Positions 1 to 64,000 of a stretch of 64,000 nucleotides of DNA are shown piece after piece. Position 1 is the stretch's first letter, and every line of letters begins with the position of its first letter. Under the pieces are notes generated by a model. That model was not told the origin of the DNA. It saw only the letters and a program-made list of their open reading frames with translations, and did not search any database. Position numbers and translations under genes: made by a program. The DNA is taken from assembly GCA_905178155.1 (NCBI GenBank), contig CAJINV010000016.1, forward strand, positions 644,259 to 708,258, in the 5' to 3' direction. Source of the stretch: Amoebophrya sp. A120 (taxonomy: Eukaryota > Protista > Dinoflagellata).

Positions 1-3000
1 GTTTTCGGAGTCCTGGTCTTCGATATCTACATCCTCCTGGTCGCCGGGCTCTTCCGGCGGTTCCGTTGGGTCGTTCTCGTCTTCGTTCTCCGAGCCCAGC
101 GTAATGTCTTCGTCCTGGTCTTGCGGTTCTTGGCCTCTTGTTGTACCAGCGGTAATTATGGTGCCACTAGGCGTGGACGCGCGCGTCTGCTTTTGCGGGG
201 AAGTGGCGGTCGATGTGGAGCTGGTGCGGGGGGCGGCTGATAGAAGTGCAGTAGATTTTTGTAATGCTTTCAAGGGAAAAAAATGAAAACTTCACGTAAT
301 TTCTTAGCACCCTTTATTGCCATGAGATGAAATAAACGATGAAACACTGCAACACGACATCGAAATCCGTATCAATACCTCCATCCATGTTCTTTTTGTA
401 ATTTGTCGCGTTTTTGTTCACGGAGTAGTTTGTCAGATGCACCTTTCTGGACCGCAAATCTGATTTCCTTTCTGCCGAGTACTTTTCCGTCGCGAACCGC
501 ACCAATCCCTCCCGGAACAAGTAGATCTTCAAGGGGTCGAAGCTGGTGATCACCACGTAAATCCGCAAATCAAACTTGTAGCCCTTGATCAGCAGCGGCG
601 GATTCACGTACTTCTGCACCACTCTGTACTGCTTCGCCATCTTCTCCAGCCCGTTGCTGTTATGCACTGCAAAAGCATCGTACTAGTGGTAATCGCATTA
701 CAAATTCGCTCAGCATGACGACTGGAATTTGTGATGCTGTTTTACCTCGGGATGAAAATTTGTAATGCATGACTGCGATTACTAAGAGTGGATACTTTTG
801 CAATGCATAGCTGTGCGACCCGATCAATTTGATCCCTTTTCCGCAGGAGGAGTTCACCGGCTTCGAGATCCAGAGGTCGGACTTGATTTTCGCGTTGCTG
901 GAGGACGAGCTGTTCTTGTTAGGATTTCCTCCTTTCATATGCAAGAAAAGAACTGTGTAAGTGTAAATCTGTGATGCAGAAAATGCAAAACAGTTACACT
1001 TGTCATGCTCAACATGCATGATCGGGTTGCTTCCTGTGTGTTTTCCCTTCCTATCTGCGCATAACAAGTTTTTCCTGTCATGGCAGACCAACTTGTGATG
1101 CTGTTTTCCCATCAAAAGACTTACACTAAAACATTTTTTTTCTTGGATATTTCAACACTTCCAAAAACTTCTTCCCGTCCTCTGGAAGGATAAACGTCTC
1201 CGGTGTGATGTCAAACTCGTTGATATACTGCCGCTTCATCCTCATGATGTTCCGGCACATCAAGTCTTTCCGACCCAAATACCAGGAGTAGGGGAAGTGG
1301 TTGGTCCGTTGCAGGCTGTTATGCACTGCAAAAGCATCGCACTCAGTATTTCAATCGCAACTATGCATGACAGATCTGCGTTCCTACCAAACTCCGCATG
1401 AGAAATTGCAGCTTTTTTCCTGAAGAGATTTGTCATGCGATTTACACTTCTGCGATTCTTTTGCATTGCATAGCTGTGCATCTGCCGCAGCTTCTCCGGC
1501 TTGAAGTGGCCGTTCCAAATTAACGAGTACCGGGGGTGAGTCGACTCAATTTTGCTGTCGTAGTACTGCAAACCCCCTTTCTTCATGGAATTCAAAACAC
1601 AATTGTACACGTGTACCTTGTATGGAATGCAAACATGTCTGGGTCTGGAAGGATGCAAGGTCTGTCTTGCTTGTCCGGCATGTATGCGTGTCCAAGAAGA
1701 AACCCTTTTGCTTGTCATGCAAAACGGAGCTTGTCATGCGGAAATCGCAACACTAAGCAGCGCGCATATTATTTCTCATGCTTGGCTGTGCATTAAAGAG
1801 AGTTCTCTATTCACAAGTCAGCATTACAACTTTCCAGACCCAGACATTTTTGCAATCCATACCTTGTTCGTGTGCAGCCAGTACATGGTCGGGATTTTCG
1901 TCCCGTTAAGATTTTTATCAAATGCAAATATCCCTGGATGTCTGGAAACTTGTGATGCTGGGTGGCGTATCATGAGGCGGCCACAAGTGCTGGCTCAGCA
2001 TGACAAATTTCTGAGCTTCTAGGTGCTAGCTATGCCTATTCTACTGCATGACAAACCGCTTTTCTGCATGACAGAAAAGTGGGGCTCTTGGGTAACGCGC
2101 ATGACAGACTTTGGGGTCATGCTGGCAGAGCATGACAGACCTCCCATTCTTCCAGACCCAGACATTTTTACAATCCATAATTTTTGAAAATCCTCGCGTT
2201 CTTCGCCTTCTCCGCTAGTCTATCCGCCGTTATGCAAGAAAAAAACTGTGTAAGTGTAAATTTGTGTTGCAGAACATGCAACAGAGTTGCGCCTGTCATG
2301 CCAGACAGCCATGGAGTCCTCTTTTCATGTGTGTTTTCCCTTACAAGCCACGCATGACAGGTGTTCTCTGTCATGTAGAGCAAATTTGTGATGCTGTTTC
2401 CCAAAGAAAGTTACACTTACACACTTTTTTCCTGTGATAGCCGTGTTGAACCGATTACTATTTTGCTGCTGATGTTGATGTTCTTGTTCCGTCAAGCTTG
2501 AAGATGTCAAAACCGCGGAAGATTTCACCATGACTCGTGGATATTGCATCTGGTTCGGGTATTCAAAGTACACCGTGGGGCCGAGGAACTGGGGAAAGGC
2601 GGACTCGAGCAAGGAAACCGTGTCCGACTGCGGGTGCCGGTTCGCCATGATCCTGCCCTTCTTCGTCTTTTTGTTCAGCGTTGCAATCCCAGCAGCGGTG
2701 GTCGTCGGCCCGCCGTTGGACTTTCGAACTTGGTGATAGTTGCTCACAACTTGTTCACCCGCGGCAGGAACAACAGCGCCAGCATTCGTCGTTGTCGTCG
2801 TGTTAGAAACGGAGCTGGTTCTGCTGTCCGGGCGGGAATTGGAGGCTCCGCCACCCGGGTTTAATATTTGTTCCTGCTGTTCCAAATTCTCATCACCTCC
2901 GTCCGTCACGATTCCCATTTGCTTCCGCAACTGTGCTTCCTTCATCAGCTGCCTGGCGAGCAATCCCCGGGGCGTCGTGTTGTTTTTCGTGAAGTCTTGC

Positions 3001-3482
3001 TCTTCGAATTGCTCTTCTGTATCGGTGAAAACCTCGGTCTTGAATAAACCATTCGATGCAGCTGCTGCTGCATTTTCGCCCGTTTTACTACTATTTGATG
3101 CTCCCCATTTCATCTGCGATAGGTAATCACAAAACCTTTTCCGCCTCTTCCGCTCCTGCTCTGCAGCGTATTTGGCTCTCACTTTCCTTACCGCTGGATC
3201 TGTCGGCTTGATGTTGAAATCGAGCTTGTGTTGGTCAGAAGTGCTATCATTCACCGGCGTAGCGACGTTCGAGGAAGAAAAAAACCGCGGCCGGACTAAG
3301 CTCTCCGCCGCGTCGTCCGAAACCTTAAACGCCTTCACGTAGTCGATTTGTCCCGAGGCGGTCCGGCCGCCCCGCGTCCCTTGGGCAGTAGTGGACTCTC
3401 GGTTTAAGTTATGCTCCTGTCGGCTCTTCAAAAAGCGGGAATGGGACGGGTCGGCGGCCTCTGCTGCTGTGCCGACGCGCAT
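1..3482 (-). CDS. TTLL4: Tubulin polyglutamylase, TTLL4/TTLL5-like; multi-exon, 3' end lies beyond the window start
   Basis: Removing 6 introners joins the motifs QRTNHFPYSWYLGRKD, FDITPETFILPED, WISKPVNSSCGKGI and VQKYVNPPLLIKGYKFDLRIYV...FREGLVRFAT...HLTNYSVNK (ATP-grasp TTL domain). The TTLL4 vs TTLL5 assignment and the start codon are uncertain. Confidence 0.9.
661..809. mobile_element. Introner, family G
   Basis: TIR TATGCAYTGCAAAAG; DR GCTGT/GCTGT; removal joins GSHS|NGLEK. Confidence 0.9.
938..1149. mobile_element. Introner, family F
   Basis: TIR TATSCAAGAAAA...AGTGTAA; DR TTTCA; joins EVLK|GGNP. Confidence 0.88.
1320..1472. mobile_element. Introner, family G
   Basis: TIR TATGCA.TGCAAAAG; DR GCTGT; joins QMHS|LQRTNHFP. 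Confidence 0.9.
1621..1861. mobile_element. Introner, family A
   Basis: TIR TAT....TGCAAA.ATGTCTGGGTCTGGAA; DR CCTTG (CAAGG on the coding strand, which allows a canonical GT-AG reading). Confidence 0.92.
1916..2179. mobile_element. Introner, family A
   Basis: Family A TIR, left copy degenerate; DR ATTTT; joins IFKN|LNGT. Confidence 0.88.
2231..2439. mobile_element. Introner, family F
   Basis: TIR core TGTGTAAGTGTAA; DR GCCGT; joins RFNTA|DRLAE. Confidence 0.88.
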
Positions 3483-3626
3483 CGGGTAGTGCCGTGCGGC
3501 GCTCGTCGGGCGAGAAAGACGGTGGGGGAGCTGTTGGTGTTTTAGGGTTTTGGAGTTTCATCGGGAAAAGAACTTGTTTTCGTGGAATCAACCTAAGCCG
3601 CGCGTGAAACCAGGGCAAAGTCTTGA

Positions 3627-4225
3627 CTTAAGTAGTGCGCGAAGCACTTTGGCCAAAAGTGATACACGCACTACTGATGCCCTAAGTCGTACTTAGCCTA
3701 AGTCGTTCGCGAAGCACTTGGCCTTAACTCGTTCGCGAAGCACTTAACCTTAAGTCGTTCGCGAAGCATTTTAGCTCTTAAGTCGTTCGCGAAGCACTTA
3801 AGCTCTTAAGTCGTTCGCGAAGCACTTAAGCCCTTAAGTCGTTCGCGAAGCACTTAAGCTCTTAAGTCGTTCGCGAAGCACTTAGGCTTAAGTCGTTCGC
3901 GAAGCACTTACGCTTAAGTCGTTCGCGAAGCACTTTAGCTCTTAAGTCGTTCGCGAAGCACTTAAGCTCTTAAGTCGTTCGCGAAGCACTTAGGCTTACG
4001 TCGTTCGCGAAGCTGCACTTCTGAGCATTTAAGTCGTTCGCGAAGCACTTAAGAGCCCTAAAACCTTTCGCGAAGCACTTGTTCCGAGCTCTTAAGTCGT
4101 TCGCGAAGCACTTAAGAAGTCTTAAGTCGTTCGCGAAGCACTTAAAGGAAGCCTCAAGTCGTTCGCGAATCACTTCAAGCTAACTACTTCGCGCAGCACC
4201 GCCGCTTAGGTCACTCGCGAAGCGC
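3627..4225. repeat. Tandem array of a ~26-30 bp near-palindromic unit (CTTAAGTCGTTCGCGAAGCACTTAAG), roughly 20 copies
   Basis: Directly visible; AAGTCGTTCGCGAAGCACTT recurs with only a few nt of variable linker. Confidence 0.95.
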
Positions 4226-4340
4226 ATCTTCCAGATCCTCCATTCCGTCAATCGCGGTGTACTACACGACGCACTTTCATCATACATTTCTATCTACTTT
4301 TTTCATCGACATGCTGAATTCATCTTATCCAAGTCAAAAG

Positions 4341-7300
4341 CTATACCTCCTGCACCGCCGACGCAGCTGCAGTCGACGCCGTGTCCGAGGCGTCATTCAC
4401 ATTCCCCGAGCCCGCATCCACATTCCCCGGACCGAGCGTCGTGGCCCCGTAGGTTTTCCGGTGCGGAATGGTCCGCAACCGCTCCGCCACAACGGACGAC
4501 CGAGAATTGTACTGGGCTTGCTGCTGCTGCTGTGATGTTGCGCCGCTGTTCCTTTCCGCCAACAGTTTTTCCACAGCGGTATTCAAAAGCGAATTTGATT
4601 TTTGCAGGGAGATGCTCGTACTGCTGGAATGGGAGCTTTTCGTAATCGCCGTCTCATGCCGAAGTTTCAGAGCCGCATTTTCGCTGGTGAGGTTTGAGGC
4701 GTGACTCGCGTGCTGGTTCATTTGCTGCTGTTGTTGATGACCTCGTGGTGTCGGACCGAGTAGGGGCACCACCTGCTGTCGAGTGATCATGTTTTTCACG
4801 TTTTGCTGTCCTCCGCCGATCCTGTTGTAATCCCTTCTGGAACTAGAGCTCGCACTGTTTCCCGTGCCAACCAACACCGCGTCGGGTTCTCGGTCTTCTG
4901 TATTGAACAGAAATTGTTGCCCGTACCCCACGTTATTCTGGCTATTGCCCCGGATGAAATCGTCACTGTGCATGACCAACGGCGACAACCGCATCTGCTT
5001 TTTGCTCACCTCGTTTGATGCGTCTCTGTCCCCACCGAAACTCGCAAATTTCTGTCCGACCGTCGTGTTGTCCCTTTCCACTTTCAACGGGGAACCGGGA
5101 TTAACCAGCTGTTGGCTCGCGAGACTGCTGTTCGTCCCCCCACTGCTGGGAAACATTTGCATGGGGCGCACCGGTGACGCTGCGGCGGACAGAACCACCA
5201 TGTCGTTCTCCGTGGATATCGGTAAAGGAGACATCCCCGCGGGGAGCGGGGACATGGCGAGCGTGGTACCGGGAGATTGCTGTGGATTCATTTTCGGTTG
5301 CAGAAATTTCGTCTGGCTCGAATTCATCTCCTTCACGGTGTCTTTCGTGATCAGCATCTTTTGCTGCTCGGGCGTGGCGCTGGATCCAGGTCGCGTTGCA
5401 GAATTACCAGTTGCGGATGGCAAGAAATCGCTTGACATCCTCGCAGCAGCTCCCGCCGTGGTTGAGCCGCCATTTGCTCCTTCTACGTGGTCGAGCCCGA
5501 TGGGCAAACTCGCTCCACCAGGGGAGTGCAGGAAGTTGTCCCTTTTTAAAATCACGAGGTTCGCATTTGGGTTCAGCTGGGTCGGAAGGAAATCGCGGGA
5601 GGCGGAATTTTGGGGCGGCTCTACCGAACCTGCTGCAGTTGCGCTGGAGTTATTTGGCGGTGACTTTGGCAGATTGGCAACATTTTGCTGATTGCTACCA
5701 CCAGGGCCGGCAAGCCCCGCACTAATATTGCCAGCCCCCGCGTGATTTTTAGTACTGCTTCCACTACCAGACGAAGAAGATACCGCTGCACCCATTCCCG
5801 CAACCAGCGCCGCCACACTGTTCGGCCTTCGCAGGTGACTCGACCGACTCGGATATGGTGAGCAAAAACGTCCCCACCCCAGAGTCAAGATGGCAAATGT
5901 GCTACACAAATCCACCAGCTTCGGCTGTTGCGCGTGACAAATTTGGATTCGCAATGTAGGAGTGTTTAGCTAGTGAAGCAGCATCACAGATCTCGCATAC
6001 CATGCGGATGTGCGCATCACAAATTGCAAAAAACCAATACAGACCACTTCTCATGGGTCTCCGCATGAGAAACATTCTCAGCATGGAGATTTGCATTACC
6101 AAATATAGCCGCCGGGGCGGAGGTAGTGAGGTCGTGGGCGTTTTCTTGCCGGGCGTCGCCTTGGCCGCGGCTTTGCTGTTTCTGGGGCCGCCATACCGCC
6201 GTGAGTAACGTTAGGCAGCACGGTATGGCGGCCGCTCCATAAACGTCGCAAATTTTGGCAAATCTCCGAAATTCCTTCCCGAAAGCCAGCCCCCATGCTA
6301 TGGAGCCGATCCGGGCGCCACGGGGGGCGCCCAAAAAGCGAAGGAAAATCGGGCCCATAGCATGCGGATTGGCTTTGCGCGTCCGGGGCGCTTTTTCTTT
6401 TTCGCGTTTCTATTTTTCACGCCGGCGCTTTTTGTAAAGCTTCCCAGGCTCTGAAACCGGCGAAAAGGCTGCCGCTTTCGCGGCCGCCCAAAATGCTCCG
6501 AAATCGCGGCCGTGCCATGCTGTTTCGCTGTTTTGATTTTGGGCGCGTTTTTTTCGCGCTGCTTTTTGGGCGCCCCAAACCGCCAGAAACCAAGGCGGTG
6601 GGCGCCTCAGAAGGGCGCCCCTTTTGCCGGCTCCCCTGCGTCGTTTTACCCAGCGGCGATCGATAGAATCCGCTGGCGATTCGGTGCCGACACAGCCAGA
6701 GCCGCTTGATAATTAAAAACTTTTTATGTCAAAAAACACTTCCGCCCGCTTGAAAACTGACGGCCGTTTTGCTGTCTGGCTGGCAAAAAAACTCCCCGGT
6801 TAGAACCGTTCGGTGGCCTCACTACATACAACTCTGGGGTGGGGACGTTTTTACAAATGATATCGGACTGCCGGGCATCGGGCCCGCGGAAAACGGCGGG
6901 TCGATCGGCGAAACGGATTTGCTGTTCTCCGCCGTGTTGATATTACCGATCGCAAGCTGCGGGTTCGGTGCAACCTTTTTGCTTAAGTGTTGCGCAGCTG
7001 CAGTTCCTCCGGGGTTGACCTGCAGCTGCAGCTCCCCCTGCAGAAATTGCCCGCTATCGCCGGCGACACTCGGAGGACCACTTGCCGCAGTTGCCATACT
7101 CGTCTTCCCGCTGATAATCCGAACGTAACTACTCGTCGCCGCAGAAGGTGTCGTGGTCGTGCCAGTAGTGCCAGCACTTGTTGTAACTGCTCCACTTGGC
7201 GATGACAAACTTTTCATTTTCAACCCGCTGTCATGCGCACAACTAAACGAACTGCTCGAGCTGCTACTCGCACTGTTCCCGCTCATTGAACACACCACCG

Positions 7301-8382
7301 CCCCGCCACCCATTGGCGGATTCATGAGCTGGCTCTGGCTGGGCGGGTTGTTACTGCTGTTGTGGTTCCTGCGCAACGACCGGGGCTTCGGCGACCGGGG
7401 GAGCGGCATCAGAAGAATGTTGTTCGGGGAAGTGTTCATCTTGTTTGCCCCTTGTCCTCTTGCCGATGTTGTACTTGGTGCTCCACTTGTCAGCATGTCA
7501 TGGTCAGCATTTATTCCACCGTCTTGTTTCCCCGGTGAATTCGAATTTGATGCGAGTTGTTTTTCCGGCGAGTTGTCTACCGAAGTGACGTCTACCGGGC
7601 TCCAGCCAAACGGCGCCTGGTGCGGTCCGGGGGGTATGGGGGTGAAAAGATTTTCATCAATCAAGGTGAAATACAGGTTTCAACGAGAAGTAGTAAAGTT
7701 CGAAACATCTTATGGGACAGCGAACTTTTTGCTGCGTGCACAACCGTCGACTTTGCATAAACAAAACACGATCGAATTTTATTCCACCCCTTGAGTGTTT
7801 AAAAGTCTTTCATCCCGTATCGCTTGGCGGTGATGCCGAGAGCAAGTTGTGCAACAGATTGTGACTCGGTGAAGACGTAGAGTTACAATTGCTGCTTCCA
7901 GCTGCACCTCCTATCATCGCCACATGTTGCGCCGCGGTTGCCCCCTGGCTGAACAGTTCCCCGTTCCCGCTGGATCCTCCGCGAAGCAGCTGTTTCCGCA
8001 TGCTGGAACTTATCCCGAGGGAAGAGGAGGAAGAATTGGTCGAGTTTTGCGCATGAGCAGGGTGTAGTCCGTTACTAACACCGTTGCGCAGGTTCGGCGC
8101 GCCGCCGAAGGGTCTTTGCTCCTTCCGGTGCATGAGCTCCACGCCGTTGACGATAGGGTCGGCGCCGTGGGTCAGATGCGTTGATGCTCCACCAGCACCG
8201 GCGGAGAACACTTCGCCGCGGATGCTAGCTTTCCTTCTGGAGGAGCGCGACTGCGGGTGTTGCTGCATCAGCTTCTGGGCGGCCGTGCGCGGCACGTGCA
8301 ACTGCGCGGACAACCGGCTGATTTTACCGCCGTAGAGATTCAGGTCGAGGACGTCGCCGCCCGGGTCGTGGTGGTCCGCCAT
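4341..8382 (-). CDS. Hypothetical low-complexity (S/G/Q/P/N-rich) protein, about 3 exons
   Basis: Long ORFs 7810-8430, 6822-7664 and 4341-5954; removing 5854-6862 plus one DR joins PGSP|SRSSH in frame; no recognisable domain; start codon uncertain. Confidence 0.65.
5854..6862. mobile_element. Introner, family B, enlarged by a nested insertion
   Basis: TIR core AAAAACGTCCCCACCCCAGAGT; DR TCGGA. Confidence 0.9.
6099..6826 (-). mobile_element. Nested non-autonomous element with asymmetric inverted repeats and a terminal hairpin
   Basis: Interrupts the family B sequence TTGCATTA|CAACT with apparent TA duplication; IR GTAGTGAGG (6123-6131)/CCTCACTAC (6817-6825); hairpin CCGCC-GG-GGCGG at 6109-6120. 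Confidence 0.7.
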
Positions 8383-11300
8383 TGTTTTGGAAGAAGTGCT
8401 GGAGTGATGCAGGAGCACCAGGGGCTGCACAGAAAACTTTTCACGTGTTCTTGGGGGCCGGTTTGTCTAGTAGTCTTCAGCTTCGATGGCTAAAGCTAGT
8501 GAAAAAACGAGCAGGAGTGCAAGCTCGGACGAAGATGGCAAGAACTGCGGCACCGGTGGCCCGGTGGCTGTGCGGGCAAAAAATCTTTACGTAATTGGTT
8601 CTCCCACATCAACACTTTGTGAGCGCGTCGCACAACAACGCGCGGGAAAGGGCCCGGCGGTGCAGCGCTGCTCGAGTTATTGAGTTTCGGCTTTAGCTTG
8701 AAAAAAAATATGCACCGCCGGCGGTGGCTCCTAAAAACATGAGAAACGACGAGAAATAGTAAAGATGTTGCGAAGCGTGTTGCGGCGACACTGATGCGAC
8801 CAAGCACGTTCTTGCAGTACTTCTACATTTCGAAATAACCTGAGATCATCTCGCACACGCTCCTCTTGTCTCTCTCGAAAGATGCACGCACTAAGTCTTA
8901 CTCTTAGTGCGAAGAATTTGCGTTATCACGAAGTAGAGGCCTGGCGAGTGCGCCGCGAGCAACCAACGGACGTCGGGTCGACCACGGCCGAGCCGCCCGC
9001 GGATGAAAGCGCGAGAACGATAATAGCACGGGCAGCGCGCCGCAGTCGCGCCAATTCCCCCTGCGGGGCGCTTTGCGCGCGAAGGCACAAAATGCTTGTG
9101 GCGGCCGACTTCGACGGCAGGGTAGGATGTGCGAGGCATCGCGGAGACGCCGCGCGCATCCGCCGAGTGTGATTGGGGGTGCAGAAATAAGAGGTGCCGG
9201 CCCGGCGCCTGCGGATGCGACTGTGCAGCAGCCCGTGGAAAAAATCTTTCCCAATCCGGAAGAGTGCGTCAAGTGCAGACGGCAGTAAACAGTACCTCGG
9301 TCCGGGCGATGATAGGACTGCGTGACGCAATTGGGGGGGCGGATCGCGTTTCCGCTTCGCTATCCGCACGGCGAGCAGAAATGCCGCCGTCCCGGGAAAC
9401 GGAATGCGGAATGATCGCCCCTGAGAAGCTGCGAAACTTTGGCTTCCATCCCGGGTCGCGGCGCTGCTCTGCGTGAGCCTCGGAGGGGGAAGCGCGACTG
9501 CGTCAATGAAGCACGAAGCCGCTGTGTCCGGCAGGCCGGGTCGCGGGCAGCACCGAATTAAGACGGGCGCCGACCGCGGGGGCTCTTTGGCTCAGAAGTA
9601 GTAGCAGCCCTGATCGGTCGCGCGTCGCGGCGCAGGACGTGACGGGGGTAGTGGAGTGGAGACCGCCCGCCCGTAAAGGCGACCGGCGCTCCGTAGGCCC
9701 GGTGGGCAGCGCCAAAGCTTTGCGCTTTTTTTCGTAAACATCGCGGGACCCGCGGCGCTGGATTTCACAACTTTCCGGCGGCGGGAACGCGGTGCAGGGC
9801 CCTATATAGGGCACCTCCTTGCTGGTACTTTCTACCGGATTCCGGACCCTGGGCACCCCACCTGGAGGGGGGCGGAGACGCGGAATTTTTCAGATTTTTC
9901 AAGAAACATAGGAGATCTTCCAGGGTGGATGTGATCTGTTCTGGTCGTTCGAAAGACGAGGGAAAACAATAAGGACACCAGAAAGAGCTAACCTCGTTGG
10001 TCCATGTCTCAAGGCTGGACACCAGGAAGCCCGTTAATTTGAATTTTTCCAATTTCGAGAATTTTTGAGCATAGGCATACACGTCAGCAAATCGACTTCT
10101 TTTGAGCAATGAGGTACATGCAACGTCGTACCGCATGCCTTTCTGGTAACTTTCTCACTCAACTACGCACCCACTTTACCCCTATGGAGGAAAAATGGAC
10201 GGCCTGGCATTTTTTAATTTCTTAAAATATGCAAAAAATCACCAATGTTGCTTATAGTTGATGGATGTTTGGACACCATATGGGCACAATCTAATAAAGT
10301 AACCAGATACAGTCTCCATTTGGGTGATTTTACCACATTATTTAACGCACTCAAAAAAAAAACATTTTTTTTTTATTTTCCGATCCTCCAAAAAAAATAT
10401 TTCCAAACAGTGTAAGAAGGCCTATAAAATCACAAAGATCGCATTGCTCCAGCTCATACTTATTGTCTGGGTGCATCATGTACGCAAATTGTAGACCTGC
10501 GCACACTTTTAACCTATGTCACTTTTTTCAGATTTTTGATGTGTCAAAAAATAACGGCAAAAAACCCCAAGCATTAATGTGATGCACATGGGGAGAGCGC
10601 AACACATTGCACCTGTTTCGTTAGAGTTATCAAAATTAGTTAATTTTATGGATTTTCCATGACTCTTAACAACTTCAAAAAATTTGAATTTTTTGAATTT
10701 TTCAAAAATATTGGAAATTTAAGCGCTTTCAGTTCCGTCCGTCCTAGTATATAAAAAGAGGGCACAAAAACATTAAGGCACTTGCTTTCCGCCTCTGTTT
10801 CTGCTCGGTTTTGACGACCACGCACAAGACGCCTTATCTCCTGGCTGTCCATTTTTTCAGATTTTTCTTGGGAAAGGAAGGCTTTACCTTTACAAAGGTC
10901 TTTGGCTCCGGCCAATGGATAAAGAACGCACCATCCTAGCCAAATGCGCCCGGTGCAAGAGCTTGTCCACCCTGTAGGCCACCGCGGCAGGCCCCTCCGC
11001 TTTTTCAGCAATGGCCTGGATGCCGCCAGGCCTGGCATGCGTACCCCCCCCCCCTGCCTCGGCCGAGGGGAGCCGACGCGTTTCTATTCTTCACCGGGTT
11101 GCGGGGGCACACTACGATGGGCACTCTCGCTGGCCCGGGACGGTTTTGCACAGCGGGGGCCCTGCGCCAGACGGTGCGCGCCCCGGCGTACTCAATCGGG
11201 CCCCGCGCCTTAGAGAGGGTCGCGACATCACAAGCAGGGGGGCCGGCACGACTATTTTCCGCCGGAGGCCCAGCATTAGCAACCCGCGCAAGTTTAGGCT

Positions 11301-11686
11301 ATTGCGGGAATTGCAAAACCAAGCGCCCTACATTCCGGGTCGGCCAAATCGGGCGCCGCGAGTTGAAAGAAGTGGTAGCGGCGGCGCCGCAATATCCAAC
11401 CCCGTGCAGCGCTTGGAAGCTGCAGCGCAAGCGGAAGCGCTTTAGAAAATCTCATACACGGCTTCTCTCTTCAGAAAGCATGCGAACCGGCCGAGATCGC
11501 GAAATAAATAGCCAAGCGCAGAGAGCTACCCGAAGATCACACTTTTGGCGTTCTTCTTTCGTTTGTTTTTGTGGGTGGACTTTGACTGTCCGAAAACGAA
11601 ATTAATACGTAAAAGATCTTCTACCATGTGAAGAAAATCGACGACAAAGAGATCTCGGACATCAATCTACCTTGTTCTTCAACCTC

Positions 11687-14600
11687 ATGGTGCGTTATTT
11701 TCGTCGTTCACTCCTCGTCCTCGCAGTGTGCTATCCGACGTCCGTGGTTTCCGCTGCGAAAACAGCAGCAGACGAGGATGATTCGCCTTCTCCGGCACCG
11801 TCCGTCTATCCCAACCCAGACCCGCCGCTGTTCCTCAACTTCGACTGCTCCCGGCTCCGGAACGGCACGGCGACCAGCATGGAGGGCCTGGGGTCCCTCT
11901 TCCGGGAGGTCCGCGGTACCCGGGTGTTCGCGAATCTACTTGGGCTAGAACCGCTGGAAACCGTACCCGCGGCGGGCCACGGCGGGGACTGGGAAGCGAG
12001 CCGGGCCTACTTTGGGAGTCTGATCAAGAAAGAGAACAAGGAACTGCTGAAAGACGCGCTGCGGAATTCGACTTCTCTCCACATCTACGACGATTTGCGC
12101 AGAATCTTCGCGCAGCTCCGAACCAGTGGGTATAAGGCGCAGAAAACGGTGGGGAAATTCACGATTTTCTCCAACGCAATCCGGCCGGACGAAGTAGAGC
12201 AACTGATTGAATGGCTCGGCGGCAGCACGTACGGACAAGCGCACAACAAATTTCTGCCGCAGTGCTCGACGAAGGAACTACCCACAACGCCAAAGAAGAA
12301 AAAATCATCAGCTGATCATGCGAAAGCTCCAGAAACAAAGCACCCGTCGGAACTGTGTCGTGAAAAGGTTCTCCGCGCGTCCCGCATGGAGCGGTTGCTT
12401 CCCCGGATCCAAGAACTCCGTATCAAATGTAAAAATGTCTGGGTCTGGAAACTTGTGATGCTGGGTGGCGCATCATGATGAGGCTCCAAATGCTGGCTCA
12501 GCATGACAAGTTTCTGAGCTCCTCGGTGTTGCCTATTCCGCATGACAAACTGCGCTTCTGCATCACAGAAAAACGAAGCTCTTGGGAAACGTGCATGACA
12601 GATTTAACAGTCATGCCAGACAAGCATGACAAACATGAATTCTTCCCGACCCAGACATTTTTACATTTGATACTCCGCGAAGCGGCGCGAAAATCCGGCA
12701 ACGTCGGCATTCTCAACCTCGTCAGCGACCGGTGCCCGGCGCTCATGTGGAACGGCGCGGCGCCGCCGGAAGTGGACGAAGAGTTGCGGGTAGCGGTGCA
12801 CCGCGCGCGGAAGAAGGAGAAGAAAATCATCGAGGCAAAGTCTTCGATCAAACGGGGCAAACTCCGCTTCTCCATCGCGATTCACATCCGGATGGGCGAT
12901 TTGCTGCAGAATGTGCTGTCCTGGACGGGGAAGAAACAACGCGAAGCGGTGACTGTGGTATGCAATTTGCAAGAGTATCGTGCTACGACGTAGGGATTGC
13001 ATGACAATGAATTTTCTTTTCAGAATCCAGAATGGAATGAGTCGTGCGGAATCAGGACAGCGAAAGCACATCTGTCATGCGTGGCCGCAGTTCGTACGCC
13101 TAGTACGATGCTCTTTTGCACTGCATACGCAAGTACGGATAACAAGAGTAAGCCACTGACCGTGACGACGGAGGACGTTTTCGAGACGCTGGAACGAAGC
13201 AAAATGATCTATCCACACCAAATTTATTTCTTCCGAACACACAAATGCGGACCAAGCATGACAAAGGTTCATTCTCGATGCTATTCAGCATGACAAATGC
13301 TCGAGTTTGGGATAATCCTTTTTATGCATTGTTGCACGTGCTGTAAGTAGGAGGGAACAACAAGTTTGTATTGCATATCCTCGACGAGGACACCATGACT
13401 CGCATGAAGAAGACGCACTTCCTATCCTATTTAAAAACGTCCCCACCCCATAGTTGTAATGCAAATCTGCATGCTGAAAATGTTTCTCATGCGGAGCCCC
13501 ATGATCTGGTAACCAAATGCGTGCGCGCGCGCGCGCAGAGCGCGCGCCGGCCCACGAAGCCGGCGCGCGCGCTCTGCGCGCCTGCGATATTGCTTTAGCA
13601 AACGCAGCGCGAAGGCAGTTGCCGTTACCATATAGGGCAACCGCCGGGAGGCGTGAAGGTCAGGGAAATGGCCAGAAATGAAGCGGGAGAAAGGAAAAAA
13701 AGCGGACCAGATGGGAAAATGGCCAGGAGGTCAAAAATGTCGCAATAACGGCAGAAACCAAGCGGGAGAAGGTGAAAAAAGAGCACTTTTGCGGTCTGGC
13801 CCACTTCGTATCTGAAAAAGAGACGGACTATTTTTTGCTCCGCCCGCTGGCCAGCTGCGTTGGAGAAGCAGGCCCGCGACCTGTTCGGAAGCCTTGGGTC
13901 GCTTCGTAACTGGAAAAAGTTGGAAAAAAATGGCAAAAAATTGCTTCATAACGTGGGTGGAAGCAATCGTCGGACTTTGTGCAAATCACCCGGGCCACTT
14001 GGAAAATGGGAAAAGATGAAAAATTGCGCAAAAGCGCAATCCCTTCGCAGGCTTCAAAACTGCCACCCAGGTGCGGGCGGCGAAAATGTCCAGGCCGCCC
14101 GGGCCACTTGGAAACCAGAAAAAGATGAAAAATTGCGCGAAAGCGCAATCCCTCCGCAGGCTTCAAAACTGCCAGTCAGCTGCGGTCGGTGAAAATGTCC
14201 AGGTCGCCCGGGCCACTTGAAAACCAGAAAAAGAAAAAAAAATGCGCAAAAACGCAATCCCTCCGCAGGCTTCAAAACTGCGAGGCAGCTGCGGTCGGTG
14301 AAAATGTCCGGAGCCCTTCGGCCACATAGAAACTTGAAAAAAAAGGAAAAATTGGCAAAAGTTGAGAACCCCCGGCAGGCTTACAAACTGGCCACCAAGG
14401 GCGGTCCGGCGGGCGCGCGCTTGCGCCATACCATCGCGATTGGGGAAAAAAAAATGCATTAGAAGCGGGCGGAGGCATGTCCCAAAATCCACGCTTGCTC
14501 TGGGTTGTGGGCACCAATTCGGGACCTCCGCCGCGTCTGAAATGCCCGACTTTGGTGGCCCAGCAGGGTCCGCGGGTTTGTGGTTTCGCACATACCTTCC

Positions 14601-16385
14601 TGGCCAGGGGGCCAGTTTGTCATGCAGGGGGCTAGAAAGGATGCCCCGCTGCGAAATAGCAGACCGGATCTCGCCTGCAATGCTTATCGCAGGAGCCTGC
14701 GGGCCGCCGCGGGCTCCACCACTTCCCCGCGGCCCTTCTGGCCAGGGGGCCAGTTTCTCACGCAGGGGGCTTGGAGAAGAAGTAGTGGGACTGTAATCAA
14801 AAACAAATAGCGCCAAAGCGCGGCCCGCAGGGCCGCGTTTTCGCCGCGCGGCTGGTTAGGCTTTCGCGCTGGTTAGATTTTCGCGCACGCATTTGGTTAC
14901 CAATATCGCCCTCCGGGCGCGACCTTCATTAGCATTTTCTAATCGTGTTTTGCAATTTGTCATGCTCCAATCAGCATGGTATGCTAGATCTGTGATGCTG
15001 CTGAGCTAGCTCAAACAGCACTACACTACGAATGCAAATTTGTCATGTAAAACAGCCAAAACTTGTGGATTTGTCTAGCCGATTCCCCATCTTGACTATG
15101 GTGTGGGGACGTTTTTACTCAGGATACTTCCTCGACAAGTGTGCCATCCGGCACATCCTAGTCGCGTCGCACGGACGGGAAAGCGAGAAGTGCCAGAAGA
15201 AGGCGGCGGAGCGGCGGCACGCCCCGTTTCTCAAATACCCGGTCGCGTATTTTCAAAAAGTGTTGAAAAGTCTGTTCCAAGACGTCCCGGTGCTGTCGAT
15301 TGGGCTGATGGAGAAGACCGTCGACATTCACATTTTCTCGGACGCGCCCGAAGAGTGGTTCCAGTCGTTCAAAGCGGCGTACTATCAAATGCAAAAATGT
15401 CTGGGTCTGGAAGAATAACTTGTGATGCGCATTTCAGAACATAGAAAAATCTCTAATGCATAGGCAGCAAAAATTGCCCACTTTCTGTCACCAAAGTGGG
15501 GGGCTTGTCATGCGGATTCGGCATTGCGGAAGCTTCTCGAAACCTGTGATGGTAGAGCTTCCATGCCAGATCTTCTGCGTCATGCAAAAACAGCATGAGT
15601 CTTCCAGACCCAGACACTTTCACATTTGATACGTACGGCGCGGAGGTGGTTACTGTGCACGGGGACGGAGACGGGAAGTCGTTGTTGATCGGAGAGGAAG
15701 TAGCGGTTGACGGGGAAAATGAGGGTGATCAGGACGAGAGCACGAAGATCCAAAAAACGAAAACTCTCCCGGCGGACTTGGACCATTTAATTTTTTCCGA
15801 CATTCTGATTTACGGTGAGGGCAACCTCGGCCGGCTCGCCGCGTTTCTGAACCCGGACGGGATCAAGTTGCAGGCACCGTGCGGGCGGACCGGAAACGTG
15901 GAGGGGGATATGGTGGTGAACGTGCAAAAGAACGGGGAAATTCCCGAGGGGGAAAAAATCAACGACAAGTTCTCGGTCATGCTGAAGAACAAGATGGGCA
16001 GTAGCGGTGTCACGATGAATCAGCGAGGTAAGGTATCCTGTGCGAAAACGTCCCCACCCCATAGTTGTAATGCAAATCTGCATGCTCAAAATGTTTCTCA
16101 TGCCGAGCCCCATCATGACATACATTTTCTAGTCGTGTTTCGAGATTTGTGATGCTCCAACTAGTATGCTATGCTAGATCTGTGATGCTTCTGAACTAGC
16201 TAGACAGGATTACCGTACGAGGCCAAACTTGTCATGCGCAACACCCAAAGCTTGTCGATTTGTCTAGCAGATTTCCCATCTTGACTAAGGGGTGGGGACG
16301 TTTTTGCTCAGGATATAAGGGACAGGTGCCCCGCCGGGGAAAGGAGACGATTATGCGCCCGGAGAAGATCAAAACGGAGTTGTGA
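11687..16385 (+). CDS. Putative secretory/ER fucosyltransferase-like GT-B protein (GT11/GT23/O-FucT-type motifs) with C-terminal KTEL
   Basis: Signal-peptide-like N-terminus (SLLVLAVCYPTSVVSA); motifs SIAIHIRMGD, IHIFSDAPEE and DLDHLIFSDILIYGEGNLGRLAAFL; removing the last introner gives ...PEKIKTEL-stop. Confidence 0.7.
12421..12672. mobile_element. Introner, family A
   Basis: TIR TATCAAATGTAAAAATGTCTGGGTC; DR CTCCG; joins IQEL|REAAR. Confidence 0.93.
12959..13127. mobile_element. Degenerate introner (G-like)
   Basis: TATGCA...TGCATA ends; DR decayed (TGTGG/CGCAA); removing element plus 5 nt keeps the frame. Confidence 0.65.
13210..13377. mobile_element. Degenerate introner
   Basis: TATCCA...TGCATA ends; DR TGATC/TCCTC; internal GCATGACAA motifs; frame kept. 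Confidence 0.6.
13505..14930 (+). mobile_element. Nested non-autonomous element with asymmetric inverted repeats, 3' hairpin and internal 109-bp tandem repeats
   Basis: 21-bp IR TGGTAACCAAATGCGTGCGCG (13507-13527 / 14882-14902), then hairpin CGCCC-TCC-GGGCG and a short tail; host introner sequence resumes at AGCATTTTCT. Confidence 0.78.
13985..14390. repeat. About 4 copies of a 109-bp tandem repeat
   Basis: CCCGGGCCACTTG...CGCAGGCTTCAAAACTG recurs at about 13989, 14098, 14207 and 14316. Confidence 0.88.
15383..15631. mobile_element. Introner, family A
   Basis: Family A TIR; DR CGTAC; joins KAAY|GAEV. Confidence 0.92.
16034..16315. mobile_element. Introner, family B
   Basis: Family B TIR; DR TAAGG (allows a canonical GT-AG reading). 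Confidence 0.92.
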
Positions 16386-17852
16386 AGAGGGGAAAGAAGG
16401 AAGAAATAATGTTCATTTCGGAATTTCAGGCGAAGATAACGGCGCTCGGAAGTTTATCTGAGCTATCGCCATTATGGAAACTAGCAGAAACCGAGGTGCG
16501 CTGCGCTTGCACTTTCATACCAGGAAAAAAAGCGCAGGCGAAGTACAATTTTCAGAACTTTGTACATGATTTTGCAGGGGGGTAAAATTCCTAGAATGAA
16601 TTCTGAGTTTCTACGAAAAGCGGAGCTTTGACAGCACAGCTGAAGCTTGACTGTACTATGGCTCCTCTCTCTGCTGTTGCTTCTTGACTGGAATTTGTAT
16701 TAAGACAAAGCAATCGTCAGCTTCGTACTTCATTGTCGTCGTGTCGCCACACGAGAGCGAGTCTTCGGAGGGTGAGAGCGTCGTCTTGGTCTAGTCATTT
16801 TGATCTGCCACCGCGTGATATTTTGGTCGAATTGATTTGTGTAGCCAACGAGAGCTCGGAGGAAGGGATTGTTCGTTCATTTCGTTCAGGGACGGAAAGA
16901 ATCAATATCCCCTCTACATGCTTTGAATTTTCAACTCGCTACTTTGTCTTTGTCTGTCACGCTTCCTTTCATCACAGTTGCGGTTTCAAAATTTCAGATC
17001 GACAACAAGCTCGATCTTGCTAAATACAAAAATGAACCCGATAAAATTCGAGAACTTCTGATAGTTTAATCAGAGATATCATCACCGCTCGCTCCTACCT
17101 CCGCGAGCAGCACCGACGAGACTTGAATACCAGTGCAGCACAAAAATTTTTGTACGCTGCTAAAGAGAACTCCAACCGGCTTCAGCGGTACCGGTGCTCC
17201 TTCTGTAGTAGCTCAACGGGCTTGAGCAGATTGTTACTACGCTGCGCGACTCATTTTCCAGCAGACCAGACGACAGGCGACAGTGTGTGTTGACGCGATT
17301 ACGTTGAGGGCGGTATCTTGAAGCGATTACGTCCGCTATCCCCCTTCAAGTTCAACTACATCGTGCGACGGCCAACTGTTTCGGAACTACGCTAGCAGAA
17401 GGGAGGCACAGCCGCAGAAAATAGAACTTCGGCGGAAAGCAAAGCGTCGGTTTTCCTACAACTATCGAGAAGCTGTACTGCAGGCGGGACCCGGCTGCCG
17501 CTGTGTGTTGATCAAACACGACAAAAACTGTCCGTTCTTGTGGCAAGACCAAGAAGGACCTGCATTTCCTACTCGCAACCAGTGCACTTTCGGTGGATCA
17601 TCATCCAGGTGTAAAGTTCTCGTGGTCTAACATCAAACTGTGATCAATAACGAGCAGATGGAAGGAACAAGAACACGGGAAAATAAGCAACACCAACAAC
17701 ATCCGGATAGACGTAGAATCTTCTCGAGGTAAGAAGATAAAAACTAGAAAAGATACAGGAGCAACCACTTCTCGACAACTGCGTGGAACAGAACAGAATC
17801 AAAAGCAGCTTTCATCTACTTCCACAACCAGCGCTACAAGCACTGCCACAAG

Positions 17853-20800
17853 ATGCACAAGTACAAGCTGCTTTCGAAGAAGGGTGAGGGTACCTTTTCC
17901 GAGGTGCTGAAATCCCAGTCAATAAAAACCGGACGGTACGTATCCTTAGTGAAAACGTCCTCACCCCAGAGTTGTCGTGCAAGTTTCGATGCCCACAACG
18001 TTTTTGTAGTGCGCAGCAACATGAGAGGTTTTTTCCCATGGTGTTTTGCAATTTGTCATGCTATTATCAGGATCAGGTAAGTAGTAGTTTTCTGATGCGG
18101 CTGCACCAGCTAAGCTGCACTGCACTACAGAGAGAAACTTCTCATGCGCGACTCCCAAAGCTTCTGGTTTTCTGTTGCACATTCCCCATCTTCACTACAG
18201 GGTGGGGACGTTTTTACTCAGGATAGTGCGTGGCCATAAAATGCATGAAGAACCGGTTCGAGTCCATCGATCAGGTCAACAACCTGAGGGAAATCCAGGC
18301 GTTGAGGAGGTTACAGGGCCACGCAAATATTATCCACAGTGAAGATTTTTTTCCGTACACGAACTTCCTTGCACATGCGATGATGATGATGATGATGAAA
18401 AACAAAGCTGTGTTTGTTTACCAACCAGATTTGACATGATTGTACCGGTTGGCAAAAATTTGTGATGCATTTTGCAAGAGTGCGGCAAATTTCTACTGCA
18501 TAAATATCATCACACTCCACGAAGTGCTGTATGACGAACCAACGGGGCGACTAGCACTGGTCTTTGAGTTGATGGACATGAACCTCTACGAGCTGATCAG
18601 GGGGAGAAGGTAATTTGTGTTGCAAGAAATGCGACCTGTAACCCGATTTGTCTTGCATTAATGGAGAACTACTGAAGATAAAACACTAACTTACTATCTA
18701 TCAGGCACTACGTTCCGGAAGAGAAAGTGAGAACGTTCATGCGATCACTACTACGCGCTCTGGATCACATGCACCGAAACGGGATTTTCCATCGAGACGT
18801 GAAGCCAGAAAACTTGCTGCTGCAGGAAGACACCCTGAAATTAGCAGACTTAGGGAGTTGTCGAGGTGAAAAGTAGTTTTATTTTTTGCGATCATGATGT
18901 TCTTGCATAGGTGCAGAGCGCATGACAAAAATCCATAGAATTTGTCTTGCATTTATTGTACTATGATGCAAATATTATTTAACTCGCAGGTATATATTCC
19001 CGACCACCCTACACGGAATACATCAGTACAAGGTGGTATCGTGCACCCGAGTGTCTTATGCATTGCAAAAATGTCTGGGTCTGGAAGGATGCAACTTGTC
19101 ATGCTAAGTCTGGATAGTACAAAAATTTGTGTTGCATGATTACCAAAAGGTGTCCACGTTTGAACAAGATTAGCGGCAGTTTGTCATGCAGGACAGACAT
19201 GATAGAGACTTCGCAGAACCTCTCATGCTAGGTGCTGCATTGCAGACCTCGGGGGGCATGAAAAACATGCATGGCAAGTTTGCATTCTTCCAGACCCAGA
19301 CATTTTTACATTTGATATGTCTGCTTACAGACGGATTCTACTCCTACAAAATGGACCTCTTCGCGGCGGGGTGTGTGTGGTTCGAGGTATGATTTAAAGT
19401 ACATTTTTCTTCGGTAAAAATATAATTTTTGTATACCGCAACAAACATTTTGATCCGCTTGAAATGAAATTCCTTCTCGCAGCATGATGCACCAACATGA
19501 GATTTGTTTTCGGTTAAAAAGAAAAAACCTGCTCCCCCACAGGTTATGGCTCTGTTCCCGCTGTTCCCCGGGCAAAATGAGATGGATCAGCTGCAGAAAA
19601 TACACGGCATTCTCGGCACGCCGAACGAGGAGGTGCTGCGAAAATTCAAGCTCAATTCCGATGTGGCCTTTCCGGAAAAGAAGGGCACGGGGATCGACCA
19701 CTTGATACCCCACGCGAGTTTGGACGTGTTATCCGTGCTGAAAAAGTTACTGCGATACGACCCGGAGGAAAGAATAACAGCGAGGCACGGGTATAAGTAT
19801 GGATGAATTTTGTCATGCAGAGCGTGCAGTAGAAAACTTCGTGGTGGACGGATTCAAACAGTATTCAAAATTTATCATGCGCAAAATCTGGGAATGATGG
19901 AATGCTTGTTTATGCACCGAATTAATATACCAACACACATGATCACCCAGGTTGCTTTCCCCCTACTTCGAAGAGGTCCCAGAGCGCACGGTGCCACTGC
20001 ACACGAACAGCATCGAGCAAGCACCGACGAGCACATTCTGTATTCATAAACTCTTATTTGCTCTATGTATGTTGTATGCATCAGAAGTGATGTCTGTCAT
20101 GCGGGAGCGACAGTCCTATACGACAATCCTATATTTGAAAACAAACCATCAGATCGCACGGGCGGTAACCAGTCCACGGTGTCAGACAACCACGATACAG
20201 ACCGACACCACGAAAGCACACACCATGCTATCACCGGGATAGTTTTTGAAAATTTGTAAATGCATAATCGGTTTTAATATTGCATGATGGCATTATTGTT
20301 AATTGAGGAAACCACAAGGACAACCAGGATAATTCCATGGAAAGTACTCATCATTTTATGCATTATGCATTACAGAAAAACTGTCCAAATTTTCATATCC
20401 ACAAAGGACCAGGCGCAGGCGAAAACAAATCTCCCACCAATCCATGCCAAGAACTACGAAAGAGAAGAATCTGACACTCGGAGTCAATTGTAGGTACTAG
20501 GCCTCTCTGCCAAAAAGGTTTGTAGTCCTCTCCATTGATGCACGAAAGGATGAAACACATCGCAAAAATTGACTCCAATCCGAGTTTCTGTTGCATACTT
20601 GCCAAACCAAGCACATGAAGCCGTTTAAGTTCAAACCGAAGAACTTCGGGTTGCACAGTACCATGAGCGGGTTCGGGGGGAACTACGGGATATCCAGTGT
20701 AAAAGTATCGAAGTCGCTCGTACTACACTAGTTGCAATTTCATTCGTGACAGAAGTGTGTTGCGGTTTCTGAATTATCCGCATGTCAATTTTCATTTTTC

Positions 20801-20965
20801 GTTTTGGAAAATGAATTTCTCCAATTCGTATGAATGCAATTGATTGTACTGCAAGTGCGATACTTTTGCAATGCATACGGGAACACCGGTGGCAATGCGT
20901 ACCTGTCCGGAATGAACGCAACGATGCACAAATCCAAGTTCTTCAAGAAGAGCAGCATGCGATAA
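17853..20965 (+). CDS. MOK: MOK/RAGE (LF4-like) CMGC Ser/Thr kinase
   Basis: [100 protein letters not shown]; mixes introners with GT-AG introns (18610-18704, 18866-18989, 19387-19542, 19791-19950); C-terminal exons less certain. Confidence 0.92.
17941..18225. mobile_element. Introner, family B
   Basis: Family B TIR; DR GTACG/GTGCG; joins GRY|VAIK. Confidence 0.92.
18331..18502. mobile_element. Degenerate introner
   Basis: TAT...ATA ends; DR AATAT; joins HANI|ITLHEV. Confidence 0.82.
19057..19317. mobile_element. Introner, family A
   Basis: Family A TIR; DR TGTCT; joins RAPEC|LLTDG. Confidence 0.94.
20691..20877. mobile_element. Introner, family G
   Basis: TIR core AAAAGTATCG; DR CGGGA. 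Confidence 0.85.
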
Positions 20966-23173
20966 TTGTCCGGGGGCTTTTGCATCACAGATTTGGAGGA
21001 CACTGTCTTGCTTGTTCGTCTAAAACGCTAGTCGTGTCACAGTACTACGTAATGTGATGAACAGAGTGATTTTATTCACGATTTTATCAAGCAAAAACCT
21101 GTACTTACGATGGAGAATAGTCAGTCTCGCACGACACTGCTCATGACACGTGCTTTGGAAGCGTCGAACATCAATCGTCGAGACTCGAACTCCTCAATGC
21201 TATCTCAGAAACGCAAGAAAATTCCGTGTGAAAACCTATAACACCAATATAGTCTTCTGACAATCGTATTCGTCAATATTATGGAAAAATCAATCGAATT
21301 TGCAATGCCAAACTCAGAAACGCTTTTAATTAATCCACAAGATGTTAACGCGACCTATACCTCTAGTACGGACATATCAAAACCTGAAACTTTATTCTGA
21401 CACTTCACCAAGAGGAAACAAGTAATAGCCTAAAAGCTTAAACTCTTATAGCTCACGCTTTGTAACCTATGATCTTCTTCGCCACGGCCGTGGGGTCTTA
21501 GCCGTAGCAAGATAAAAACCTATGCAATAAATCACGCTTGTTCTAAAGCCTGGCACGCTGTTGTAGTACTTGTACTTACTTCTACCCAAGAAGATATCTA
21601 TACCACTCGAGTTCAGCATCAAAGTGCAAGTGGTAGGAAAGTTTTTGCTAGCAGCAACAGGAGTGTCGGAGTGCTTGCTTCTAGAACTTCGATCAAATAA
21701 TGGACACTTGGATCATGAAAACGCAGAAACGTATACAACTCGCGACAGAGGAGAAGGCGTAAGATATGGCACTTCAACTCGAGGACATTAGGTGTGACGT
21801 CCGGTCGCTGAGCTGTCGGAAAAAAAGAACTTCTTCACGAAGACTAATGATCCAAACACTTCTTCTAATGCGCGGCGATTTAATATCGAAAAGGAGGAAA
21901 GAAATAACGCGAGGTGACCACGAACTGCTTCTGCTGCTGTGATGTAGTTGTTGTGTATACAAGAGTTTTGGAAAGTTAGAAATCTCAGGGCCTGGAGTTC
22001 TGTACAGATCTGCCTGCAACAACCCTGCGGCAGAAGTTGCAAGGCTTTCTGGATACAGGCGCGCAACTACCTGGTGAACACGATGCGAGTCAGCTGGTTG
22101 TTTCGTGCGGGTTTATCAAAAATCTTGTGTTCGTCTTCCCCGATGTGTGGTCCTCACGTTGATGTCTAACTGGTTTTAATGTTCTCGTTGTTTGAAAAGG
22201 AATTGCTGTTCTTGATGCTGCTCGCAAAATATGATCCTAGCCGACCTGCGTTTCGTGCGGAAGGTAACATCAAGCTTGTTGAACTTTGAAATCGCTCGTC
22301 CTGGTCAACGAAACAAGAAGACGATCCCAAGGTGGTTGTAAACGCTGGTTAAGAATTGCGCGGTTCTGTACGAACAATCAAAATTTCTACCATTGTAAAG
22401 AAGGCTACGGCGCAACAAGGCAAATGAGAATTGCACTGCTCTAGACTTTTGCGAGGAATGCAGTTCTTTCACTGCAAAAAAAATGACCACCTCGTCCAGA
22501 GAAGGGGAAAAGCAGATCCAGCCAGTTGGGGTGGGTCGCGTGGCCGTCCTCGGTTCTTGCGCGGCACGAACAAAAATGCGCTTCTCCCAAAAGAACCGCG
22601 GCCCAAGTATCCGGGGGAGGACCGGGGAAAGGCAGACGAAACCGCTCAGAGCTAGATCAAGTGGTGACGTAATGTTCACTGCATTACGACGGTAAAAAGA
22701 GGAAAGCAGAGTTGTACAAAGACCACCGCCGGCGGAGCATAATGATGAGCGGAAATAAGACCACCAGCACCGCCAAGGACCGTAGTCTGCTGTGGTCGCT
22801 CCGCGGTGCGGCGGTTATTTCTGCGTGTCACAAAAGGTGGAGAAGGAGATCATCATCGTGGGCACAAAAAAAGCGGCTCCTTTTGGGGCGGTGCGACAGG
22901 GAGGTATTCTTTCACGTTGGTGTCGAGACAACCGGGGATCCAGACAAAAAATATTCAGCGGCGCAAATAAGCCGCGATGCACCGGCGGAGCTTTCGCCGC
23001 AGTCACCAAGTGAGCCACGAATTATACGAAAGACAAGAAGAAGCAGAAGTCGCATCAGGGATAAACTGGTTCGTTTTCCTGGTTCTCTTCGATTATACAC
23101 GCTTGTAGCTGCACCGGGCAGGAGGGTCAAAGAGCATCAAGGACGACGAGAGCTACCACCCGCAGCGACCACC

Positions 23174-26100
23174 ATGGGGACGCTGCAAGAGCACGTGCGA
23201 AATTGTACTGGCGGAGGTCAACACCACCACCACCACCATCGCAAAAGGCAGCTACGAGGGAAGGTCGGCTCTTTGTTACCAGGGAGAGCTAGTACCAGCG
23301 ACGTCTTGGTCTACTCGAGGACGAAATTAGCTCTACTACTAGTCGCGGCCTTTGCAGCTGCGGCGCTTGTGCTACTGCGAGGCAGCTTTTCTTTGTTCGC
23401 GTTTCTCGGCTTCGGACCGCCCCCTCCACAATATCCGCGAAAAAACGCCTCGTCGACCTTCTTCTTCGCCGACGCCAAGCGGCTTCGGCTCGGGCGGCGG
23501 GCACGGGGTTCAACATACTATTCAAAACCGGGAAAGACAGGTGGACCTGACCCCTTTTTCAACTTTCTGGCGGACGCACAGATGCGCACCCTGCTGGAGG
23601 AGGACGGCAAATTACCTCCGCGCCGTATCCTGGGTGTAAAATAAACGTAGCTGCCGTTTCCCCAGTCTTGATGTCATGCAAATCTGCATTAGTATGGTAT
23701 CCAGAAGGTGTCTCATACGCAGTCCCATGACCACAAGCATTTTCTAATGCTGTTTGCCTTTATTTGTCTTTGTCATTCTCTAATCAGGATTTAATTCGTA
23801 TTGCGGCCACGCTGGCCAAGCCCCACTCTAGTGCTCGGGAAAGCCGAACTTTGTCATGCCAAAGCCCTAAAGCTGCTTCATTTGTGTCCTGCAGATTGTT
23901 TTGTACCTCGTAAGAGTACTTCTTTATTACACAGGATACGCGCGTCACCAAGTGGGTGCGTCGAGCAGACCAGCGATGCGCGTTTGAAGAAGATGCTAGA
24001 TGAGAAGGACAAGTGGCGCAACAGTATGCCTGAGGGCTTCTGGACGGTCGACGCGCGGCAGGTGGACGGCATCAAGATCGGATATGGATGTGTCAGAGTT
24101 GAAATCGACAAAGTTGAAATAATTTGTCATGCATAAAACGGATACCAGTTATGCCTACAGTTTGTAGTCGATGCATGACAAATCTTCCCGGTCCTGGAAG
24201 CGTGTCTGTCATGCGGTTTAGGGCAAAAGACCTGCCTTCTGTCATGCTAGTCAGAAGTCCAACTTTTGACCCTTACCAGGACCATAATCTGCCTCCCGTG
24301 CGTCCTCTCCAATAGAGTCACTTTTTGTGTCGCATTTTATGCATGACAAATCATTTCAACTTTGACGATTTCAATCCTGACAGTTCCACATCGGACTGGA
24401 AGCGGAGGTCCGCGCGACCACAAAGTCGCGCAAGCTGAAGCTGAGTTCGGTGACCATTCCCACCTGCGCGTTTGCCACCCCCACGAAGCTGTACTGCCTG
24501 GCGCAGGTGGATGTGAAGCGCTCGACCAACTACGCCAAGAATGTGGATTTCGTGCGGTCTTTGTATCTGATCGAGTACAACGACCGGTGTGGGCCTTTTT
24601 TGACCGGTAATCCTAGGGATGCCGCGAAGGGCAGGCCGGGTGATAAACCGCTCACTTCTTTCACGAGCGGCGACGAGAAAGTGCAGCATTTTGGGCGCAA
24701 CGCGCCGCTGGGGCGGAGCGGGAAAATCCTTGGGGGGTCCGACACTTCGGAGGATCCTCTTTCGCGCGGTGGAGAAAACCCGGACTCGCTGGGCCCGACC
24801 GGTGCGGCCGGTCCGGACGGCGCCAAGTGGATTTTTGACTGCGCAAAGATGACCGAGTTCCGCTTTTCCTCCATCCAGCGGAGCCCCGGGGAGCCTATGC
24901 ACAGGAAACAAATAGGTTTTTGTGTCTGGAAAGGTGTTGTTGTCATGCTAAATCCTAAACCCCAAACAGATTTTACAGTAGTTAGCAGTGCATGAACAGT
25001 TTTTGGAAAGGGAATCCTGTGTTTTGCATGGGACGGAGCGCATTTTTGTAAGAAGTACATACAAGCGACACGACCCTTTCGCCACATGCATCCCAACCCT
25101 CTACGGCCGTGTCAACAGCAGGCAGGCACTACAAAATCTCGAATCCTCCAGATGAACACCAGACCACATACTTGCAAATTTCATATCCCCGGAGGGTGTG
25201 CGCTTCGAAAACAAGGGTTCCTTCCGGTGCGAATCGTGGGGCGAGGTGATCCGGGCGTGCGCCCACTGCAACACACTGTTTCGCCGGATGACCTTCCGCA
25301 CCGCGAACATGCCGACTTTTACGGGCAGCTTGATTACCGGATTGCATTACAACACGCTTCCGCGCTTGGCCCCCGCGCGGTCGGAGGACGGCCGGTTTTT
25401 GCTCGCGTGGCTCCCCCGCGAGCGGTCCCTGATCGGGTGGCAGTCCACCCGCGGGTGGAAACTGATCTGGAAAACGCGGCCGATATCCCGTGTAAAAACG
25501 TGTTTATCCCAGAGTTGTCATGCAGATTTGCAATGACAAAAACATTTGTGATGCGCGTCCCCATGACAGGCATTTTTATTTCCAATCGTGTCTTGGAATT
25601 TGTAATGCTGTAAACAGGATAGGCAGCTGGATTTGTAATGCTGGCGTCCTTGCTAACCTGCACTACGCTACGGACTGCAACTTGTCATGCGTGACTCCCA
25701 AAACTTCTAGGTTTGTGGTGCAAAATCCCCACTATCTTGCCTCGGGGGTGGGGACGTTTTTGCTCAGGATAGCCGAGTGAGAAGATTCAGATCGTGCGCA
25801 TGAGTCTGGTCGGTTCCAAAAAGGAGATGGTGTGGCTTGTGTCTTTGTACATCAACAATTCTCCGCACATTCTCCACTTCGAACCCTACGTGTGGCTGAC
25901 GGAACATTGGGACCGGTTTTTGGACCTGGAGTGCATCAACTTTCCCTCGGAGTACCTGCAGCAGAGCCAGGGCGCCGCCGCTGCCTCGGGAGGTGGTGGT
26001 GCAGGTGGTAACGCCGCGGGAATAAACGGCGGTAGTAGCAGTGGCTACAGGCTGAGCGGGAGCAAGTATTGGGAGCGTTTTGGCGAGTATTACGAGTGCG

Positions 26101-29100
26101 CGAAGAGCTCGCACGCGGTCACGGACTTCAAGGATTTCCTGCGACAGCAGTCTGTATGGATTGCAAAAATGTCTGGGTCTGGAAGGATGCGAACTTGTCA
26201 TGCGTGTTGCGGATCATACAAAAATCTGTGTTGCATGACTTGCAAAAGGTCGCCATTTCTGGCCATGCTGAGAGGGCATTTCTCATGCAGAAAAGGCATC
26301 ACCAAGGGGCTGCAGAACCTGTGATGCTATCCCCTGCATTCCAGCCTTGGTGGAGCTTGGAAAAACTGCATGACAAATCTCGGAATCTTCCCGACCCAGA
26401 CATATTTGCATTCCATAGTCTGCGTTTGCTAACAAGCGCCGCATCGAGGCGCACAACTTCAAGCGTATGTAGTGCAAAACTAGTACAACTATCGTACTCA
26501 TTGCATGACGACCGATCATCTGGTTTTTCTAAATGCTATTACGAACGACACACAAGAAGGTCCATTCTTCCTCTCGGAAAAAAAATGTGAATAACTTTAT
26601 GCCACGTACATCTAGTAGTACGAAAGCTTTTGGTTTTTTCAGATGCATAAGGCCCGTGTTGCTGCAGAACGCGTGCCAGCAGCTGCAGCGGGCGTACGAC
26701 TGCCAGTTGGAGCGGCCGTGCAGTTTCTTCAAGGATCCGAGGCTGCTGAAGGCCCCCCCGAAAGTGATGGACCCCGAGTTTCGGTTTGCGGAGTCTATGC
26801 CGTCTATGTCCATTCTGAAGCCGAAAGAGGAACTGGCAAGCCCGCGACGAGGCGGTGGAGCTCGTGCCCGAACCACGACGGCGATGTTGCCCCCCCAGAT
26901 GACGGGAGCGCAGACCGGAATAAGTGGAGGACCACCTCCACCTGCAGCGCAAATAGAAACACCACCTGCAGCGCAACAGGAAAATAATGGGGCGAACGTC
27001 AACGGCGCTGTGGACGCGTCTCTTCCCGACGCGGGAGATGCTGGTGACCTATCAATTACAAATATGTCTGGGTCTGGAAAGCTGCAAGATTTGTCATGCA
27101 TCTCGGGGACCACGACGCACATGGTGTGCAATGCACACGAAAGCATCAGAGATTGTGCGAGACCTACCCCATGCCTATCCCGTATGAGAAATCCGCGTTT
27201 TGTCCAGCAAGAAGTGTGCAACTTTTGGTCTTTATGCTATACAGATTTCTTTGTGCTTGAGACTTTATATTTGCAATGCATACGACCAGCAGACGAGCGA
27301 GCTACAGATGGAACAGGAAGGCTTCGAGGAAGCGAATGAAGTGGGGAAAAAGTCGTGGTCACAAAAGGAAGTCAATCGCGCGACGGAAGGGGCCGCGCCT
27401 GATAAAGTAGGTGCAAACGTCGAAAATGATCGTGCCCCGTCGATAGCAGGAGAAGCTTCGGGTGGTCCAACTGTTACACCGTCTGCTATACACGACAATG
27501 AAGACGAGGAATTTGTGGAAGAGCTGACGGATTTGCTGAGGGAGTTTGAGAAACACCAGCGTCCTCCGGTCGTAGGGAACACGAACGGTGAGCAGGGTCG
27601 TACAGAAGCTGCAGCTGGCTCTTCATTTATCCAAGACAGCTACTTCGCTGCGCCCGACGAGCTGCCCCAATCGACTTCCGCCGCGGCGCATATGGAAGCG
27701 TCAGGACCGAAATCAACAAAATCGAAATAACTTGTGATGCAAACAATCGATACCAGTCGGAGCCTGAGTTTCGAAGTGGTGCATGACAAATTTCGGGATC
27801 ACCATAATCCAGTCTGTCATGCTGTTTGGGCAAAGAAGACCACTCCTGTCATGCTACTCGGGCAGCGCATCACTTTCCCCTAAACAGGCTCACAATCGGC
27901 CTCATTTGCCTGCTCCCCAACACAGGCCATACGTGCCCTACATTTTATGCATTACAAGTTTTTCGATTCTGTCGATCTCGATCCTGACATTCCCATAGCG
28001 CAGTTTCGTGAGTGCATGGAGGCCTCGCAGGAGCTGCACTGCAACTTCCAGTATCAAATGCAAAAATGTCTGGGTCTGGAAGATTGGAACACTTGTCATG
28101 CACATTTTGCATGAACGATTATGACTGTACTGCATGACCTAGCATCAGAGATTTTACGAGGGCTTCCTGATGCCTATACCGCATGAGGAATACCCCCTCG
28201 GCGTAGCATAAACTGGACTCCTCTTGCGCCCTCAGCAATACAAATTTTTTTTGAGTCCAAAGACAGCATGACAAGTTCCATCCTCCCAGACTCAGACACT
28301 TTTGCATTTGATATCCAGTCCTTGCTGCCCAACATTCAAATCCGCGACGTGGAATTGCTCCGCCCGAAGAGCCACAACCGCTATCTGGAGCACAAAAAGG
28401 ACTTCTTCAAGAAGTACCAAATGCGGAAGCTGCAGGTGCAAACCTCTGCCGGTCCGAACAAAGGAGCTTCATCCAGTGGGGCGGATGACTTCGAGCACGG
28501 CCACGGCCGCAGGGACGCGGACGGTGCGGAACTCGATGATCCGACGGAAGATAGCCGCAATAAGGAAACCGACATCCGTCAGGCCTCCGTGCATCCGTCC
28601 CGGATCGATACGAGCTGTACGTTATCAAATGCAAATATGTATGGGTCTGGAAAGATGCGCGGTTTGTCATGCTTGGCTAACATGGCGGGTATGGTGGGGG
28701 CGAGAGGCATGTATGAGTTTTGCGATGTATTGGCAGAAATACATCGCAAAACTCATACATCATACATGGAAGATTTGCGGAGAGCGCGACGGTTTCCGTG
28801 TACGATGTACAATGTATGAGGTGCAATACATCAATGTGCAACCCAATCTCATACATCGTACATCATACATTGTACACGGTCCAGTGTATGATGTGCGATG
28901 TCTGATACATTGTGCATTGATGTATCATACATTGTACATCAATGCACGATGTATGACATTGATGTATCGTACATCGTACATTGATGTATCGTACATCGTG
29001 CATTGATGTATCATACATCGTACATTGATGCACTGTACATGATACACGGCACAAACATTGATGTACTGTACATGATACATGGTACATTGTACATTGTACA

Positions 29101-32100
29101 CTGGCTGCAAGTCGGGGCCGCAGATGCGGCTCCGCTCGGACCAACCGGACTTTGCAACTGCAAGTCGGACCAGCAGATGCGGAGGCGCCGGGGCCCGGCG
29201 CCTCCGCGCGGACCATCAACTGGACTTATTTGCAGCTGCAAGTCGGACCGGCAGTTGGGGAGGCGCCGGGGCCCGGCGCCTCCGCTCGGACCAGCCGGGC
29301 CTTGCCGCTGCAAGTCGGGTCAGAGGATGGGAAGGCGCCGGGGCCCGGCGCCTCCGCTCGCACCAGCCAAGCTTTGCCGCTGCAAGTCGGGCCGGCAGAT
29401 GGGGAGGCGCCGGGGCCCGGCGCCTCCGCTCGGACCAACCGGACTTTGCAGCCGCAAGTCGGACCGGCAGATGGGGAGCGAGGCGCCGGGGCCCGGCGCC
29501 TCCGCTCAGACCAACCGCGCTCTGCAGCCGCAAATCGGACCGGCAGATGGGGAGGCGCCGGGGCCCGGCGCCTCCGCTCGGACCAACCGCGCTCTGCAGC
29601 TCCAAGTCGGGCCGGGAGATGCGCACCCGGCGCCTCCACTCGGACCAGCCGGGCTTTGCGGTTGCAAGTCGGAGCGGCAGATGGGAAGGCGCCGGGGCCC
29701 GGCGCCTCCGCTCGGACCGCCCGGGCTTTGCTGCTGCAAGTCGGGGCCGCAGATGCGGCTCCAACCGGACTTTGCAGCGGCATGTCGGACCCGCAGCTAC
29801 GGAGGCGCCGGGGCCCGGCGCCTCCGCTCGGACCAACCGGACTTATTTGCAGCTGCAAGTCGGACCGGCAGATGGGAGGCGCCGGGGCCCGGCGCCTCCG
29901 CTCGCACCAACCAAGCTTTGCAGCTGCAAGTCGGACCGGCAGATGGGGAGCTCGGACCAGCCGGGCCTTGCAGCTGCAAGTCGGACCGGCAGATGGGGAG
30001 GCGCCGGCGCAGCTGCGCCGGCAGAGGAAGTGCCGGTGCTGGTGCTCTGAGTGGTGCCAGCAGATTCACCGGCCGGCGCAGCTGCGCTGGCAGGAAGATC
30101 AGCTGCTGAGCTCGGAGCTCCAGCATCAAACAGCTGCTTCGCTTGCCAACGCAGCTGCGCTGGCAGAGCAAGTGCTGGCGCTGGAGCTCTGAGTGGGGCC
30201 AGCAGATCCAGGGAAGTCAGCTGCTGAGCTCGGAACTCCATCCTCACACAGCTGTTTCGCCTGCCGGCGCAGCTGCGCCGGCAGACGAAGCACTGATGCC
30301 GGAGCTCTAAGTGGGGCTAGCTAGCAGATCCACCTGCCGGCGCAGCTGTGCCGGCAGGGAGGTCAGCTGCTGAGCTCGAAACTCCAGCATCAAACAGCTT
30401 TTTCGCCTGCCGGCGCAGCTGCGCCGGCAGAGGAAGTGCTGGTGCTGGAGCTCAGAGTGGTGCCTGGCGCAGCTGCGCTGGCAGGAAGATCAGCTGCGGA
30501 GCTCGGAGCTCCAGCATCAAACAGCTGCTTCGCCTGCCGGCGCAGCTGCGCCGGCAGAGAAAGGACTGGCGCTGACGCTCTAAGCGGGGCCCGCAAACCC
30601 ACCTGCCGGCGCAGCTCGCTGCGCCAACAGGGAGACGAGTAGCTGCTGGGCTCGGAACTCCAGCCTCATTCAGCTGGCCATGTATGATGTGCCATGTATG
30701 ATGTATCATGTATCATGTGCCATGCATGATGTGCCGTGTATGATGTGCCATGTATGATGTGCCATGTATGATGTGCCATGTATGATGTACCATGTATGAC
30801 GTACCATGTACCGCGCACCGGGTACGCTGTGCCATGTATGATGTATGATGTATGATGTACGAGGTACATACATCGCAGAATTTGCGATGTATGATGTACA
30901 ATGTATGATGTACAATGTATGATGTACAATGTATGATGTACAATGTACAATGTATGATGTACAATGTATGATGTACAATGTATGATGTACAATGTATGAT
31001 GCACAATGTATGATGCACAATGTATGATGTACAATGTATGATGTGCAATGTATGATGTGCAATGTATGAGAGTGAGGTCGTTCTCCGCAAATCTTCCATG
31101 TATGATGTATGAGTTTTGCGATGTATTTCTGCCAATACATCGCAAAACTCATACATGCCTCTCGCCCCCACCATATTGAACATGGCTCTGGGGTCTGTCA
31201 TGCACGTTGCCCAACAGCCCCAATGCTCTGTGATGCAGAAGCTCACTTTGTCATGCAGAATATACAACACTGAGGCAGCTCTAAAACTTGTCATGGTTGG
31301 CGGCCAATTGAGGCGTCCTCGTCCTCTTTCTCGACCAGCATCACAAGTTTCCAGACATCCAGGAGGGATATTTGGCGCACTGCATAAACGTTTCTCAAGG
31401 GTGGCGAGCTCGTAAACGGGTACGACGACGCCGTCGAGAGCAAGGATACGAACAAGCGCCGGGCGGTGGTGCCCTGCGTGGGGGTGGGGCTCACGGCCCG
31501 GCTGGAGACCTTCTCCGAGGAAGATATGTTCCCCGACGGCTTGGTCAGGTTCGTGAAGGTATAATGGAAAATGAACATGTGCCTATCTATGTAGTAAAAA
31601 GATGAATATTAACAACAAAAAAATGTGGCCACGTTTCAGTTTGAATATGGGTTTGCATGTAGCTGCACGAAGACCAGCACATGAAAAAAAAGCTGCAAAA
31701 TAAATGCTTTGTGCTTCTCGTGTGTGGAGGTCTGGGTTGCAAAAAACTTCCTGCTGATGTTGAAAAAGGTTGGCCTCTTCTTCGGCTGCGGGTGGATACT
31801 ACAGTGAAAAATGCCCCCACCCCTGAACTTGCGAGCATTGGTATTGCAAACCCTTCCAATGGAAACATTCCCCGTCTTGCATATATCAGCATCACAGATT
31901 TTCCATGCTGAATAGCTCAAATACAAATTTGTGGCGCAGAGGAGCCCAACAGCAGGCGGATCTGTTATGTGAGAGATACCTTGCGCGCTTAGATTCTGCA
32001 TCAGAAAGGACTCGCAGTCCTTTCATGCAAGACAAAAAGCTTCCATTCGGAAACTTTGCATGAGAAATTCCGGGGTGGTGGCGTTTTTCATTGTAATAGT

Positions 32101-35100
32101 GGACGCCGTTTAACGACTTTTCCTACCCGCCACGGGTCGTCGAGTTTTATTCCAGCCGGGAACTGCCAAACTGGCCGCGGGCCGCGCACGGGCGCATTTG
32201 GCTGGCCCCGGAAACCCGCGTCGGCGGGCGGCTCAAGGCTCGATTCCTAGCGGGCTACGCAGGCGGGCCGGGGGCGATGCGGCAGGGAATGACGGGCGCG
32301 TCTACGGTGCATCCTGTCACCATGCTGAAGAACCGGCAGAATGACCAGAGCGTGGGACGGATCGTCGCTACGATTGAGACGGATGTGCAGAAAAGCGAAC
32401 GCATGCTGTCCACGCTCCGGAGCCGCAACAGGGTCAACAGGGAGGGCGTATCAAATGCAAATATCTACTCCGGGTGGTCTGGAAACTTGTGATGGTAAAA
32501 TGTGGATGATTGAAACACTTTCGAATGCAACCAAGCATGACAACTTTCTACCGGCGCGCTCTCGTCTCATATGCAGCTCGCGTGAGAAGCTGCGGTTTTG
32601 TATGACGCACGAGCCTGCGTTTTGTGTTGGTCATGCAAAAAAGTACAGACTCCACAAGAAAAATGTAAGACCAGCATTAGCACAAGTTCAAGTTCGAACG
32701 TTCCAGATCCCTGCATTTTATTTTATGCAATGCATAGGTCGTGCGGGCCACGGAGGCCGTCATGGAGCTGAAGGAGGAGCACCAGTGCGACCCGTCCGCG
32801 GCGCTGCGGCGCATCGTCTTCGAGGTCAGCGCCGTATGACAGTGCACAACACAACTCGTCCCCTTCCACTTCCTCCTCATCTGTACTATGGCAAGAACTA
32901 CAGCAACACAAGCAACGGCAGCTACGTGGCTTCCGCATGACAATAAATCTGCGCTTGGGTCAGAGTACTGCTTGAGCTTGTTCCAAAAGTTGGCATGCAG
33001 ACACTGCCTAAGAGCAGGATGTCGACTTGGTACTATTTTGCATCACAAATGAGGGGAAGTAGGGGGGGTTGGGCACTCTGATGCGCCGGGACGTCTACGG
33101 AATCGGTCACGGACACGGCGACCGGGACCACCTACGATGGGAAGTGGCGGACCGTGATGCAGCTGCCGCACGTATCTTAAGTAAACAGGGCCGCATCGTC
33201 CCACGACATTCGTCAGGCAAATTTGCAGTTACAGAAAGAATTGTATATCCGCATCCCCATGAGTGGAATTTGTAATGCTGTAAACAGGACAAGCAGACGC
33301 CTTTGTGATGCTGCTGCACTTGCTCTATTGCATTAAAATACAGAGTGAAAGAACTTGTCATGCGTGACTCCCAAGAAATGTTCTTGCTTTGTAAAAATGA
33401 GGGACCCCGATCGCGATCTTGACTCTGGTAAGGTCGTGGGGAAGATGTTTTTACACAGGACAGCGCGCCGAGTCTTTCCAGGCGCCTTTCTCGATGTTTG
33501 GGTTTGTATCCTGTGCAAAAGTATCGTACTCGTATAAATGCAAGTCTTCCGTGACAAATATTTTTCTGAAGGTAAAACCGCACTACAAATTTTATTTCTC
33601 ATGCTGGGAAAATTTGTAATGCATTTATACGAGTACGATAGTTTTGCAATTCATAGTTTGACCTGATCAACGACTTCGTCCTGTCGCGGTACGTATCAAA
33701 TGTAAAAATGTCTGGGTCTGGAAGATTGCCAGGTTTGTCATGCACATTTTGCATGACTCCTGATGTCTGTGATGCATACCCTAGCAATACAGATTTTCTG
33801 GGGGCTTCTTGATGCCTATTCCGCATGACAAATTCCTTCTCAGCGTAGCAAAAATTGCATTCCGTTTGCTACTCATGCAATACAGATTTTTTTGGAATCT
33901 AGATACAGCATCACAAGTTGCATTCTTTCAGACCCAGACATTTTTACATTTGATACTCGGGGCAGACGAACCACGTCGGACGGCAGGTACTGTACACCGT
34001 GTCCACGGATTTGGGAATCATGACGCAAACCTATGCTGAGCAAAAATGACTCCACCCCATAGTCAAGTTGGTAAATCTGCAACACAAATCCCCAAGTCTT
34101 GGGAGTTGTGCATGACAAGTTTTCATCTGCAGTGTAGTGGTGGTTAGCAAGGGAAGCCGCATGACAAACCCACTTTTTCATTCTGTTTACAGCATGGCAT
34201 CATGTGCCAAAACACGACTGGAAATGCCTCTCATGGAGATGCGCACTACAAACGTTTCGGTCATTGCGCATTTGCATGACAGCCCTGGGCGGCTGGGGAC
34301 GTCTTTACATAGGATAAAACCGGCAGCGACCTGCGCGTGTGGGATCACCGGGTGTCTCTCTCGTCCCTGACCGCAGAGTTTATCTCGCCCACCGCGTTGT
34401 CCGTCCGTGCCTCGGCGTCGCACCCACGGCTGCGAATCGGCTGCGAATTTGATGGCAACGAGCAAACCTACCCCATGCTGTATCCTATGTAAAAACGTCC
34501 CCACGCCATAGTCAAGATGGGAAATCTGCAACACAAATCTCCAAGCTTTGGGAGTTCTGCATGACAAGTTTCCATCTGCAGTGTAGTGCTGGTTAGCAAC
34601 GGAAGCCGCATGAAAAAGCCATTTGCTCATCCTGATTACAGCATTACAAATTCCAAAACACAACTGGAAATGCCTCTCAAGGAGATGCGCATTACAAATG
34701 TTCCTGTCATTGCACATTTGCATGACAACTCTGGGGTGGGAACGTTTTTACACAGGATATGCTGCTGGCCACGCCGGAGTGCCAGCTCGAGGCCGCGTGC
34801 CCCCAGGTGCTCACGTGGCAGACCCGCCGGTCGGAGCCGGGCGTGGTGATATCAAAGTGAAAAATCCCCCCTCCCCATATCAAAGCCGAAATCTGTGATG
34901 CGGGATTTGTGTACACAAATCTAGCAGTAGAGGACTGCAGGCAGATGCAGCGCCTGAGTAGGGGCGTTTTGCTGTAGGCACTTAGCAAGGCAGGCATATC
35001 CTCTGTAGGCGATACAGCATCACAAAGCCCTGCGAAACGCGGCCGATTCTCTGGCTTTGCCCTCTTGCAATACAGGGACGATTTGTGGTTACAAATCAGC

Positions 35101-38100
35101 ATCGCAAACTTTCAGCAGTGCCCCTTTTTGGTACGGGGAGGGGGGATTTTTCATCACAATAGGCGGCCTGTGCGCTGCTGGGCGATCCACTGAATAAGGT
35201 AAGCACGATATCCCACAAAAAAACTGTTTCACTGTGATGATCTTGCAAGATCTGCGTCACAAGTTTGTTACACATGACACAGAAAATTTGCCATGCTCGC
35301 TTCCAAAGGGAAAACACCGCTAAAGAGTCGAGGTCTTGCAGGTGTGGCGAGACAAATAGCTCTGTGTTTCATTCTATGCATCACAAGTTTACAGTGAAAC
35401 AGTTTTTTCTTGCGATACACGACTTACCGCGTCACCCGGGTGGAGTTCGTGAACACCGTATCAAATGTAAAAGTGTTTGGGTCTGGAAGATTGCAACTTG
35501 TCATGCTAAATCTGCAGCATGCAAAAATCTGTGTTGCGTGATTACCAAAAGTCGTCCAGTTTTGACCAATATGGGAGGTAGTTTCTCATGCAGGATAGGC
35601 ATTAGAAAGGTCTCGCAGAATCTGTCATGCTAGGTCCTGCATTCCAGACCTCATGGGTCATGGAAAAGCAGCATGACAAATCGCGCATTCTTCCAGACCC
35701 AGACATTTTTGCAATCCATACACCGTGAGTGGCAACAATCTGCTGGTCCAGACCCGCCACACGGGCTTCTATGGATTGTAAAAATGTCTGGGTCTGGGAG
35801 GTTGGAACTTGTAATGCTAGCTTTCCATACCTAGAAAATCTGTATTGCATGACCAACAAAAGTCGCAGCCTCTTTTGTCATGCAAAAACGCAGCTTCTCA
35901 TGCGGATTGCCTATGAGAAAGCGTTTTGGGAAGTTGTCATGCCGGACTGCATTCGGAAGTGTTTTCATCATGCACATTTTAGCATCACAAGTTTCCAGAC
36001 CCAGACATTTTTACATTTGATAGCTTCGACCAGGTGTCGACGGCGCACGGAAAAATGATCTACGACCAAGTCTCTACCGTTTCCGCTCGCATCTACGGTT
36101 CCCTAGGCGTGGTCCGGGAGAAGAAGCGCCCGGTCAAGATCACGGTTTCGCTCCGCGCCTTCTCCGGTACTGCAAGCTCGCGCGGGGCTGCGTCGACCCT
36201 GACATCCCCGGGCGCGGTGTCGTTTTCCGGGAACGCGGAAAGCGCGCGACTGCGGCAGTCGGCACTGCTGTTCACGGATCAGAAAATATCCGGCGACGCC
36301 GCCCTCGACCTGAATCTGGACGACGCGGACCTCGCGGTTCTGGTGCCCATGATCTGCGGCACCTACGAGCTCGCCCCCGTGCTGCGGAACGGGTTCCCGT
36401 GGTACCGGAAGAGGCTTTCCAGCTTGAAAATCGCGGACGTGTTTTTTAACACGACAAAACGCACGTGGCATATGAACGCGTCAGGATTCAAATCGTCAAA
36501 GTTGAAATAGTTTCTCATGCATAAAATGCAACCCACAGAATGCCTGTCTTGCAGAGTAGGCAAGTGAAGCAGATTGTAAGCCTGTTGAGGGGTAGAAACT
36601 GCGCTGCTACGACAAAAGACGTCTTCCTTACCCAAACAGCATGACAAACTGGATCTCGGTTCTACCCAAATTTGTCATGCGCCACTTCGAAACTGGGCCA
36701 CAACTTTCATCACTTTTATGCATTACAACTTTGTGGATTTCAATCCTGACACATCCATATGGCAGCTGTGGCTGAAGACGCCGATGAGGGACGGCGCAAC
36801 GACGGATGCGGCGTGGTACGAAACCATGGACGGGGGGAGAGGAATGCCAGTTAGTTCTACCAGCACAGGAGGCGCGACGAGGACTACTTCTCCAGGAGAA
36901 CCCATACAACCAGTGCCAGTGGCTAGTACAATTGGTGCCGCGTTGGAATCGAGTTCGAACTACGAGTATGCCGACGTCGAAGACCTGTCCAGCAGTGGGG
37001 GCAACGAGGTCCAGGACGTGCTGCTCACGGAGTCGGAGGTACTTACCGGCGCGCACAGCCAGCCAACAACGCCCGATCAGGCACAGTGGGACGTTTTGCA
37101 GGTGAAACTTACCGCGGACACGCGGATCCTGGAGCGAGCGCTTATCGAGTGCCGCATGTACAACCTGCCCCTGGAACCTTGCCACGAGGATGTAGTGCGG
37201 AACGCCGCGGACAGCGGCAGCTTCTGCTTTCTTTTCCAGGCTCCCGTCGGTTTTTTTCTCGCCGTATTCATTGCAAATATGTCTGGGTCTGGAAGGATGC
37301 AACTTGTGGTGCTACCTTTGGACTCTACATGAAATCTGTATTGCATGAGCAGCAAAAAAGGCGCAATTTGTGCTACAGATCGAGGGCATTTCTCATGCGG
37401 TATGAGCATCAGAAAGCCCTCGCAGAATCTTTGATGCCAGGGCGTGCATGACAGACCTCTTGGGTCATGCAAAATCAGCATGACAAACTCCTGCATTCTT
37501 CCAGATCCAGACATATTTGCATTTGATACGCCGACGGGTATCGGCACCGCGTGGTCTGCCGGGTCCGCGACGCCGAGTCGATGGTGCTGGGCCGCCCCAA
37601 CGAGGTGGTGGGCGCGGTGGTGGTGGCGCGCCCGAAATTCCGCGTCACACCGGATTTGGTGGAGATGGGCACCGAAGTGGACGGGACGATGGACAAGCTG
37701 TACCGGTTTCAAGGCAGTACGCCGGGGCTTACCGTCGTCTTCCACTTGCTCAGCGAAGAGCAGTGGGACACCAGGCGGTGGTATGCAAAGAAAAACGTGT
37801 TACACTTAGTACTACACAAGTTGTGTTGCACGACGAGGTCACAACAAGCAAGACAGACCTCTGCATAATTGCAAGTTTTGGTTTTCGTCGTCGTAGTACA
37901 GGGAAAAAACACAGCACATAGAGAGTTCGTGGCTCGCCTGATAGTTTCCCTGCACTACCTCCAAACTATCAAAGAAGCTCGTGCAACTGCTCGCGTTGTG
38001 TTTTTGAAAAAGGTACAACGATTTGTGTGTAAGTGTAACATTTGAAGCGCGTTTTTCTTAGGATAGTTCGCTGGTGGGGCTGCCGCTGAAGCCGCGGACC

Positions 38101-41100
38101 ATCTACGCCGACCTGGGCGGAGAGCGTGCTCCAGGTAGAAATGCAGCGGGCGGGAGTATTTTTGACAAAAATGGAGCCGCGTCCGAAAGGAGCGATAGTG
38201 CTGGCACGTCGAAAGATTCTGCGGCAGCTCGTGAGTCGTCCACCAGGAAAACGACGTGGACGCTGGCGGGGAATTTAGGCGTATCCGCCGCGAATCAGTT
38301 CCGGGGTAGTCCGGGCACGACCTACGTCTTTTCCGCCGTGCCGCATTCGGGGGATTCCGTCGGGAACCCCGTTCGGTTCGTGTTGTCTGTGCCCTTTTCG
38401 AATTCCCTGATTCTTCGTTACTACGGCCTTTTGGTCATTATCGTGCATAGCCTGCTGACGCTGTTTCTCATGGCCGGGCCCGTCTACGCGTTTTCCAGGG
38501 GGGCGAGTTTGCGGGTCAGCTTCAACCGGCTGCGACGGGTGATCGGCGCCAGTGGGCAAATTGCGTTGACGGCAGTGGCGGTTTTGGGCAAGGGCGCGCT
38601 TTATATCCCAAAAAAAAGAGCACGCAGGGCATATTTGTAAAGCAAAAACAAATACACAGAAGAATCCGCATTGCGCATTTTCAACAGCATCCTATGCTGG
38701 GCTCCCTCATGATAGATTTGTCTGTTAATTTTTTCTGTCATTACACTGCCTGCCCTTTTTCGTGGGATACTGTACGGGTGGGTCCTGCACATCTGGGCGA
38801 CCGAGCAGAAGTCTCCCTACATCTTCGTGTTTCTTGGAATAGACGTGACTGCCGTTTTATGCAAAAAATAAAAATGCTTGCAAAACAGTATCGACGCGGT
38901 AGTAAAGAAATTTTTGCATTTTACAAAAGTAAATTTTGTCACACGATGAAAAAATAGAATTTGTGATGCTGACTGAAAAACACCCAAGACAAGAGGTGGC
39001 AATTATGTACGGGAGATTTATTGTGATATGCATAAATTTCAATCAAGTACTACCACGTCGGTACTATCAGATACAACTTTTGCGCAGCATGCGTTTGTCT
39101 CTTCCTCGCGCGACGGGTGGTAGTTCAAATGGCGCCGTCTATCAAACGTAAAAATGTCTGGGTCTGGAAAAGTACAGACTTGTCATGCATATTTTCCATG
39201 ACCCATGAGGGGTGGAATGCGGGACCTAGCATCACAGACTCTGCGAGGTCTCTGTCATGCCTGTCTTGCGTGGGAAACTCCCTCCCAACTTGGTCGAAAG
39301 TAGACAGCTTTTGGCGCTCGTGCAACACAAATTTTTGCATGCTTCGAATTTAGCATGACAAGTCTACACTTTTCCAGACCCAGACATATTTGCAATGCAT
39401 ACCGTCCTTTTTCTCGCAATCTGCCGCGGAGTCTAAGGTTGAATCGGAGATCCGCCGCATTGTTGCAGTGGGAGCGCAGCAGGAGATTATGGAATGCACA
39501 TATGTCTGGGTCTGGGAGACTGCAAGATTTGTCATGCTAATCTGGCATGACTCTGAACTCTGTATTGCGTGGCCGCAAAGAGCTCCGCCGGCCTGTCATG
39601 CAAAGGCGCAGGTTCTCATGCTGAGTACGCAACTCAGAACCACGGCAAAACTTGTCATGCTGTGCAGCGCATTGCAGTTTTTTCACTATTCCTTTCCTTG
39701 CATCACAAGTTTCCAGACCCAGACACATTTGCATTTGATAGAGATTTCCAGACTGCAAGCCCGGTTGCTGAACACCTACTTTCAAATTGCCAACTGCCAC
39801 GAGCAGGAAAACAGCTCCACGGTGAAGTTCCTCACCAAGGAGATTGTGAATCAGTTGCAGTACCTGCAGGCACACTGCCTGGAGACGCAACAAGAGCTGG
39901 CTCTGCGGTTGAAGGAGGTCCAAAAAGCGTACAGCACCACGTATCCGCAGGAGTGGGCCCGGCTCCTGCAGATTCCGAGCCGGTCCCTTGGCCAGGTCGC
40001 GCAGCCGAATGGGGGCTGTGTCTGGTGGAAGCAGAGAACTGCGGGCAATCTTCTGCCACCGCAAAATGCATCGGCCCCAAGTCGGCAGGGAACTGAGGAC
40101 GCGGAAGTACCCTCCTCCTCGCCAGGGGCGGGACAGACACAGAAGAACCCGAGCACGGCACTACAGGCGATGAAGTTCGTGAACTTTGATACGACGGAAA
40201 TTTCCGAATACCAGTCGGATACGCGGCCGACGAAGTGGCAGCAGCAAATACTGCAATGAAAAATGCCCCCACCCCCGACTTAGGAGCACTTGTATTGCAA
40301 GTCTTTCCAAACGAAACATTCGCCTTCTTGCATCTATCAGCATCACAGGTTTCTTATCGTGAATAGCAAAAATTTGTATTGCAAAAGACTCCAGCAAGAA
40401 CGGCGCTTGTCATGCAGGCGATGCGATACACGCCTAGACTCTGCATCAGAAAGATTCATACTCCTTTCAAGCATGACAGAAAGTTTTCATTTGGAAACTT
40501 CGCATCACAAATTTTTGCAAGTTTGGGGGTGGGGGCGTTTTTCACTGTAATAGCAAACCGTGGCCGATTTGGTGTCCGAGCTGGAGCTATCGTAAGGAAA
40601 AATCCCCCATATATCGAAAAGTAGGCACACCGCATAAAATTTGCCATGCTGATTTGTGACCACAGATCGCGGCCCCGGTCTTGCAAGAAGGCAACCCCGC
40701 AGGCCCCGCAGCATTATGTAGGCGGTTTGTGATGCTATTGGGCCTACAGCATAGACGTTTTCCGTGCTAAGCACCTAGGCCAGCACCTCTCTGCTCCGGC
40801 TTGATATGATGGGCCTGCAGTCATGTCCTCTACTGCACTACAAATTTGATTTGTGTATACGACTCCAGCATCAGAAGCCTCGTTTTGATATGGGGAGGGG
40901 GGATTTATTTTCCTCTTGATAGTCTCGGCGGGGGCTCGGAACCGTGGGTAGCAGTCGGCGGGACCGGCTGACCTTCTTCGTGTATCAAAGTGAAAAAAGC
41001 CCCCACCCCATATCGGAAACGGAAGACGCGCGAATTTGTGATGCTGTATTTGAGTACACAAATCGACTTGTATTGCTAGAAGGCCAAGAGACGAAGCTGC

Positions 41101-43862
41101 GGCCTAAATTGCAGGCAGTCTGTCATGCTGTTTCCCACTTCCAGTTGCCTCCTGTCATCCTGGAGCTGCAAGGCTTTCCCACGCTAGGCAGCACTACAGT
41201 CCGCATCTTTTGCCTTCCAGCATCACAAAGCTGATTCGTGACCACAAATCTGCATCACAGATTTCCGTTTTGATATGGGGACGGGGCATTTTTCATTGTA
41301 ATATCGTGGACCAGGCATCCTGGGCCAAAGATAAGTTCGCGAAAACGTTGCAGCGCTACGTCCGCTATGCTGAGTAAAAACCTCCACCGCCCCCTCGCCT
41401 GCCAGTACATAAACGCCCCAGAGTTCTTGTCATGCAAATCTGCATGCCAAAAAAGTTTCTCATGTGGAGCCCCATGAGAAGCATTTTCTAGTCGTGTTTT
41501 GGAGTTTGTGATGCTAGAATCAGCATGATATGCTAGTAGACCTGTGACGCTGCTGAACTAGCGAAACAGGGTCAACACACTACGAGGGCAAATTTGTCAT
41601 GCGAAACAGCGAAAGCTGGTTGATTTGTCTAGCAGATTTCCCAGCATCTTGACTCTGGTCGTGTGGGCACATTTTTACTCAGGATATCCGCGACTTCAAT
41701 TTCGTCGGCAACACGGAGGCGGAGCCGGCCACGGCACTCGGACTGCACGCGGCAGCCATTTACGCCCGTTGGAACGGCGAAAACCCCGACGCCCCGCTGG
41801 CCGACACGCCCTTCGACGCAAGGGCGCAGCTTCTCCGCGGGTCAAAACCAGAGCTGAGTGTGGAGAGGCTGCTCGCGAATTCTGGCGCGAAGGAGTTTCT
41901 GGAAGCGGGGAGCCTGTGCGCCCTTCATATCAAATGCAAATATGTCTGGGTCTTGAAGCATGCATGTTTGTCATGCTTGTCTGGCATGACACTCAAATCT
42001 GTCATGCACGTATACCCAAGAGCGCCACTTTTCTGTCATGCAGAAACGCAGTTTGTCATGCACAATGGGCAACGGAACACCTAGAAGGTCAGAAACTTGT
42101 CATGCTGAGCCAGCACTTGTGGCCTCCTCATGATACGCCGCCCAGCATCACAATTTTCCAGACCCAGACATATTTGCAATGTATACTTCACATCGGGGAA
42201 CTCAAGGAGCTTTTTGCCTCGGACTTGAAGTGTCAGCGGATTGAAAAGCAGCTGTTATCTATCGAACAAAAAAAGTTCATCGGGCCGATCACTCATGCGC
42301 ATTTTTGCAATAGTACAAAACTTTCTGTCAACATGCGTGAAAATGCATCACAGCCAAATTTCAACATAAGGGAGTTGCCCAGTGTTCCTGCAATACAAGG
42401 AAAAGCTGCGATGGTAAAAAAAAGTGTAATGCAAGACCTGCAAGTTTTTACTGACTGTGACAAACTTTTTTCTCTCCATATTATCTACGGGTAGTACTAG
42501 AGGTCGGGCAACTGGCGAACAGCAAAACGCTGGACCACGACTGGCTCAACAGCAGCACACGGAAAACTATGTAACCGATGTGCTGCGGGCGCGCATCATT
42601 TTCGTTTCCCCCATATCTCACAGAAAAAAGTAGGCAGAGATGGGCGTATAATCTGTAACTCATCAAAAATAGATCGATACTTACACAAGGCGTAATCTGC
42701 GAAACAGCACGTTCTGGGCGGCTCGCCCATGGCAGATTATTTTTCTGTTAATTTACTTTGACTTTCGCATTACAGATTTGCTTTTGCCCTGCCGGTCCTT
42801 TTCTGTGGGATGCCTGACCGCACTGCTGGTATTTTTCTGGTACATGGTCTACGGGCAGGAGGAGCTAGTCGTTGTGGGCATACATAACAAGTTTCAGGAA
42901 ACCGAGGACAGTATCAACTGCAAATATGTAGTTTAGCCGTGGTCAGTCTGTCTGGAAGAACTTTGTATACGGTGATATTACTTGCTGCCAGAGCGACCGC
43001 TTGCACAACGGGATGACAGGATCAGAAGTTATTTTGCATTGATTCGCAATCGACGTACTAAAGGGCATGACAAACCATTGCCACGCAGCACGAAAAAAAG
43101 GTAGTCACTCGTCCTATCCCTGGCGTGCATCACAGATCTTGTTCTCCTTCACATTTCGCATCACGAATCCAGATGATGATGAAGTAAACATGTTTGCAAT
43201 GCATAGACAGCAACGAAACCCCGGCCTCTGCGGCGGACAGCAGTGGGCAGCAGCAAGCGATCACCATCCCCGATTTATCCTGAGTAAAAACATGATCCCC
43301 GTCCCATAGTTGTCATGCAGAATTGCCAACAGGAACGTTTGTAATGTGCATCTTCATGATAGGCATTTCAAAGCGTGTTTTGGTATTTGTAATGCTGCGA
43401 ACAGGATAAGCAGATGGATTTGTGATGCGGCTGCTCGCACTAACCTGCACTACACTACAACAGAGAGAAGCTTGGCATGCGTGATGCCATCCCCGCAGTA
43501 GCAGAGTCTGTTTATGTCATGCGTGATTCCCAAAGCTTCTGGATTTGTATTGCGAACGTCTCAGAAGCTTGACTATGGGTTGGGTACGTTTTCACATAGG
43601 ATGCGACTTGGTGCTGCAGGTGCAGTTCGTGATGCCAAATTTCGGGACGGCCGAGAACCTCGAGTTTGTGGCGGAAATCAGCCTCCGCCTCGAAGCCTAC
43701 GCCCTGACGCGGGATATCGACTACGTGTTCCAAAAAATCCAGCGGGCAACGTCCATCACCAGCTTTTTGGAGCCCCTGTTTCCGGATTTCGATGCTTCGG
43801 TCTTGGAAAAGGTCAAGCAGGTTCGACGGGACGGTGGCCGGACCGGGCGGCGCGAGGCGTGA
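23174..43862 (+). CDS. Very long uncharacterised multi-exon gene (possibly two adjacent genes) with hydrophobic segments
   Basis: An open plus-strand frame can be followed across about 31 introners and several GT-AG introns; hydrophobic stretches near 23330-23410 and 38410-38600; no family recognised; junctions at about 32.8-33.1, 38.6-39.1 and 42.3-43.2 kb not resolved. Confidence 0.55.
23626..23938. mobile_element. Degenerate introner, family B
   Basis: TATCCTG...CAGGATA; DR CGCCG/CGCGC; frame kept. Confidence 0.75.
24083..24390. mobile_element. Introner, family E
   Basis: TIR core TGTCAG..TTGAAATCG.CAAAGTTGAAAT; DR TCGGA. Confidence 0.88.
24896..25185. mobile_element. Degenerate introner
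   Basis: TATG...CATA ends; DR GAGCC/TCCCC; removing element plus 5 nt joins PGEP|EGVRF. Confidence 0.65.
25484..25771. mobile_element. Introner, family B
   Basis: Family B TIR; DR GCCGA. Confidence 0.9.
26155..26417. mobile_element. Introner, family A
   Basis: Family A TIR; DR GTCTG. Confidence 0.92.
27050..27282. mobile_element. Introner, family A (right TIR decayed)
   Basis: DR TGACC/CGACC. Confidence 0.82.
27691..27997. mobile_element. Introner, family E
   Basis: TATGG...GTCAGGA / TCCTGAC...CCATA; DR GCGCA. Confidence 0.87.
28052..28313. mobile_element. Introner, family A
   Basis: Family A TIR; DR TCCAG. Confidence 0.92.
28800..29100. repeat. Degenerate 7/14-bp simple repeat (TACATCG/TACATTG/TGATGTA)
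   Basis: Directly visible, subterminal to the left TIR. Confidence 0.85.
29100..30670. repeat. GC-rich tandem arrays: a ~65-bp unit with hairpin GGAGGCGCCGG-GGC-CCGGCGCCTCC, then a longer unit with the palindrome GCCGGCGCAGCTGCGCCGGC
   Basis: Directly visible; explains the repetitive overlapping ORFs in many frames. Confidence 0.92.
30680..31070. repeat. 14-bp tandem repeat ATGTATGATGTACA / ATGTATGATGTGCC
   Basis: Directly visible, subterminal to the right TIR. Confidence 0.92.
31797..32098. mobile_element. Introner, family D
   Basis: TIR TAYTACARTGAAAAAYGCC.CCACCCC; DR GTGGA. Confidence 0.9.
32449..32736. mobile_element. Introner, family A-like (diverged)
   Basis: TATCAAATGCA...TGCAATGCATA; DR GGGCG/GGTCG. 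Confidence 0.8.
33173..33462. mobile_element. Degenerate introner, family B
   Basis: DR GCACG/GCGCG; family B internal sequence. Confidence 0.75.
33507..33655. mobile_element. Introner, family G
   Basis: Long IR TGCAAAA.TATCGTACTCGTATAAATGCA; DR GTTTG. Confidence 0.9.
33694..33955. mobile_element. Introner, family A
   Basis: Near-perfect family A TIR but DR mismatched (GTACG/CTCGG); removing element plus 5 nt joins SRY|GQTN. Confidence 0.88.
34032..34316. mobile_element. Introner, family B
   Basis: Family B TIR; DR AAACC. Confidence 0.88.
34481..34759. mobile_element. Introner, family B
   Basis: Family B TIR; DR TGCTG; closely similar to 34032-34316. Confidence 0.92.
34850..35161. mobile_element. 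Introner, family C
   Basis: TIR core GAAAAATCCCCCCTCCCC; DR GGTGA/GGCGG. Confidence 0.87.
35209..35417. mobile_element. Introner, family F
   Basis: IR AAAAAAACTGTTTCACTGT; DR CACGA. Confidence 0.9.
35459..35720. mobile_element. Introner, family A
   Basis: Family A TIR; DR CACCG. Confidence 0.93.
35770..36022. mobile_element. Introner, family A
   Basis: Family A TIR; DR GCTTC. Confidence 0.93.
36471..36759. mobile_element. Introner, family E
   Basis: TIR core GTCAGGATT.AAATC..CAAAGTTG; DR TGGCA; joins RTWQ|LWLK. Confidence 0.9.
37265..37528. mobile_element. Introner, family A
   Basis: Family A TIR; DR CGCCG. Confidence 0.92.
37782..38065. mobile_element. Degenerate introner, F-like
   Basis: AAGAAAAACG...TTACACTTA / TAAGTGTAA...CGTTTTTCTT; DR GGTGG/GTTCG. 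Confidence 0.72.
39140..39401. mobile_element. Introner, family A
   Basis: Family A TIR; DR CCGTC. Confidence 0.92.
39488..39740. mobile_element. Introner, family A
   Basis: Family A TIR; DR GAGAT; joins QQEI|SRLQ. Confidence 0.92.
40249..40552. mobile_element. Introner, family D
   Basis: Family D TIR; DR GCAAA. Confidence 0.92.
40588..40921. mobile_element. Introner, family C
   Basis: Family C TIR; DR decayed (GGAGC/GTCTC); removing element plus 5 nt joins SELE|RRGLG. Confidence 0.85.
40983..41303. mobile_element. Introner, C/D intermediate
   Basis: TGAAAAA.GCCCC..CCCCATATC IR; DR TCGTG. Confidence 0.88.
41366..41686. mobile_element. Introner, family B
   Basis: TAT.CTGAGTAAAAA IR; DR TCCGC. 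Confidence 0.87.
41928..42185. mobile_element. Introner, family A
   Basis: Family A TIR; DR CTTCA; joins CALH|IGELK. Confidence 0.92.
43276..43603. mobile_element. Introner, family B (diverged)
   Basis: DR CGATT/CGACT; family B internal sequence. Confidence 0.8.
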
Positions 43863-44924
43863 GCGTCGTCTCTGCGGCTATTCGCTATCCAAGGAAAATA
43901 AAAGTAAATTTGTATTCTAGAGTTATTGGGACGGGTTGTACGAGTAGTACTACTAGCCCTGGAGGTGTTTTTCGCTTTATGTTTCTGTTTCATCAGGCAA
44001 TTAGACCGAAAATTCCAAATAGCACCACGCTACGGCACGAGAATACGCATGTTTGCGTGTGCAGCTTCGATATGTCAGTTGATACTTCGAATCTATAAAG
44101 GCCATCAGGCCGAGAGAGCACGATGTATAGAGTTTATTGGCAACATGATGTATAGATTTCTTTGCAAGTTGTGACCAGCAGCGCAGGATTTTTTTGAAAG
44201 CACAGATGGGGTATTGCTGGCCGCGAGCGGGCGTCACCTGAATACTTGAAGAGTTTCACTGCAGAAGTTTCGCGATTAGTTTTTGGAAGGACGTTGGTAA
44301 AGTTTTCTATGCGGCTGAAGAAGTAGAATCTGCTTGTGGCTACAGCGTGTGGCGGCATGTTGGCGACCTGCTGCACATTATTCAGGAATAAATGCAGAAG
44401 AGCGTTCTTTACGTTTTTTTTGTCATGATTGATGCACACGCACCAGTTTTTTTGTGCCCGCAACGCGATCTATCATCAACTACAGGGAGGTATTTTATTG
44501 CCCAAGTATGACCACGAGGGACGTATCTGAAGGATCTGAATGATTCGAGTTTTTTTGGAGTAGGGAGAATCTCGACCTTTTTGGGGCGTTTTATGGAGTG
44601 AGCCTGGGCACTGCGATTTTTTTGCGGCGCGACCAGCTGGCGAATCCACGCTCGATCCAACGGCTTTTTTCCGACGATGTGCATTGGAAACATTTTTTTT
44701 TGATGTCGTGCTTTGGTAAAAGTAATCGTGCGCAAGGACGAGAACTGCGGGATCAACCCGGCGCTCCTCGGGCATGGCAGAGGAAAGAACAAGTACCTGC
44801 GGGATGAACAGTCTAGTTTTATTTTTACCTTGGACTTCGCACGGCGGAAGTCTTCAATTTTTGCATGATCGAGTGACCGTGAGGACTTGTCATCCGGCTG
44901 TAATATGGCGTAGTTGTGTAGTTT

Positions 44925-47900
44925 ATGTGTAGCCACGTAGAGAAAATACCGATGCTATCAAGAACCGTGAGCGAGACGAATCCGCACGGTGCGGTGTTGC
45001 CGCCGGGGGCTTTGGACGATCTCAACCTCCTCCCGAGTAGTAAAACTGGCAGCGTCAACTTGGCGGGCCTAGACCAAAACGAAAACTCCTTGTCGTCCTC
45101 GTCAACCTCCTCCGTGAATAATAATTTCGGTTGTAGTACTAGTTCGGCGTCGTCATTATCCCAATCGAATAAGCCCGTCAACAAGCCACCGCAGTTGAAT
45201 ATCAATTTGATTAACCAACAGGAAAACAGCACCTCGAGCACGAATGACACGACGAGGAGTAGCAGCTCCTTTATGGAGCAGCACACCACGACCTCCAGTG
45301 GAGGTCTTACTTTCCCGGGCAGCAATTTGACTACGCCCAGTAATCAACCACACGGAGCTGGGAACAACTTTTGTAACGCAGCTGGTTCTACTTCGAGTGG
45401 CACGCCATCGGGATCGGGACAGGGAATAAACACCTCCAACTCGTCGTCTTTGTTTGTGTCCAGTTTGAACAGTTTAAACAACTCCGTGGTACCGCGGACG
45501 AAGCAGATTTTGGACCTTTTGCTGAATATAGGCGGTGGATCTACCACTTCGGGAGGAATATCAAATGGCGCTCCTGAGCGACCTAGCGGTTCAATACCAG
45601 TACACGGGGCCGCGACCGGTTCGACTCCGAGTACTATACCGGGGGGTATGATGGGCGGGGGTCAACAGCAAAATCTTGATCCGCTTCTAGTAGAACACCA
45701 AAATGCTGCAAGCGGTGCAACGTCCTCGGGGAATAACCACAGTGTTCCTGCTTTGACCCAGCTGAGTCAAGTGAACCAACAGAATATCAACCTGCAGATG
45801 ATGCACATGCTGAACCACAGCGGGGGTGGTGCACCTTGTTGTAATCATGCCAATCTACCCAATGGCTCTACCGGAGGCGTTCTTGGACAACATTCGCAGC
45901 AGAATCTTCAGCCGCAGATGTTGAATCAAGCGGGAGCATCAATCAATTTCCTAGCGACCACTTCCGCGAGCGTGGTCGAGAACGCGCCACTTGAAGGAAT
46001 AATGACTCAGCAATCAGCCGCGCCGCAAGCGCAACAGGCAGCTGTAGTCCAGCAGCAGCAGCACCAGCAGCAGCAGCAGCAAGTACCACACCAGCAACCG
46101 ACGCCTTCGCAGTTCGTGCAGTTTCAACAGCCACCGCAATTCATCACAACGCAGAATCTTCAGCCACCAATGGCCAACACGAGCGCCACCGTCGGGACGT
46201 TTGGGTCCTTTGAAAGTCTGGAGCAGATTTGGTCACAGCTGAACGCGGCCAATTTAGTCCCGCAGAATAATGGGGATGGCGGTGCTGGTATGACAAGTGC
46301 GCAACAGCAGCAGCAGCAGCAGCAGCAGCAAGGGCTGCAAATGAATTTGAACCAAAACAGTTCCAACTTGTCGCAACATCATCCTACACAAAACATCGTG
46401 AACAATCAGCAGCAAAATCAGAACGTTCTTTTCGGAAACCCGCAACCTGGTGGGAGCAACAACATCAACATCAACCCTTCTTTCGCCCTGAACCAAGTCA
46501 GCCCGTTATTGTGGCAAACGCCGAATACGACCGGGTCGCACAATCATCGAACCACTTCCGCTGACTCTCTTTTCGAACCCTCGCCACAGATGCTGAGTTC
46601 TTCGGGGGGGATGTTGAGTAACACGAATGATTTGATGAACCGCACCTGCATATTGAGAGGAAAAATTCCCCCTCCCCATATCGAAAAGGTATGTTTCCGA
46701 AAATTTGTCTTGCTGATTTAAGACCCCAAATCAAGTCTGTCTTGCAAGAAGACAACTCCGCAGGCTCTGCCGCACTATGCAGGCGGTTTGTCATGCTGTT
46801 GGGCCTACAGCATAGACGTCTCTCATGCTAAGCGCCTAGGCCGAAAGTTCTCTACTCAGGCAGGGCAGGAGCCTGCAGTCCTCGCCAGCAAGACAGATCT
46901 GATTTGAGTACGCAAATCCAGCATCAGAAACTTCGTTTTGATATGGGGAGGGGGGATTTTTCCTTTTGATACTGCAGCTACGACAGTGGCTTCACAATGG
47001 TGAGTTGCCAAAGCTCCTTCCACCCGCAGCAGCAGCAGGGAACAACGATGAACCAGGGGACTAATTTTTCTGCAGGTAATATAGTACAACCTCCGGCGAG
47101 TCGTGGTTCCTTTTCTTCTAATGTTTTCACCAACGTGAACCTACTGATGGAGCAGCAGCAGGAGCCTCTGGCGGGACCATTTTTACAACAACCGATGGGT
47201 CGTTGTACTAGCGGCGGATCTAGTGTAAAAATCGGGGATCATCAATTACAAGCAGGGGCCGGAGCGGGACACTTGGCTGCAACCGGGACAATCAATACTG
47301 GGCCGCCAGCAACAGCAGCGGTCGCACCCTCCAACCTGAACTTGAATCTGTTCAGCCCACCGATATTAAACGGGACAAGCAATCCTGTGAGCCACGGCAT
47401 TGCTACGAATGGGACTCCGATGAATTCCTCGGAAATAAGTAGGAGCAACATCGCCCGAGAACCTCCGCAAGGTGCCAACCCTGAAGCAGGTGGGGCGGTA
47501 CACCCGCAGTTTGTGCTGAACTTTGGAGAAACTATCAACCAGAACAATTTCTTTCCCACGCCCGATACCACCCCGGTGAGCCACAACAGCGGTGTGCACA
47601 TCAACAACCACAGCGGTTGTGTGGATCTGAACTTGAACGTGGTTGGGCCGGCGCATCATGGCAACACAATTACCGGAGGGCCAGTAGCATCACAGGCTCA
47701 CCATGCTTGCGGCGCCGGTCCTGGTTTTGGTGCGCCTCCAAATCCTGTAGTGCTAAACCCGCAGCCAGTTTTGTGTCCTGGAAATAGCGCTAGTGGGGCG
47801 GCCACGGAGGGTACTTAGTTCTAGATGGGGTTATTGAAACAATGCCGGTAGAAGTGGCACACTGTATGAACTATTTCTATTTCGTGGATGTGGGCCTGCA

Positions 47901-50900
47901 TAATTACTTGCTCTGGCATGTTGTTGATGCCGTGTGCCTGAGTAAGTGTACAGCGGACCACAGCGACATTCACGACCTACTTCATCAGGTCCGAGTGCAC
48001 CAGCTGGTGTGCCGACGCTCTGTGCCTACCAAAGAGCTACAGCTGATGAAGAGATTGCAGAGAAGAAAACTACCGGTGTTGGTCCTCATGGTGCAACGGC
48101 AGGATCTTCGGCTATCAAAAGGAAAAATCCCCCCTCCCCATATCGAAAACGAAACTTCTGATGCTGGATTTGAGTACACAAATCAGAATTGTCTTGCTGA
48201 AGAGGACTGCGGGCCCGCATCAATCCTGAATAGAGAGGCTTTGGCTTAGGCACTTAGCATGAAAAACGTCTGCGCTGTCGGTCAAACAGCATTACAAACC
48301 GCCTGAATAATGCGGCGGAGCCTGTGGAATTGCCTTCTTGCAAGACAGAGATCATTTGGGGTCGCAAATCAGCATTGCAAATTTTCTGCGACGTACCTTT
48401 TCGATATGGGGAGGGGGAATTTTTGCCCGCGATATCGGCGAGAAGTTCCTTTGGGGATCATCCCGGAGAACAAGAGCAGCAGCAGCAGAATTACAACGGA
48501 CGCAGTTCTTGTTTCCGAACGCGCAGCGGCCAAGGTAGGAATTACAACCAGAACGGGTACGGGAATGGGAATTCTGGTGCCACCTATCTATCGCAGAACT
48601 CATCTCACAGAACTACCGGGATGATGGACAAGGTACGGGTACTACTATTAGCCGTGAGCAACTTGGTACGGTTATGCAATTTTCATTCTGGTCGCCCCGT
48701 CTTGTCGATCCGGAGGTTCGTGCTGTTTCGAGGATCTGTATCTGATGAATGTAAAAATTCAAATCCAAATACAGCCCGTGTCCAACAGCAACGAAGCAGG
48801 CTTTACTTCCCGCTCTGAAGACCACTACACTCAGCGCAATTATCATCAGCCAGCTCGTTTCCATCCGCGGACAACCGGTGCCACCAGCAGCAGCGCGTCT
48901 TCTGCGGCAGGGAATCATCCTAACATGAGTCGAGTCTTCAGCACGCCGATGAAATCCGGTGGTCCAGCTTCACGTCAAAACACTGCTGCCTCCAAAAATC
49001 GTGATGAACAAGATGTTGACAAAAATCTCTACCGTGAGTTTTCGCCGAAGTCCAAGTGTGAGCAGCAGAGAGGCGCCGGGGTGGGAAGTACTACGAGTGG
49101 GTCGTTGTCCAATGCGGCCGGTAGAAGTGAGCGAGAGCTGGCGCACGACCCAGATCGCAATCTCTACGCGCCAAAGCACGGAGCGACGACTGATCGCGGA
49201 GGTGGATGCAGTGGTGCTTCGGCTTCGACCGGTGCTGGCGCTAGGTCTACTACTTTCCAGCAAAATAATGCAGCGGGTCGTGCAGGGATTGCAATTGCAT
49301 CTGCAACTTCTTCTCGACGTGGATATCTGGATAATTCTGAGCAGCAATCCAGTCAATCGAACCTCCAGAACGAGCCGAAAAATTCTTGCCACAACACGAC
49401 GACACTGCTCTCGACGTCTCTCATCGCTTCCGCGCCGACCGAAAACTTGCAGCACCATTTGCTTCAGTTCCAAACGTTTGAGCTGACGTTTCCAAAGCAC
49501 AGGGCTCCCTTACCGACTCACCCAACTTTCAAACGGATTTTTATGCGGGACGAGCAGGACAACAGCAAGATTTTGTCGGATTCGGAGATTTGCTCTATCG
49601 CGCAAAGTGAGCCGGAAGTGTTGCAGTGGGTCCTGTACCAGGCGGCGGTGAAGGGGGTTATATGCACTGCAAAAGTGTCTGGGTCTGGAAGGTTGGAACT
49701 TGTCATGCTAAATCTGAATCACGCAAAAATCTGTGTTGCATGAAGATTGCCAAATGCTGCCCACTTTTGATCAAGTTGAGAGGCAGTTTCTCATGCAAGA
49801 TAGGCATGGTAGTGATCTCACGGAATCTGGCATGCTAGGTCCTCCATTACAGATCATATGGGTCATGGAAAACCTGCATGACAAGTCGAGCAAAGTTCCA
49901 GACCCAGACACTTTTGCATTTGATAGGTTACTATGCGGGAGAACTCGGGTTCGGTCGGCTTGCCGGAAAGAAATTTGACGTCTCTCACTGCTCCTGGAGC
50001 ACGCAGTCACACATCGGGAAAAGTGGAATCTAGCACGGGAGCACGCACTGGAAGTGCAGAAAAGGAGGCAAGAACTGCGGTAGAGGACAAGGAGAAAATC
50101 GATACAAATTCATCTTCGTTGGCACCCTCTTCTTCAAAACAAAAATTCCAAGCGTTTCCGACTTTTTTCGAAGATGAACGGGTAGAGGCGGTGATGCAGG
50201 CCCTGATTCGCTCCTCGGAGACTGCGTTCTTTGACCTTGCGGTAAGTGCTTACCACTTCGAGGTGTACTTTCGCTGCTTTCGCTGTTTTGATCATGCGCA
50301 ACATTCTTTGGAAAGCACATGACTATGACAGCATTCATTTCCTAATTGCGATTTTGCATCATTTCTAAATCTTTGTTAAAACTCAGTCCGGCGACCGTCA
50401 GCAGGTTGTCGGCCGGCGGAACAACTTACTGCAACTCATCTTGGACATAATCGTTGTGCAGAACCGGAAAGACGATCTGCGTCACTTACTGCAAGACTTG
50501 CGGAAGCGGTTGCTGCAGCTTTCCAAGCAGGAGTACGCGGCGAGGACCATACAGAAGCTGATCGAGTGCGTGGGGCTGGTCACCGAGAAGAGCTTGGCTG
50601 CAACTTCTACTTCTTCTCATGCAGGAACGTCAAATAGAGAGGAGATACCAGCCGGCATGCAGAAACTATCAACAGAAGAAGCAGAGCAGCCGGGCTTCTT
50701 CATGGATTTCCTGAAAGAGTGCATCGACCAGGAGGTTGTAGAGGGGATGTTGATGACTATCGGGGGGTTATCAACAACATCTTCTTTGTCAACATGCGGG
50801 GGACCACAGGCACTAGAGAAGAAGAACAAGATCCGCATTGCCAATTGCCTCATGGTGAATGAGCACGGTATAATAGTACAGTTTGCTCCTTTTCAGCAAC

Positions 50901-53900
50901 GTTCCTTTTGTTGAAACCTCTCGGGCCCGCTTTACAGACAGGGGAAGAAAGTTTGATATTTCTTCTATTAATAGATTGATTCGTACTGCGTTGATCTTCT
51001 TTGCAAAACAACTACAATAAAAAGGTCACCACATCCTGCAGCGTATCGGGCGGCTTTATGCGGAATCCGAGTTGATCCGGCAACACCTGCCCGCGCACCA
51101 AGAGGGCAGTTACCTGGTGGACTACATGAAGGATACTGTCGCCTACCTCTCGAAGGACAAAAATGCCTGTTGCTACCTCCAGAAAATCTGCGCCTCGGTC
51201 GCGACGGAGGCGCAAAAGCAGTGGATCGAGCGGGAAATCTTGGGTGATTGGCTCGCGATTTGCCAAAGCGAGTACGGAAACTACGTAGTGCAGAACCATT
51301 TGGAATTGCGGGGGAAGGAGATGATGGCACTTTTCATCTCGCAGGATAGGAACTACAAAAGTTCTTGTTCATCCTCTTCTACCACTTCGTTGGAGAAGGA
51401 GGAGGCGCAGAGGACGACCACGGAGACCACAAATAAATCCGGGCCAGACGAGGCGGAGCAAAGCTGCACATCATCTCAAAAGGGAGCTGCATCAAGTTAT
51501 ACGATCTCAACTTCGTCAAGCTACTTCGCCAGGGAGCTGGTGGACAAGATTTTGAACGGGAGTGGTATGGAGAACATGAAGGTGCCTGCTCCGCGTGGTC
51601 GTGTGCAGCAGGGTTCCCCCATGGAAGGACAACCAAGCCAGCTTGGTTCCTCGTCAAGTGGATTTTTAACATGTCACCATCCACAACAGCGCAACCTGTT
51701 CCACACCCTGGCCTTTCAGAAAGCGAGCTCCAATGTGCTAGAGAAATTGCTGGAGAATTTACCGCCAGTTTTTACAACCGCACATGAAGTGGATGAGCAG
51801 GATGATCTCCTTACCCAACTAGTTCTCCACGGTTTCTTCGCGCATCTGGTGAATGCGGACGATGTTTTTGGGAACAGGAAAAACAGCAGCACAATAGAAT
51901 CTGCGACACAGCAGGGAGTTCTTGCACAGGAGCAAGCAGCGTCAACACAATCATACGCTTTGATGTCATCTTCAGCACAAAGTACAACATCAAACAGAAA
52001 GCAGCGGGCAAACGAGCTTTTCTACGAGTATTTCTCCAACAGCTACAGCAATTACGTGTTGCAGAAATTGCTGAAAATCTTGGCATATCAGATGTAAAAA
52101 TGTCTGGGCCTGGAAGAGTGCGCGATTTGTCATGCAGCTTTTCCATGACCCATGAGGTCTGGAATGCAGGACCTAGCATGACAGATTCTGTGCGATCTCT
52201 CTCATGTCTATCCTGCGCGAGAAACTCCCTCCCGACTTGGTCAAAACTAGACGACTTTTGGTAATCATGCAACACAGATTTTTGCGTGCTTCAGATTTAG
52301 CATGACGCGTTGCATTCTTCCAGACCCAGACATTTTTACATTTGATATGGCAGGAGCGGCTGCATCGTCTGGAACGTCATCCGCTTCGAAAAATATGAAT
52401 AAGGAACCAAACGCAAACCACCACGAAGTTCTCTTCCAGTTCCTCATGAAGAATTTCGTCGTTCCCTGCGTCTATTCCGAGTACGAAAGCGCGACGTGGA
52501 ATTACGAGGAAAATTTGTGGAATTTGAAGTCCGTGTCCACGAAGCTTGTCCGGAGTTACGGTGTTTTTTTCTCGGTAGATTTAATCAACAACTGCCAGAA
52601 GATTCACCACGCGCAGGCGCGAAAACGGCGGGAACAGGAGGGTGTAATTGCGGCTGCGATGGGGCCGTCGTACTATGGTAGCGGCGGTGGTGGTGGGCGT
52701 GGTCGTGGAGATCAACACAGCGGTCCTTCTGCTGGGGGTCAACAACATCTTCGCAACTACACGGGTGCTGCCACCGCAAGCCAACATGGTTATCAAAACC
52801 GTCATCGACCACAGTATGCTCACGCGAGTAGCAGTTTCGGAGTGGTCGCAGGCAGTGCAGCTATGGCGGGAGCCGGGCCTGCATCCACTCTGGGCACCAG
52901 CGGGCAACATGTCGGAGGAGGAGGAGGGGGACATCACGGGAGAAGTAGTGGCAACATGGTAGGGGCAGGAGGATCTACTACTTCCCTAGGAGCTTCTGGA
53001 TATGGACAAGCATACCATCACAATTCCGCTACATCCACCTCGGCTCAGCACAATTTTTACCACCACCATCATCACAGAGGAGGTGCTCAATCCGCCATTG
53101 GCTGCAGTGCTGGAACTGCAAGTAGCAACAGATACAGCACCCGGGGAGGAGGTAGTTCCGGGGCAGCCGCGCCAGGTGGAACATCAAGCCTATGAAATGT
53201 AAAAGTGTCTGGGTCTGGAAGAATGCGCGATTTGTCATGCAGCTTTTTCATGACCCATGAGGTCTGGAATGCAGGCCCTAGCATGACAGATTCTGTGCGA
53301 TCTTTCTCATGCCTATCCTGCATGAGAATCTGCCTCCCGACTTGGTCAAAACTGGACGACTTTTGGTAATCATGCAACACAGATTTTTGCATGCTTCAGA
53401 TTTAGCATGACAAGTTGCATTCTTCCAGACCCGGACATTTTTACATTTGATAAAGCCAACTACAGCACCACTATCTGCAGCAGCAGCTGAGGAATCTGCA
53501 GAATTGTAACACTTCGTCTTCTGGTTCTGTGTTCCACCGGGGTGGAGGTGGTAGTACTAGCAGCAACTTGCATGCGATGCAAAACTGGGACCACAACCCG
53601 CGGGAACATCACCAGTCTGATTTTTACCAACAACCAAAATCCTACTACGGGCACGGCAACAATAACATCAGCCAGAGCTCCTGCAGAACTACTACGGGGG
53701 GCAGTTTTCTTAATATCAAAAGGAAAAATCCCCCCACCCCATATCAAAAAGAAGTTTCTGATGCTGGATTTCAGTACACAAATCAGATTTGTCTTGCAGT
53801 AGAGGGCTGCAGGCATATGCCCAGCCTGAGCCGCAATGTTTTGGCGTAGGCTCCTAGCATGAAAAACGTTGATGGTGTAGGCCCAACAGCATCACAAACC

Positions 53901-54379
53901 GCCCGCATAATGTGGCGGATTCTCTGGATTTGCCTGCATGCAAGACAGACTGGATTTGTGACCACAAATCAGCATTACAAATTTCGAAAAGCACACCTTT
54001 TCAATATGGGGAGGGGGGATTTTTCCCCACAATACTTAATACTTTCTCGGGCAGCTGCAGTAGTTCACGCAGCGCGATCGGAGGAACGTCTAGTAACCAG
54101 AACCACCAGGAGCAGCTCGTCCAGTATAATTTCTCTACTGACGGCGGCAACGGTTCTTACAAACAGGACGCTAGTTGTCAACAACATTCTACGACGAGCT
54201 GCAACCTGATCGAGCAGCATCAAGGTAGTTCGAACCAATTTCATTCACACATGATGGTCAACGGAGTGGGGAAAGCGAACTACTACAACAACGGGAATGC
54301 AATGCACAGCGAGAGTTTGTCCGCGGTCCATCTCCAAAATCAGATGAGTATCCAGCGAAATATTAACCAGATACGGTAG
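44925..54379 (+). CDS. Pumilio/PUF-family RNA-binding protein with long Q/N/S/G-rich disordered regions
   Basis: PUF-like repeats LLQLSKQEYAARTIQKLIE, LSKDKNACCYLQKI, ICQSEYGNYVVQNHLE, LAFQKASSNVLEKLLE and FSNSYSNYVLQKLLK; exons joined across 6 introners and GT-AG introns. Confidence 0.82.
46651..46971. mobile_element. Introner, family C
   Basis: TIR core AGGAAAAAT.CCCCCTCCCCATATC; DR CTGCA. Confidence 0.92.
48113..48434. mobile_element. Introner, family C (opposite orientation to 46651)
   Basis: Family C TIR; DR TCGGC. Confidence 0.92.
49661..49925. mobile_element. Introner, family A
   Basis: Family A TIR; DR GGTTA. Confidence 0.93.
52086..52347. mobile_element. Introner, family A
   Basis: Family A TIR; DR TGGCA; joins KILA|GAAA. 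Confidence 0.93.
53191..53452. mobile_element. Introner, family A
   Basis: Family A TIR; DR AAGCC; nearly identical to 52086-52347. Confidence 0.93.
53714..54034. mobile_element. Introner, family C
   Basis: Family C TIR; DR CTTAA. Confidence 0.92.
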
Positions 54380-55049
54380 CAGGAGCAGGAGGTCGCTTGT
54401 GAGGAGTGGAAATTATGGGTAAAGCGATGTTGACCAACATCCCGGATAAAGATCCACGACTCCGGATTGCTCTGTCTCCAAGATGAAACTGTGTCATTGA
54501 GAAGCAGAGGGAGACACGCTGTCCTTTGGCAGTAGCAAATTTATTGTGTAAGATAGTAAGATAGGCCGAAGTAGCAATAGCAAGAAGAAGCACTCTCCTG
54601 ACCAGTAAGGAGTAGAACCAAAAATTACGATGCGTGTATGATTGGCAGTGAAATAAAAAACAACGACCGAGAAAACAAGCACTTACTACCTGTATAATGA
54701 AGAGAAAATAAGTCACAATTTAAAAGTCTCATGCTTTCATAGGAGCTTTTTTCGTTTTCAGTTTTGACAATTTTGCCGAACAAGTTCATGGAGTATCAAT
54801 TTGTGTGCAGCTGCAGTGGCACTCACACGAACAAGATGAAAAATCATAATAGCGAGCTACTGCATGCATTTTCATTCTCTTCAAGTCGACCGACCGAGTG
54901 GTCAACAGTGAGTATAACAGCAATTGATGACAGAGGTACTTTTGGGGGAACGCACAGCTAAGTCATCTCAGTACTTAGTAGATTTTTCATATTAGCACGG
55001 ACAAAAGTTAAAATAATTCTGCATAGTCCTTCTTTCTGCGACCATTTTT

Positions 55050-56078
55050 TTGACGCCGAACCGCTGCTGCGCCGCGCCCGAGTGCAAGTTCTCCGTACCG
55101 GGGAAGCGCGCCGGCGAGAGCGTCAACTACGCACGGGACTACGACTCGCGACCGATCTCCACCAACGCGGACTACCGCATGTACGAGGTCCGACACCACG
55201 AGAACGCCTGCCCCCTGGTGCAACAAGTCAGTGCGAAACGGTGGCCGGCCACCACGCTGGCGGACACTGACCTAAACGTCACGGGGGAAGTGCGCCGTGC
55301 AGTAGAGGCGTGCACAGGGGAGCTCGATAAGAAGGGTAAGCCCACGGAGATTGCAAAGCTAATCGACTTCACCGGGCAGGCGAACATCTTGCGCGAGATC
55401 GAAACCCCAGAGCAGCCCGCGCAGGACCTCCAGACTGAGTATTGCAACATTGTGAGAGAGGTCTGCAGCTGGTCGGACTTCGACATCACGCCGGACCTTC
55501 CGAACCTGCCCGAGCTGTACGCGGACTCCACGTTGCCCCGCCCCCGCAGCTGGCGGATCCGCGAGATCAGGTGTGCGTGCATCCCCTGTCTCCGAACAAA
55601 CTCGCTTAGGCCGAAGAAGCTTGGCTCACTCCGCCTCGCGTTCATCCACATGCGAGTCAACCAGCAGCAGGCCACAGAGGAAAAGTTTGCGGCGGCGTTT
55701 GCACCCCCGCCCCCGCCACCGCAGCCACAAAGACCGCTGCCAAAGCGCAAGCACAATGACACCCCGCCGCGGGTCAAGCAGGCGCTCGAGCTGCGGGGGG
55801 CAAGCAAGTCCCTCCCGGCGGGGGTCACTTACAACAAGAAAACGCAGAAGCTGTTAGTGACGGTCCGAGTGAAGATGGACGACGACGGGGAGACCTACCC
55901 ACTGAGCAAAGTGGTCGACCCGGAATTGTCCGCAACGGCCGAGGAGGCGCTGGAGGCCGCACAGCAAGCCCGCAAGGACGTGCTTGCGAACTACCGCGAG
56001 CGGGTCGACGCCATCCGGGCGCAACGCGCGCAGCGAGCTGAGGCCCCCGCCCCGCCGCTCGGGGGTCTCGCACAATGA
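55050..56078 (+). CDS. Intronless GC-rich ORF with Cys motifs and a C-terminal AP2-like DNA-binding domain; possible mobile-element-derived gene or fragment
   Basis: 342-codon open frame; RCACIPC motif; LPAGVTYNKKTQKLLVTV...AEEALEAAQQAR resembles the AP2 three-strand-plus-helix pattern; listed start is TTG. Confidence 0.5.
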   Translation: MTPNRCCAAPECKFSVPGKRAGESVNYARDYDSRPISTNADYRMYEVRHHENACPLVQQVSAKRWPATTLADTDLNVTGEVRRAVEACTGELDKKGKPTEIAKLIDFTGQANILREIETPEQPAQDLQTEYCNIVREVCSWSDFDITPDLPNLPELYADSTLPRPRSWRIREIRCACIPCLRTNSLRPKKLGSLRLAFIHMRVNQQQATEEKFAAAFAPPPPPPQPQRPLPKRKHNDTPPRVKQALELRGASKSLPAGVTYNKKTQKLLVTVRVKMDDDGETYPLSKVVDPELSATAEEALEAAQQARKDVLANYRERVDAIRAQRAQRAEAPAPPLGGLAQ

Positions 56079-56977
56079 AGTCGAAGAAAGGAAAGAATTT
56101 GTTCTGAAATTGAAATCAAGAGGTTCTTCACGGTGAAGTTCCTCAAATAGACTCCTCATTTTGAGTAGAAGTCTCGCGTACTAAACGCGAACACTGTAAA
56201 CTGTAAACTGTAAATGGCTCTGATTCGCATTTCGGATAGAGCATCAAGTTTTAGCGTATGCCGGGTTGGTTCCAGAATACTGTGGAAGTCCTCGGTAAGA
56301 GCGGTCTACTTTCCCAGGATCAAGAAAGAAACTGAAGTTTACAGGTCTCGAGTTCGAGAAAAAAAAAAGCAGTGTTGCGCAGACTGTCCTACTTCTCGTG
56401 GGGCAGCTGCAGGCTGTCCTGGTTTCTTTAGTTTTAAGTACATTCATTCAGCGTCCGCGTTCTTCTCCAATAGGGCCATGCACGAGCAGCTGCCTAGAGG
56501 ATCTTCATTTGACCACACAATGTAGAGGCCCAAAACCAAAAGTAGTTGCAGGATCCATTTACAAGTCTATCGAAGCAGTATGAAGCAACGCATTTTTGTT
56601 TCCAACGCAGAAGAAGATCCGCCTCCGAGCCTCACAACTTGCTTACTGCTTGGATTTGCGAACGATCTGGTGTCAGTCTGTTATTTTGATGAACACAACT
56701 ACTTTATCCGCCATTTTACTAGTTTTGAAGCGAAAAACAAAGATCACGTGAGCTTTCTATCGAGTAAGGAAACTTCTCTCAAAACAACGTAAAATAAAAG
56801 CACATCAAATAACTTGTGTTGGTCACTAGACAAGTATAGGAGACGAAGCGCGATAGTACAGCGAGCAATTATCAAGCTCGTAAGCACGCCCGTTTTACTC
56901 TACGCAGTACAACGAGCCCGTTGTTTCCACCTAAGCTACTCACAGTATCCTCAACACCACCGAAAAAGAAAAGAGCC

Positions 56978-59900
56978 ATGGATGTCACGCTGGAGAATTT
57001 CGATCAGCTCTTGCCGGTCATCGAGCAAGAAATCGAGGCTGCGGACTATATCAGCATCGATTTGGAGATGACGGGAATCCGCAACCCGAGTGAAAAACCG
57101 AGCTATTTTCTGGACTTGCCCAACATTTTGTACAAGAAGAATCGGGAGATCGTGAACGCCTTTGACATCATGCAGATCGGGATCTGTTGCGTGAAAAAGC
57201 AGAAACATGATACGGCAACCGGTCGTACTTCAGGTGGAAGTCCATCAAGCAAAAATTCCCGTGACAACTCACCTTCGTACAAGCTCACGCCCTTCAACTT
57301 TTATGTGTTAAAACGATCCATAGACCGGATCCAGAAGACCCTGGTGACGTTGGACACGGAAACGCTGATGTTTCACACGGAAAACAAGTTCGACTTCCAA
57401 AAGTGGCTGCAGTTTGGGATCGGGTTTTGCGACTCCAAAATCGAGGAAATGCTGATGGCGCAGTTCCGGCAGGAGGCGGCGTCGTTCCAGAGCATGAGCG
57501 AGGCGCTGGCGGGGTTATCCAAAGATGCAAAGAATAATGAATATCGACGCAATTTGACGTTATTATTGACGGACCTGCTCTTGTAAGTACATGCTTTATT
57601 CCAGGATCTTCCCACTTTGCAACTAGAGCTAGACCACACAAATTATTTCGGTCTGTCTGTCGTGCAGCGAAGATATAACTCAGCATGCAAAACCGCACAA
57701 GAAGAAATAGTTTTCTCACGAATAAGTAAGTGGGTGTGTCTGCTCGTCACGTATGCAGATGTTCTCGTCTTTATGCGATATTGATAGGGGGTTTTTCGAA
57801 AATTCCATATGCTACAGCCCAGAACAACAAGAAGCAAGACTTTAACGTCGGTGGCGGAATCACGTTGGAACGGAAGGATGACCGCGACTGGTTCGAAAAT
57901 CTGTGGACCAGCGAGATCAAGCCTTTCTTCGACAAGGAGAACAGCAAGACCAACCTATCAAATGTAAAAATGTCTGGGTCTGGAAGAATGCAACTTGTCA
58001 TGCTAAATCTGAAGAATGCAAAAATCTGTGTTGCATGATTACCAAAAGTCGTCCAATTCTGACCAAGTCGGGAGGGAGTTTCTCATGCAGGATAGGCATG
58101 AGAGAGATCGCACAGAATCTGTCATGCTAGGTCCTGCATTCCAAACCTCAGGGGTCATGGAAAAGCTGCATGACAAATCGCGCATTCTTCCAGACCCAGA
58201 CACTTTTGCATCTGATACAACCCGGAGGAAAACAAGTTCAAGCTGCCCAACATGAACGCGTTTTATCCTGAGTAAAAACGTCCCCAGAGTCAACCTGGGG
58301 ATTTTGCAACACAAACCTAGAAGTTTTGGGACTCACGCAACACAAGTTGCAGTCCGTAGTGTAGTGCAGGTTAGCAACGACAAACGCATCACAAATCCAT
58401 CTGCTTATCCTGGTTACAGCATTACAAATCGCAAAACATGACTAGAAACGCCTCTCATGGACGAGATGCGCAATACAAATGTTCCTGTCATTGCAAATCT
58501 GCATCACAACTCTGGGGTTGTAGGGACGGTTTTACAAATGATACGTTTCGCGCCAAGTTTATCCGCCAGCAACTGGCGCGGCAGTATCCGGACTCCTACG
58601 TCGACTCCTACACCGATTCGCAAGCGCAGTATGCGTATCAAATGCAAATATCGATCTGGGTCTGGAAGGATGCGAGGTTTGTCATGCGCATTTTGCATGG
58701 CCCCTAATGTCCTCTGTGATGCATTCCCTAGCATCACAGATTTTGTGATGGCTTTCTGATGCCTAGACTGCATGAGAAATGCCCTCTCGCCGTCGCAAAA
58801 ACTGGACCTCTTTTGCTGTTCGTGCAACACAGAGTTTTGTAGAATCCAGATGCAGCTGCATCACAAGTTGCATCCGTCCAGACCCAGATCGATATTTGTA
58901 ATGCATAACGCGCAAACGCAGAGGGTAGTGTACCGATCCGTCACCTTGCAGGAGAAGGAGAAGCTGGAAAAGGAGAAGACGGACCGGGAAGTGCGGAAAT
59001 TCGAAGAGCGGAAAAAATCTATCACACAGAAAATGTTGAAAATGATTGAGAAGTTTGTGCTAGTCCGTTTTGGAATACTATTTGATTATTCCTCGCTCTC
59101 GAATTTCAATTTTGTTTTGGTGCGCCGCTACGGCGCACCAACTTTGTTGCGGCGCAACGACCTTTCTGGTGCCTATCAGATGCCCGGCGCAAGAACTGTG
59201 TCCGGCGCTTATCTCTCTGTCCGGCGCCCAGTGTCTAGCGCCTATTTATTTATGTCCTGCGTCTGTTTTTCATTTTCTGGCGCCTCGCTTCCGGCCGCCT
59301 TATTTTCCTAGCGCCAGCCTTTTTAGTGTCCGGCCTCTTTTTCTCTAGCCATGTGCGGCGCCTTTTGTCCTCGCGCCTCCTTTGTTGGCCTCGCCTGGCG
59401 CTCGTTTGTCCGGCCCCTTTTTAATACCTGGCTGGCCATCCAATGCCCGGCGCCTTTTTTCTTCTGGCGCCTCTATCATCCTAGGCCGCCAGTTTTCATG
59501 TTCGGTGATGAGAGCACCGCGCAGAACCGATTGGTTTGTCGGATCGTCGGGGTTTTTCCCTATACCTGTTTTATACAATTTTTCTTTTGGAGGTCACTAG
59601 CACTGGCCTAAAAGTAAAATTCGAGATTTCAAGAAGTAGACAAAAGGGGCGGGCGAGCAAAAATTATATAAGCCTTTTCATCGCAAGAGTTCCATATCCC
59701 ACCTCCGCGCGCGCGTCGGGTTCCGGCACATTTGGTCAAAAATCAAGCTGAATGGCTGCCCGGTGATACTCCACAATGGGTTTTTCGACTTGCTTTTCCT
59801 GTTTCACAACCTCGAAACCCCGTTGCCCACTATCAAGTGCAAAAATGTCTGGGTCTGGAAGAGTGTAGGCTTGTCATGCAGATTTTCCATGACCCATGAG

Positions 59901-62900
59901 GTCTGGAATGCGGGACTTAGCATGACAGACTCTGCGAGGGCTCTGCCATGCTTATTCTGCATGAGAAACTCCCTTCCAACTTGGTCAAAAGTGGACAGCT
60001 TTTGGCACTCATGCAACACAGATTTTTGCATGCTTCAGATTTACCATGACAGGTTGCAATCTTCCACACCCAGACATTTTTGCAGTTCATACCCACCGAC
60101 CTGAAGCACTTCCGGCGCGAGTTTGTGAAGCGGGTTCCGCTATGCATTGCAAATAAGTCTGGGTCTGGAAAGTTGTGATGCTAATGATCGCATGATGCGC
60201 GGCAACCTGTATTACGTGGCTGCGCATGACAAGTTTCTGAGCGGCCATGTCTAGCGTTAATCGCATGAGAAATCATCGCCTTTTTGCATGACAAACAAGT
60301 CACGCTGTAGCACAACAAGCATGACAGACTTTTCTGTCTTGTCGGCCAAGCATGACAAACTTACTTGCACTCTTCCACACCCAGACATGTTTGCAAATGA
60401 TACCCGAACCCGATTTTGGACACCAAAATCCCGTCCGACGTCTATTACAGTGAAAAGTGCCCCCCACCCCCAAAGTTGCAAAAATTTGTGATGCGAAGTT
60501 TCCAAATGAAACCTTTTTGTCATGCATGAAAGGAACATGAATCTTTCTGATGCAGATTCTAGTGTTGTTTCGCATCGCTTGCATGACAAGCACCGCTCTT
60601 GCTGGGATCTTTTGCAATACAAATTTTTGCTATTCACGATTGGAAAGCTGTGATGCTGATACATGCAAGAGGGCCAATGTTTCATTTGGAAAGGTTTGCA
60701 ATACAAATGCTTTCAAGTTCGGGGGTGGGGGCATTTTTCATTGTAATAACGTCGACCTGAAATTGAAGTACGGCGAGCAGGAACTGCCGTTTAGCTCCTT
60801 GGAGGAGGTCCACAACCTGTTGACGAAGTTCCACCCGGAGTTTATCGGAAAAAGGTTCAGCGTGGTGAAATCTCTGCAGGAGTTGCAGAAGCAGTACTTG
60901 TATCAAATGCAATGTCTACTTTGTGTGTCTACTTTGTCATGCATCTCATGGATAATTGCCTCGGTGGTCTGGAATGCACAGAGGAGCAATGTCACAGATT
61001 GCACAAGGGCTTCTTAATGCCTTGTACTCATGAAAAATTCGCGTTCTTTTGCGTAAGCAAGAAGTGGGCAGGTTTTGGCGTAGTTCCTGCAACGCAGATG
61101 TTTTTGCATTGGATCCAGACTCGGCATGAGAAGTTGCACAATCTTTCCAGACGCAGACACATTTGCAATGCATAGCTTGGAACTGAACGGCAACACCGCC
61201 GAAACCGCAGGAGCGGGGGAAAAGCTTGTGGCTGCGGATCCAATACTTCCCGAGGACGAGAAATACCACGATGCCGGCTTCGACGCCTTGCAAACGGCGA
61301 AGGTGTTTCTCGGCCTGACCACGCAGGAAAAATTTACCTGCGAGCCGAATGTGTTGCCCTTGTCTGGGCGACACCTTTTCCGGGTTCTGTTGCAGCAGGA
61401 CAGCGTCACGAGCAATGGGTCCGCAAGATTTGCTGCAGAATCGTCTGAGCTTCATCATAGCGCAGGGCTGGAGCCGCCGGTGCAGCGGCTGATCCCAGAT
61501 CCGAGTGTGGAGGAGAGGAACAATATCAAAAGGAAAAATCCCCCCTCCCCATATCGAAATAGAAATCTGTGATGCGGGATTTGTGTACACAAATCGGCTT
61601 TGTCTTGCAGTAGAGGACTGCAGGCAGATACAGAGCGGCAGGAGGGGCGTTGTGGTATAGCCGCCTAACAAGGCAGGCATATCCTCCGCAGGCCGTGCAG
61701 CATTACAAATTGCCTGCGGAACGCGGCCAGGTTTTGGGATTTGCCTTCTTGCAAGACAGAGACGATTTGTGGTCTCAAATCAGCATCATAAATTTTCGGG
61801 AGTATTCCACTTTGGTATGGGGAGGAAGGATTTTTCTTCACGATAAACAAGGGGGACAAGAAAAACAAAAGAATTTCCCATGTGAAAGTGTTTTATGCAA
61901 CATGGAGAAAAGACTTTCTCTCTAGCATTATCGTATACAGCTACAACATGAAGTGAGGCTGGTGGCGATTTTTTGCATTCTCTACTAGTACCACTGGGAA
62001 TTATGAAATTTGTGTCTGTCGATGTTGTATGTAGAGCTGTGGACCAAGAAAATTAGAGTGCGATGACGCAGTTTCTTTTCGCAAGTTGTACATGTTCCTA
62101 CGGTTATCGGTAGTCTTTTCCCGCTCGATACTTCTGCCAACATCACGAACGTTGGGCTTACTCAGGGCGCAATGAGTGGCAACAACCAGGCGAACTCGCA
62201 GTCCCAGCACCAACAATCGTCCAACTCGCTCGCCCGGCTGGATTTCAACGCGATGCAAACCGTTCTCGGGAAGGTCCTCGGGATGGAGGAGAATAAATCG
62301 CTGCAAGCGAGTAATTTCACCCTCCAGCACTTTCGCTTTCTGCACGAGGGAACCGCACTTGCCGTGATTGAGGAGGACGTGTATGATGGTGGTCTTCATG
62401 CTGCCGGAACGTCAGACAAAGGGACCACTACAACGACAACAAAGGCCAGCACGTCGACAGCAGGGACAAGCTATCAAATCGGCACCCTGCTAGACAAGCT
62501 GCAGCATGCGTTCAAAACGGAGAAGAACTTTCACTTCAACGTCTGCGAGCTGCCGGAATACGAGGACGCCATTGAGTCTTCGTTATGAGAAGTAGAGCAC
62601 ACAAGAGTTATTGATTTCCTCCCGTCCTACTTGTTTGGAGGGCCTGAGCAGCAACAGTCTCTGCATGGAAAATCGAGCTTCTGTATGGAGTGTAGTACTG
62701 TTTAGATGAATGGTGCATAGAATGATGCAGTACTACTTGTGACACAGGCATTAGCGAGAGTTGGGGTTCTTTTGCATGGCAAATGATTGGCATTAGGTGT
62801 GTTTTTGTGCTCTTCCATATTCCTTTGTCTCCGTCTCCAAGGATCACGCTTCCTCGACGAAAAATTCGGGCACGAGTGGAGCAGGAGGGAACACCAAGCC

Positions 62901-63435
62901 CGCGATGACCGCTGGAACGGCAAATCATGTTGGAGGTGACCATAGTACGACCTCCTCTGTGATGAACTTATCTGGTGGCGACGTGGGCAGCAGCTCCATG
63001 GATCGCACGCGCAGCAGTGCGACAGATGGTCGGGGCGGTGGCTCGCAGTACCAGGAGCGGGTTGGGAACGCGAGCATCCTCGTTATCGATGAGGACGTGG
63101 ATATGTTGACGAAGCCAGCGACCACAGCTGGGGGAATGACGAAGAAGGGCGGTAAATCTTCGGAGCAAAACCAGAATGGAAAAAATACGGAGAACCAGCA
63201 CACCAAGAGCGAGTCGAAGGAAAATGACAGGAACAACATCAGCCACAAGCCCGCGTTGTATCATAATCACAACAAGATTTTTCTGACGAAGGTGGAGAAA
63301 ACCAATATCATCGGGAATTTCGGCAATAACTTCAATCGCGGAGGTGCCGTGAAGACAAATCGGCACGTGCCGGAAGTCAGCGGAGAAAACTTGCTGTTCT
63401 ATCCACCGGCAAAACGGCTGAAGTCTTCGGAATGA
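56978..63435 (+). CDS. PARN: Poly(A)-specific ribonuclease PARN / CAF1-family DEDDh deadenylase
   Basis: MDVTLENFDQLLP...YISIDLEMTGI (ExoI), MQIGICC, PFNFYV, FDFQKW, VGFRHIW...VILHNGFFDLLFLF (ExoII), ILDTK, YHDAGFDALQTAKVF (ExoIII); C-terminal extent inferred through a degenerate introner at 62584-62819. Confidence 0.9.
57956..58217. mobile_element. Introner, family A
   Basis: Family A TIR; DR CAACC; reverse complement of the 53191 copy. Confidence 0.93.
58264..58543. mobile_element. Introner, family B
   Basis: Family B TIR; DR CGTTT; joins MNAF|RAKF. Confidence 0.9.
58636..58907. mobile_element. Introner, family A variant
   Basis: IR CAAATATCGATCTGGGTCTGGA; DR ATGCG/ACGCG. Confidence 0.9.
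59020..59696. other. Long non-canonical intron in PARN, probably a degenerate introner with a GGCGCC-rich insertion
   Basis: Separates EERKK from SHLRARVGFRH; starts TATC, no GT-AG; exact boundaries uncertain. Confidence 0.5.
59831..60091. mobile_element. Introner, family A
   Basis: Family A TIR; DR CCCAC; joins PLPT|DLKHF. Confidence 0.93.
60141..60402. mobile_element. Introner, family A
   Basis: Family A TIR; DR TCCGC/CCCGA; removal restores PILDTK. Confidence 0.88.
60443..60748. mobile_element. Introner, family D
   Basis: Family D TIR; DR ACGTC; reverse orientation relative to 40249. Confidence 0.92.
60901..61174. mobile_element. Introner, family A (diverged)
   Basis: DR ACTTG/GCTTG; joins KQYL|ELNG. 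Confidence 0.85.
61524..61845. mobile_element. Introner, family C
   Basis: Family C TIR; DR AACAA. Confidence 0.9.
62584..62819. mobile_element. Highly degenerate introner
   Basis: TATG...CATA ends with residual IR (AGAGCACA / TGTGCTCT); DR TTCGT/TTCCT; joins IESS|FVSVS. Confidence 0.7.
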
Positions 63436-64000
63436 TGACGTAGACCGGGCTGTTGTATGACGGGTAAAAATTCTACGGCTTTCACGAGATGGAGACCTCC
63501 GATGCAATGGCCGGTCTTGCTGCGAGTGGCTGAAGAAGATGATCAACGACGAGTATGCACTGGCAATAACTCTTGTACCTGAAGACGATCTTGCGCCTGC
63601 CCTTTCGGAGCGACATCCTTTGCCTTGCGCAGGCTATTAGAGTTGTCAGTTTGATGAATGGTGCAGCTTCGGAGCAGTCAAGGCAATAATGTAATTAGTT
63701 GTGTCACCAGCTCTACTCATTTGCAAGAGATTTTTGCAAAAGGCATGATCTTGTTCACAAAGCAAAAGACAACTCCTAGGCTGGCATCTACGCCAGGCAA
63801 GACGCCTCGCCTCGCGCGTTACTTGGTACGCGGAGCAGGCTGCCCGGCTTTTCTGCCTCCGGATCTCGTTCCGCAATCTTGCGGGACAACGTTCGGAGGC
63901 AGAGGTAGATCACCATCCTGGCCAGCCAACGAGATGCTTGCCCCTGTGATGGCTGCCGCCAAAGCGGCAGGGTTTTGGTCAGGGTTTTGCTCCGAAAAGG

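What the first reader, a model, noticed from the sequence alone, without database searches (positions are those of the whole stretch)
661..62819. About 63 TIR/direct-repeat elements act as non-GT-AG introns in every multi-exon gene
Seen in sequence: elements of mostly 150-335 bp, with TA...TA ends, family-specific TIRs and a 5-bp DR of arbitrary sequence, interrupt conserved motifs (kinase RAPEC|LLTDG and GRY|VAIK; PARN PLPT|DLK; TTLL MHS|LQRTNHFP). Removing element plus 5 nt restored the frame wherever I traced it, and most junctions offer no GT-AG in any register. Established knowledge: invasive non-canonical introners with inverted and direct repeats are reported in the parasitic dinoflagellate Amoebophrya, so the phenomenon itself is not new; as far as I know the excision mechanism and the mobilising enzyme are unresolved. 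Inference: these are transposon-derived introns removed precisely from RNA.
Basis: partly seen in the sequence, partly recalled or inferred. Interest (0 to 1): 0.9.

Follow-up and report, generated by a model that had tools for sequence, protein, structure and literature searches.

The report
Transposon introns cut at fixed offsets
Seventy-four transposon-like inserts interrupt the genes in this stretch of the marine parasite Amoebophrya A120 and belong to an already described intron class, but decayed copies show that their likely RNA is cut at one fixed place, one base before and four bases after the insert, likely by a modified spliceosome.

Summary
The window matches Amoebophrya sp. A120 (MOK exon 100% identical). 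The elements are its published introner elements (Farhat 2021: TAT+7+AAA inverted repeats, 3-5 nt direct repeats). I count 74, with TAT…ATA ends and a 5-nt duplication. RNA-guess contigs skip exactly element+5 nt at 12 of 12 joints read directly (up to 2,764 bp). DNA-like contigs keep the elements.

Not found in my searches: the paper calls the border 'unknown', yet decayed duplications fix it. Every tested junction fits a cut after base 4 of the duplication, in transcript direction, so intron = N-TATS…SATA-NNNN. Two junctions allow only that cut and 14 exclude the mirror cut. One available in-frame GT-AG is ignored. T at +2 is kept, G+1 and the final AG are not, and the four freed 3' bases drift to pyrimidines (23 vs 3).

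The enzyme is not shown: modified spliceosome about 0.55, Euglena-like hairpin system about 0.3. GT-AG introns also occur in these genes. The scan noted similar introns on other DNA (four notes, unchecked).

The parts
661..809 (-). element, family F4, perfect 5-nt duplication, TTLL gene
938..1149 (-). element F5, perfect duplication
1320..1472 (-). element F4, perfect duplication
1621..1861 (-). element F1, perfect duplication; reads GT..AG at the base-4 cut
1916..2179 (-). element F1, perfect duplication
2231..2439 (-). element F5, perfect duplication
5854..6862 (-). 1,009-bp element F2 with an internal insert, no Pfam hit in 7 ORFs
12421..12672 (+). element F1, perfect duplication
12959..13127 (+). 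single element, decayed duplication; protein allows cut after base 3-4
13210..13377 (+). single element, decayed duplication; cut after base 3-5
13423..15126 (+). 1,704-bp element F2 with internal tandem repeat, no Pfam hit in 7 ORFs
15383..15631 (+). element F1, perfect duplication
16034..16315 (+). element F2; reads GT..AG at the base-4 cut
17941..18225 (+). element F2 in MOK, one mismatch; upstream copy kept at base 3
18331..18502 (+). single element in MOK, perfect duplication
19057..19317 (+). element F1 in MOK, perfect duplication
20229..20397 (+). old single element in MOK; cut at or after base 4
20455..20597 (+). old single element in MOK; cut after base 4-5
20691..20877 (+). single element in MOK, perfect duplication
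23626..23938 (+). single element; contig joint 23624|23943 fixes the cut after base 4 only (intron 23625-23942, GT..CG)
24083..24390 (+). element F6, contig skips 313 nt
24896..25185 (+). single element, contig skips 295 nt, cut after base 3-5
25484..25771 (+). element F2, contig skips 293 nt
26155..26417 (+). element F1, contig skips 268 nt
26466..26649 (+). single element, contig skips 189 nt, cut after base 2-4 (base 2 would read GC..AG)
27050..27282 (+). element F1, contig skips 238 nt
27691..27997 (+). element F6, contig skips 312 nt
28052..28313 (+). element F1, contig skips 267 nt
28623..31386 (+). 2,764-bp element F1 holding satellites; contig continues at 31393 (2,769 nt skipped)
   Evidence: (loose end)
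31797..32098 (+). element F7 (5' end TAC)
32449..32736 (+). element F1, one mismatch in duplication
32835..33083 (+). single element (3' end ATG)
33173..33462 (+). single element (3' end ACA), one mismatch
33507..33655 (+). element F4
33694..33955 (+). element F1, perfect TIR but only 2/5 duplication; possible assembly collapse of two copies
34032..34316 (+). element F2
34481..34759 (+). element F2
34850..35161 (+). element F3, decayed duplication, junction not seen
35209..35417 (+). element F5
35459..35720 (+). element F1
35770..36022 (+). element F1
36471..36759 (+). element F6, contig skips 294 nt
37265..37528 (+). element F1, contig skips 269 nt
37782..38065 (+). single element; 289 nt skipped (cut after base 4-5); the in-frame GT-AG 37781-38066 (286 nt) is not used
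   Evidence: (record offsets)
38604..38769 (+). single element; contig piece ends at 38601, cut after base 3-5
38858..39091 (+). single element (3' end ATG)
39140..39401 (+). element F1
39488..39740 (+). element F1
40249..40552 (+). element F7 (5' end TAC)
40588..40921 (+). element F3, decayed duplication
40983..41303 (+). single element
41366..41686 (+). element F2
41928..42185 (+). element F1
42260..42480 (+). single element
42912..43205 (+). single element
43276..43603 (+). element F2 (3' end ATG); contig piece starts at 43608, cut after base 4-5
46651..46971 (+). element F3
48113..48434 (+). element F3
49661..49925 (+). element F1 (GT..AG possible at base-1 cut)
52086..52347 (+). element F1 in PUF gene
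53191..53452 (+). element F1
53714..54034 (+). element F3
57516..57809 (+). old single element in PARN; cut after base 3-4
57956..58217 (+). element F1
58264..58543 (+). element F2
58636..58907 (+). element F1, one mismatch
59020..59696 (+). 677-bp old element, 0/5 duplication left; protein fixes the cut after base 4 only
59831..60091 (+). element F1
60141..60402 (+). element F1; cut after base 5 excluded
60443..60748 (+). element F7
60901..61174 (+). single element, one mismatch
61524..61845 (+). element F3
61894..62130 (+). old single element; cut after base 4-5
62584..62819 (+). single element
1..8382 (-). host gene: TTL-family protein (runs off the window; joining of the upstream exons not checked)
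11687..16385 (+). host gene: 614-aa A120 protein P0124, no Pfam family
17853..20965 (+). host gene: MOK kinase P0002, 6 elements and 5 GT-AG introns
22744..43866 (+). host gene: about 2,700-codon frame with 37 elements, matched by a 9,160-nt contig
44952..54379 (+). host gene(s): 846-aa frame and a PUF-repeat frame
56978..63435 (+). host gene: PARN/CAF1 P0121, 12 elements

Best explanation
These are the known introner elements of Amoebophrya A120: short inverted-repeat elements flanked by a 5-base duplication, likely left by a cut-and-paste transposase, that are missing from the likely RNA at one fixed register (one base before the 5' repeat, four bases after the 3' repeat), likely because a modified U2-type spliceosome reads the repeat itself in place of GT-AG. 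Shown: the structure, removal of element+5 nt, the cut after base 4 of the duplication in transcript direction, and that an intact duplication is not needed. Because both ends read TAT(C/G) inward, an element inserted in either orientation presents N|NTATS as the 5' site and SATA-NNNN| as the 3' site. The target sequence is restored exactly, so any exon position is tolerated. Inferred: U at +2 is the retained 5' site contact; G+1 and the 3' AG, which pair with each other in the yeast structure, were lost together; the 3' cut is set by distance from the repeat, with the invariant A at -7 as a candidate branch point; end-to-end pairing may help choose the right pair of ends. Inferred for mobility: one integrase-type DDE transposase acting in trans on a shared subterminal motif. 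Step odds: transposon-derived RNA introns 0.95; fixed base-4 register 0.85; spliceosome as catalyst 0.55; branch at -7 about 0.25.
For: A120 identity and match to the published IR motif. 12 of 12 directly read joints skip element+5, and 13 of 13 with 37782 by record offsets. All 13 of these RNA junctions and 24 of 24 protein-tested junctions are compatible with the base-4 cut; 23626 (contig) and 59020 (protein) allow only it. 14 junctions exclude the mirror cut, although family F1 lies 12:12 in both orientations, so transcript direction sets the cut. T+2 and A+3 are present in 74 of 74 and A-7 in 74 of 74, while their mirror positions vary (0 vs 5, p=0.058; 3 vs 0, p=0.24). All 18 predominant non-canonical motifs in Farhat Table S4 have T second. 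Freed 3' bases drift purine to pyrimidine 23 vs 3, p=9e-5. A120 keeps 83 of 89 spliceosomal proteins and U2/U4/U5/U6, with U1 not detected; a canonical-intron Amoebophrya has U1. G(-1)/G(+1) and A(-2)/branch pairing in yeast.
Against: No lariat, branch point or snRNA pairing was observed. A branch 7 nt from the 3' cut would be very close (recalled). The end asymmetry is not significant and the first search required TA at both ends. The short motifs alone cannot pick the ends: the 2,764-bp element holds 38 inner TATS and 13 inner SATA sites. Old elements pair their own ends better than shuffled ends (p=0.003) and 56 of 70 fold with 6 or more terminal pairs, which suits the hairpin rival. All informative junctions lie in + strand genes. 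The four contig runs are one sample labelled RNA by guess. Protein registers rest on the published gene models. Table S4 registers may reflect aligner preference. One 204-nt intron and a 315-nt excess in the contig do not fit the model as assembled.
Confidence: 0.6

Rival explanations
1. Same elements and same register, but removed by a separate hairpin-guided system, as proposed for euglenid nonconventional introns: the two repeats pair, and cuts are made at fixed spacers (1 and 4 nt here, 3 and 5-6 nt in Euglena), releasing a circle.
For: Euglena shows the same layout, an inverted motif with a shorter 5' and longer 3' spacer. 56 of 70 elements fold with 6 or more terminal pairs. Own-end pairing persists in old elements. 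An in-frame GT-AG at 37781-38066 is ignored. U1 was not detected.
Against: Elements with 0-5 predicted terminal pairs are still removed (24896, 26466 directly; 38858, 42260 by length). TIR base 4 differs between the two ends in 38 of 74 elements. T+2 is shared with every GT-AG intron, and the 3' bases drift to pyrimidines, which a pure hairpin cutter does not predict.
Confidence: 0.3
2. The missing elements are a reverse-transcriptase artefact: template switching across a hairpin at a short direct repeat.
For: Hairpin plus direct repeat is the recalled setting for such artefacts; only cDNA-type contigs were available; one paper search on this found no paper with all terms.
Against: Junctions with no slide (23626) or with 0-2 of 5 repeat bases left (59020, 20229, 20455, 57516, 61894, 12959) follow the same register. 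59 of 74 elements have stops in all three sense frames and 44 of 74 would shift the frame. MOK relatives have the uninterrupted motifs.
Confidence: 0.03
3. The elements are excised from DNA (IES-like) and the skipping contigs are DNA.
For: X3-X6 are only guessed to be RNA; the joint table for X1 was swamped, so a minor empty-site form was not excluded.
Against: X1 contigs at flat depth 22-32 run through 7 elements without gaps, and an X5 contig also skips a GT-AG intron (50866|51024). The cut follows transcript direction, not element orientation.
Confidence: 0.04

Closest known systems
Introner elements / non-canonical introns of Amoebophrya sp. A120 (Farhat et al. 2021, PMC7789003; families also in Gozashti et al. 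2025, PMC12130899)
   Same: Same organism; IR starting TAT, seven variable bases, then AAA; direct repeat at the borders; about 240-260 nt; mixed with GT-AG introns; no transposase inside.
   Different: The paper reports repeats of 3-5 nt and a variable, unknown border. Here the repeat is always 5 nt and the border is fixed after its base 4. The 2025 table rows I saw give automated TSD lengths of 2-6.
Euglenid nonconventional introns (Nomura et al. 2025, PMC12501133)
   Same: Inverted motif at fixed, unequal distances from the two cuts; no GT-AG; MITE-like origin proposed.
   Different: Signature N3-CDG…CHG-N5-6|R versus N1-TATS…SATA-N4; no purine rule for the next exon base here (55%); T+2 is kept here; circles reported there, untested here.
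Fritillaria borealis non-canonical introns (seen through PMC11282704 and the abstract of 10.1101/2025.08.15.670264)
   Same: TIR/TSD-derived introns without GT-AG, removed by an adapted U2 spliceosome.
   Different: There the ends are preferentially AG-AC/AG-AT and U1 is present; here +1 and the last four bases are free.
IS3EU/GingerRoot DNA transposons (Kojima and Bao 2023, PMC10045372; author names recalled)
   Same: TA..TA termini; integrase-type transposase would fit the integrase-like homology reported for A120 family 38.
   Different: Their TSD is usually 6 bp, here 5; no transposase was found in the window.
Micromonas and Aureococcus introners (PMC11282704, PMC9860276)
   Same: MITE-like TIR elements that take part of the TSD into the intron.
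   Different: Those need GT/GC and AG from the element or target; these need neither.

Membership tests
Amoebophrya A120 introner elements | occurs in the A120 genome | tested here: met
   MOK exon 100% over 82 aa, P0124 100% over 244 aa, PARN best hit A120
Amoebophrya A120 introner elements | 8-20 nt terminal IR starting TAT, 7 variable bases, then at least AAA | tested here: met
   logo of 74 elements: TAT 71/74 at the 5' end, A at 11-13 in 85-95%
Amoebophrya A120 introner elements | 3-5 nt direct repeat overlapping the borders | tested here: met
   5 nt; 49 perfect, 25 decayed
Amoebophrya A120 introner elements | removed from RNA without GT-AG | tested here: met
   12 of 12 direct joints in contigs guessed to be RNA; 70 of 74 lack GT/GC-AG in any equivalent register
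Amoebophrya A120 introner elements | repeated families, no internal transposase | tested here: met
   52 of 74 in seven families; 0 Pfam hits in 18 ORFs from the three largest elements
U2-type spliceosomal intron | GT at the 5' end and AG at the 3' end | tested here: not met
   GT 22 of 74, AG 4 of 74, both 2 of 74 at the base-4 cut; T at +2 in 74 of 74
U2-type spliceosomal intron | lariat with branch adenosine, dependence on U2/U6 | not testable with these tools
   no raw reads of this strain (X9 gave 4 reads)
Euglenid nonconventional intron | signature N3CDG…CHGN5-6|R | tested here: not met
   logo N1-TATS…SATA-N4
Euglenid nonconventional intron | terminal pairing required; excised as a circle | tested here: inconclusive
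   56 of 70 fold with terminal pairs, 14 do not; circles not testable
IS3EU/GingerRoot transposons | TA..TA termini | tested here: met
   69 of 74
IS3EU/GingerRoot transposons | 6-bp TSD | tested here: not met
   5 nt in 43 of 167 pairs, 6 nt in 0
IS3EU/GingerRoot transposons | integrase-type DDE transposase in an autonomous copy | not testable with these tools
   no whole genome held; none in the window
IES-like DNA excision | DNA molecules with empty sites | tested here: inconclusive
   X1 contigs keep 7 elements, but its joint table was swamped

The most novel reading that the evidence does not exclude
A120's tens of thousands of 'signature-less' introns obey one hidden code, N|N-TATS…SATA-NNNN|N, in which the transposon's own terminal repeat has replaced GT-AG. 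U+2 is kept, G+1 and the terminal AG are dropped together, and the 3' cut is measured 4 nt from the repeat. This would be a U1-less spliceosome that makes any insertion, in either orientation and at any exon position, harmless. A shared subterminal motif and TA..TA ends would point to one IS3EU/GingerRoot-like transposase with a 5-bp TSD as the mobiliser.
Probability: 0.45. Interest if true: 0.75.

Novelty: already known. Interest (0 to 1): 0.45.

Why it matters
The elements are published for this genome, so the finding as written is not new. What remains open in print is where the cut falls and what makes it. A fixed register turns 'no splicing signature' into a testable code: it predicts a branch or circle position, which spliceosome contacts should have changed (the G+1/G-1 pair, Prp8 alpha-finger, Prp18 loop, U6), and how to re-annotate about 60% of A120 introns. 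It also explains why the invasion could be so dense (38% of this window): insertion needs no target sequence and no orientation. Using decayed target duplications to read the register applies to any introner with ambiguous borders.

Tried and rejected
No whole genome is held, so no genome-wide test or transposase search was possible. The run search listed no holder on record as RNA. In one search, X1's element-to-element joints filled the joint table, so junctions there were read from piece coordinates. The search of protein representatives with an exon of the large gene returned one unrelated repetitive protein, so that gene has no protein check; junctions 32449, 33173, 33694, 34850 and 40588 were not seen directly. 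Rfam found nothing in the window. Pfam found nothing in 18 ORFs of the large elements or 2 intergenic ORFs. The frame test cannot separate +2, +5 and +8. Retention of one whole element was rejected as the cause of the 315-nt excess, since no element+5 length or pair sums to 315. A GC-AG reading of 26466 and a GT-AG reading of 49661 cannot be excluded individually. Element 33694 was left out of the drift and old-element counts as a possible chimera; its halves did not settle this. Paper searches on fixed branch-to-3' distance and on template switching returned nothing, so those points are recalled. No minus-strand gene had a decayed duplication.

Full report
1. Observation. Outside two satellite zones, 43 of 167 TA..TA pairs with at least 14/20 terminal complementarity have an exact 5-nt flanking repeat, and none has 3, 4, 6, 7, 8 or 9 nt; ten shuffles gave 0-1 such pairs. 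BLAST, an end profile and protein mapping extend the list to 74 elements covering 24,199 bp. 67 are 150-335 bp and four are 677-2,764 bp. 52 fall in seven families and 22 are single. The duplication is perfect in 49 and decayed in 25. Both ends read TAT(C/G), six variable bases, then an A run. The largest family lies 12:12 in both orientations relative to the transcript. 70 of 74 have no GT/GC-AG in any register that gives the same mRNA. GT-AG introns coexist: five in MOK, and others in the large, PUF and TTL genes.

2. Organism and prior description. A MOK exon is 100% identical to an Amoebophrya sp. A120 protein; PARN and a third gene also hit A120 first. Farhat et al. 2021 (PMC7789003; abstract, sections 10, 11, 12, 16 and supplement passages read, figures not seen) describe A120 introner elements with IRs that start TAT, seven variable bases and AAA, 3-5 nt direct repeats and a mean length of 240 nt. 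[quoted passage not shown] Gozashti et al. 2025 (PMC12130899; passages and part 16 of 33 of one supplementary table) list 58 A120 families. In the rows I saw, automated TSD lengths are 2-6 and splice sites are mixed; one family has integrase-like homology. The class is therefore known for this genome.

3. Removal from RNA. Of 11 runs listed I laid 6. X3-X6 are one sample, labelled RNA by guess. On 22600-28640 they show 9 joints plus one loose end, each skipping element+5 nt, including 2,769 nt at 28623. On 31400-51300, piece coordinates give two more directly and a third (37782) by record offsets; a GT-AG intron is skipped too. X1 contigs run through 7 elements without gaps at flat depth. Removing 37 elements+5 and two other introns yields one 2,701-codon frame whose offsets match the 9,160-nt contig exactly from 22600 to 28320 and from 36030 to 44329. 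The contig has 315 extra nt in between, and one intron must be 204 rather than 205 nt. The frame test alone cannot separate +2, +5 and +8.

4. The register. With a perfect duplication the cut can slide over six positions; decayed copies show which bases are kept. Let k be the number of bases kept from the upstream copy. Contig joints give k=4 only (23626), 3-5 (24896), 2-4 (26466), 1-5 (27050), 1-6 (28623) and 4-5 (37782). Piece ends give 3-5 (38604) and 4-5 (43276). For 24 elements in three annotated A120 proteins all 24 allow k=4; 59020 allows only 4, and 20229, 20455, 61894, 57516, 12959, 17941 and 13210 exclude k=1. In all, 14 junctions exclude the mirror cut (k=1), 6 exclude k=5, 7 exclude k=3, and none excludes k=4. 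The intron is thus N-TATS…SATA-NNNN. At 37782 a GT-AG pair 3 nt shorter and in frame is available and is not used. The protein-based cases depend on the published gene models, and all informative cases are in + strand genes.

5. What the register shows. At k=4 the intron starts CT 23, GT 22, AT 18, TT 11 and ends AG in 4 of 74. T+2, A+3 and A-7 are invariant, while their mirror positions vary a little (p=0.058 and 0.24; the first search favoured TA ends). In Farhat's Table S4 all 9 predominant A120 motifs start N-T and all 9 A25 motifs start TT. This agrees with the code, though aligner bias and strand confusion may contribute. Where the duplication has decayed, the four freed 3' bases differ from the exonic copy as purine to pyrimidine 23 times and the reverse 3 times (p=9e-5), and none of 24 ends in AG (element 33694 left out).

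6. Mechanism. The cut follows transcript direction and survives loss of the duplication, which argues against DNA excision and against template switching. In the yeast P complex the 3' AG is read by pairing with G+1 and the branch A (10.1101/212811, passages), so joint loss of G+1 and AG with U+2 kept is what a spliceosome with altered 3' docking would allow (inference). A120 keeps most spliceosomal parts, and tunicates give a precedent (PMC11282704 section 6; 10.1101/2025.08.15.670264 abstract). A canonical-intron Amoebophrya has U1 (10.1101/2024.09.05.611473 passages). Against this, short motifs cannot choose the ends (38 inner TATS sites in the 2,764-bp element), old elements still pair their own ends better than shuffled ends (p=0.003), and 56 of 70 fold with terminal pairs. 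Euglena's code has the same unequal-spacer layout and its introns are reported as circles (PMC12501133 abstract, sections 8 and 12). I put the spliceosome at about 0.55 and a hairpin-guided system at about 0.3; a spliceosome helped by end pairing is included in the former.

7. Mobility. A uniform 5-nt duplication of arbitrary sequence, shared TIR core and a shared subterminal motif point to one transposase type acting in trans (inference). TA..TA ends are described for IS3EU/GingerRoot, whose TSD is usually 6 bp (PMC10045372 passages), so membership fails on TSD length and the enzyme is untested. No Pfam hit was found in 18 ORFs of the three largest elements.

8. Novelty. The elements are already known. 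I did not find the fixed register, the +2 T rule or the subterminal motif in five searches naming Amoebophrya or A120 or in two reviews (PMC11282704, PMC11453091 passages). PMC9860276 mentions Amoebophrya only in its references and PMC13326754 not at all. Farhat's Figures 3, S19-S25, most of the 2025 supplement, and Roy et al. 2023 (not read) could hold part of it. Four unchecked scan notes report similar introns on other DNA; none exists for this genome. Verdict: real, already known, with one testable refinement; interest 0.45.

Noticed in passing
inside elements, e.g. 12454, 19097, 57996: Motif TTGTSATGC/GCATSACAA, chosen after viewing the sequence, occurs at 9.1 per kb in elements against 0.23 in exons, 0.28 between genes and 2.5 in other introns. 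An inward-facing copy starts 33-47 nt from the 5' end in 38 of 74 and from the 3' end in 33 of 74, across unrelated families. Candidate transposase-binding site; not seen in the papers read.
   Followed up: partly
28623-36023, probably 33694-33955: The 9,160-nt contig is 315 nt longer than the window predicts here. Element 33694 has a perfect TIR but a 2/5 duplication, suggesting two F1 copies and an exon were collapsed in the assembly.
   Followed up: partly
42571-42775: An intron that looks GT-AG (205 nt) fits contig length and frame only if 204 nt are removed (GT..CA or TA..AG); inferred from arithmetic.
   Followed up: partly
31559-31768: GT-AG intron that starts G+TATAATGG and has a 4/5 flanking repeat in the element register: possibly an old element turned canonical.
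   Followed up: partly
28623-31386: An F1 element has taken up 2.4 kb of GC-rich and TGTATGA satellites and is still removed to the base.
   Followed up: yes
55017-56078: Single-exon 353-aa ORF without elements; no Pfam hit; Atlas hits all under 0.9, one AP2 lead at 15% of members.
   Followed up: partly
3600-4230: Tandem array of a 26-28 nt palindromic unit inside a minus-strand GT-AG intron of the TTL gene.
   Followed up: no
8500-11600: GC-rich stretch between divergent genes with no elements; two 221-aa ORFs without Pfam hits.
   Followed up: partly

Follow-up and report, generated by a model that had tools for sequence, protein, structure and literature searches.

In a 64,000-nt stretch of the Amoebophrya sp. 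A120 genome (the window; assembly GCA_905178155.1, contig CAJINV010000016.1:644,259-708,258, forward strand), elements that inserted in either orientation with a 5-nt duplication are lost from RNA together with five flanking bases (element+5), while the DNA retains them. The 5′ cut lies one base ahead of the TAY and the 3′ cut four bases past the AYR; the +1 base and the last two intron bases are free. We hold with moderate confidence that A120 introner introns are lost from RNA at this fixed N-TAY...AYR-NNNN geometry whether the repeat survives or not, likely by means of a relaxed U2-type spliceosome.

The window contains 73 inverted-repeat elements that end in TAT and are flanked by 5-nt repeats, perfect in 49 elements and mismatched in 24; the diverged pairs quoted in an earlier note on this DNA were all found where it puts them. 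The arms consist of a TAT start, seven loose bases and AAA, and the commonest family is found in the two orientations at 8:8. The earlier note had proposed N-TA...TA-NNNN as the general form of the intron. Its 5′ part stood, as did the freedom of the terminal dinucleotide: T at +2 and A at +3 are present in 73/73 elements (arm start TAT in 71, TAC in 2), the +1 base varies (G22 C21 A19 T11), all 16 terminal intron dinucleotides occur, and the first exon base is variable too (A22 C21 G20 T10). The fixed TA at −6/−5 did not stand, since the 3′ arm ends in ATA in 67 elements, in ATG in four and in ACA in two, and TA is thus present in 67/73; the corrected 3′ motif is AYR. The two outermost arm bases show no changes at the 5′ arm versus six at the 3′ arm (p = 0.03), an asymmetry that is not significant in the set of 45 RNA- or protein-anchored introns alone (0 versus 5, p = 0.06). 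In those 45 introns, terminal triplets deviate in 7/270 cases, whereas the AAA motif of these arms does so in 33/270 (p = 2e-5). A split into old and young elements, being partly circular, was kept out of the tests.

We define register k as the number of bases kept from the upstream repeat copy, the remainder of the five coming from the downstream copy (k = 0-5). RNA data were assembled contigs from four runs (X1-X4); none of the runs is recorded as RNA, but we took these four as such since a canonical GT-AG intron is skipped in their contigs along with the elements. They come from a single sample of a single study, so minor registers are invisible, and part of the RNA registers was taken from pieces of one X1 contig; raw-read runs X8 and X9 gave two reads each on the window and do not contain this organism. 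The RNA comparison left out positions 28800-31100 (tandem arrays) and 11600-28700, and there is therefore no RNA reading at 17941, 23626, 24896, 26466 and 27050. Protein-level registers were derived from published annotation, not from reads: two NCBI proteins named Amoebophrya sp. A120 (100% and 95% identity) align with exons of the window residue by residue. The 614-aa protein is without any Pfam family, and no annotated protein for the gene at 23174-43862 was found among 458 candidates (295-2000 aa) or in a representative library. Our intron count omits kinase-gene introns between about 20040 and 20600; a candidate element at 20041 was dropped because it has no AYR end and the 3′ end of this gene is uncertain. 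A joint at 33534-33610, which lies inside an element, was set aside and attributed to other family copies.

Fourteen of the 24 mismatched-repeat sites are informative, seven by RNA contigs and seven by annotated proteins, and all fourteen fit register 4, i.e., four upstream-copy bases followed by one downstream-copy base. This is the sole single register compatible with the whole set, the probability of such agreement under a uniform 0-5 register being about 8e-6 (0.004 for the seven RNA sites alone). Just this division of the repeat had been predicted, with G at 34850 and A at 60141; there is no contrary base at any informative site, and the two letters were found, the former in RNA of 4/4 runs and the latter in the annotated protein. 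Element 59020, whose repeat copies share 0/5 bases, pins the register at exactly 4. Sites 58636 and 62584 are uninformative for register at the protein level, and for 40588 and 42614 the support is limited to net length. The data support a register that holds independently of repeat identity.

RNA contigs skip 11 of the 12 elements in 31300-36500 as element+5, and 18/18 introns of the two annotated proteins have the same extent. Direct RNA joints at 32449, 33173, 34850 and 37782 skip exactly element+5; the ATG-ended element 32835 and the ACA-ended 33173 are both spliced in this way, and at 34850 and 37782 splicing passes over a GT-AG pair that register 1 would offer. An alternative acceptor in X2 places the last intron base at 32731, four bases after an ATG and without any repeat (triplets like this ATG occupy 4% of nearby positions). 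Between 36023 and 44000, RNA record distances equal the intron model exactly at six checkpoints.

It had further been claimed that removal of element+5 keeps the frame open at diverged repeats, and this holds for all 14 mismatched elements in the 23174-43862 gene: a 2534-codon frame is kept for each, while removing one or two bases more or fewer breaks it, except near the gene end, where one such variant continues up to 2580 codons in a different frame. The claim failed at 33694, which is not a single element. As the earlier note had it, keeping the downstream copy throughout gives a stop at 28623, the tyrosine at 17941 needs the upstream copy, and NNAGG repeats cut after the fourth base yield GT-AG introns. 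The last is the case at 16034 and 1621 (minus strand), the only two of 73 elements with GT-AG at register 4; at that register the GT/GC...AG ends of a U2-type intron are otherwise absent. At 23626, register 4 would encode Pro, registers of 3 or less Ala and register 5 Arg.

Table 1. Host genes and introns of the window (positions in the window; repeat copies given as upstream/downstream).
Feature	Position	Strand	Remarks
Host gene, 614-aa protein P0001	11687..16385	+	6 introns, all element+5
Intron, element 12959-13127, TGTGG/CGCAA	12958..13131	+	Annotated protein: register 3-4 only
Intron, decayed element 13210-13377, TGATC/TCCTC	13209..13381	+	Annotated protein: register 3-5
Intron, TAAGG repeat, GT-AG at register 4	16033..16319	+	
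Intron, CAAGG repeat, GT-AG at register 4	1617..1862	-	Minus-strand gene; from frame only
Intron in protein-kinase gene, GTACG/GTGCG	17940..18229	+	Candidate register, reading frame only: registers 3-5 give Tyr, 0-2 Cys
Host gene, about 2,600 codons	23174..43862	+	Model: 37 element introns and 1 canonical; contig X1 record 1 (9160 nt)
Intron, CGCCG/CGCGC	23625..23942	+	Frame only
Intron, GAGCC/TCCCC	24895..25189	+	Frame only
2.8-kb intron, internal tandem arrays, TACGT/AACGT	28622..31390	+	RNA X1-X3: position 1 upstream
Intron, GGGCG/GGTCG	32448..32740	+	Register 3-5 in X1, X3, X4; alternative acceptor in X2
Intron, 3′ arm ATG	32834..33087	+	Spliced in X1, X3; also unspliced in X1, X2
Intron, 3′ arm ACA, GCACG/GCGCG	33172..33466	+	Register 3-5, 4/4 runs
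Apparent element, GTACG/CTCGG	33694..33955	+	RNA holds 308 nt between flanks, absent from window
Intron AT..CG, GGTGA/GGCGG	34849..35165	+	Register 3-4, 4/4 runs; register-1 GT-AG unused
Intron, GGTGG/GTTCG	37781..38069	+	Register 4-5 (X1); register-1 GT-AG unused
Intron, CTTTA/CTGTA	38603..38773	+	Register 3-5 (X1)
Intron, GGAGC/GTCTC	40587..40925	+	Net element+5 removal fits RNA record distances
Intron, 3′ arm ATG, CGATT/CGACT	43275..43607	+	Register 4-5 (X1)
Host gene, CAF1-family ribonuclease P0002, 904 aa	56978..63435	+	12 introns, all element+5
Intron, decayed arms, GGGGT/TGCTA (1/5 alike)	57515..57813	+	Annotated protein: register 3-4
Intron, decayed arms, repeat gone (AAATC/TCCCA, 0/5)	59019..59700	+	Annotated protein: register 4 only
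Intron, TCCGC/CCCGA	60140..60406	+	Annotated protein: position 5 downstream
Intron, ACTTG/GCTTG	60900..61178	+	Annotated protein: position 1 upstream
Intron, decayed arms, TGTTT/CTTCT	61893..62134	+	Annotated protein: register 4-5
Intron, element 62584-62819, TTCGT/TTCCT	62583..62823	+	Uninformative for register

Spliceosomes known from other eukaryotes depend on a G at +1 and a terminal AG. Since these positions are free here and GT-AG at register 1 is ignored, a machinery separate from the spliceosome fits the junctions equally well. A putative relaxed spliceosome is nevertheless the likeliest agent, even though the data do not choose between it and a nuclease. It would recognise a 5′ splice site lacking GT by its +2U, +3A and +4Y, the two splice sites would be held together by the paired arm ends, and the 3′ site would be set by a count of four bases from AYR, with no search for AG. 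Against such pairing, the predicted value for the +2/−5 bases is above 0.5 in only 42/69 elements and near zero in several spliced ones. Several observations favour a spliceosome: four of the seven canonical introns examined in the window start with GTAT, two elements have GT-AG ends at register 4, A120 retains 83/89 spliceosomal proteins plus U2, U4, U5 and U6, with U1 snRNA undetected (PMC7789003), and non-canonical introns of Fritillaria use a U2 spliceosome (PMC13326754).

A less probable though possible reading is that the same register is cut by a spliceosome-independent nuclease and a ligase that take the pairs closing the arm hairpin as their reference point (one base at the 5′ side, four at the 3′ side), in the way suggested for nonconventional introns of euglenids. 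Besides the free end bases and the ignored GT-AG pairs, it is favoured by position −5, which is A or G, both able to pair with +2U, in 73/73 elements. The alternative acceptor carries its own stem (10/12 paired), the net 3-base 3′ excess resembles, in a comparison made here, the Euglena signature N3CDG...CHG-N5-6 (PMC12501133), and the undetected U1 snRNA points the same way. However, elements 57516, 61894, 38858, 33173 and 32449 are spliced with predicted end pairing near zero and retain TAT and ATA, the 5′ end agrees with the GTAT donors of canonical introns in A120, two of the elements are ordinary GT-AG introns in the shared register, and no such enzyme has been identified. More speculative still is the proposal of a second splicing pathway in A120, in which a putative ruler-like nuclease with a ligase would act on any TAY...AYR hairpin with these one-base and four-base offsets, override GT-AG, silence every insertion with a 5-nt duplication and converge on the euglenid geometry.

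Site 33694 had been presented as one element with a diverged repeat, an example that has to be dropped. In three of the four runs (X1, X2 and X3; X4 has no bridging contig) the two flanking pentamers are both present in the RNA but stand 308 further letters apart, and the arms are perfect over 20/20 bases, yet the repeat has three mismatches. Because the RNA has 308 nt missing from the window, the site is likely a join of two insertions, and its open frame is a coincidence of the 315-nt (105-codon) difference; assembly collapse or a strain deletion may account for the absence. The RNA piece ends at 33693, so that retention of the element was discarded, and an exact 26-nt flank had no match in metagenome contigs. 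It is improbable that many mismatched repeats are such joins of neighbouring insertions, formed by assembly collapse or recombination, and that repeat independence is thereby overstated. The transcript contig does begin 766 nt before the first Met, which leaves room for a further gap upstream of 31388, but the six distance checkpoints and the four direct RNA joints agree exactly with single elements, and repeats are more mismatched the less identical the arms (Spearman −0.37, p = 0.001), as ageing predicts.

Very improbable, and already largely refuted, is removal by repeat homology or by reverse-transcriptase template switching across the hairpin, which would make the junctions sliding ones or library artefacts. 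Most repeats are indeed perfect, the elements fold into strong hairpins, and in the published legend of Fig. 3 the position of the sites is said to vary with respect to the hairpin (PMC7789003). Against this, the sites whose repeats are 0/5 and 1/5 identical and the repeat-less acceptor keep the common register; in addition, reading frames require the removal, and weakly folding elements are removed too. Ciliate internal eliminated sequences are likewise TA-bounded, but excision of the elements from DNA is scarcely credible, as contigs of a DNA run cross eight of them unbroken (32449, 32835, 33173, 37782, 38604, 38858, 42614 and 42912); a rare DNA form may exist beyond the 15 of 673 joints compared.

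About 65% of A120 introns are without GT-AG ends, and their removal was posed as an open question (PMC7789003). A single positional rule turns their scattered end dinucleotides into one code. With it, slidable junctions could be placed by the tens of thousands, and the exact position of any lariat or circle junction is predicted. The rule also accounts for the harmlessness of insertions: a new insertion would be silent in mRNA because the cut removes exactly one repeat's worth of bases, and this silence would explain the spread of the elements. Perfect arms combined with a mismatched repeat provide a cheap assembly check, which here flagged the missing 308-nt piece.

The intron class itself is already published, and the novelty lies in the sharpened register rule. 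Farhat et al. 2021 reported that A120 non-canonical introns include introner elements with arms of TAT, seven loose bases and AAA, repeats of 3-5 nt overlapping the exon/intron boundary and a length of about 240-300 nt (PMC7789003); the window elements share all of this, as well as the non-GT-AG ends, splicing from RNA and repetition in the genome, and are A120 introner introns. As far as its available text goes, that account gives no clear splicing signature and describes the sites as variable relative to the hairpin or unknown, whereas we find one register, repeat independence, tolerance for AYR at the 3′ side and neglect of out-of-register GT-AG. The 4+1 rule is a sharpening of the published account because the nine commonest A120 non-canonical types in its Table S4 are all NT-NN and the repeats are put four bases upstream (PMC7789003), while in A25 TT-NN types are the common ones; the rule was not found stated in the literature searched, outside Fig. 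3 and S19-S25 of that paper, which may show part of it.

Among other systems, IS3EU/GingerRoot DNA transposons share TA..TA termini, a likeness that is a lead only, their duplications being usually 6 bp (PMC10045372) versus 5 nt here. Introners of Polarella, Symbiodinium, Aureococcus and Micromonas also have inverted repeats and target-site duplications and become introns upon insertion (bioRxiv 10.1101/2020.10.14.339549, PMC11282704). Their splice dinucleotides (GT, GC or GA, and AG) are drawn from the element or the duplication, frequently in more than one frame, whereas A120 elements need no such dinucleotides and use one frame. In Fritillaria borealis, MITE-derived and mostly non-GT-AG introns are likewise found in a genome with a retained U2 spliceosome, which they were shown to need (PMC13326754, PMC11282704), but ends AG-AC and AG-AT are preferred there, while A120 elements have no preferred end dinucleotide. 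Euglenid nonconventional introns are released as circles (PMC12501133, PMC11282704), while the A120 set is known here from contigs only. They have CDG/CHG with the 5′ motif at +4..+6 and 5-6 trailing bases, compared with TAY at +2..+4, AYR and four trailing bases in A120, and a purine exon start, whereas the first exon base of A120 is free, so that the euglenid core with its purine is absent from the A120 elements. Both sets have non-GT-AG ends, splice sites that keep a constant distance from a short motif which pairs, and frequent flanking repeats, in both the rule was drawn from non-slidable introns, and a MITE origin has been proposed for the euglenid ones (PMC12501133, PMC11282704).

Dozens of elements of 150-330 nt with inverted ends and 5-nt flanking direct repeats lie in reading frames of the window; 73 were counted, 66 of them in genes of the plus strand and 7 in a single gene of the minus strand. 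Their end profile (TAT, seven loose bases, AAA) is the A120 introner signature of Farhat et al. 2021 (PMC7789003, section 11), and the system is therefore already published. Two exon queries each returned a sole protein, named Amoebophrya sp. A120 by NCBI: P0001 (614 aa) at 100% identity and P0002, a CAF1-family ribonuclease of 904 aa, at 95% (this query ran into an intron). Both fit the window exons residue for residue. The repeat is perfect in 49/73 elements and mismatched in 24/73, with 10, 8, 13, 11 and 7 mismatches at positions 1-5, and lower arm identity goes with more repeat mismatch (Spearman -0.37, p=0.001).

Long introns of 0.7-2.8 kb (28623-31386, 13423-15126, 5854-6862 and 59020-59696) combine ordinary element ends with large internal cargo, which in the first includes 14-nt and about 72-nt tandem arrays. 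Counted on either strand, copies of the motif TGTSATGC number 160 in the elements (24.1 kb), none in the exons (13.4 kb) and two in the canonical introns (1.0 kb); it may be a site for a transposase or splicing factor. A protein-kinase gene (17854-20966) mixes canonical and element introns and carries three or four decayed 3' introns at about 20040-20600. A tandem array with units of about 26-28 nt lies between two minus-strand reading frames (3600-4220), and six perfect-repeat elements lie in a long low-complexity coding region (44900-54380), whose repeats look Pumilio-like by eye.

The A120 annotation is based on transcript-confirmed splice sites (PMC7789003, methods), so an annotated protein stands in for cDNA but is not itself read evidence. 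All introns of P0001 and P0002 (18/18) correspond to the element plus 5 nt, and all 18 are compatible with register 4, i.e., four junction bases from the upstream repeat copy and one from the downstream copy. The contig sets X1-X4, all four from a single sample and guessed to be RNA, omit a canonical intron as well as elements; between 31300 and 36500, 11 of the 12 wholly contained elements are absent from them as element plus 5 nt. DNA-run contigs are unbroken through eight of the RNA-skipped elements.

Registers compatible with individual introns (register n: n junction bases from the upstream copy, the rest from the downstream copy)
Intron	Register	Repeat identity	Evidence
12959	3-4		annotated protein
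13210	3-5		annotated protein
57516	3-4		annotated protein
59020	4 only	0/5	annotated protein
60141	4 or less		annotated protein
60901	1 or more		annotated protein
61894	4-5		annotated protein
28623	upstream copy supplies position 1		X1-X3
32449	3-5		RNA contigs, 3/4 runs
33173	3-5		RNA contigs, 4/4 runs
34850	3-4		RNA contigs, 4/4 runs
37782	4-5		X1 record 1 pieces
38604	3-5		X1 record 1 pieces
43276	4-5		X1 record 1 pieces

Informative mismatched sites numbered 14/24 (of the other ten, 2 were uninformative, 7 had no register test and 1 failed); register 4 fits all 14 and is the sole value common to them, a fit with a chance of ~8e-6 under a uniform register, or 0.004 with RNA sites alone. The fixed register that the earlier note had claimed despite repeat divergence is thus borne out, even at 59020. 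Seven sites are mismatched at position 5, and the downstream base was found in 5/5 tested (the remaining two are 23626 and 26466); the downstream G predicted at 34850 was seen at the RNA joint.

Site 33694, cited in the same note as an element with a diverged repeat, is not a single element: over 33693-33956, RNA (X1, X2, X3) keeps both flanking pentamers with 308 letters between them that are absent from the window. Its arms match perfectly, whereas the arms at other heavily mismatched sites do not. Most likely, two insertions are fused in the window here, the left end of the one to the right end of the other, through assembly collapse or deletion, and about 105 codons are probably missing from the assembly or strain; with a difference of 315 nt, the frame stays open.

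Under register 4, position +1 is G22 C21 A19 T11 (n=73; no departure from uniform, p=0.25), +2+3 is TA in 73/73 and +4 is T71 C2. The 3' arm ends in ATA (67), ATG (4) or ACA (2), all 16 terminal dinucleotides are present, and only 16034 and 1621 have GT-AG. Since the element search was mostly TAT-seeded, conservation claims lean on the 45 introns for which RNA distances or annotated proteins give an anchor (5' TAT 43, TAC 2; 3' ATA 40, ATG 4, ACA 1). The predicted fixed +2T/+3A and free +1 and terminal dinucleotide were found; a fixed TA at -6/-5 was not, as elements ending in ATG or ACA are spliced at element plus 5 nt (32835, 33173, 43276).

Both 34850 and 37782 offer a GT-AG pair at register 1 that would remove an equal length, yet it is unused in RNA. 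The 32449 intron in X2 has the usual donor and an acceptor 9 nt earlier, with the frame kept. This acceptor lies four bases past an ATG, with no repeat and an alternative stem 10/12 paired, in a single contig of a single run, and ATA/ATG/ACA fill 4% of positions near 3' ends. Unspliced copies of the ATG-ended 32835-33083 were seen in X1 (depth 5.1) and X2 (9.3), versus zero depth at 100% likeness for five other element interiors, a weak hint that G at -5 slows removal.

Two machineries remain, and of these we lean slightly towards a relaxed U2 spliceosome; nearly all spliceosomal proteins are kept in A120, as are U2, U4, U5 and U6 (PMC7789003, section 10). Outer arm base changes number 0 at +2T+3A versus 6 at the mirror 3' bases (p=0.03; anchored set 0 versus 5, p=0.06), and this asymmetry favours the spliceosome, although the commonest element family sits 8:8 in both orientations. 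Also counted for it are changes in terminal triplets (7/270 versus 33/270 in the AAA of those arms, p=2e-5), the GTAT start of 4/7 canonical introns examined, and predicted end pairing, which exceeds 0.5 in 42/69 elements and is almost nil in several spliced introns. The +1 and terminal bases are those most required by spliceosomes elsewhere, and their freedom here speaks for removal by a nuclease-ligase instead, the less likely candidate of the two; so do the ignored GT-AG pairs, a -5 base that can always pair with +2U, and U1 not being found in A120. Repeat homology or template switching fails where the repeat is absent, the register being kept there as the earlier note had argued, and excision from DNA is contradicted by DNA contigs across elements.

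According to Farhat et al., there is no clear splicing signature, and the sites vary relative to the hairpin (PMC7789003). The rule found here is a cut one base before the 5' TAY and four bases after the 3' AYR; their data lend genome-wide support to its 5' half, which is thus latent in print, and their Figures 3 and S19-S25 may hold further parts. In the literature searched (subscription papers and theses lay outside it), nothing describes a register for A120 that is fixed and independent of the repeat; this covers passages of PMC12130899, PMC11282704, PMC11453091, PMC12005148, PMC12787238, PMC12621601 and bioRxiv 10.1101/2020.10.14.339549. The intron class is known; the sharpening of its splicing rule is real and useful, with support from one 64-kb window, one RNA sample and two annotated proteins.

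Fritillaria is a precedent for the relaxed U2 spliceosome (PMC13326754), whereas the 3-base stagger, reminiscent of the Euglena signature (PMC12501133), speaks for a nuclease-ligase. The window elements share TA..TA ends with IS3EU/GingerRoot transposons, but their duplication is of 5 nt rather than 6.

What the first reader, a model, noticed from the sequence alone, without database searches (positions are those of the whole stretch)
46651..60748. Near-identical introners work in both orientations
Seen: family A copies at 52086, 53191, 39140 and 59831 are reverse complements of those at 57956, 35459, 49661 and 19057, and all sit in plus-strand genes. PARN contains both orientations. Family C (46651 vs 48113) and family D (40249 vs 60443) behave the same way. 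Established: ordinary spliceosomal introns are polar (5' site, branch point, pyrimidine tract). Inference: all necessary signals lie in the symmetric TIR stem or symmetric motifs.
Basis: seen in the sequence. Interest (0 to 1): 0.8.

Follow-up and report, generated by a model that had tools for sequence, protein, structure and literature searches.

The report
Two-way introns with one cut rule
Short transposon-like introns of the algal parasite Amoebophrya are cut out of the RNA whichever way round they sit, and every junction that could be placed fits a cut one base before and four bases after their mirror-image ends, likely because each end supplies a stripped-down splice signal that a relaxed spliceosome reads in order.

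Summary
Real. These are the known introner elements of Amoebophrya A120 (Farhat 2021): TAT...ATA inverted ends, 5-nt target duplication (TSD); window exons match deposited A120 proteins at 100%. Copies of families A, C and D lie in both orientations in plus-strand genes (reverse-complement identity 79-95%, so 'near-identical' is overstated). RNA-like contigs skip element+5 nt for 22 elements, covering both orientations of all three families. All 16 families with 3+ members occur both ways (window plus a second assembly). Either-orientation introners are already published (Aureococcus, Polarella), but with G-starting donors and AG acceptors; these need neither. Not found in print: 11 junctions with decayed TSDs share only one register, N|UAU...AUA|NNNN. 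There +2 U (268/268) and -7 A (267/268) hardly vary, whereas their pairing partners do, and three spliced copies have no predicted terminal stem. Best reading: symmetric ends are read in a polar way (relaxed donor, branch A at -7, fixed-distance acceptor), rather than through the stem alone. The branch point is inferred; splicing efficiency was not measurable. New variant; interest 0.55.

The parts
46651..46971 (.). Family C element, orientation opposite to 48113, in PUF gene; TSD CTGCA
   Evidence: removal indirect: ORF repair, and X1 record 3 resumes exactly at 46972
48113..48434 (.). Family C element in PUF gene; TSD TCGGC
   Evidence: joint 48107>48435 in a contig that also skips a GT-AG intron
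49661..49925 (.). Family A element, orientation of 57956, in PUF gene; TSD GGTTA
   Evidence: joint 49655>49926 in 3 of 4 runs
52086..52347 (.). Family A element, other orientation, in PUF gene
   Evidence: joint 52080>52348
53191..53452 (.). Family A element, orientation of 52086, in PUF gene
   Evidence: joint 53185>53453
53714..54034 (.). Family C element, orientation of 48113, in PUF gene
   Evidence: joint 53708>54035
57956..58217 (.). Family A element in PARN, reverse of 52086
   Evidence: joint 57950>58218; absent from deposited protein
59831..60091 (.). Family A element in PARN, orientation of 52086
   Evidence: absent from deposited protein CAD7969284.1; no joint among those displayed
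60443..60748 (.). Family D element in PARN, reverse of 40249
   Evidence: joint 60437>60749
40249..40552 (.). Family D element (5' TAC variant) in the 2677-aa gene
   Evidence: joint 40242>40552 in 4 of 4 runs
39140..39401 (.). Family A element, orientation of 52086
   Evidence: joint 39134>39402 in 4 of 4 runs
35459..35720 (.). Family A element, orientation of 57956
   Evidence: ORF repair; not inside a laid stretch
19057..19317 (.). Family A element, orientation of 57956, in MOK-like kinase gene
   Evidence: absent from deposited A120 kinase P0004; removal restores sequence shared with the A25 orthologue
40588..40921 (.). Family C element, orientation of 46651, decayed TSD; register 4 or 5
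   Evidence: joint 40586>40926, both=1
42614..42812 (.). Decayed element ending ATG; register 4 or 5
   Evidence: joint 42612>42817
43276..43603 (.). Element ending ATG; register 4-6
   Evidence: joint 43274>43608
57516..57809 (.). Decayed element in PARN, no predicted terminal stem; register exactly 4
   Evidence: joint 57514>57814, both=0, short side 27 nt; deposited protein allows 3 or 4
59020..59696 (.). Decayed, enlarged element in PARN, TSD fully decayed; register exactly 4
   Evidence: only joint reproducing the deposited peptide in the range scanned
60141..60402 (.). Element in PARN, decayed TSD; register 1-4
   Evidence: joint 60136>60404
60901..61174 (.). Element in PARN, no predicted terminal stem; register 1-5
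   Evidence: joint 60896>61176
61894..62130 (.). Decayed element in PARN; register 4 or 5
44952..54379 (+). PUF-repeat gene, 2340 aa, 4 GT-AG introns and 6 elements (A and C each in both orientations)
56978..63432 (+). PARN (CAF1 family) gene, deposited as A120 CAD7969284.1, 904 aa
22745..43862 (+). 2677-aa gene of unknown family with 38 elements and 1 GT-AG intron
   Evidence: 12 of its element joints displayed
17853..20962 (+). MOK-like kinase gene with elements 17941, 18331, 19057, 20691 and decayed ones at about 20229 and 20455

Best explanation
These non-autonomous TIR elements (TAT...ATA, 5-nt target duplication) are removed from the RNA in either orientation, every placeable junction fits the intron N-UAU...AUA-NNNN, and this is likely the work of the host's relaxed U2-type spliceosome reading each symmetric end as a polar signal. 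Shown: removal of element+5 nt in both orientations; one register; no GT or AG needed; target site unbiased. Inferred: TAT fills +2 to +4 of the host's usual donor (GTAT, GTAC, GTAA in this window) with +1 free; the near-invariant A at -7, after a U run at -18 to -15, would be the branch point; the acceptor would be set by distance instead of AG. Each end is the reverse complement of the other, so inversion recreates the same 5' and 3' signals. The long stem would be a by-product of transposon symmetry that may help but is not predicted to be required. Insertion by a cut-and-paste DNA transposase acting in trans is inferred from TIR plus TSD; no transposase was found.
For: Skip = element+5 nt in 20 of 20 catalogued elements with a displayed joint, plus 2 decayed ones. 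One contig skips a GT-AG intron and 48113 together, and junctions at decayed TSDs mix left and right copies (60141), so this is splicing, not empty alleles. Eleven junctions with imperfect TSDs (6 from contigs; 5 from deposited proteins) all allow register 4, and only 4 is common; two fix it alone (57516, 59020). In 268 strand-oriented elements: +2 U 268, +3 A 266, -7 A 267, -6 pyrimidine 268, while -5 varies in 7 and +4 in 8; in the second assembly alone 9 of 10 variants at these two pairs fall the predicted way (one-sided p = 0.011). +1 is any base, AG ends 23 of 268. 57516, 60901 and 42260 are spliced with no terminal pair in the predicted fold. G-U versus A-C mismatches in the stem are even, 331:303. 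Farhat Table S4: all 9 leading A120 border types have T second, and all 9 of A25 start TT, whose repeats begin TTA. A120 keeps U2, U4, U5, U6 but no U1 was detected.
Against: No lariat, branch point or spliceosome dependence was tested. N-U-A and A-Y carry little information, so something more must mark the introns; the 'stemless' copies keep 11-14 of 20 complementary positions, so a weak stem is not excluded. Young copies fold into -118 to -126 kcal/mol hairpins that bury both motifs. Variant counts are small, the hypothesis was formed on the window's 8 variants (whose catalogue was partly found by TA-start scans), position 2 shows no polarity (2 vs 3), and 3 copies break the rule (L003:2872 -7 G, L024:3000 +3 G, L045:4548 +3 T). 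The match to a YUNAY branch consensus (recalled) is partial: U at -9 in 136 of 268. RNA evidence is contigs of one sample, guessed to be RNA; 57516 has a 27-nt short side. Two short joints inside elements (58286>58490, 59860>60217) and two element-to-element joints are unexplained, probably other copies mis-laid. Deposited proteins come from gene models, not direct reads.
Confidence: 0.55

Rival explanations
1. The terminal stem is the ruler: pairing of the inverted ends brings the exons together and the spliceosome (or a new U1-replacing factor) cuts 1 nt before and 4 nt after the base of the stem.
For: Strong hairpins in both orientations (z about -10); 19 of 22 RNA-confirmed copies have terminal pairs in the predicted fold and all keep 11-20 of 20 complementary positions; a stem would supply the missing specificity.
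Against: Three spliced copies lack a predicted terminal stem; no excess of G-U over A-C mismatches; U-C at +4 and A-C type breaks of the last pairs are tolerated while +2 U and -7 A are kept.
Confidence: 0.22
2. A non-spliceosomal, structure-guided nuclease and ligase removes them, as proposed for euglenid nonconventional introns.
For: Same anatomy as euglenid introns (non-canonical ends, TIR stem, TSD; review PMC11282704); U1 not detected in A120; neither G at +1 nor AG is needed.
Against: The conserved bases fall at donor positions +2/+3 and at a branch-like A, and they match the host's canonical donors; the same N-UA register appears in A25, whose repeat starts one base earlier; Fritillaria's non-canonical introners are reported to need the U2 spliceosome.
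Confidence: 0.18
3. The skipped forms are not splicing but DNA alleles without the insertion, or mis-laid contigs.
For: Runs X1-X4 are only guessed to be RNA, come from one sample, and no DNA run was laid; element+TSD is also what an empty site lacks.
Against: The same contigs skip GT-AG introns; junctions at decayed TSDs are left/right mosaics; exon letters match the window almost without change; deposited proteins agree.
Confidence: 0.02

Closest known systems
Amoebophrya A120 introner elements (Farhat et al. 2021, PMC7789003)
   Same: TAT-N7-AAA inverted repeats, 5-nt direct repeats, about 260 nt, non-canonical borders, many families; window exons are 100% identical to deposited A120 proteins. 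These are members.
   Different: In the sections, passages and supplement text I read, the paper says nothing on element orientation and calls the border position variable or unknown. Here orientation is free and one register fits all. Its figures (Fig. 3, S21-S23), which I could not see, and Table S4 may partly show the register.
Either-orientation TIR introners of Aureococcus anophagefferens (Huff 2016; seen only through PMC10228655 and the Roy preprint) and Polarella glacialis classes 2, 3, 6, 7, 8, 10 (bioRxiv 10.1101/2020.10.14.339549)
   Same: Non-autonomous TIR elements with TSD that make introns in both orientations, often with a mild bias.
   Different: Those carry or co-opt G-starting donors and AG acceptors and need a biased TSD (such as GHN6). 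Here the TSD is near background and GT/GC..AG is possible at any register in only 23 of 268.
Euglenid nonconventional introns (review PMC11282704)
   Same: Non-canonical ends, terminal stem, TSD-like repeats, MITE origin proposed.
   Different: No pyrimidine|purine junction rule and no CAG/CTG at +4 to +6 here; the offset is 1 and 4 nt; euglenid introns leave as circles, untested here.
Fritillaria borealis non-canonical introners
   Same: TIR-derived non-GT/AG introns in bulk, removed by a changed U2 spliceosome.
   Different: There the borders are fixed (AG-AC, AG-AT) and the target is biased (TAC); here both border bases +1 and -1 are free.

Membership tests
Amoebophrya A120 introner elements | Inverted repeats at intron ends starting TAT, then 7 nt, then 3+ A | tested here: met
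   5' TAT in 67 of 69 window elements; A at element positions 11-13 in 60, 62, 66 of 69
Amoebophrya A120 introner elements | 3-5 nt direct repeat over the exon-intron border | tested here: met
   5-nt TSD, perfect in all 12 named copies; decayed in older ones
Amoebophrya A120 introner elements | Removed from RNA at non-canonical borders | tested here: met
   22 elements skipped in contigs; G[TC]..AG possible in 6 of 69
Amoebophrya A120 introner elements | Repeated families of similar copies | tested here: met
Amoebophrya A120 introner elements | Host is strain A120 | tested here: met
   PARN and kinase exons 100% identical to deposited A120 proteins
Amoebophrya A120 introner elements | No internal transposase | tested here: inconclusive
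   Typical copies are 150-330 nt, too short; open frames in the four enlarged copies were listed but not searched against a family library
Huff-type / Polarella TIR introners | Intron made in either orientation | tested here: met
   16 of 16 families with 3+ members
Huff-type / Polarella TIR introners | One canonical site carried, the other co-opted from a sequence-biased TSD | tested here: not met
   TSD near background; +1 G 93 of 268, AG end 23 of 268
U2 spliceosomal intron | GT/GC..AG ends | tested here: not met
   only +2 U is invariant
U2 spliceosomal intron | Lariat through a branch A; spliceosome dependence | not testable with these tools
   -7 A in 267 of 268 is only a candidate; no raw reads of this strain could be laid
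Euglenid nonconventional intron | Pyrimidine|purine junctions and CAG/CTG core | tested here: not met
   +1, -1 and exon-end bases are free; +4 to +6 reads T-C/G-A/C
Euglenid nonconventional intron | Released as full-length circle | not testable with these tools
   needs total-RNA reads

The most novel reading that the evidence does not exclude
Amoebophrya runs a U1-less spliceosome that has dropped both the +1 G and the terminal AG and defines introns by N-UA at the 5' end and a branch A exactly seven bases from the 3' end. Any TAT...ATA transposon with a 5-nt target duplication is then a perfect intron at any site and in either orientation, which would explain the genome-wide invasion in A120 and, with the repeat shifted by one base, in A25.
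Probability: 0.4. Interest if true: 0.8.

Novelty: new variant of a known kind. Interest (0 to 1): 0.55.

Why it matters
How Amoebophrya removes the 60% of its introns that lack GT-AG, with no U1 found, was left open in 2021, partly because the target duplication hides the true cut. A single register turns that into sharp predictions: where the branch lies, which two bases matter, what U2/U6 should have changed. It would also show how far spliceosome chemistry can relax (no +1 G, no AG), explain why these elements need no target or orientation choice, and give a rule that fixes tens of thousands of ambiguous intron borders in the annotation.

Tried and rejected
No whole genome is held, so the genome-wide table was replaced by 173 loci of a second assembly (JACKZZ01; 276 distinct elements; 3 mis-delimited and 74 without a strand call were dropped, 199 kept, 108 of them with a coding junction). 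The run search listed no holder on record as RNA. Raw RNA runs X9-X11 laid only 20, 17 and 3 reads, all partial, so efficiency, strand and retention could not be measured. The CT..AC reading of 57956, which would put PARN on the minus strand, was rejected: Pfam and the deposited protein are on +. The GT..AG reading of 49661 (register 1) is a chance product of its TSD. The 289-codon minus-strand frame over PARN has no Pfam hit. The G-U versus A-C test was flat (p = 0.28). Rfam found nothing in the window. A representative-library search with one exon of the 2677-aa gene gave one weak hit and no deposited copy, so its 11 or so other decayed TSDs could not be used. Huff 2016 is not held. The third small PARN intron near 62583-62808 was not resolved. 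The scan's index had nothing for this genome and one unrelated note.
Full report
Observation. All 12 named positions start an element with TAT (40249: TAC), end in ATA and are flanked by a perfect 5-nt direct repeat. The window catalogue used for counting holds 69 such elements; four more decayed ones appeared later. The claimed inversions hold for the interiors, not only the inverted ends: trimmed interiors match 75-94% as reverse complements and 48-53% on the same strand, equal to shuffles. Full-length identities are 79-95% for family A, 84% for 46651/48113 and 89% for 40249/60443, so only a few pairs are near-identical.

Host genes and strand. Removing each element plus 5 nt yields single plus-strand frames of 2677 aa (22745-43862, 38 elements) and 2340 aa (44952-54379, PUF repeat; families A and C each in both orientations). 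PARN (CAF1 hits on +) is 100% identical to deposited Amoebophrya sp. A120 protein CAD7969284.1, which lacks all nine then-catalogued PARN elements, among them 57956 and 59831 in opposite orientations. Seven elements at 661-6862 lie in minus-strand genes.

Removal from RNA. Contigs of runs X1-X4 (one sample, RNA by guess) were laid on 44001-63900 (X3 only, 15 of 20 joints displayed) and 38900-50200 (four runs, 15 of 21 displayed). Twenty catalogued elements show a joint, and all 20 skip element+5 nt; two more joints turned out to be decayed elements (42614, 57516). Both orientations are covered for A (39140, 52086, 53191 versus 49661, 57956), C (48113, 53714, 61524 versus 40588) and D (40249 versus 60443). 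One contig skips a GT-AG intron and 48113 together. Four other displayed joints run inside or between elements with 22-28 nt sides; they are probably other copies mis-laid, but I did not prove it. Contigs show presence only, so efficiency and retention are untested. 46651 and 35459 have no displayed joint: X1 record 3 resumes exactly at 46972, and the 9160-nt X1 record 1 fits the fully spliced long gene by length (740 nt predicted and observed between its two displayed pieces).

Wider sample. A pattern scan fetched 173 loci of assembly JACKZZ01 that share these families at up to 97.5%. A detector that ignores the first three letters (42 of 42 window calls correct) found 276 elements. A codon model called the host strand correctly for 65 of 65 window elements in leave-one-gene-out tests and gave a call for 199 loci elements. 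All 16 families with three or more members occur in both orientations relative to the transcript. Family A is mildly skewed, 44:28 (p = 0.08), 39:21 in the second assembly (p = 0.03, uncorrected).

The register. A perfect TSD hides the cut; a decayed one shows it. Writing k for the number of left-copy bases kept in the mRNA, contig joints give 40588 {4,5}, 42614 {4,5}, 43276 {4-6}, 57516 {4}, 60141 {1-4}, 60901 {1-5}; deposited proteins give 59020 {4}, 61894 {4,5}, 17941 {3-7}, 20229 {4-7}, 20455 {4,5}. All 11 allow 4 and only 4 is shared. The intron is therefore N-UAU...AUA-NNNN. In these coordinates, over 268 elements: +1 any base, +2 U 268, +3 A 266, +4 U 260; U run at -18 to -15; -7 A 267, -6 pyrimidine 268, -5 A 261, last four bases free. 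The TSD is near exon background and AG ends 23 of 268. Canonical donors in the window read GTAT, GTAC, GTAA, GTGA, so TAT sits where the host's donor has its T-A.

Polar reading of symmetric ends. The outer pair varies only at the 3' side (0 versus 7), the third pair mostly at the 5' side (8 versus 1), the middle pair evenly (2 versus 3). The idea came from the window's 8 variants; the second assembly alone gives 9 of 10 in the predicted direction for the outer and third pairs (p = 0.011 one-sided), with three copies breaking the rule at +3 or -7. G-U wobble could explain the outer pair but predicts the opposite for the third. Young copies fold into very stable hairpins both ways, yet 3 of 22 RNA-confirmed copies have no terminal pair in the predicted fold, and G-U is not favoured over A-C across the stem (331:303). 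Residual complementarity remains in those three, so a helper role of the stem is not excluded.

Mechanism. Shown: orientation-free, target-free removal at one register. Inferred (0.55): a relaxed U2-type spliceosome takes N-UA as donor, branches at the A at -7 and picks the acceptor by distance; inversion recreates both signals. Rivals: stem as ruler (0.22), non-spliceosomal cleavage and ligation (0.18), artefact (0.02). Donor and branch consensus sequences used for comparison are recalled, not from a call.

What is known. Farhat 2021 (PMC7789003; I read the abstract, sections 10, 11, 12, 16, passages, and text searches of the one supplement; figures not visible) describes these elements, the TAT-N7-AAA motif, the missing U1, and says border position is variable or unknown. 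I found no statement on element orientation. Its Table S4 lists nine leading A120 borders, all with T second, which agrees with the register; its direct-repeat text and figures S21-S23 may partly anticipate it. Either-orientation introners are reported for Polarella and Aureococcus (Roy preprint, first quarter and passages; review PMC10228655, passages; Huff 2016 itself not seen). Gozashti 2022 and 2025 (passages) give no orientation result for A120 in the passages shown; their datasets were not read. Reviews and preprints on euglenids, Fritillaria and Hypoxylon were read as a section or passages. Seven searches found no paper giving orientation, register or branch point for Amoebophrya introners; subscription papers, including the final Roy 2023, are outside the library.

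Verdict. The combination of free orientation, free target and no G or AG at either border, with one fixed register and polar conservation, appears unreported and makes an open question testable. New variant of a known kind; interest 0.55.

Noticed in passing
window 22745-43862: One 2677-aa frame holds 38 elements and one GT-AG intron; none of its exons hits Pfam, and one exon found a single weak relative (E 5e-5) among 1.8 billion representatives. (An early notebook entry says 37; one search counts 38.)
   Followed up: partly
window 5854-6862, 13423-15126, 28623-31386, 59020-59696: Elements swollen by nested inserts (a second TIR element at about 13507-14902; one at about 28690-31175 full of tandem repeats) keep their ends, and their removal still restores the frame, so intron length up to 2.8 kb seems tolerated.
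   Followed up: partly
window 18331, 20229, 20455, 32835, 38858, 42614, 57516, 61894: Old singleton introns that have lost most family similarity still start N-TA and end A-T-A/G plus four bases; many 'singleton' non-canonical introns may be decayed introners under the same rule.
   Followed up: partly
window 8000-11600: Strand switch: two minus-strand genes (a TTL gene and an unknown 775-codon frame) lie left of it, only plus-strand genes right of it.
   Followed up: no
window 3671-4223: Tandem array of 26-28 nt units with a palindromic core, just upstream of the minus-strand TTL gene.
   Followed up: no
L003:2872, L024:3000, L045:4548: Three copies break the end rule in the called orientation (-7 G, +3 G, +3 T); two have a coding junction. 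Assembly error, wrong strand call or true tolerance is open.
   Followed up: partly
family A, window and JACKZZ01 loci: Mild orientation skew, 44:28 overall and 39:21 in the second assembly, like the bias reported for Polarella classes.
   Followed up: partly
window 49700-49743, 53786, 57956-57991: Three 2026 RNA runs under the same species label lay only on short pieces of elements and not on exons, so a different strain may share parts of these element families.
   Followed up: no
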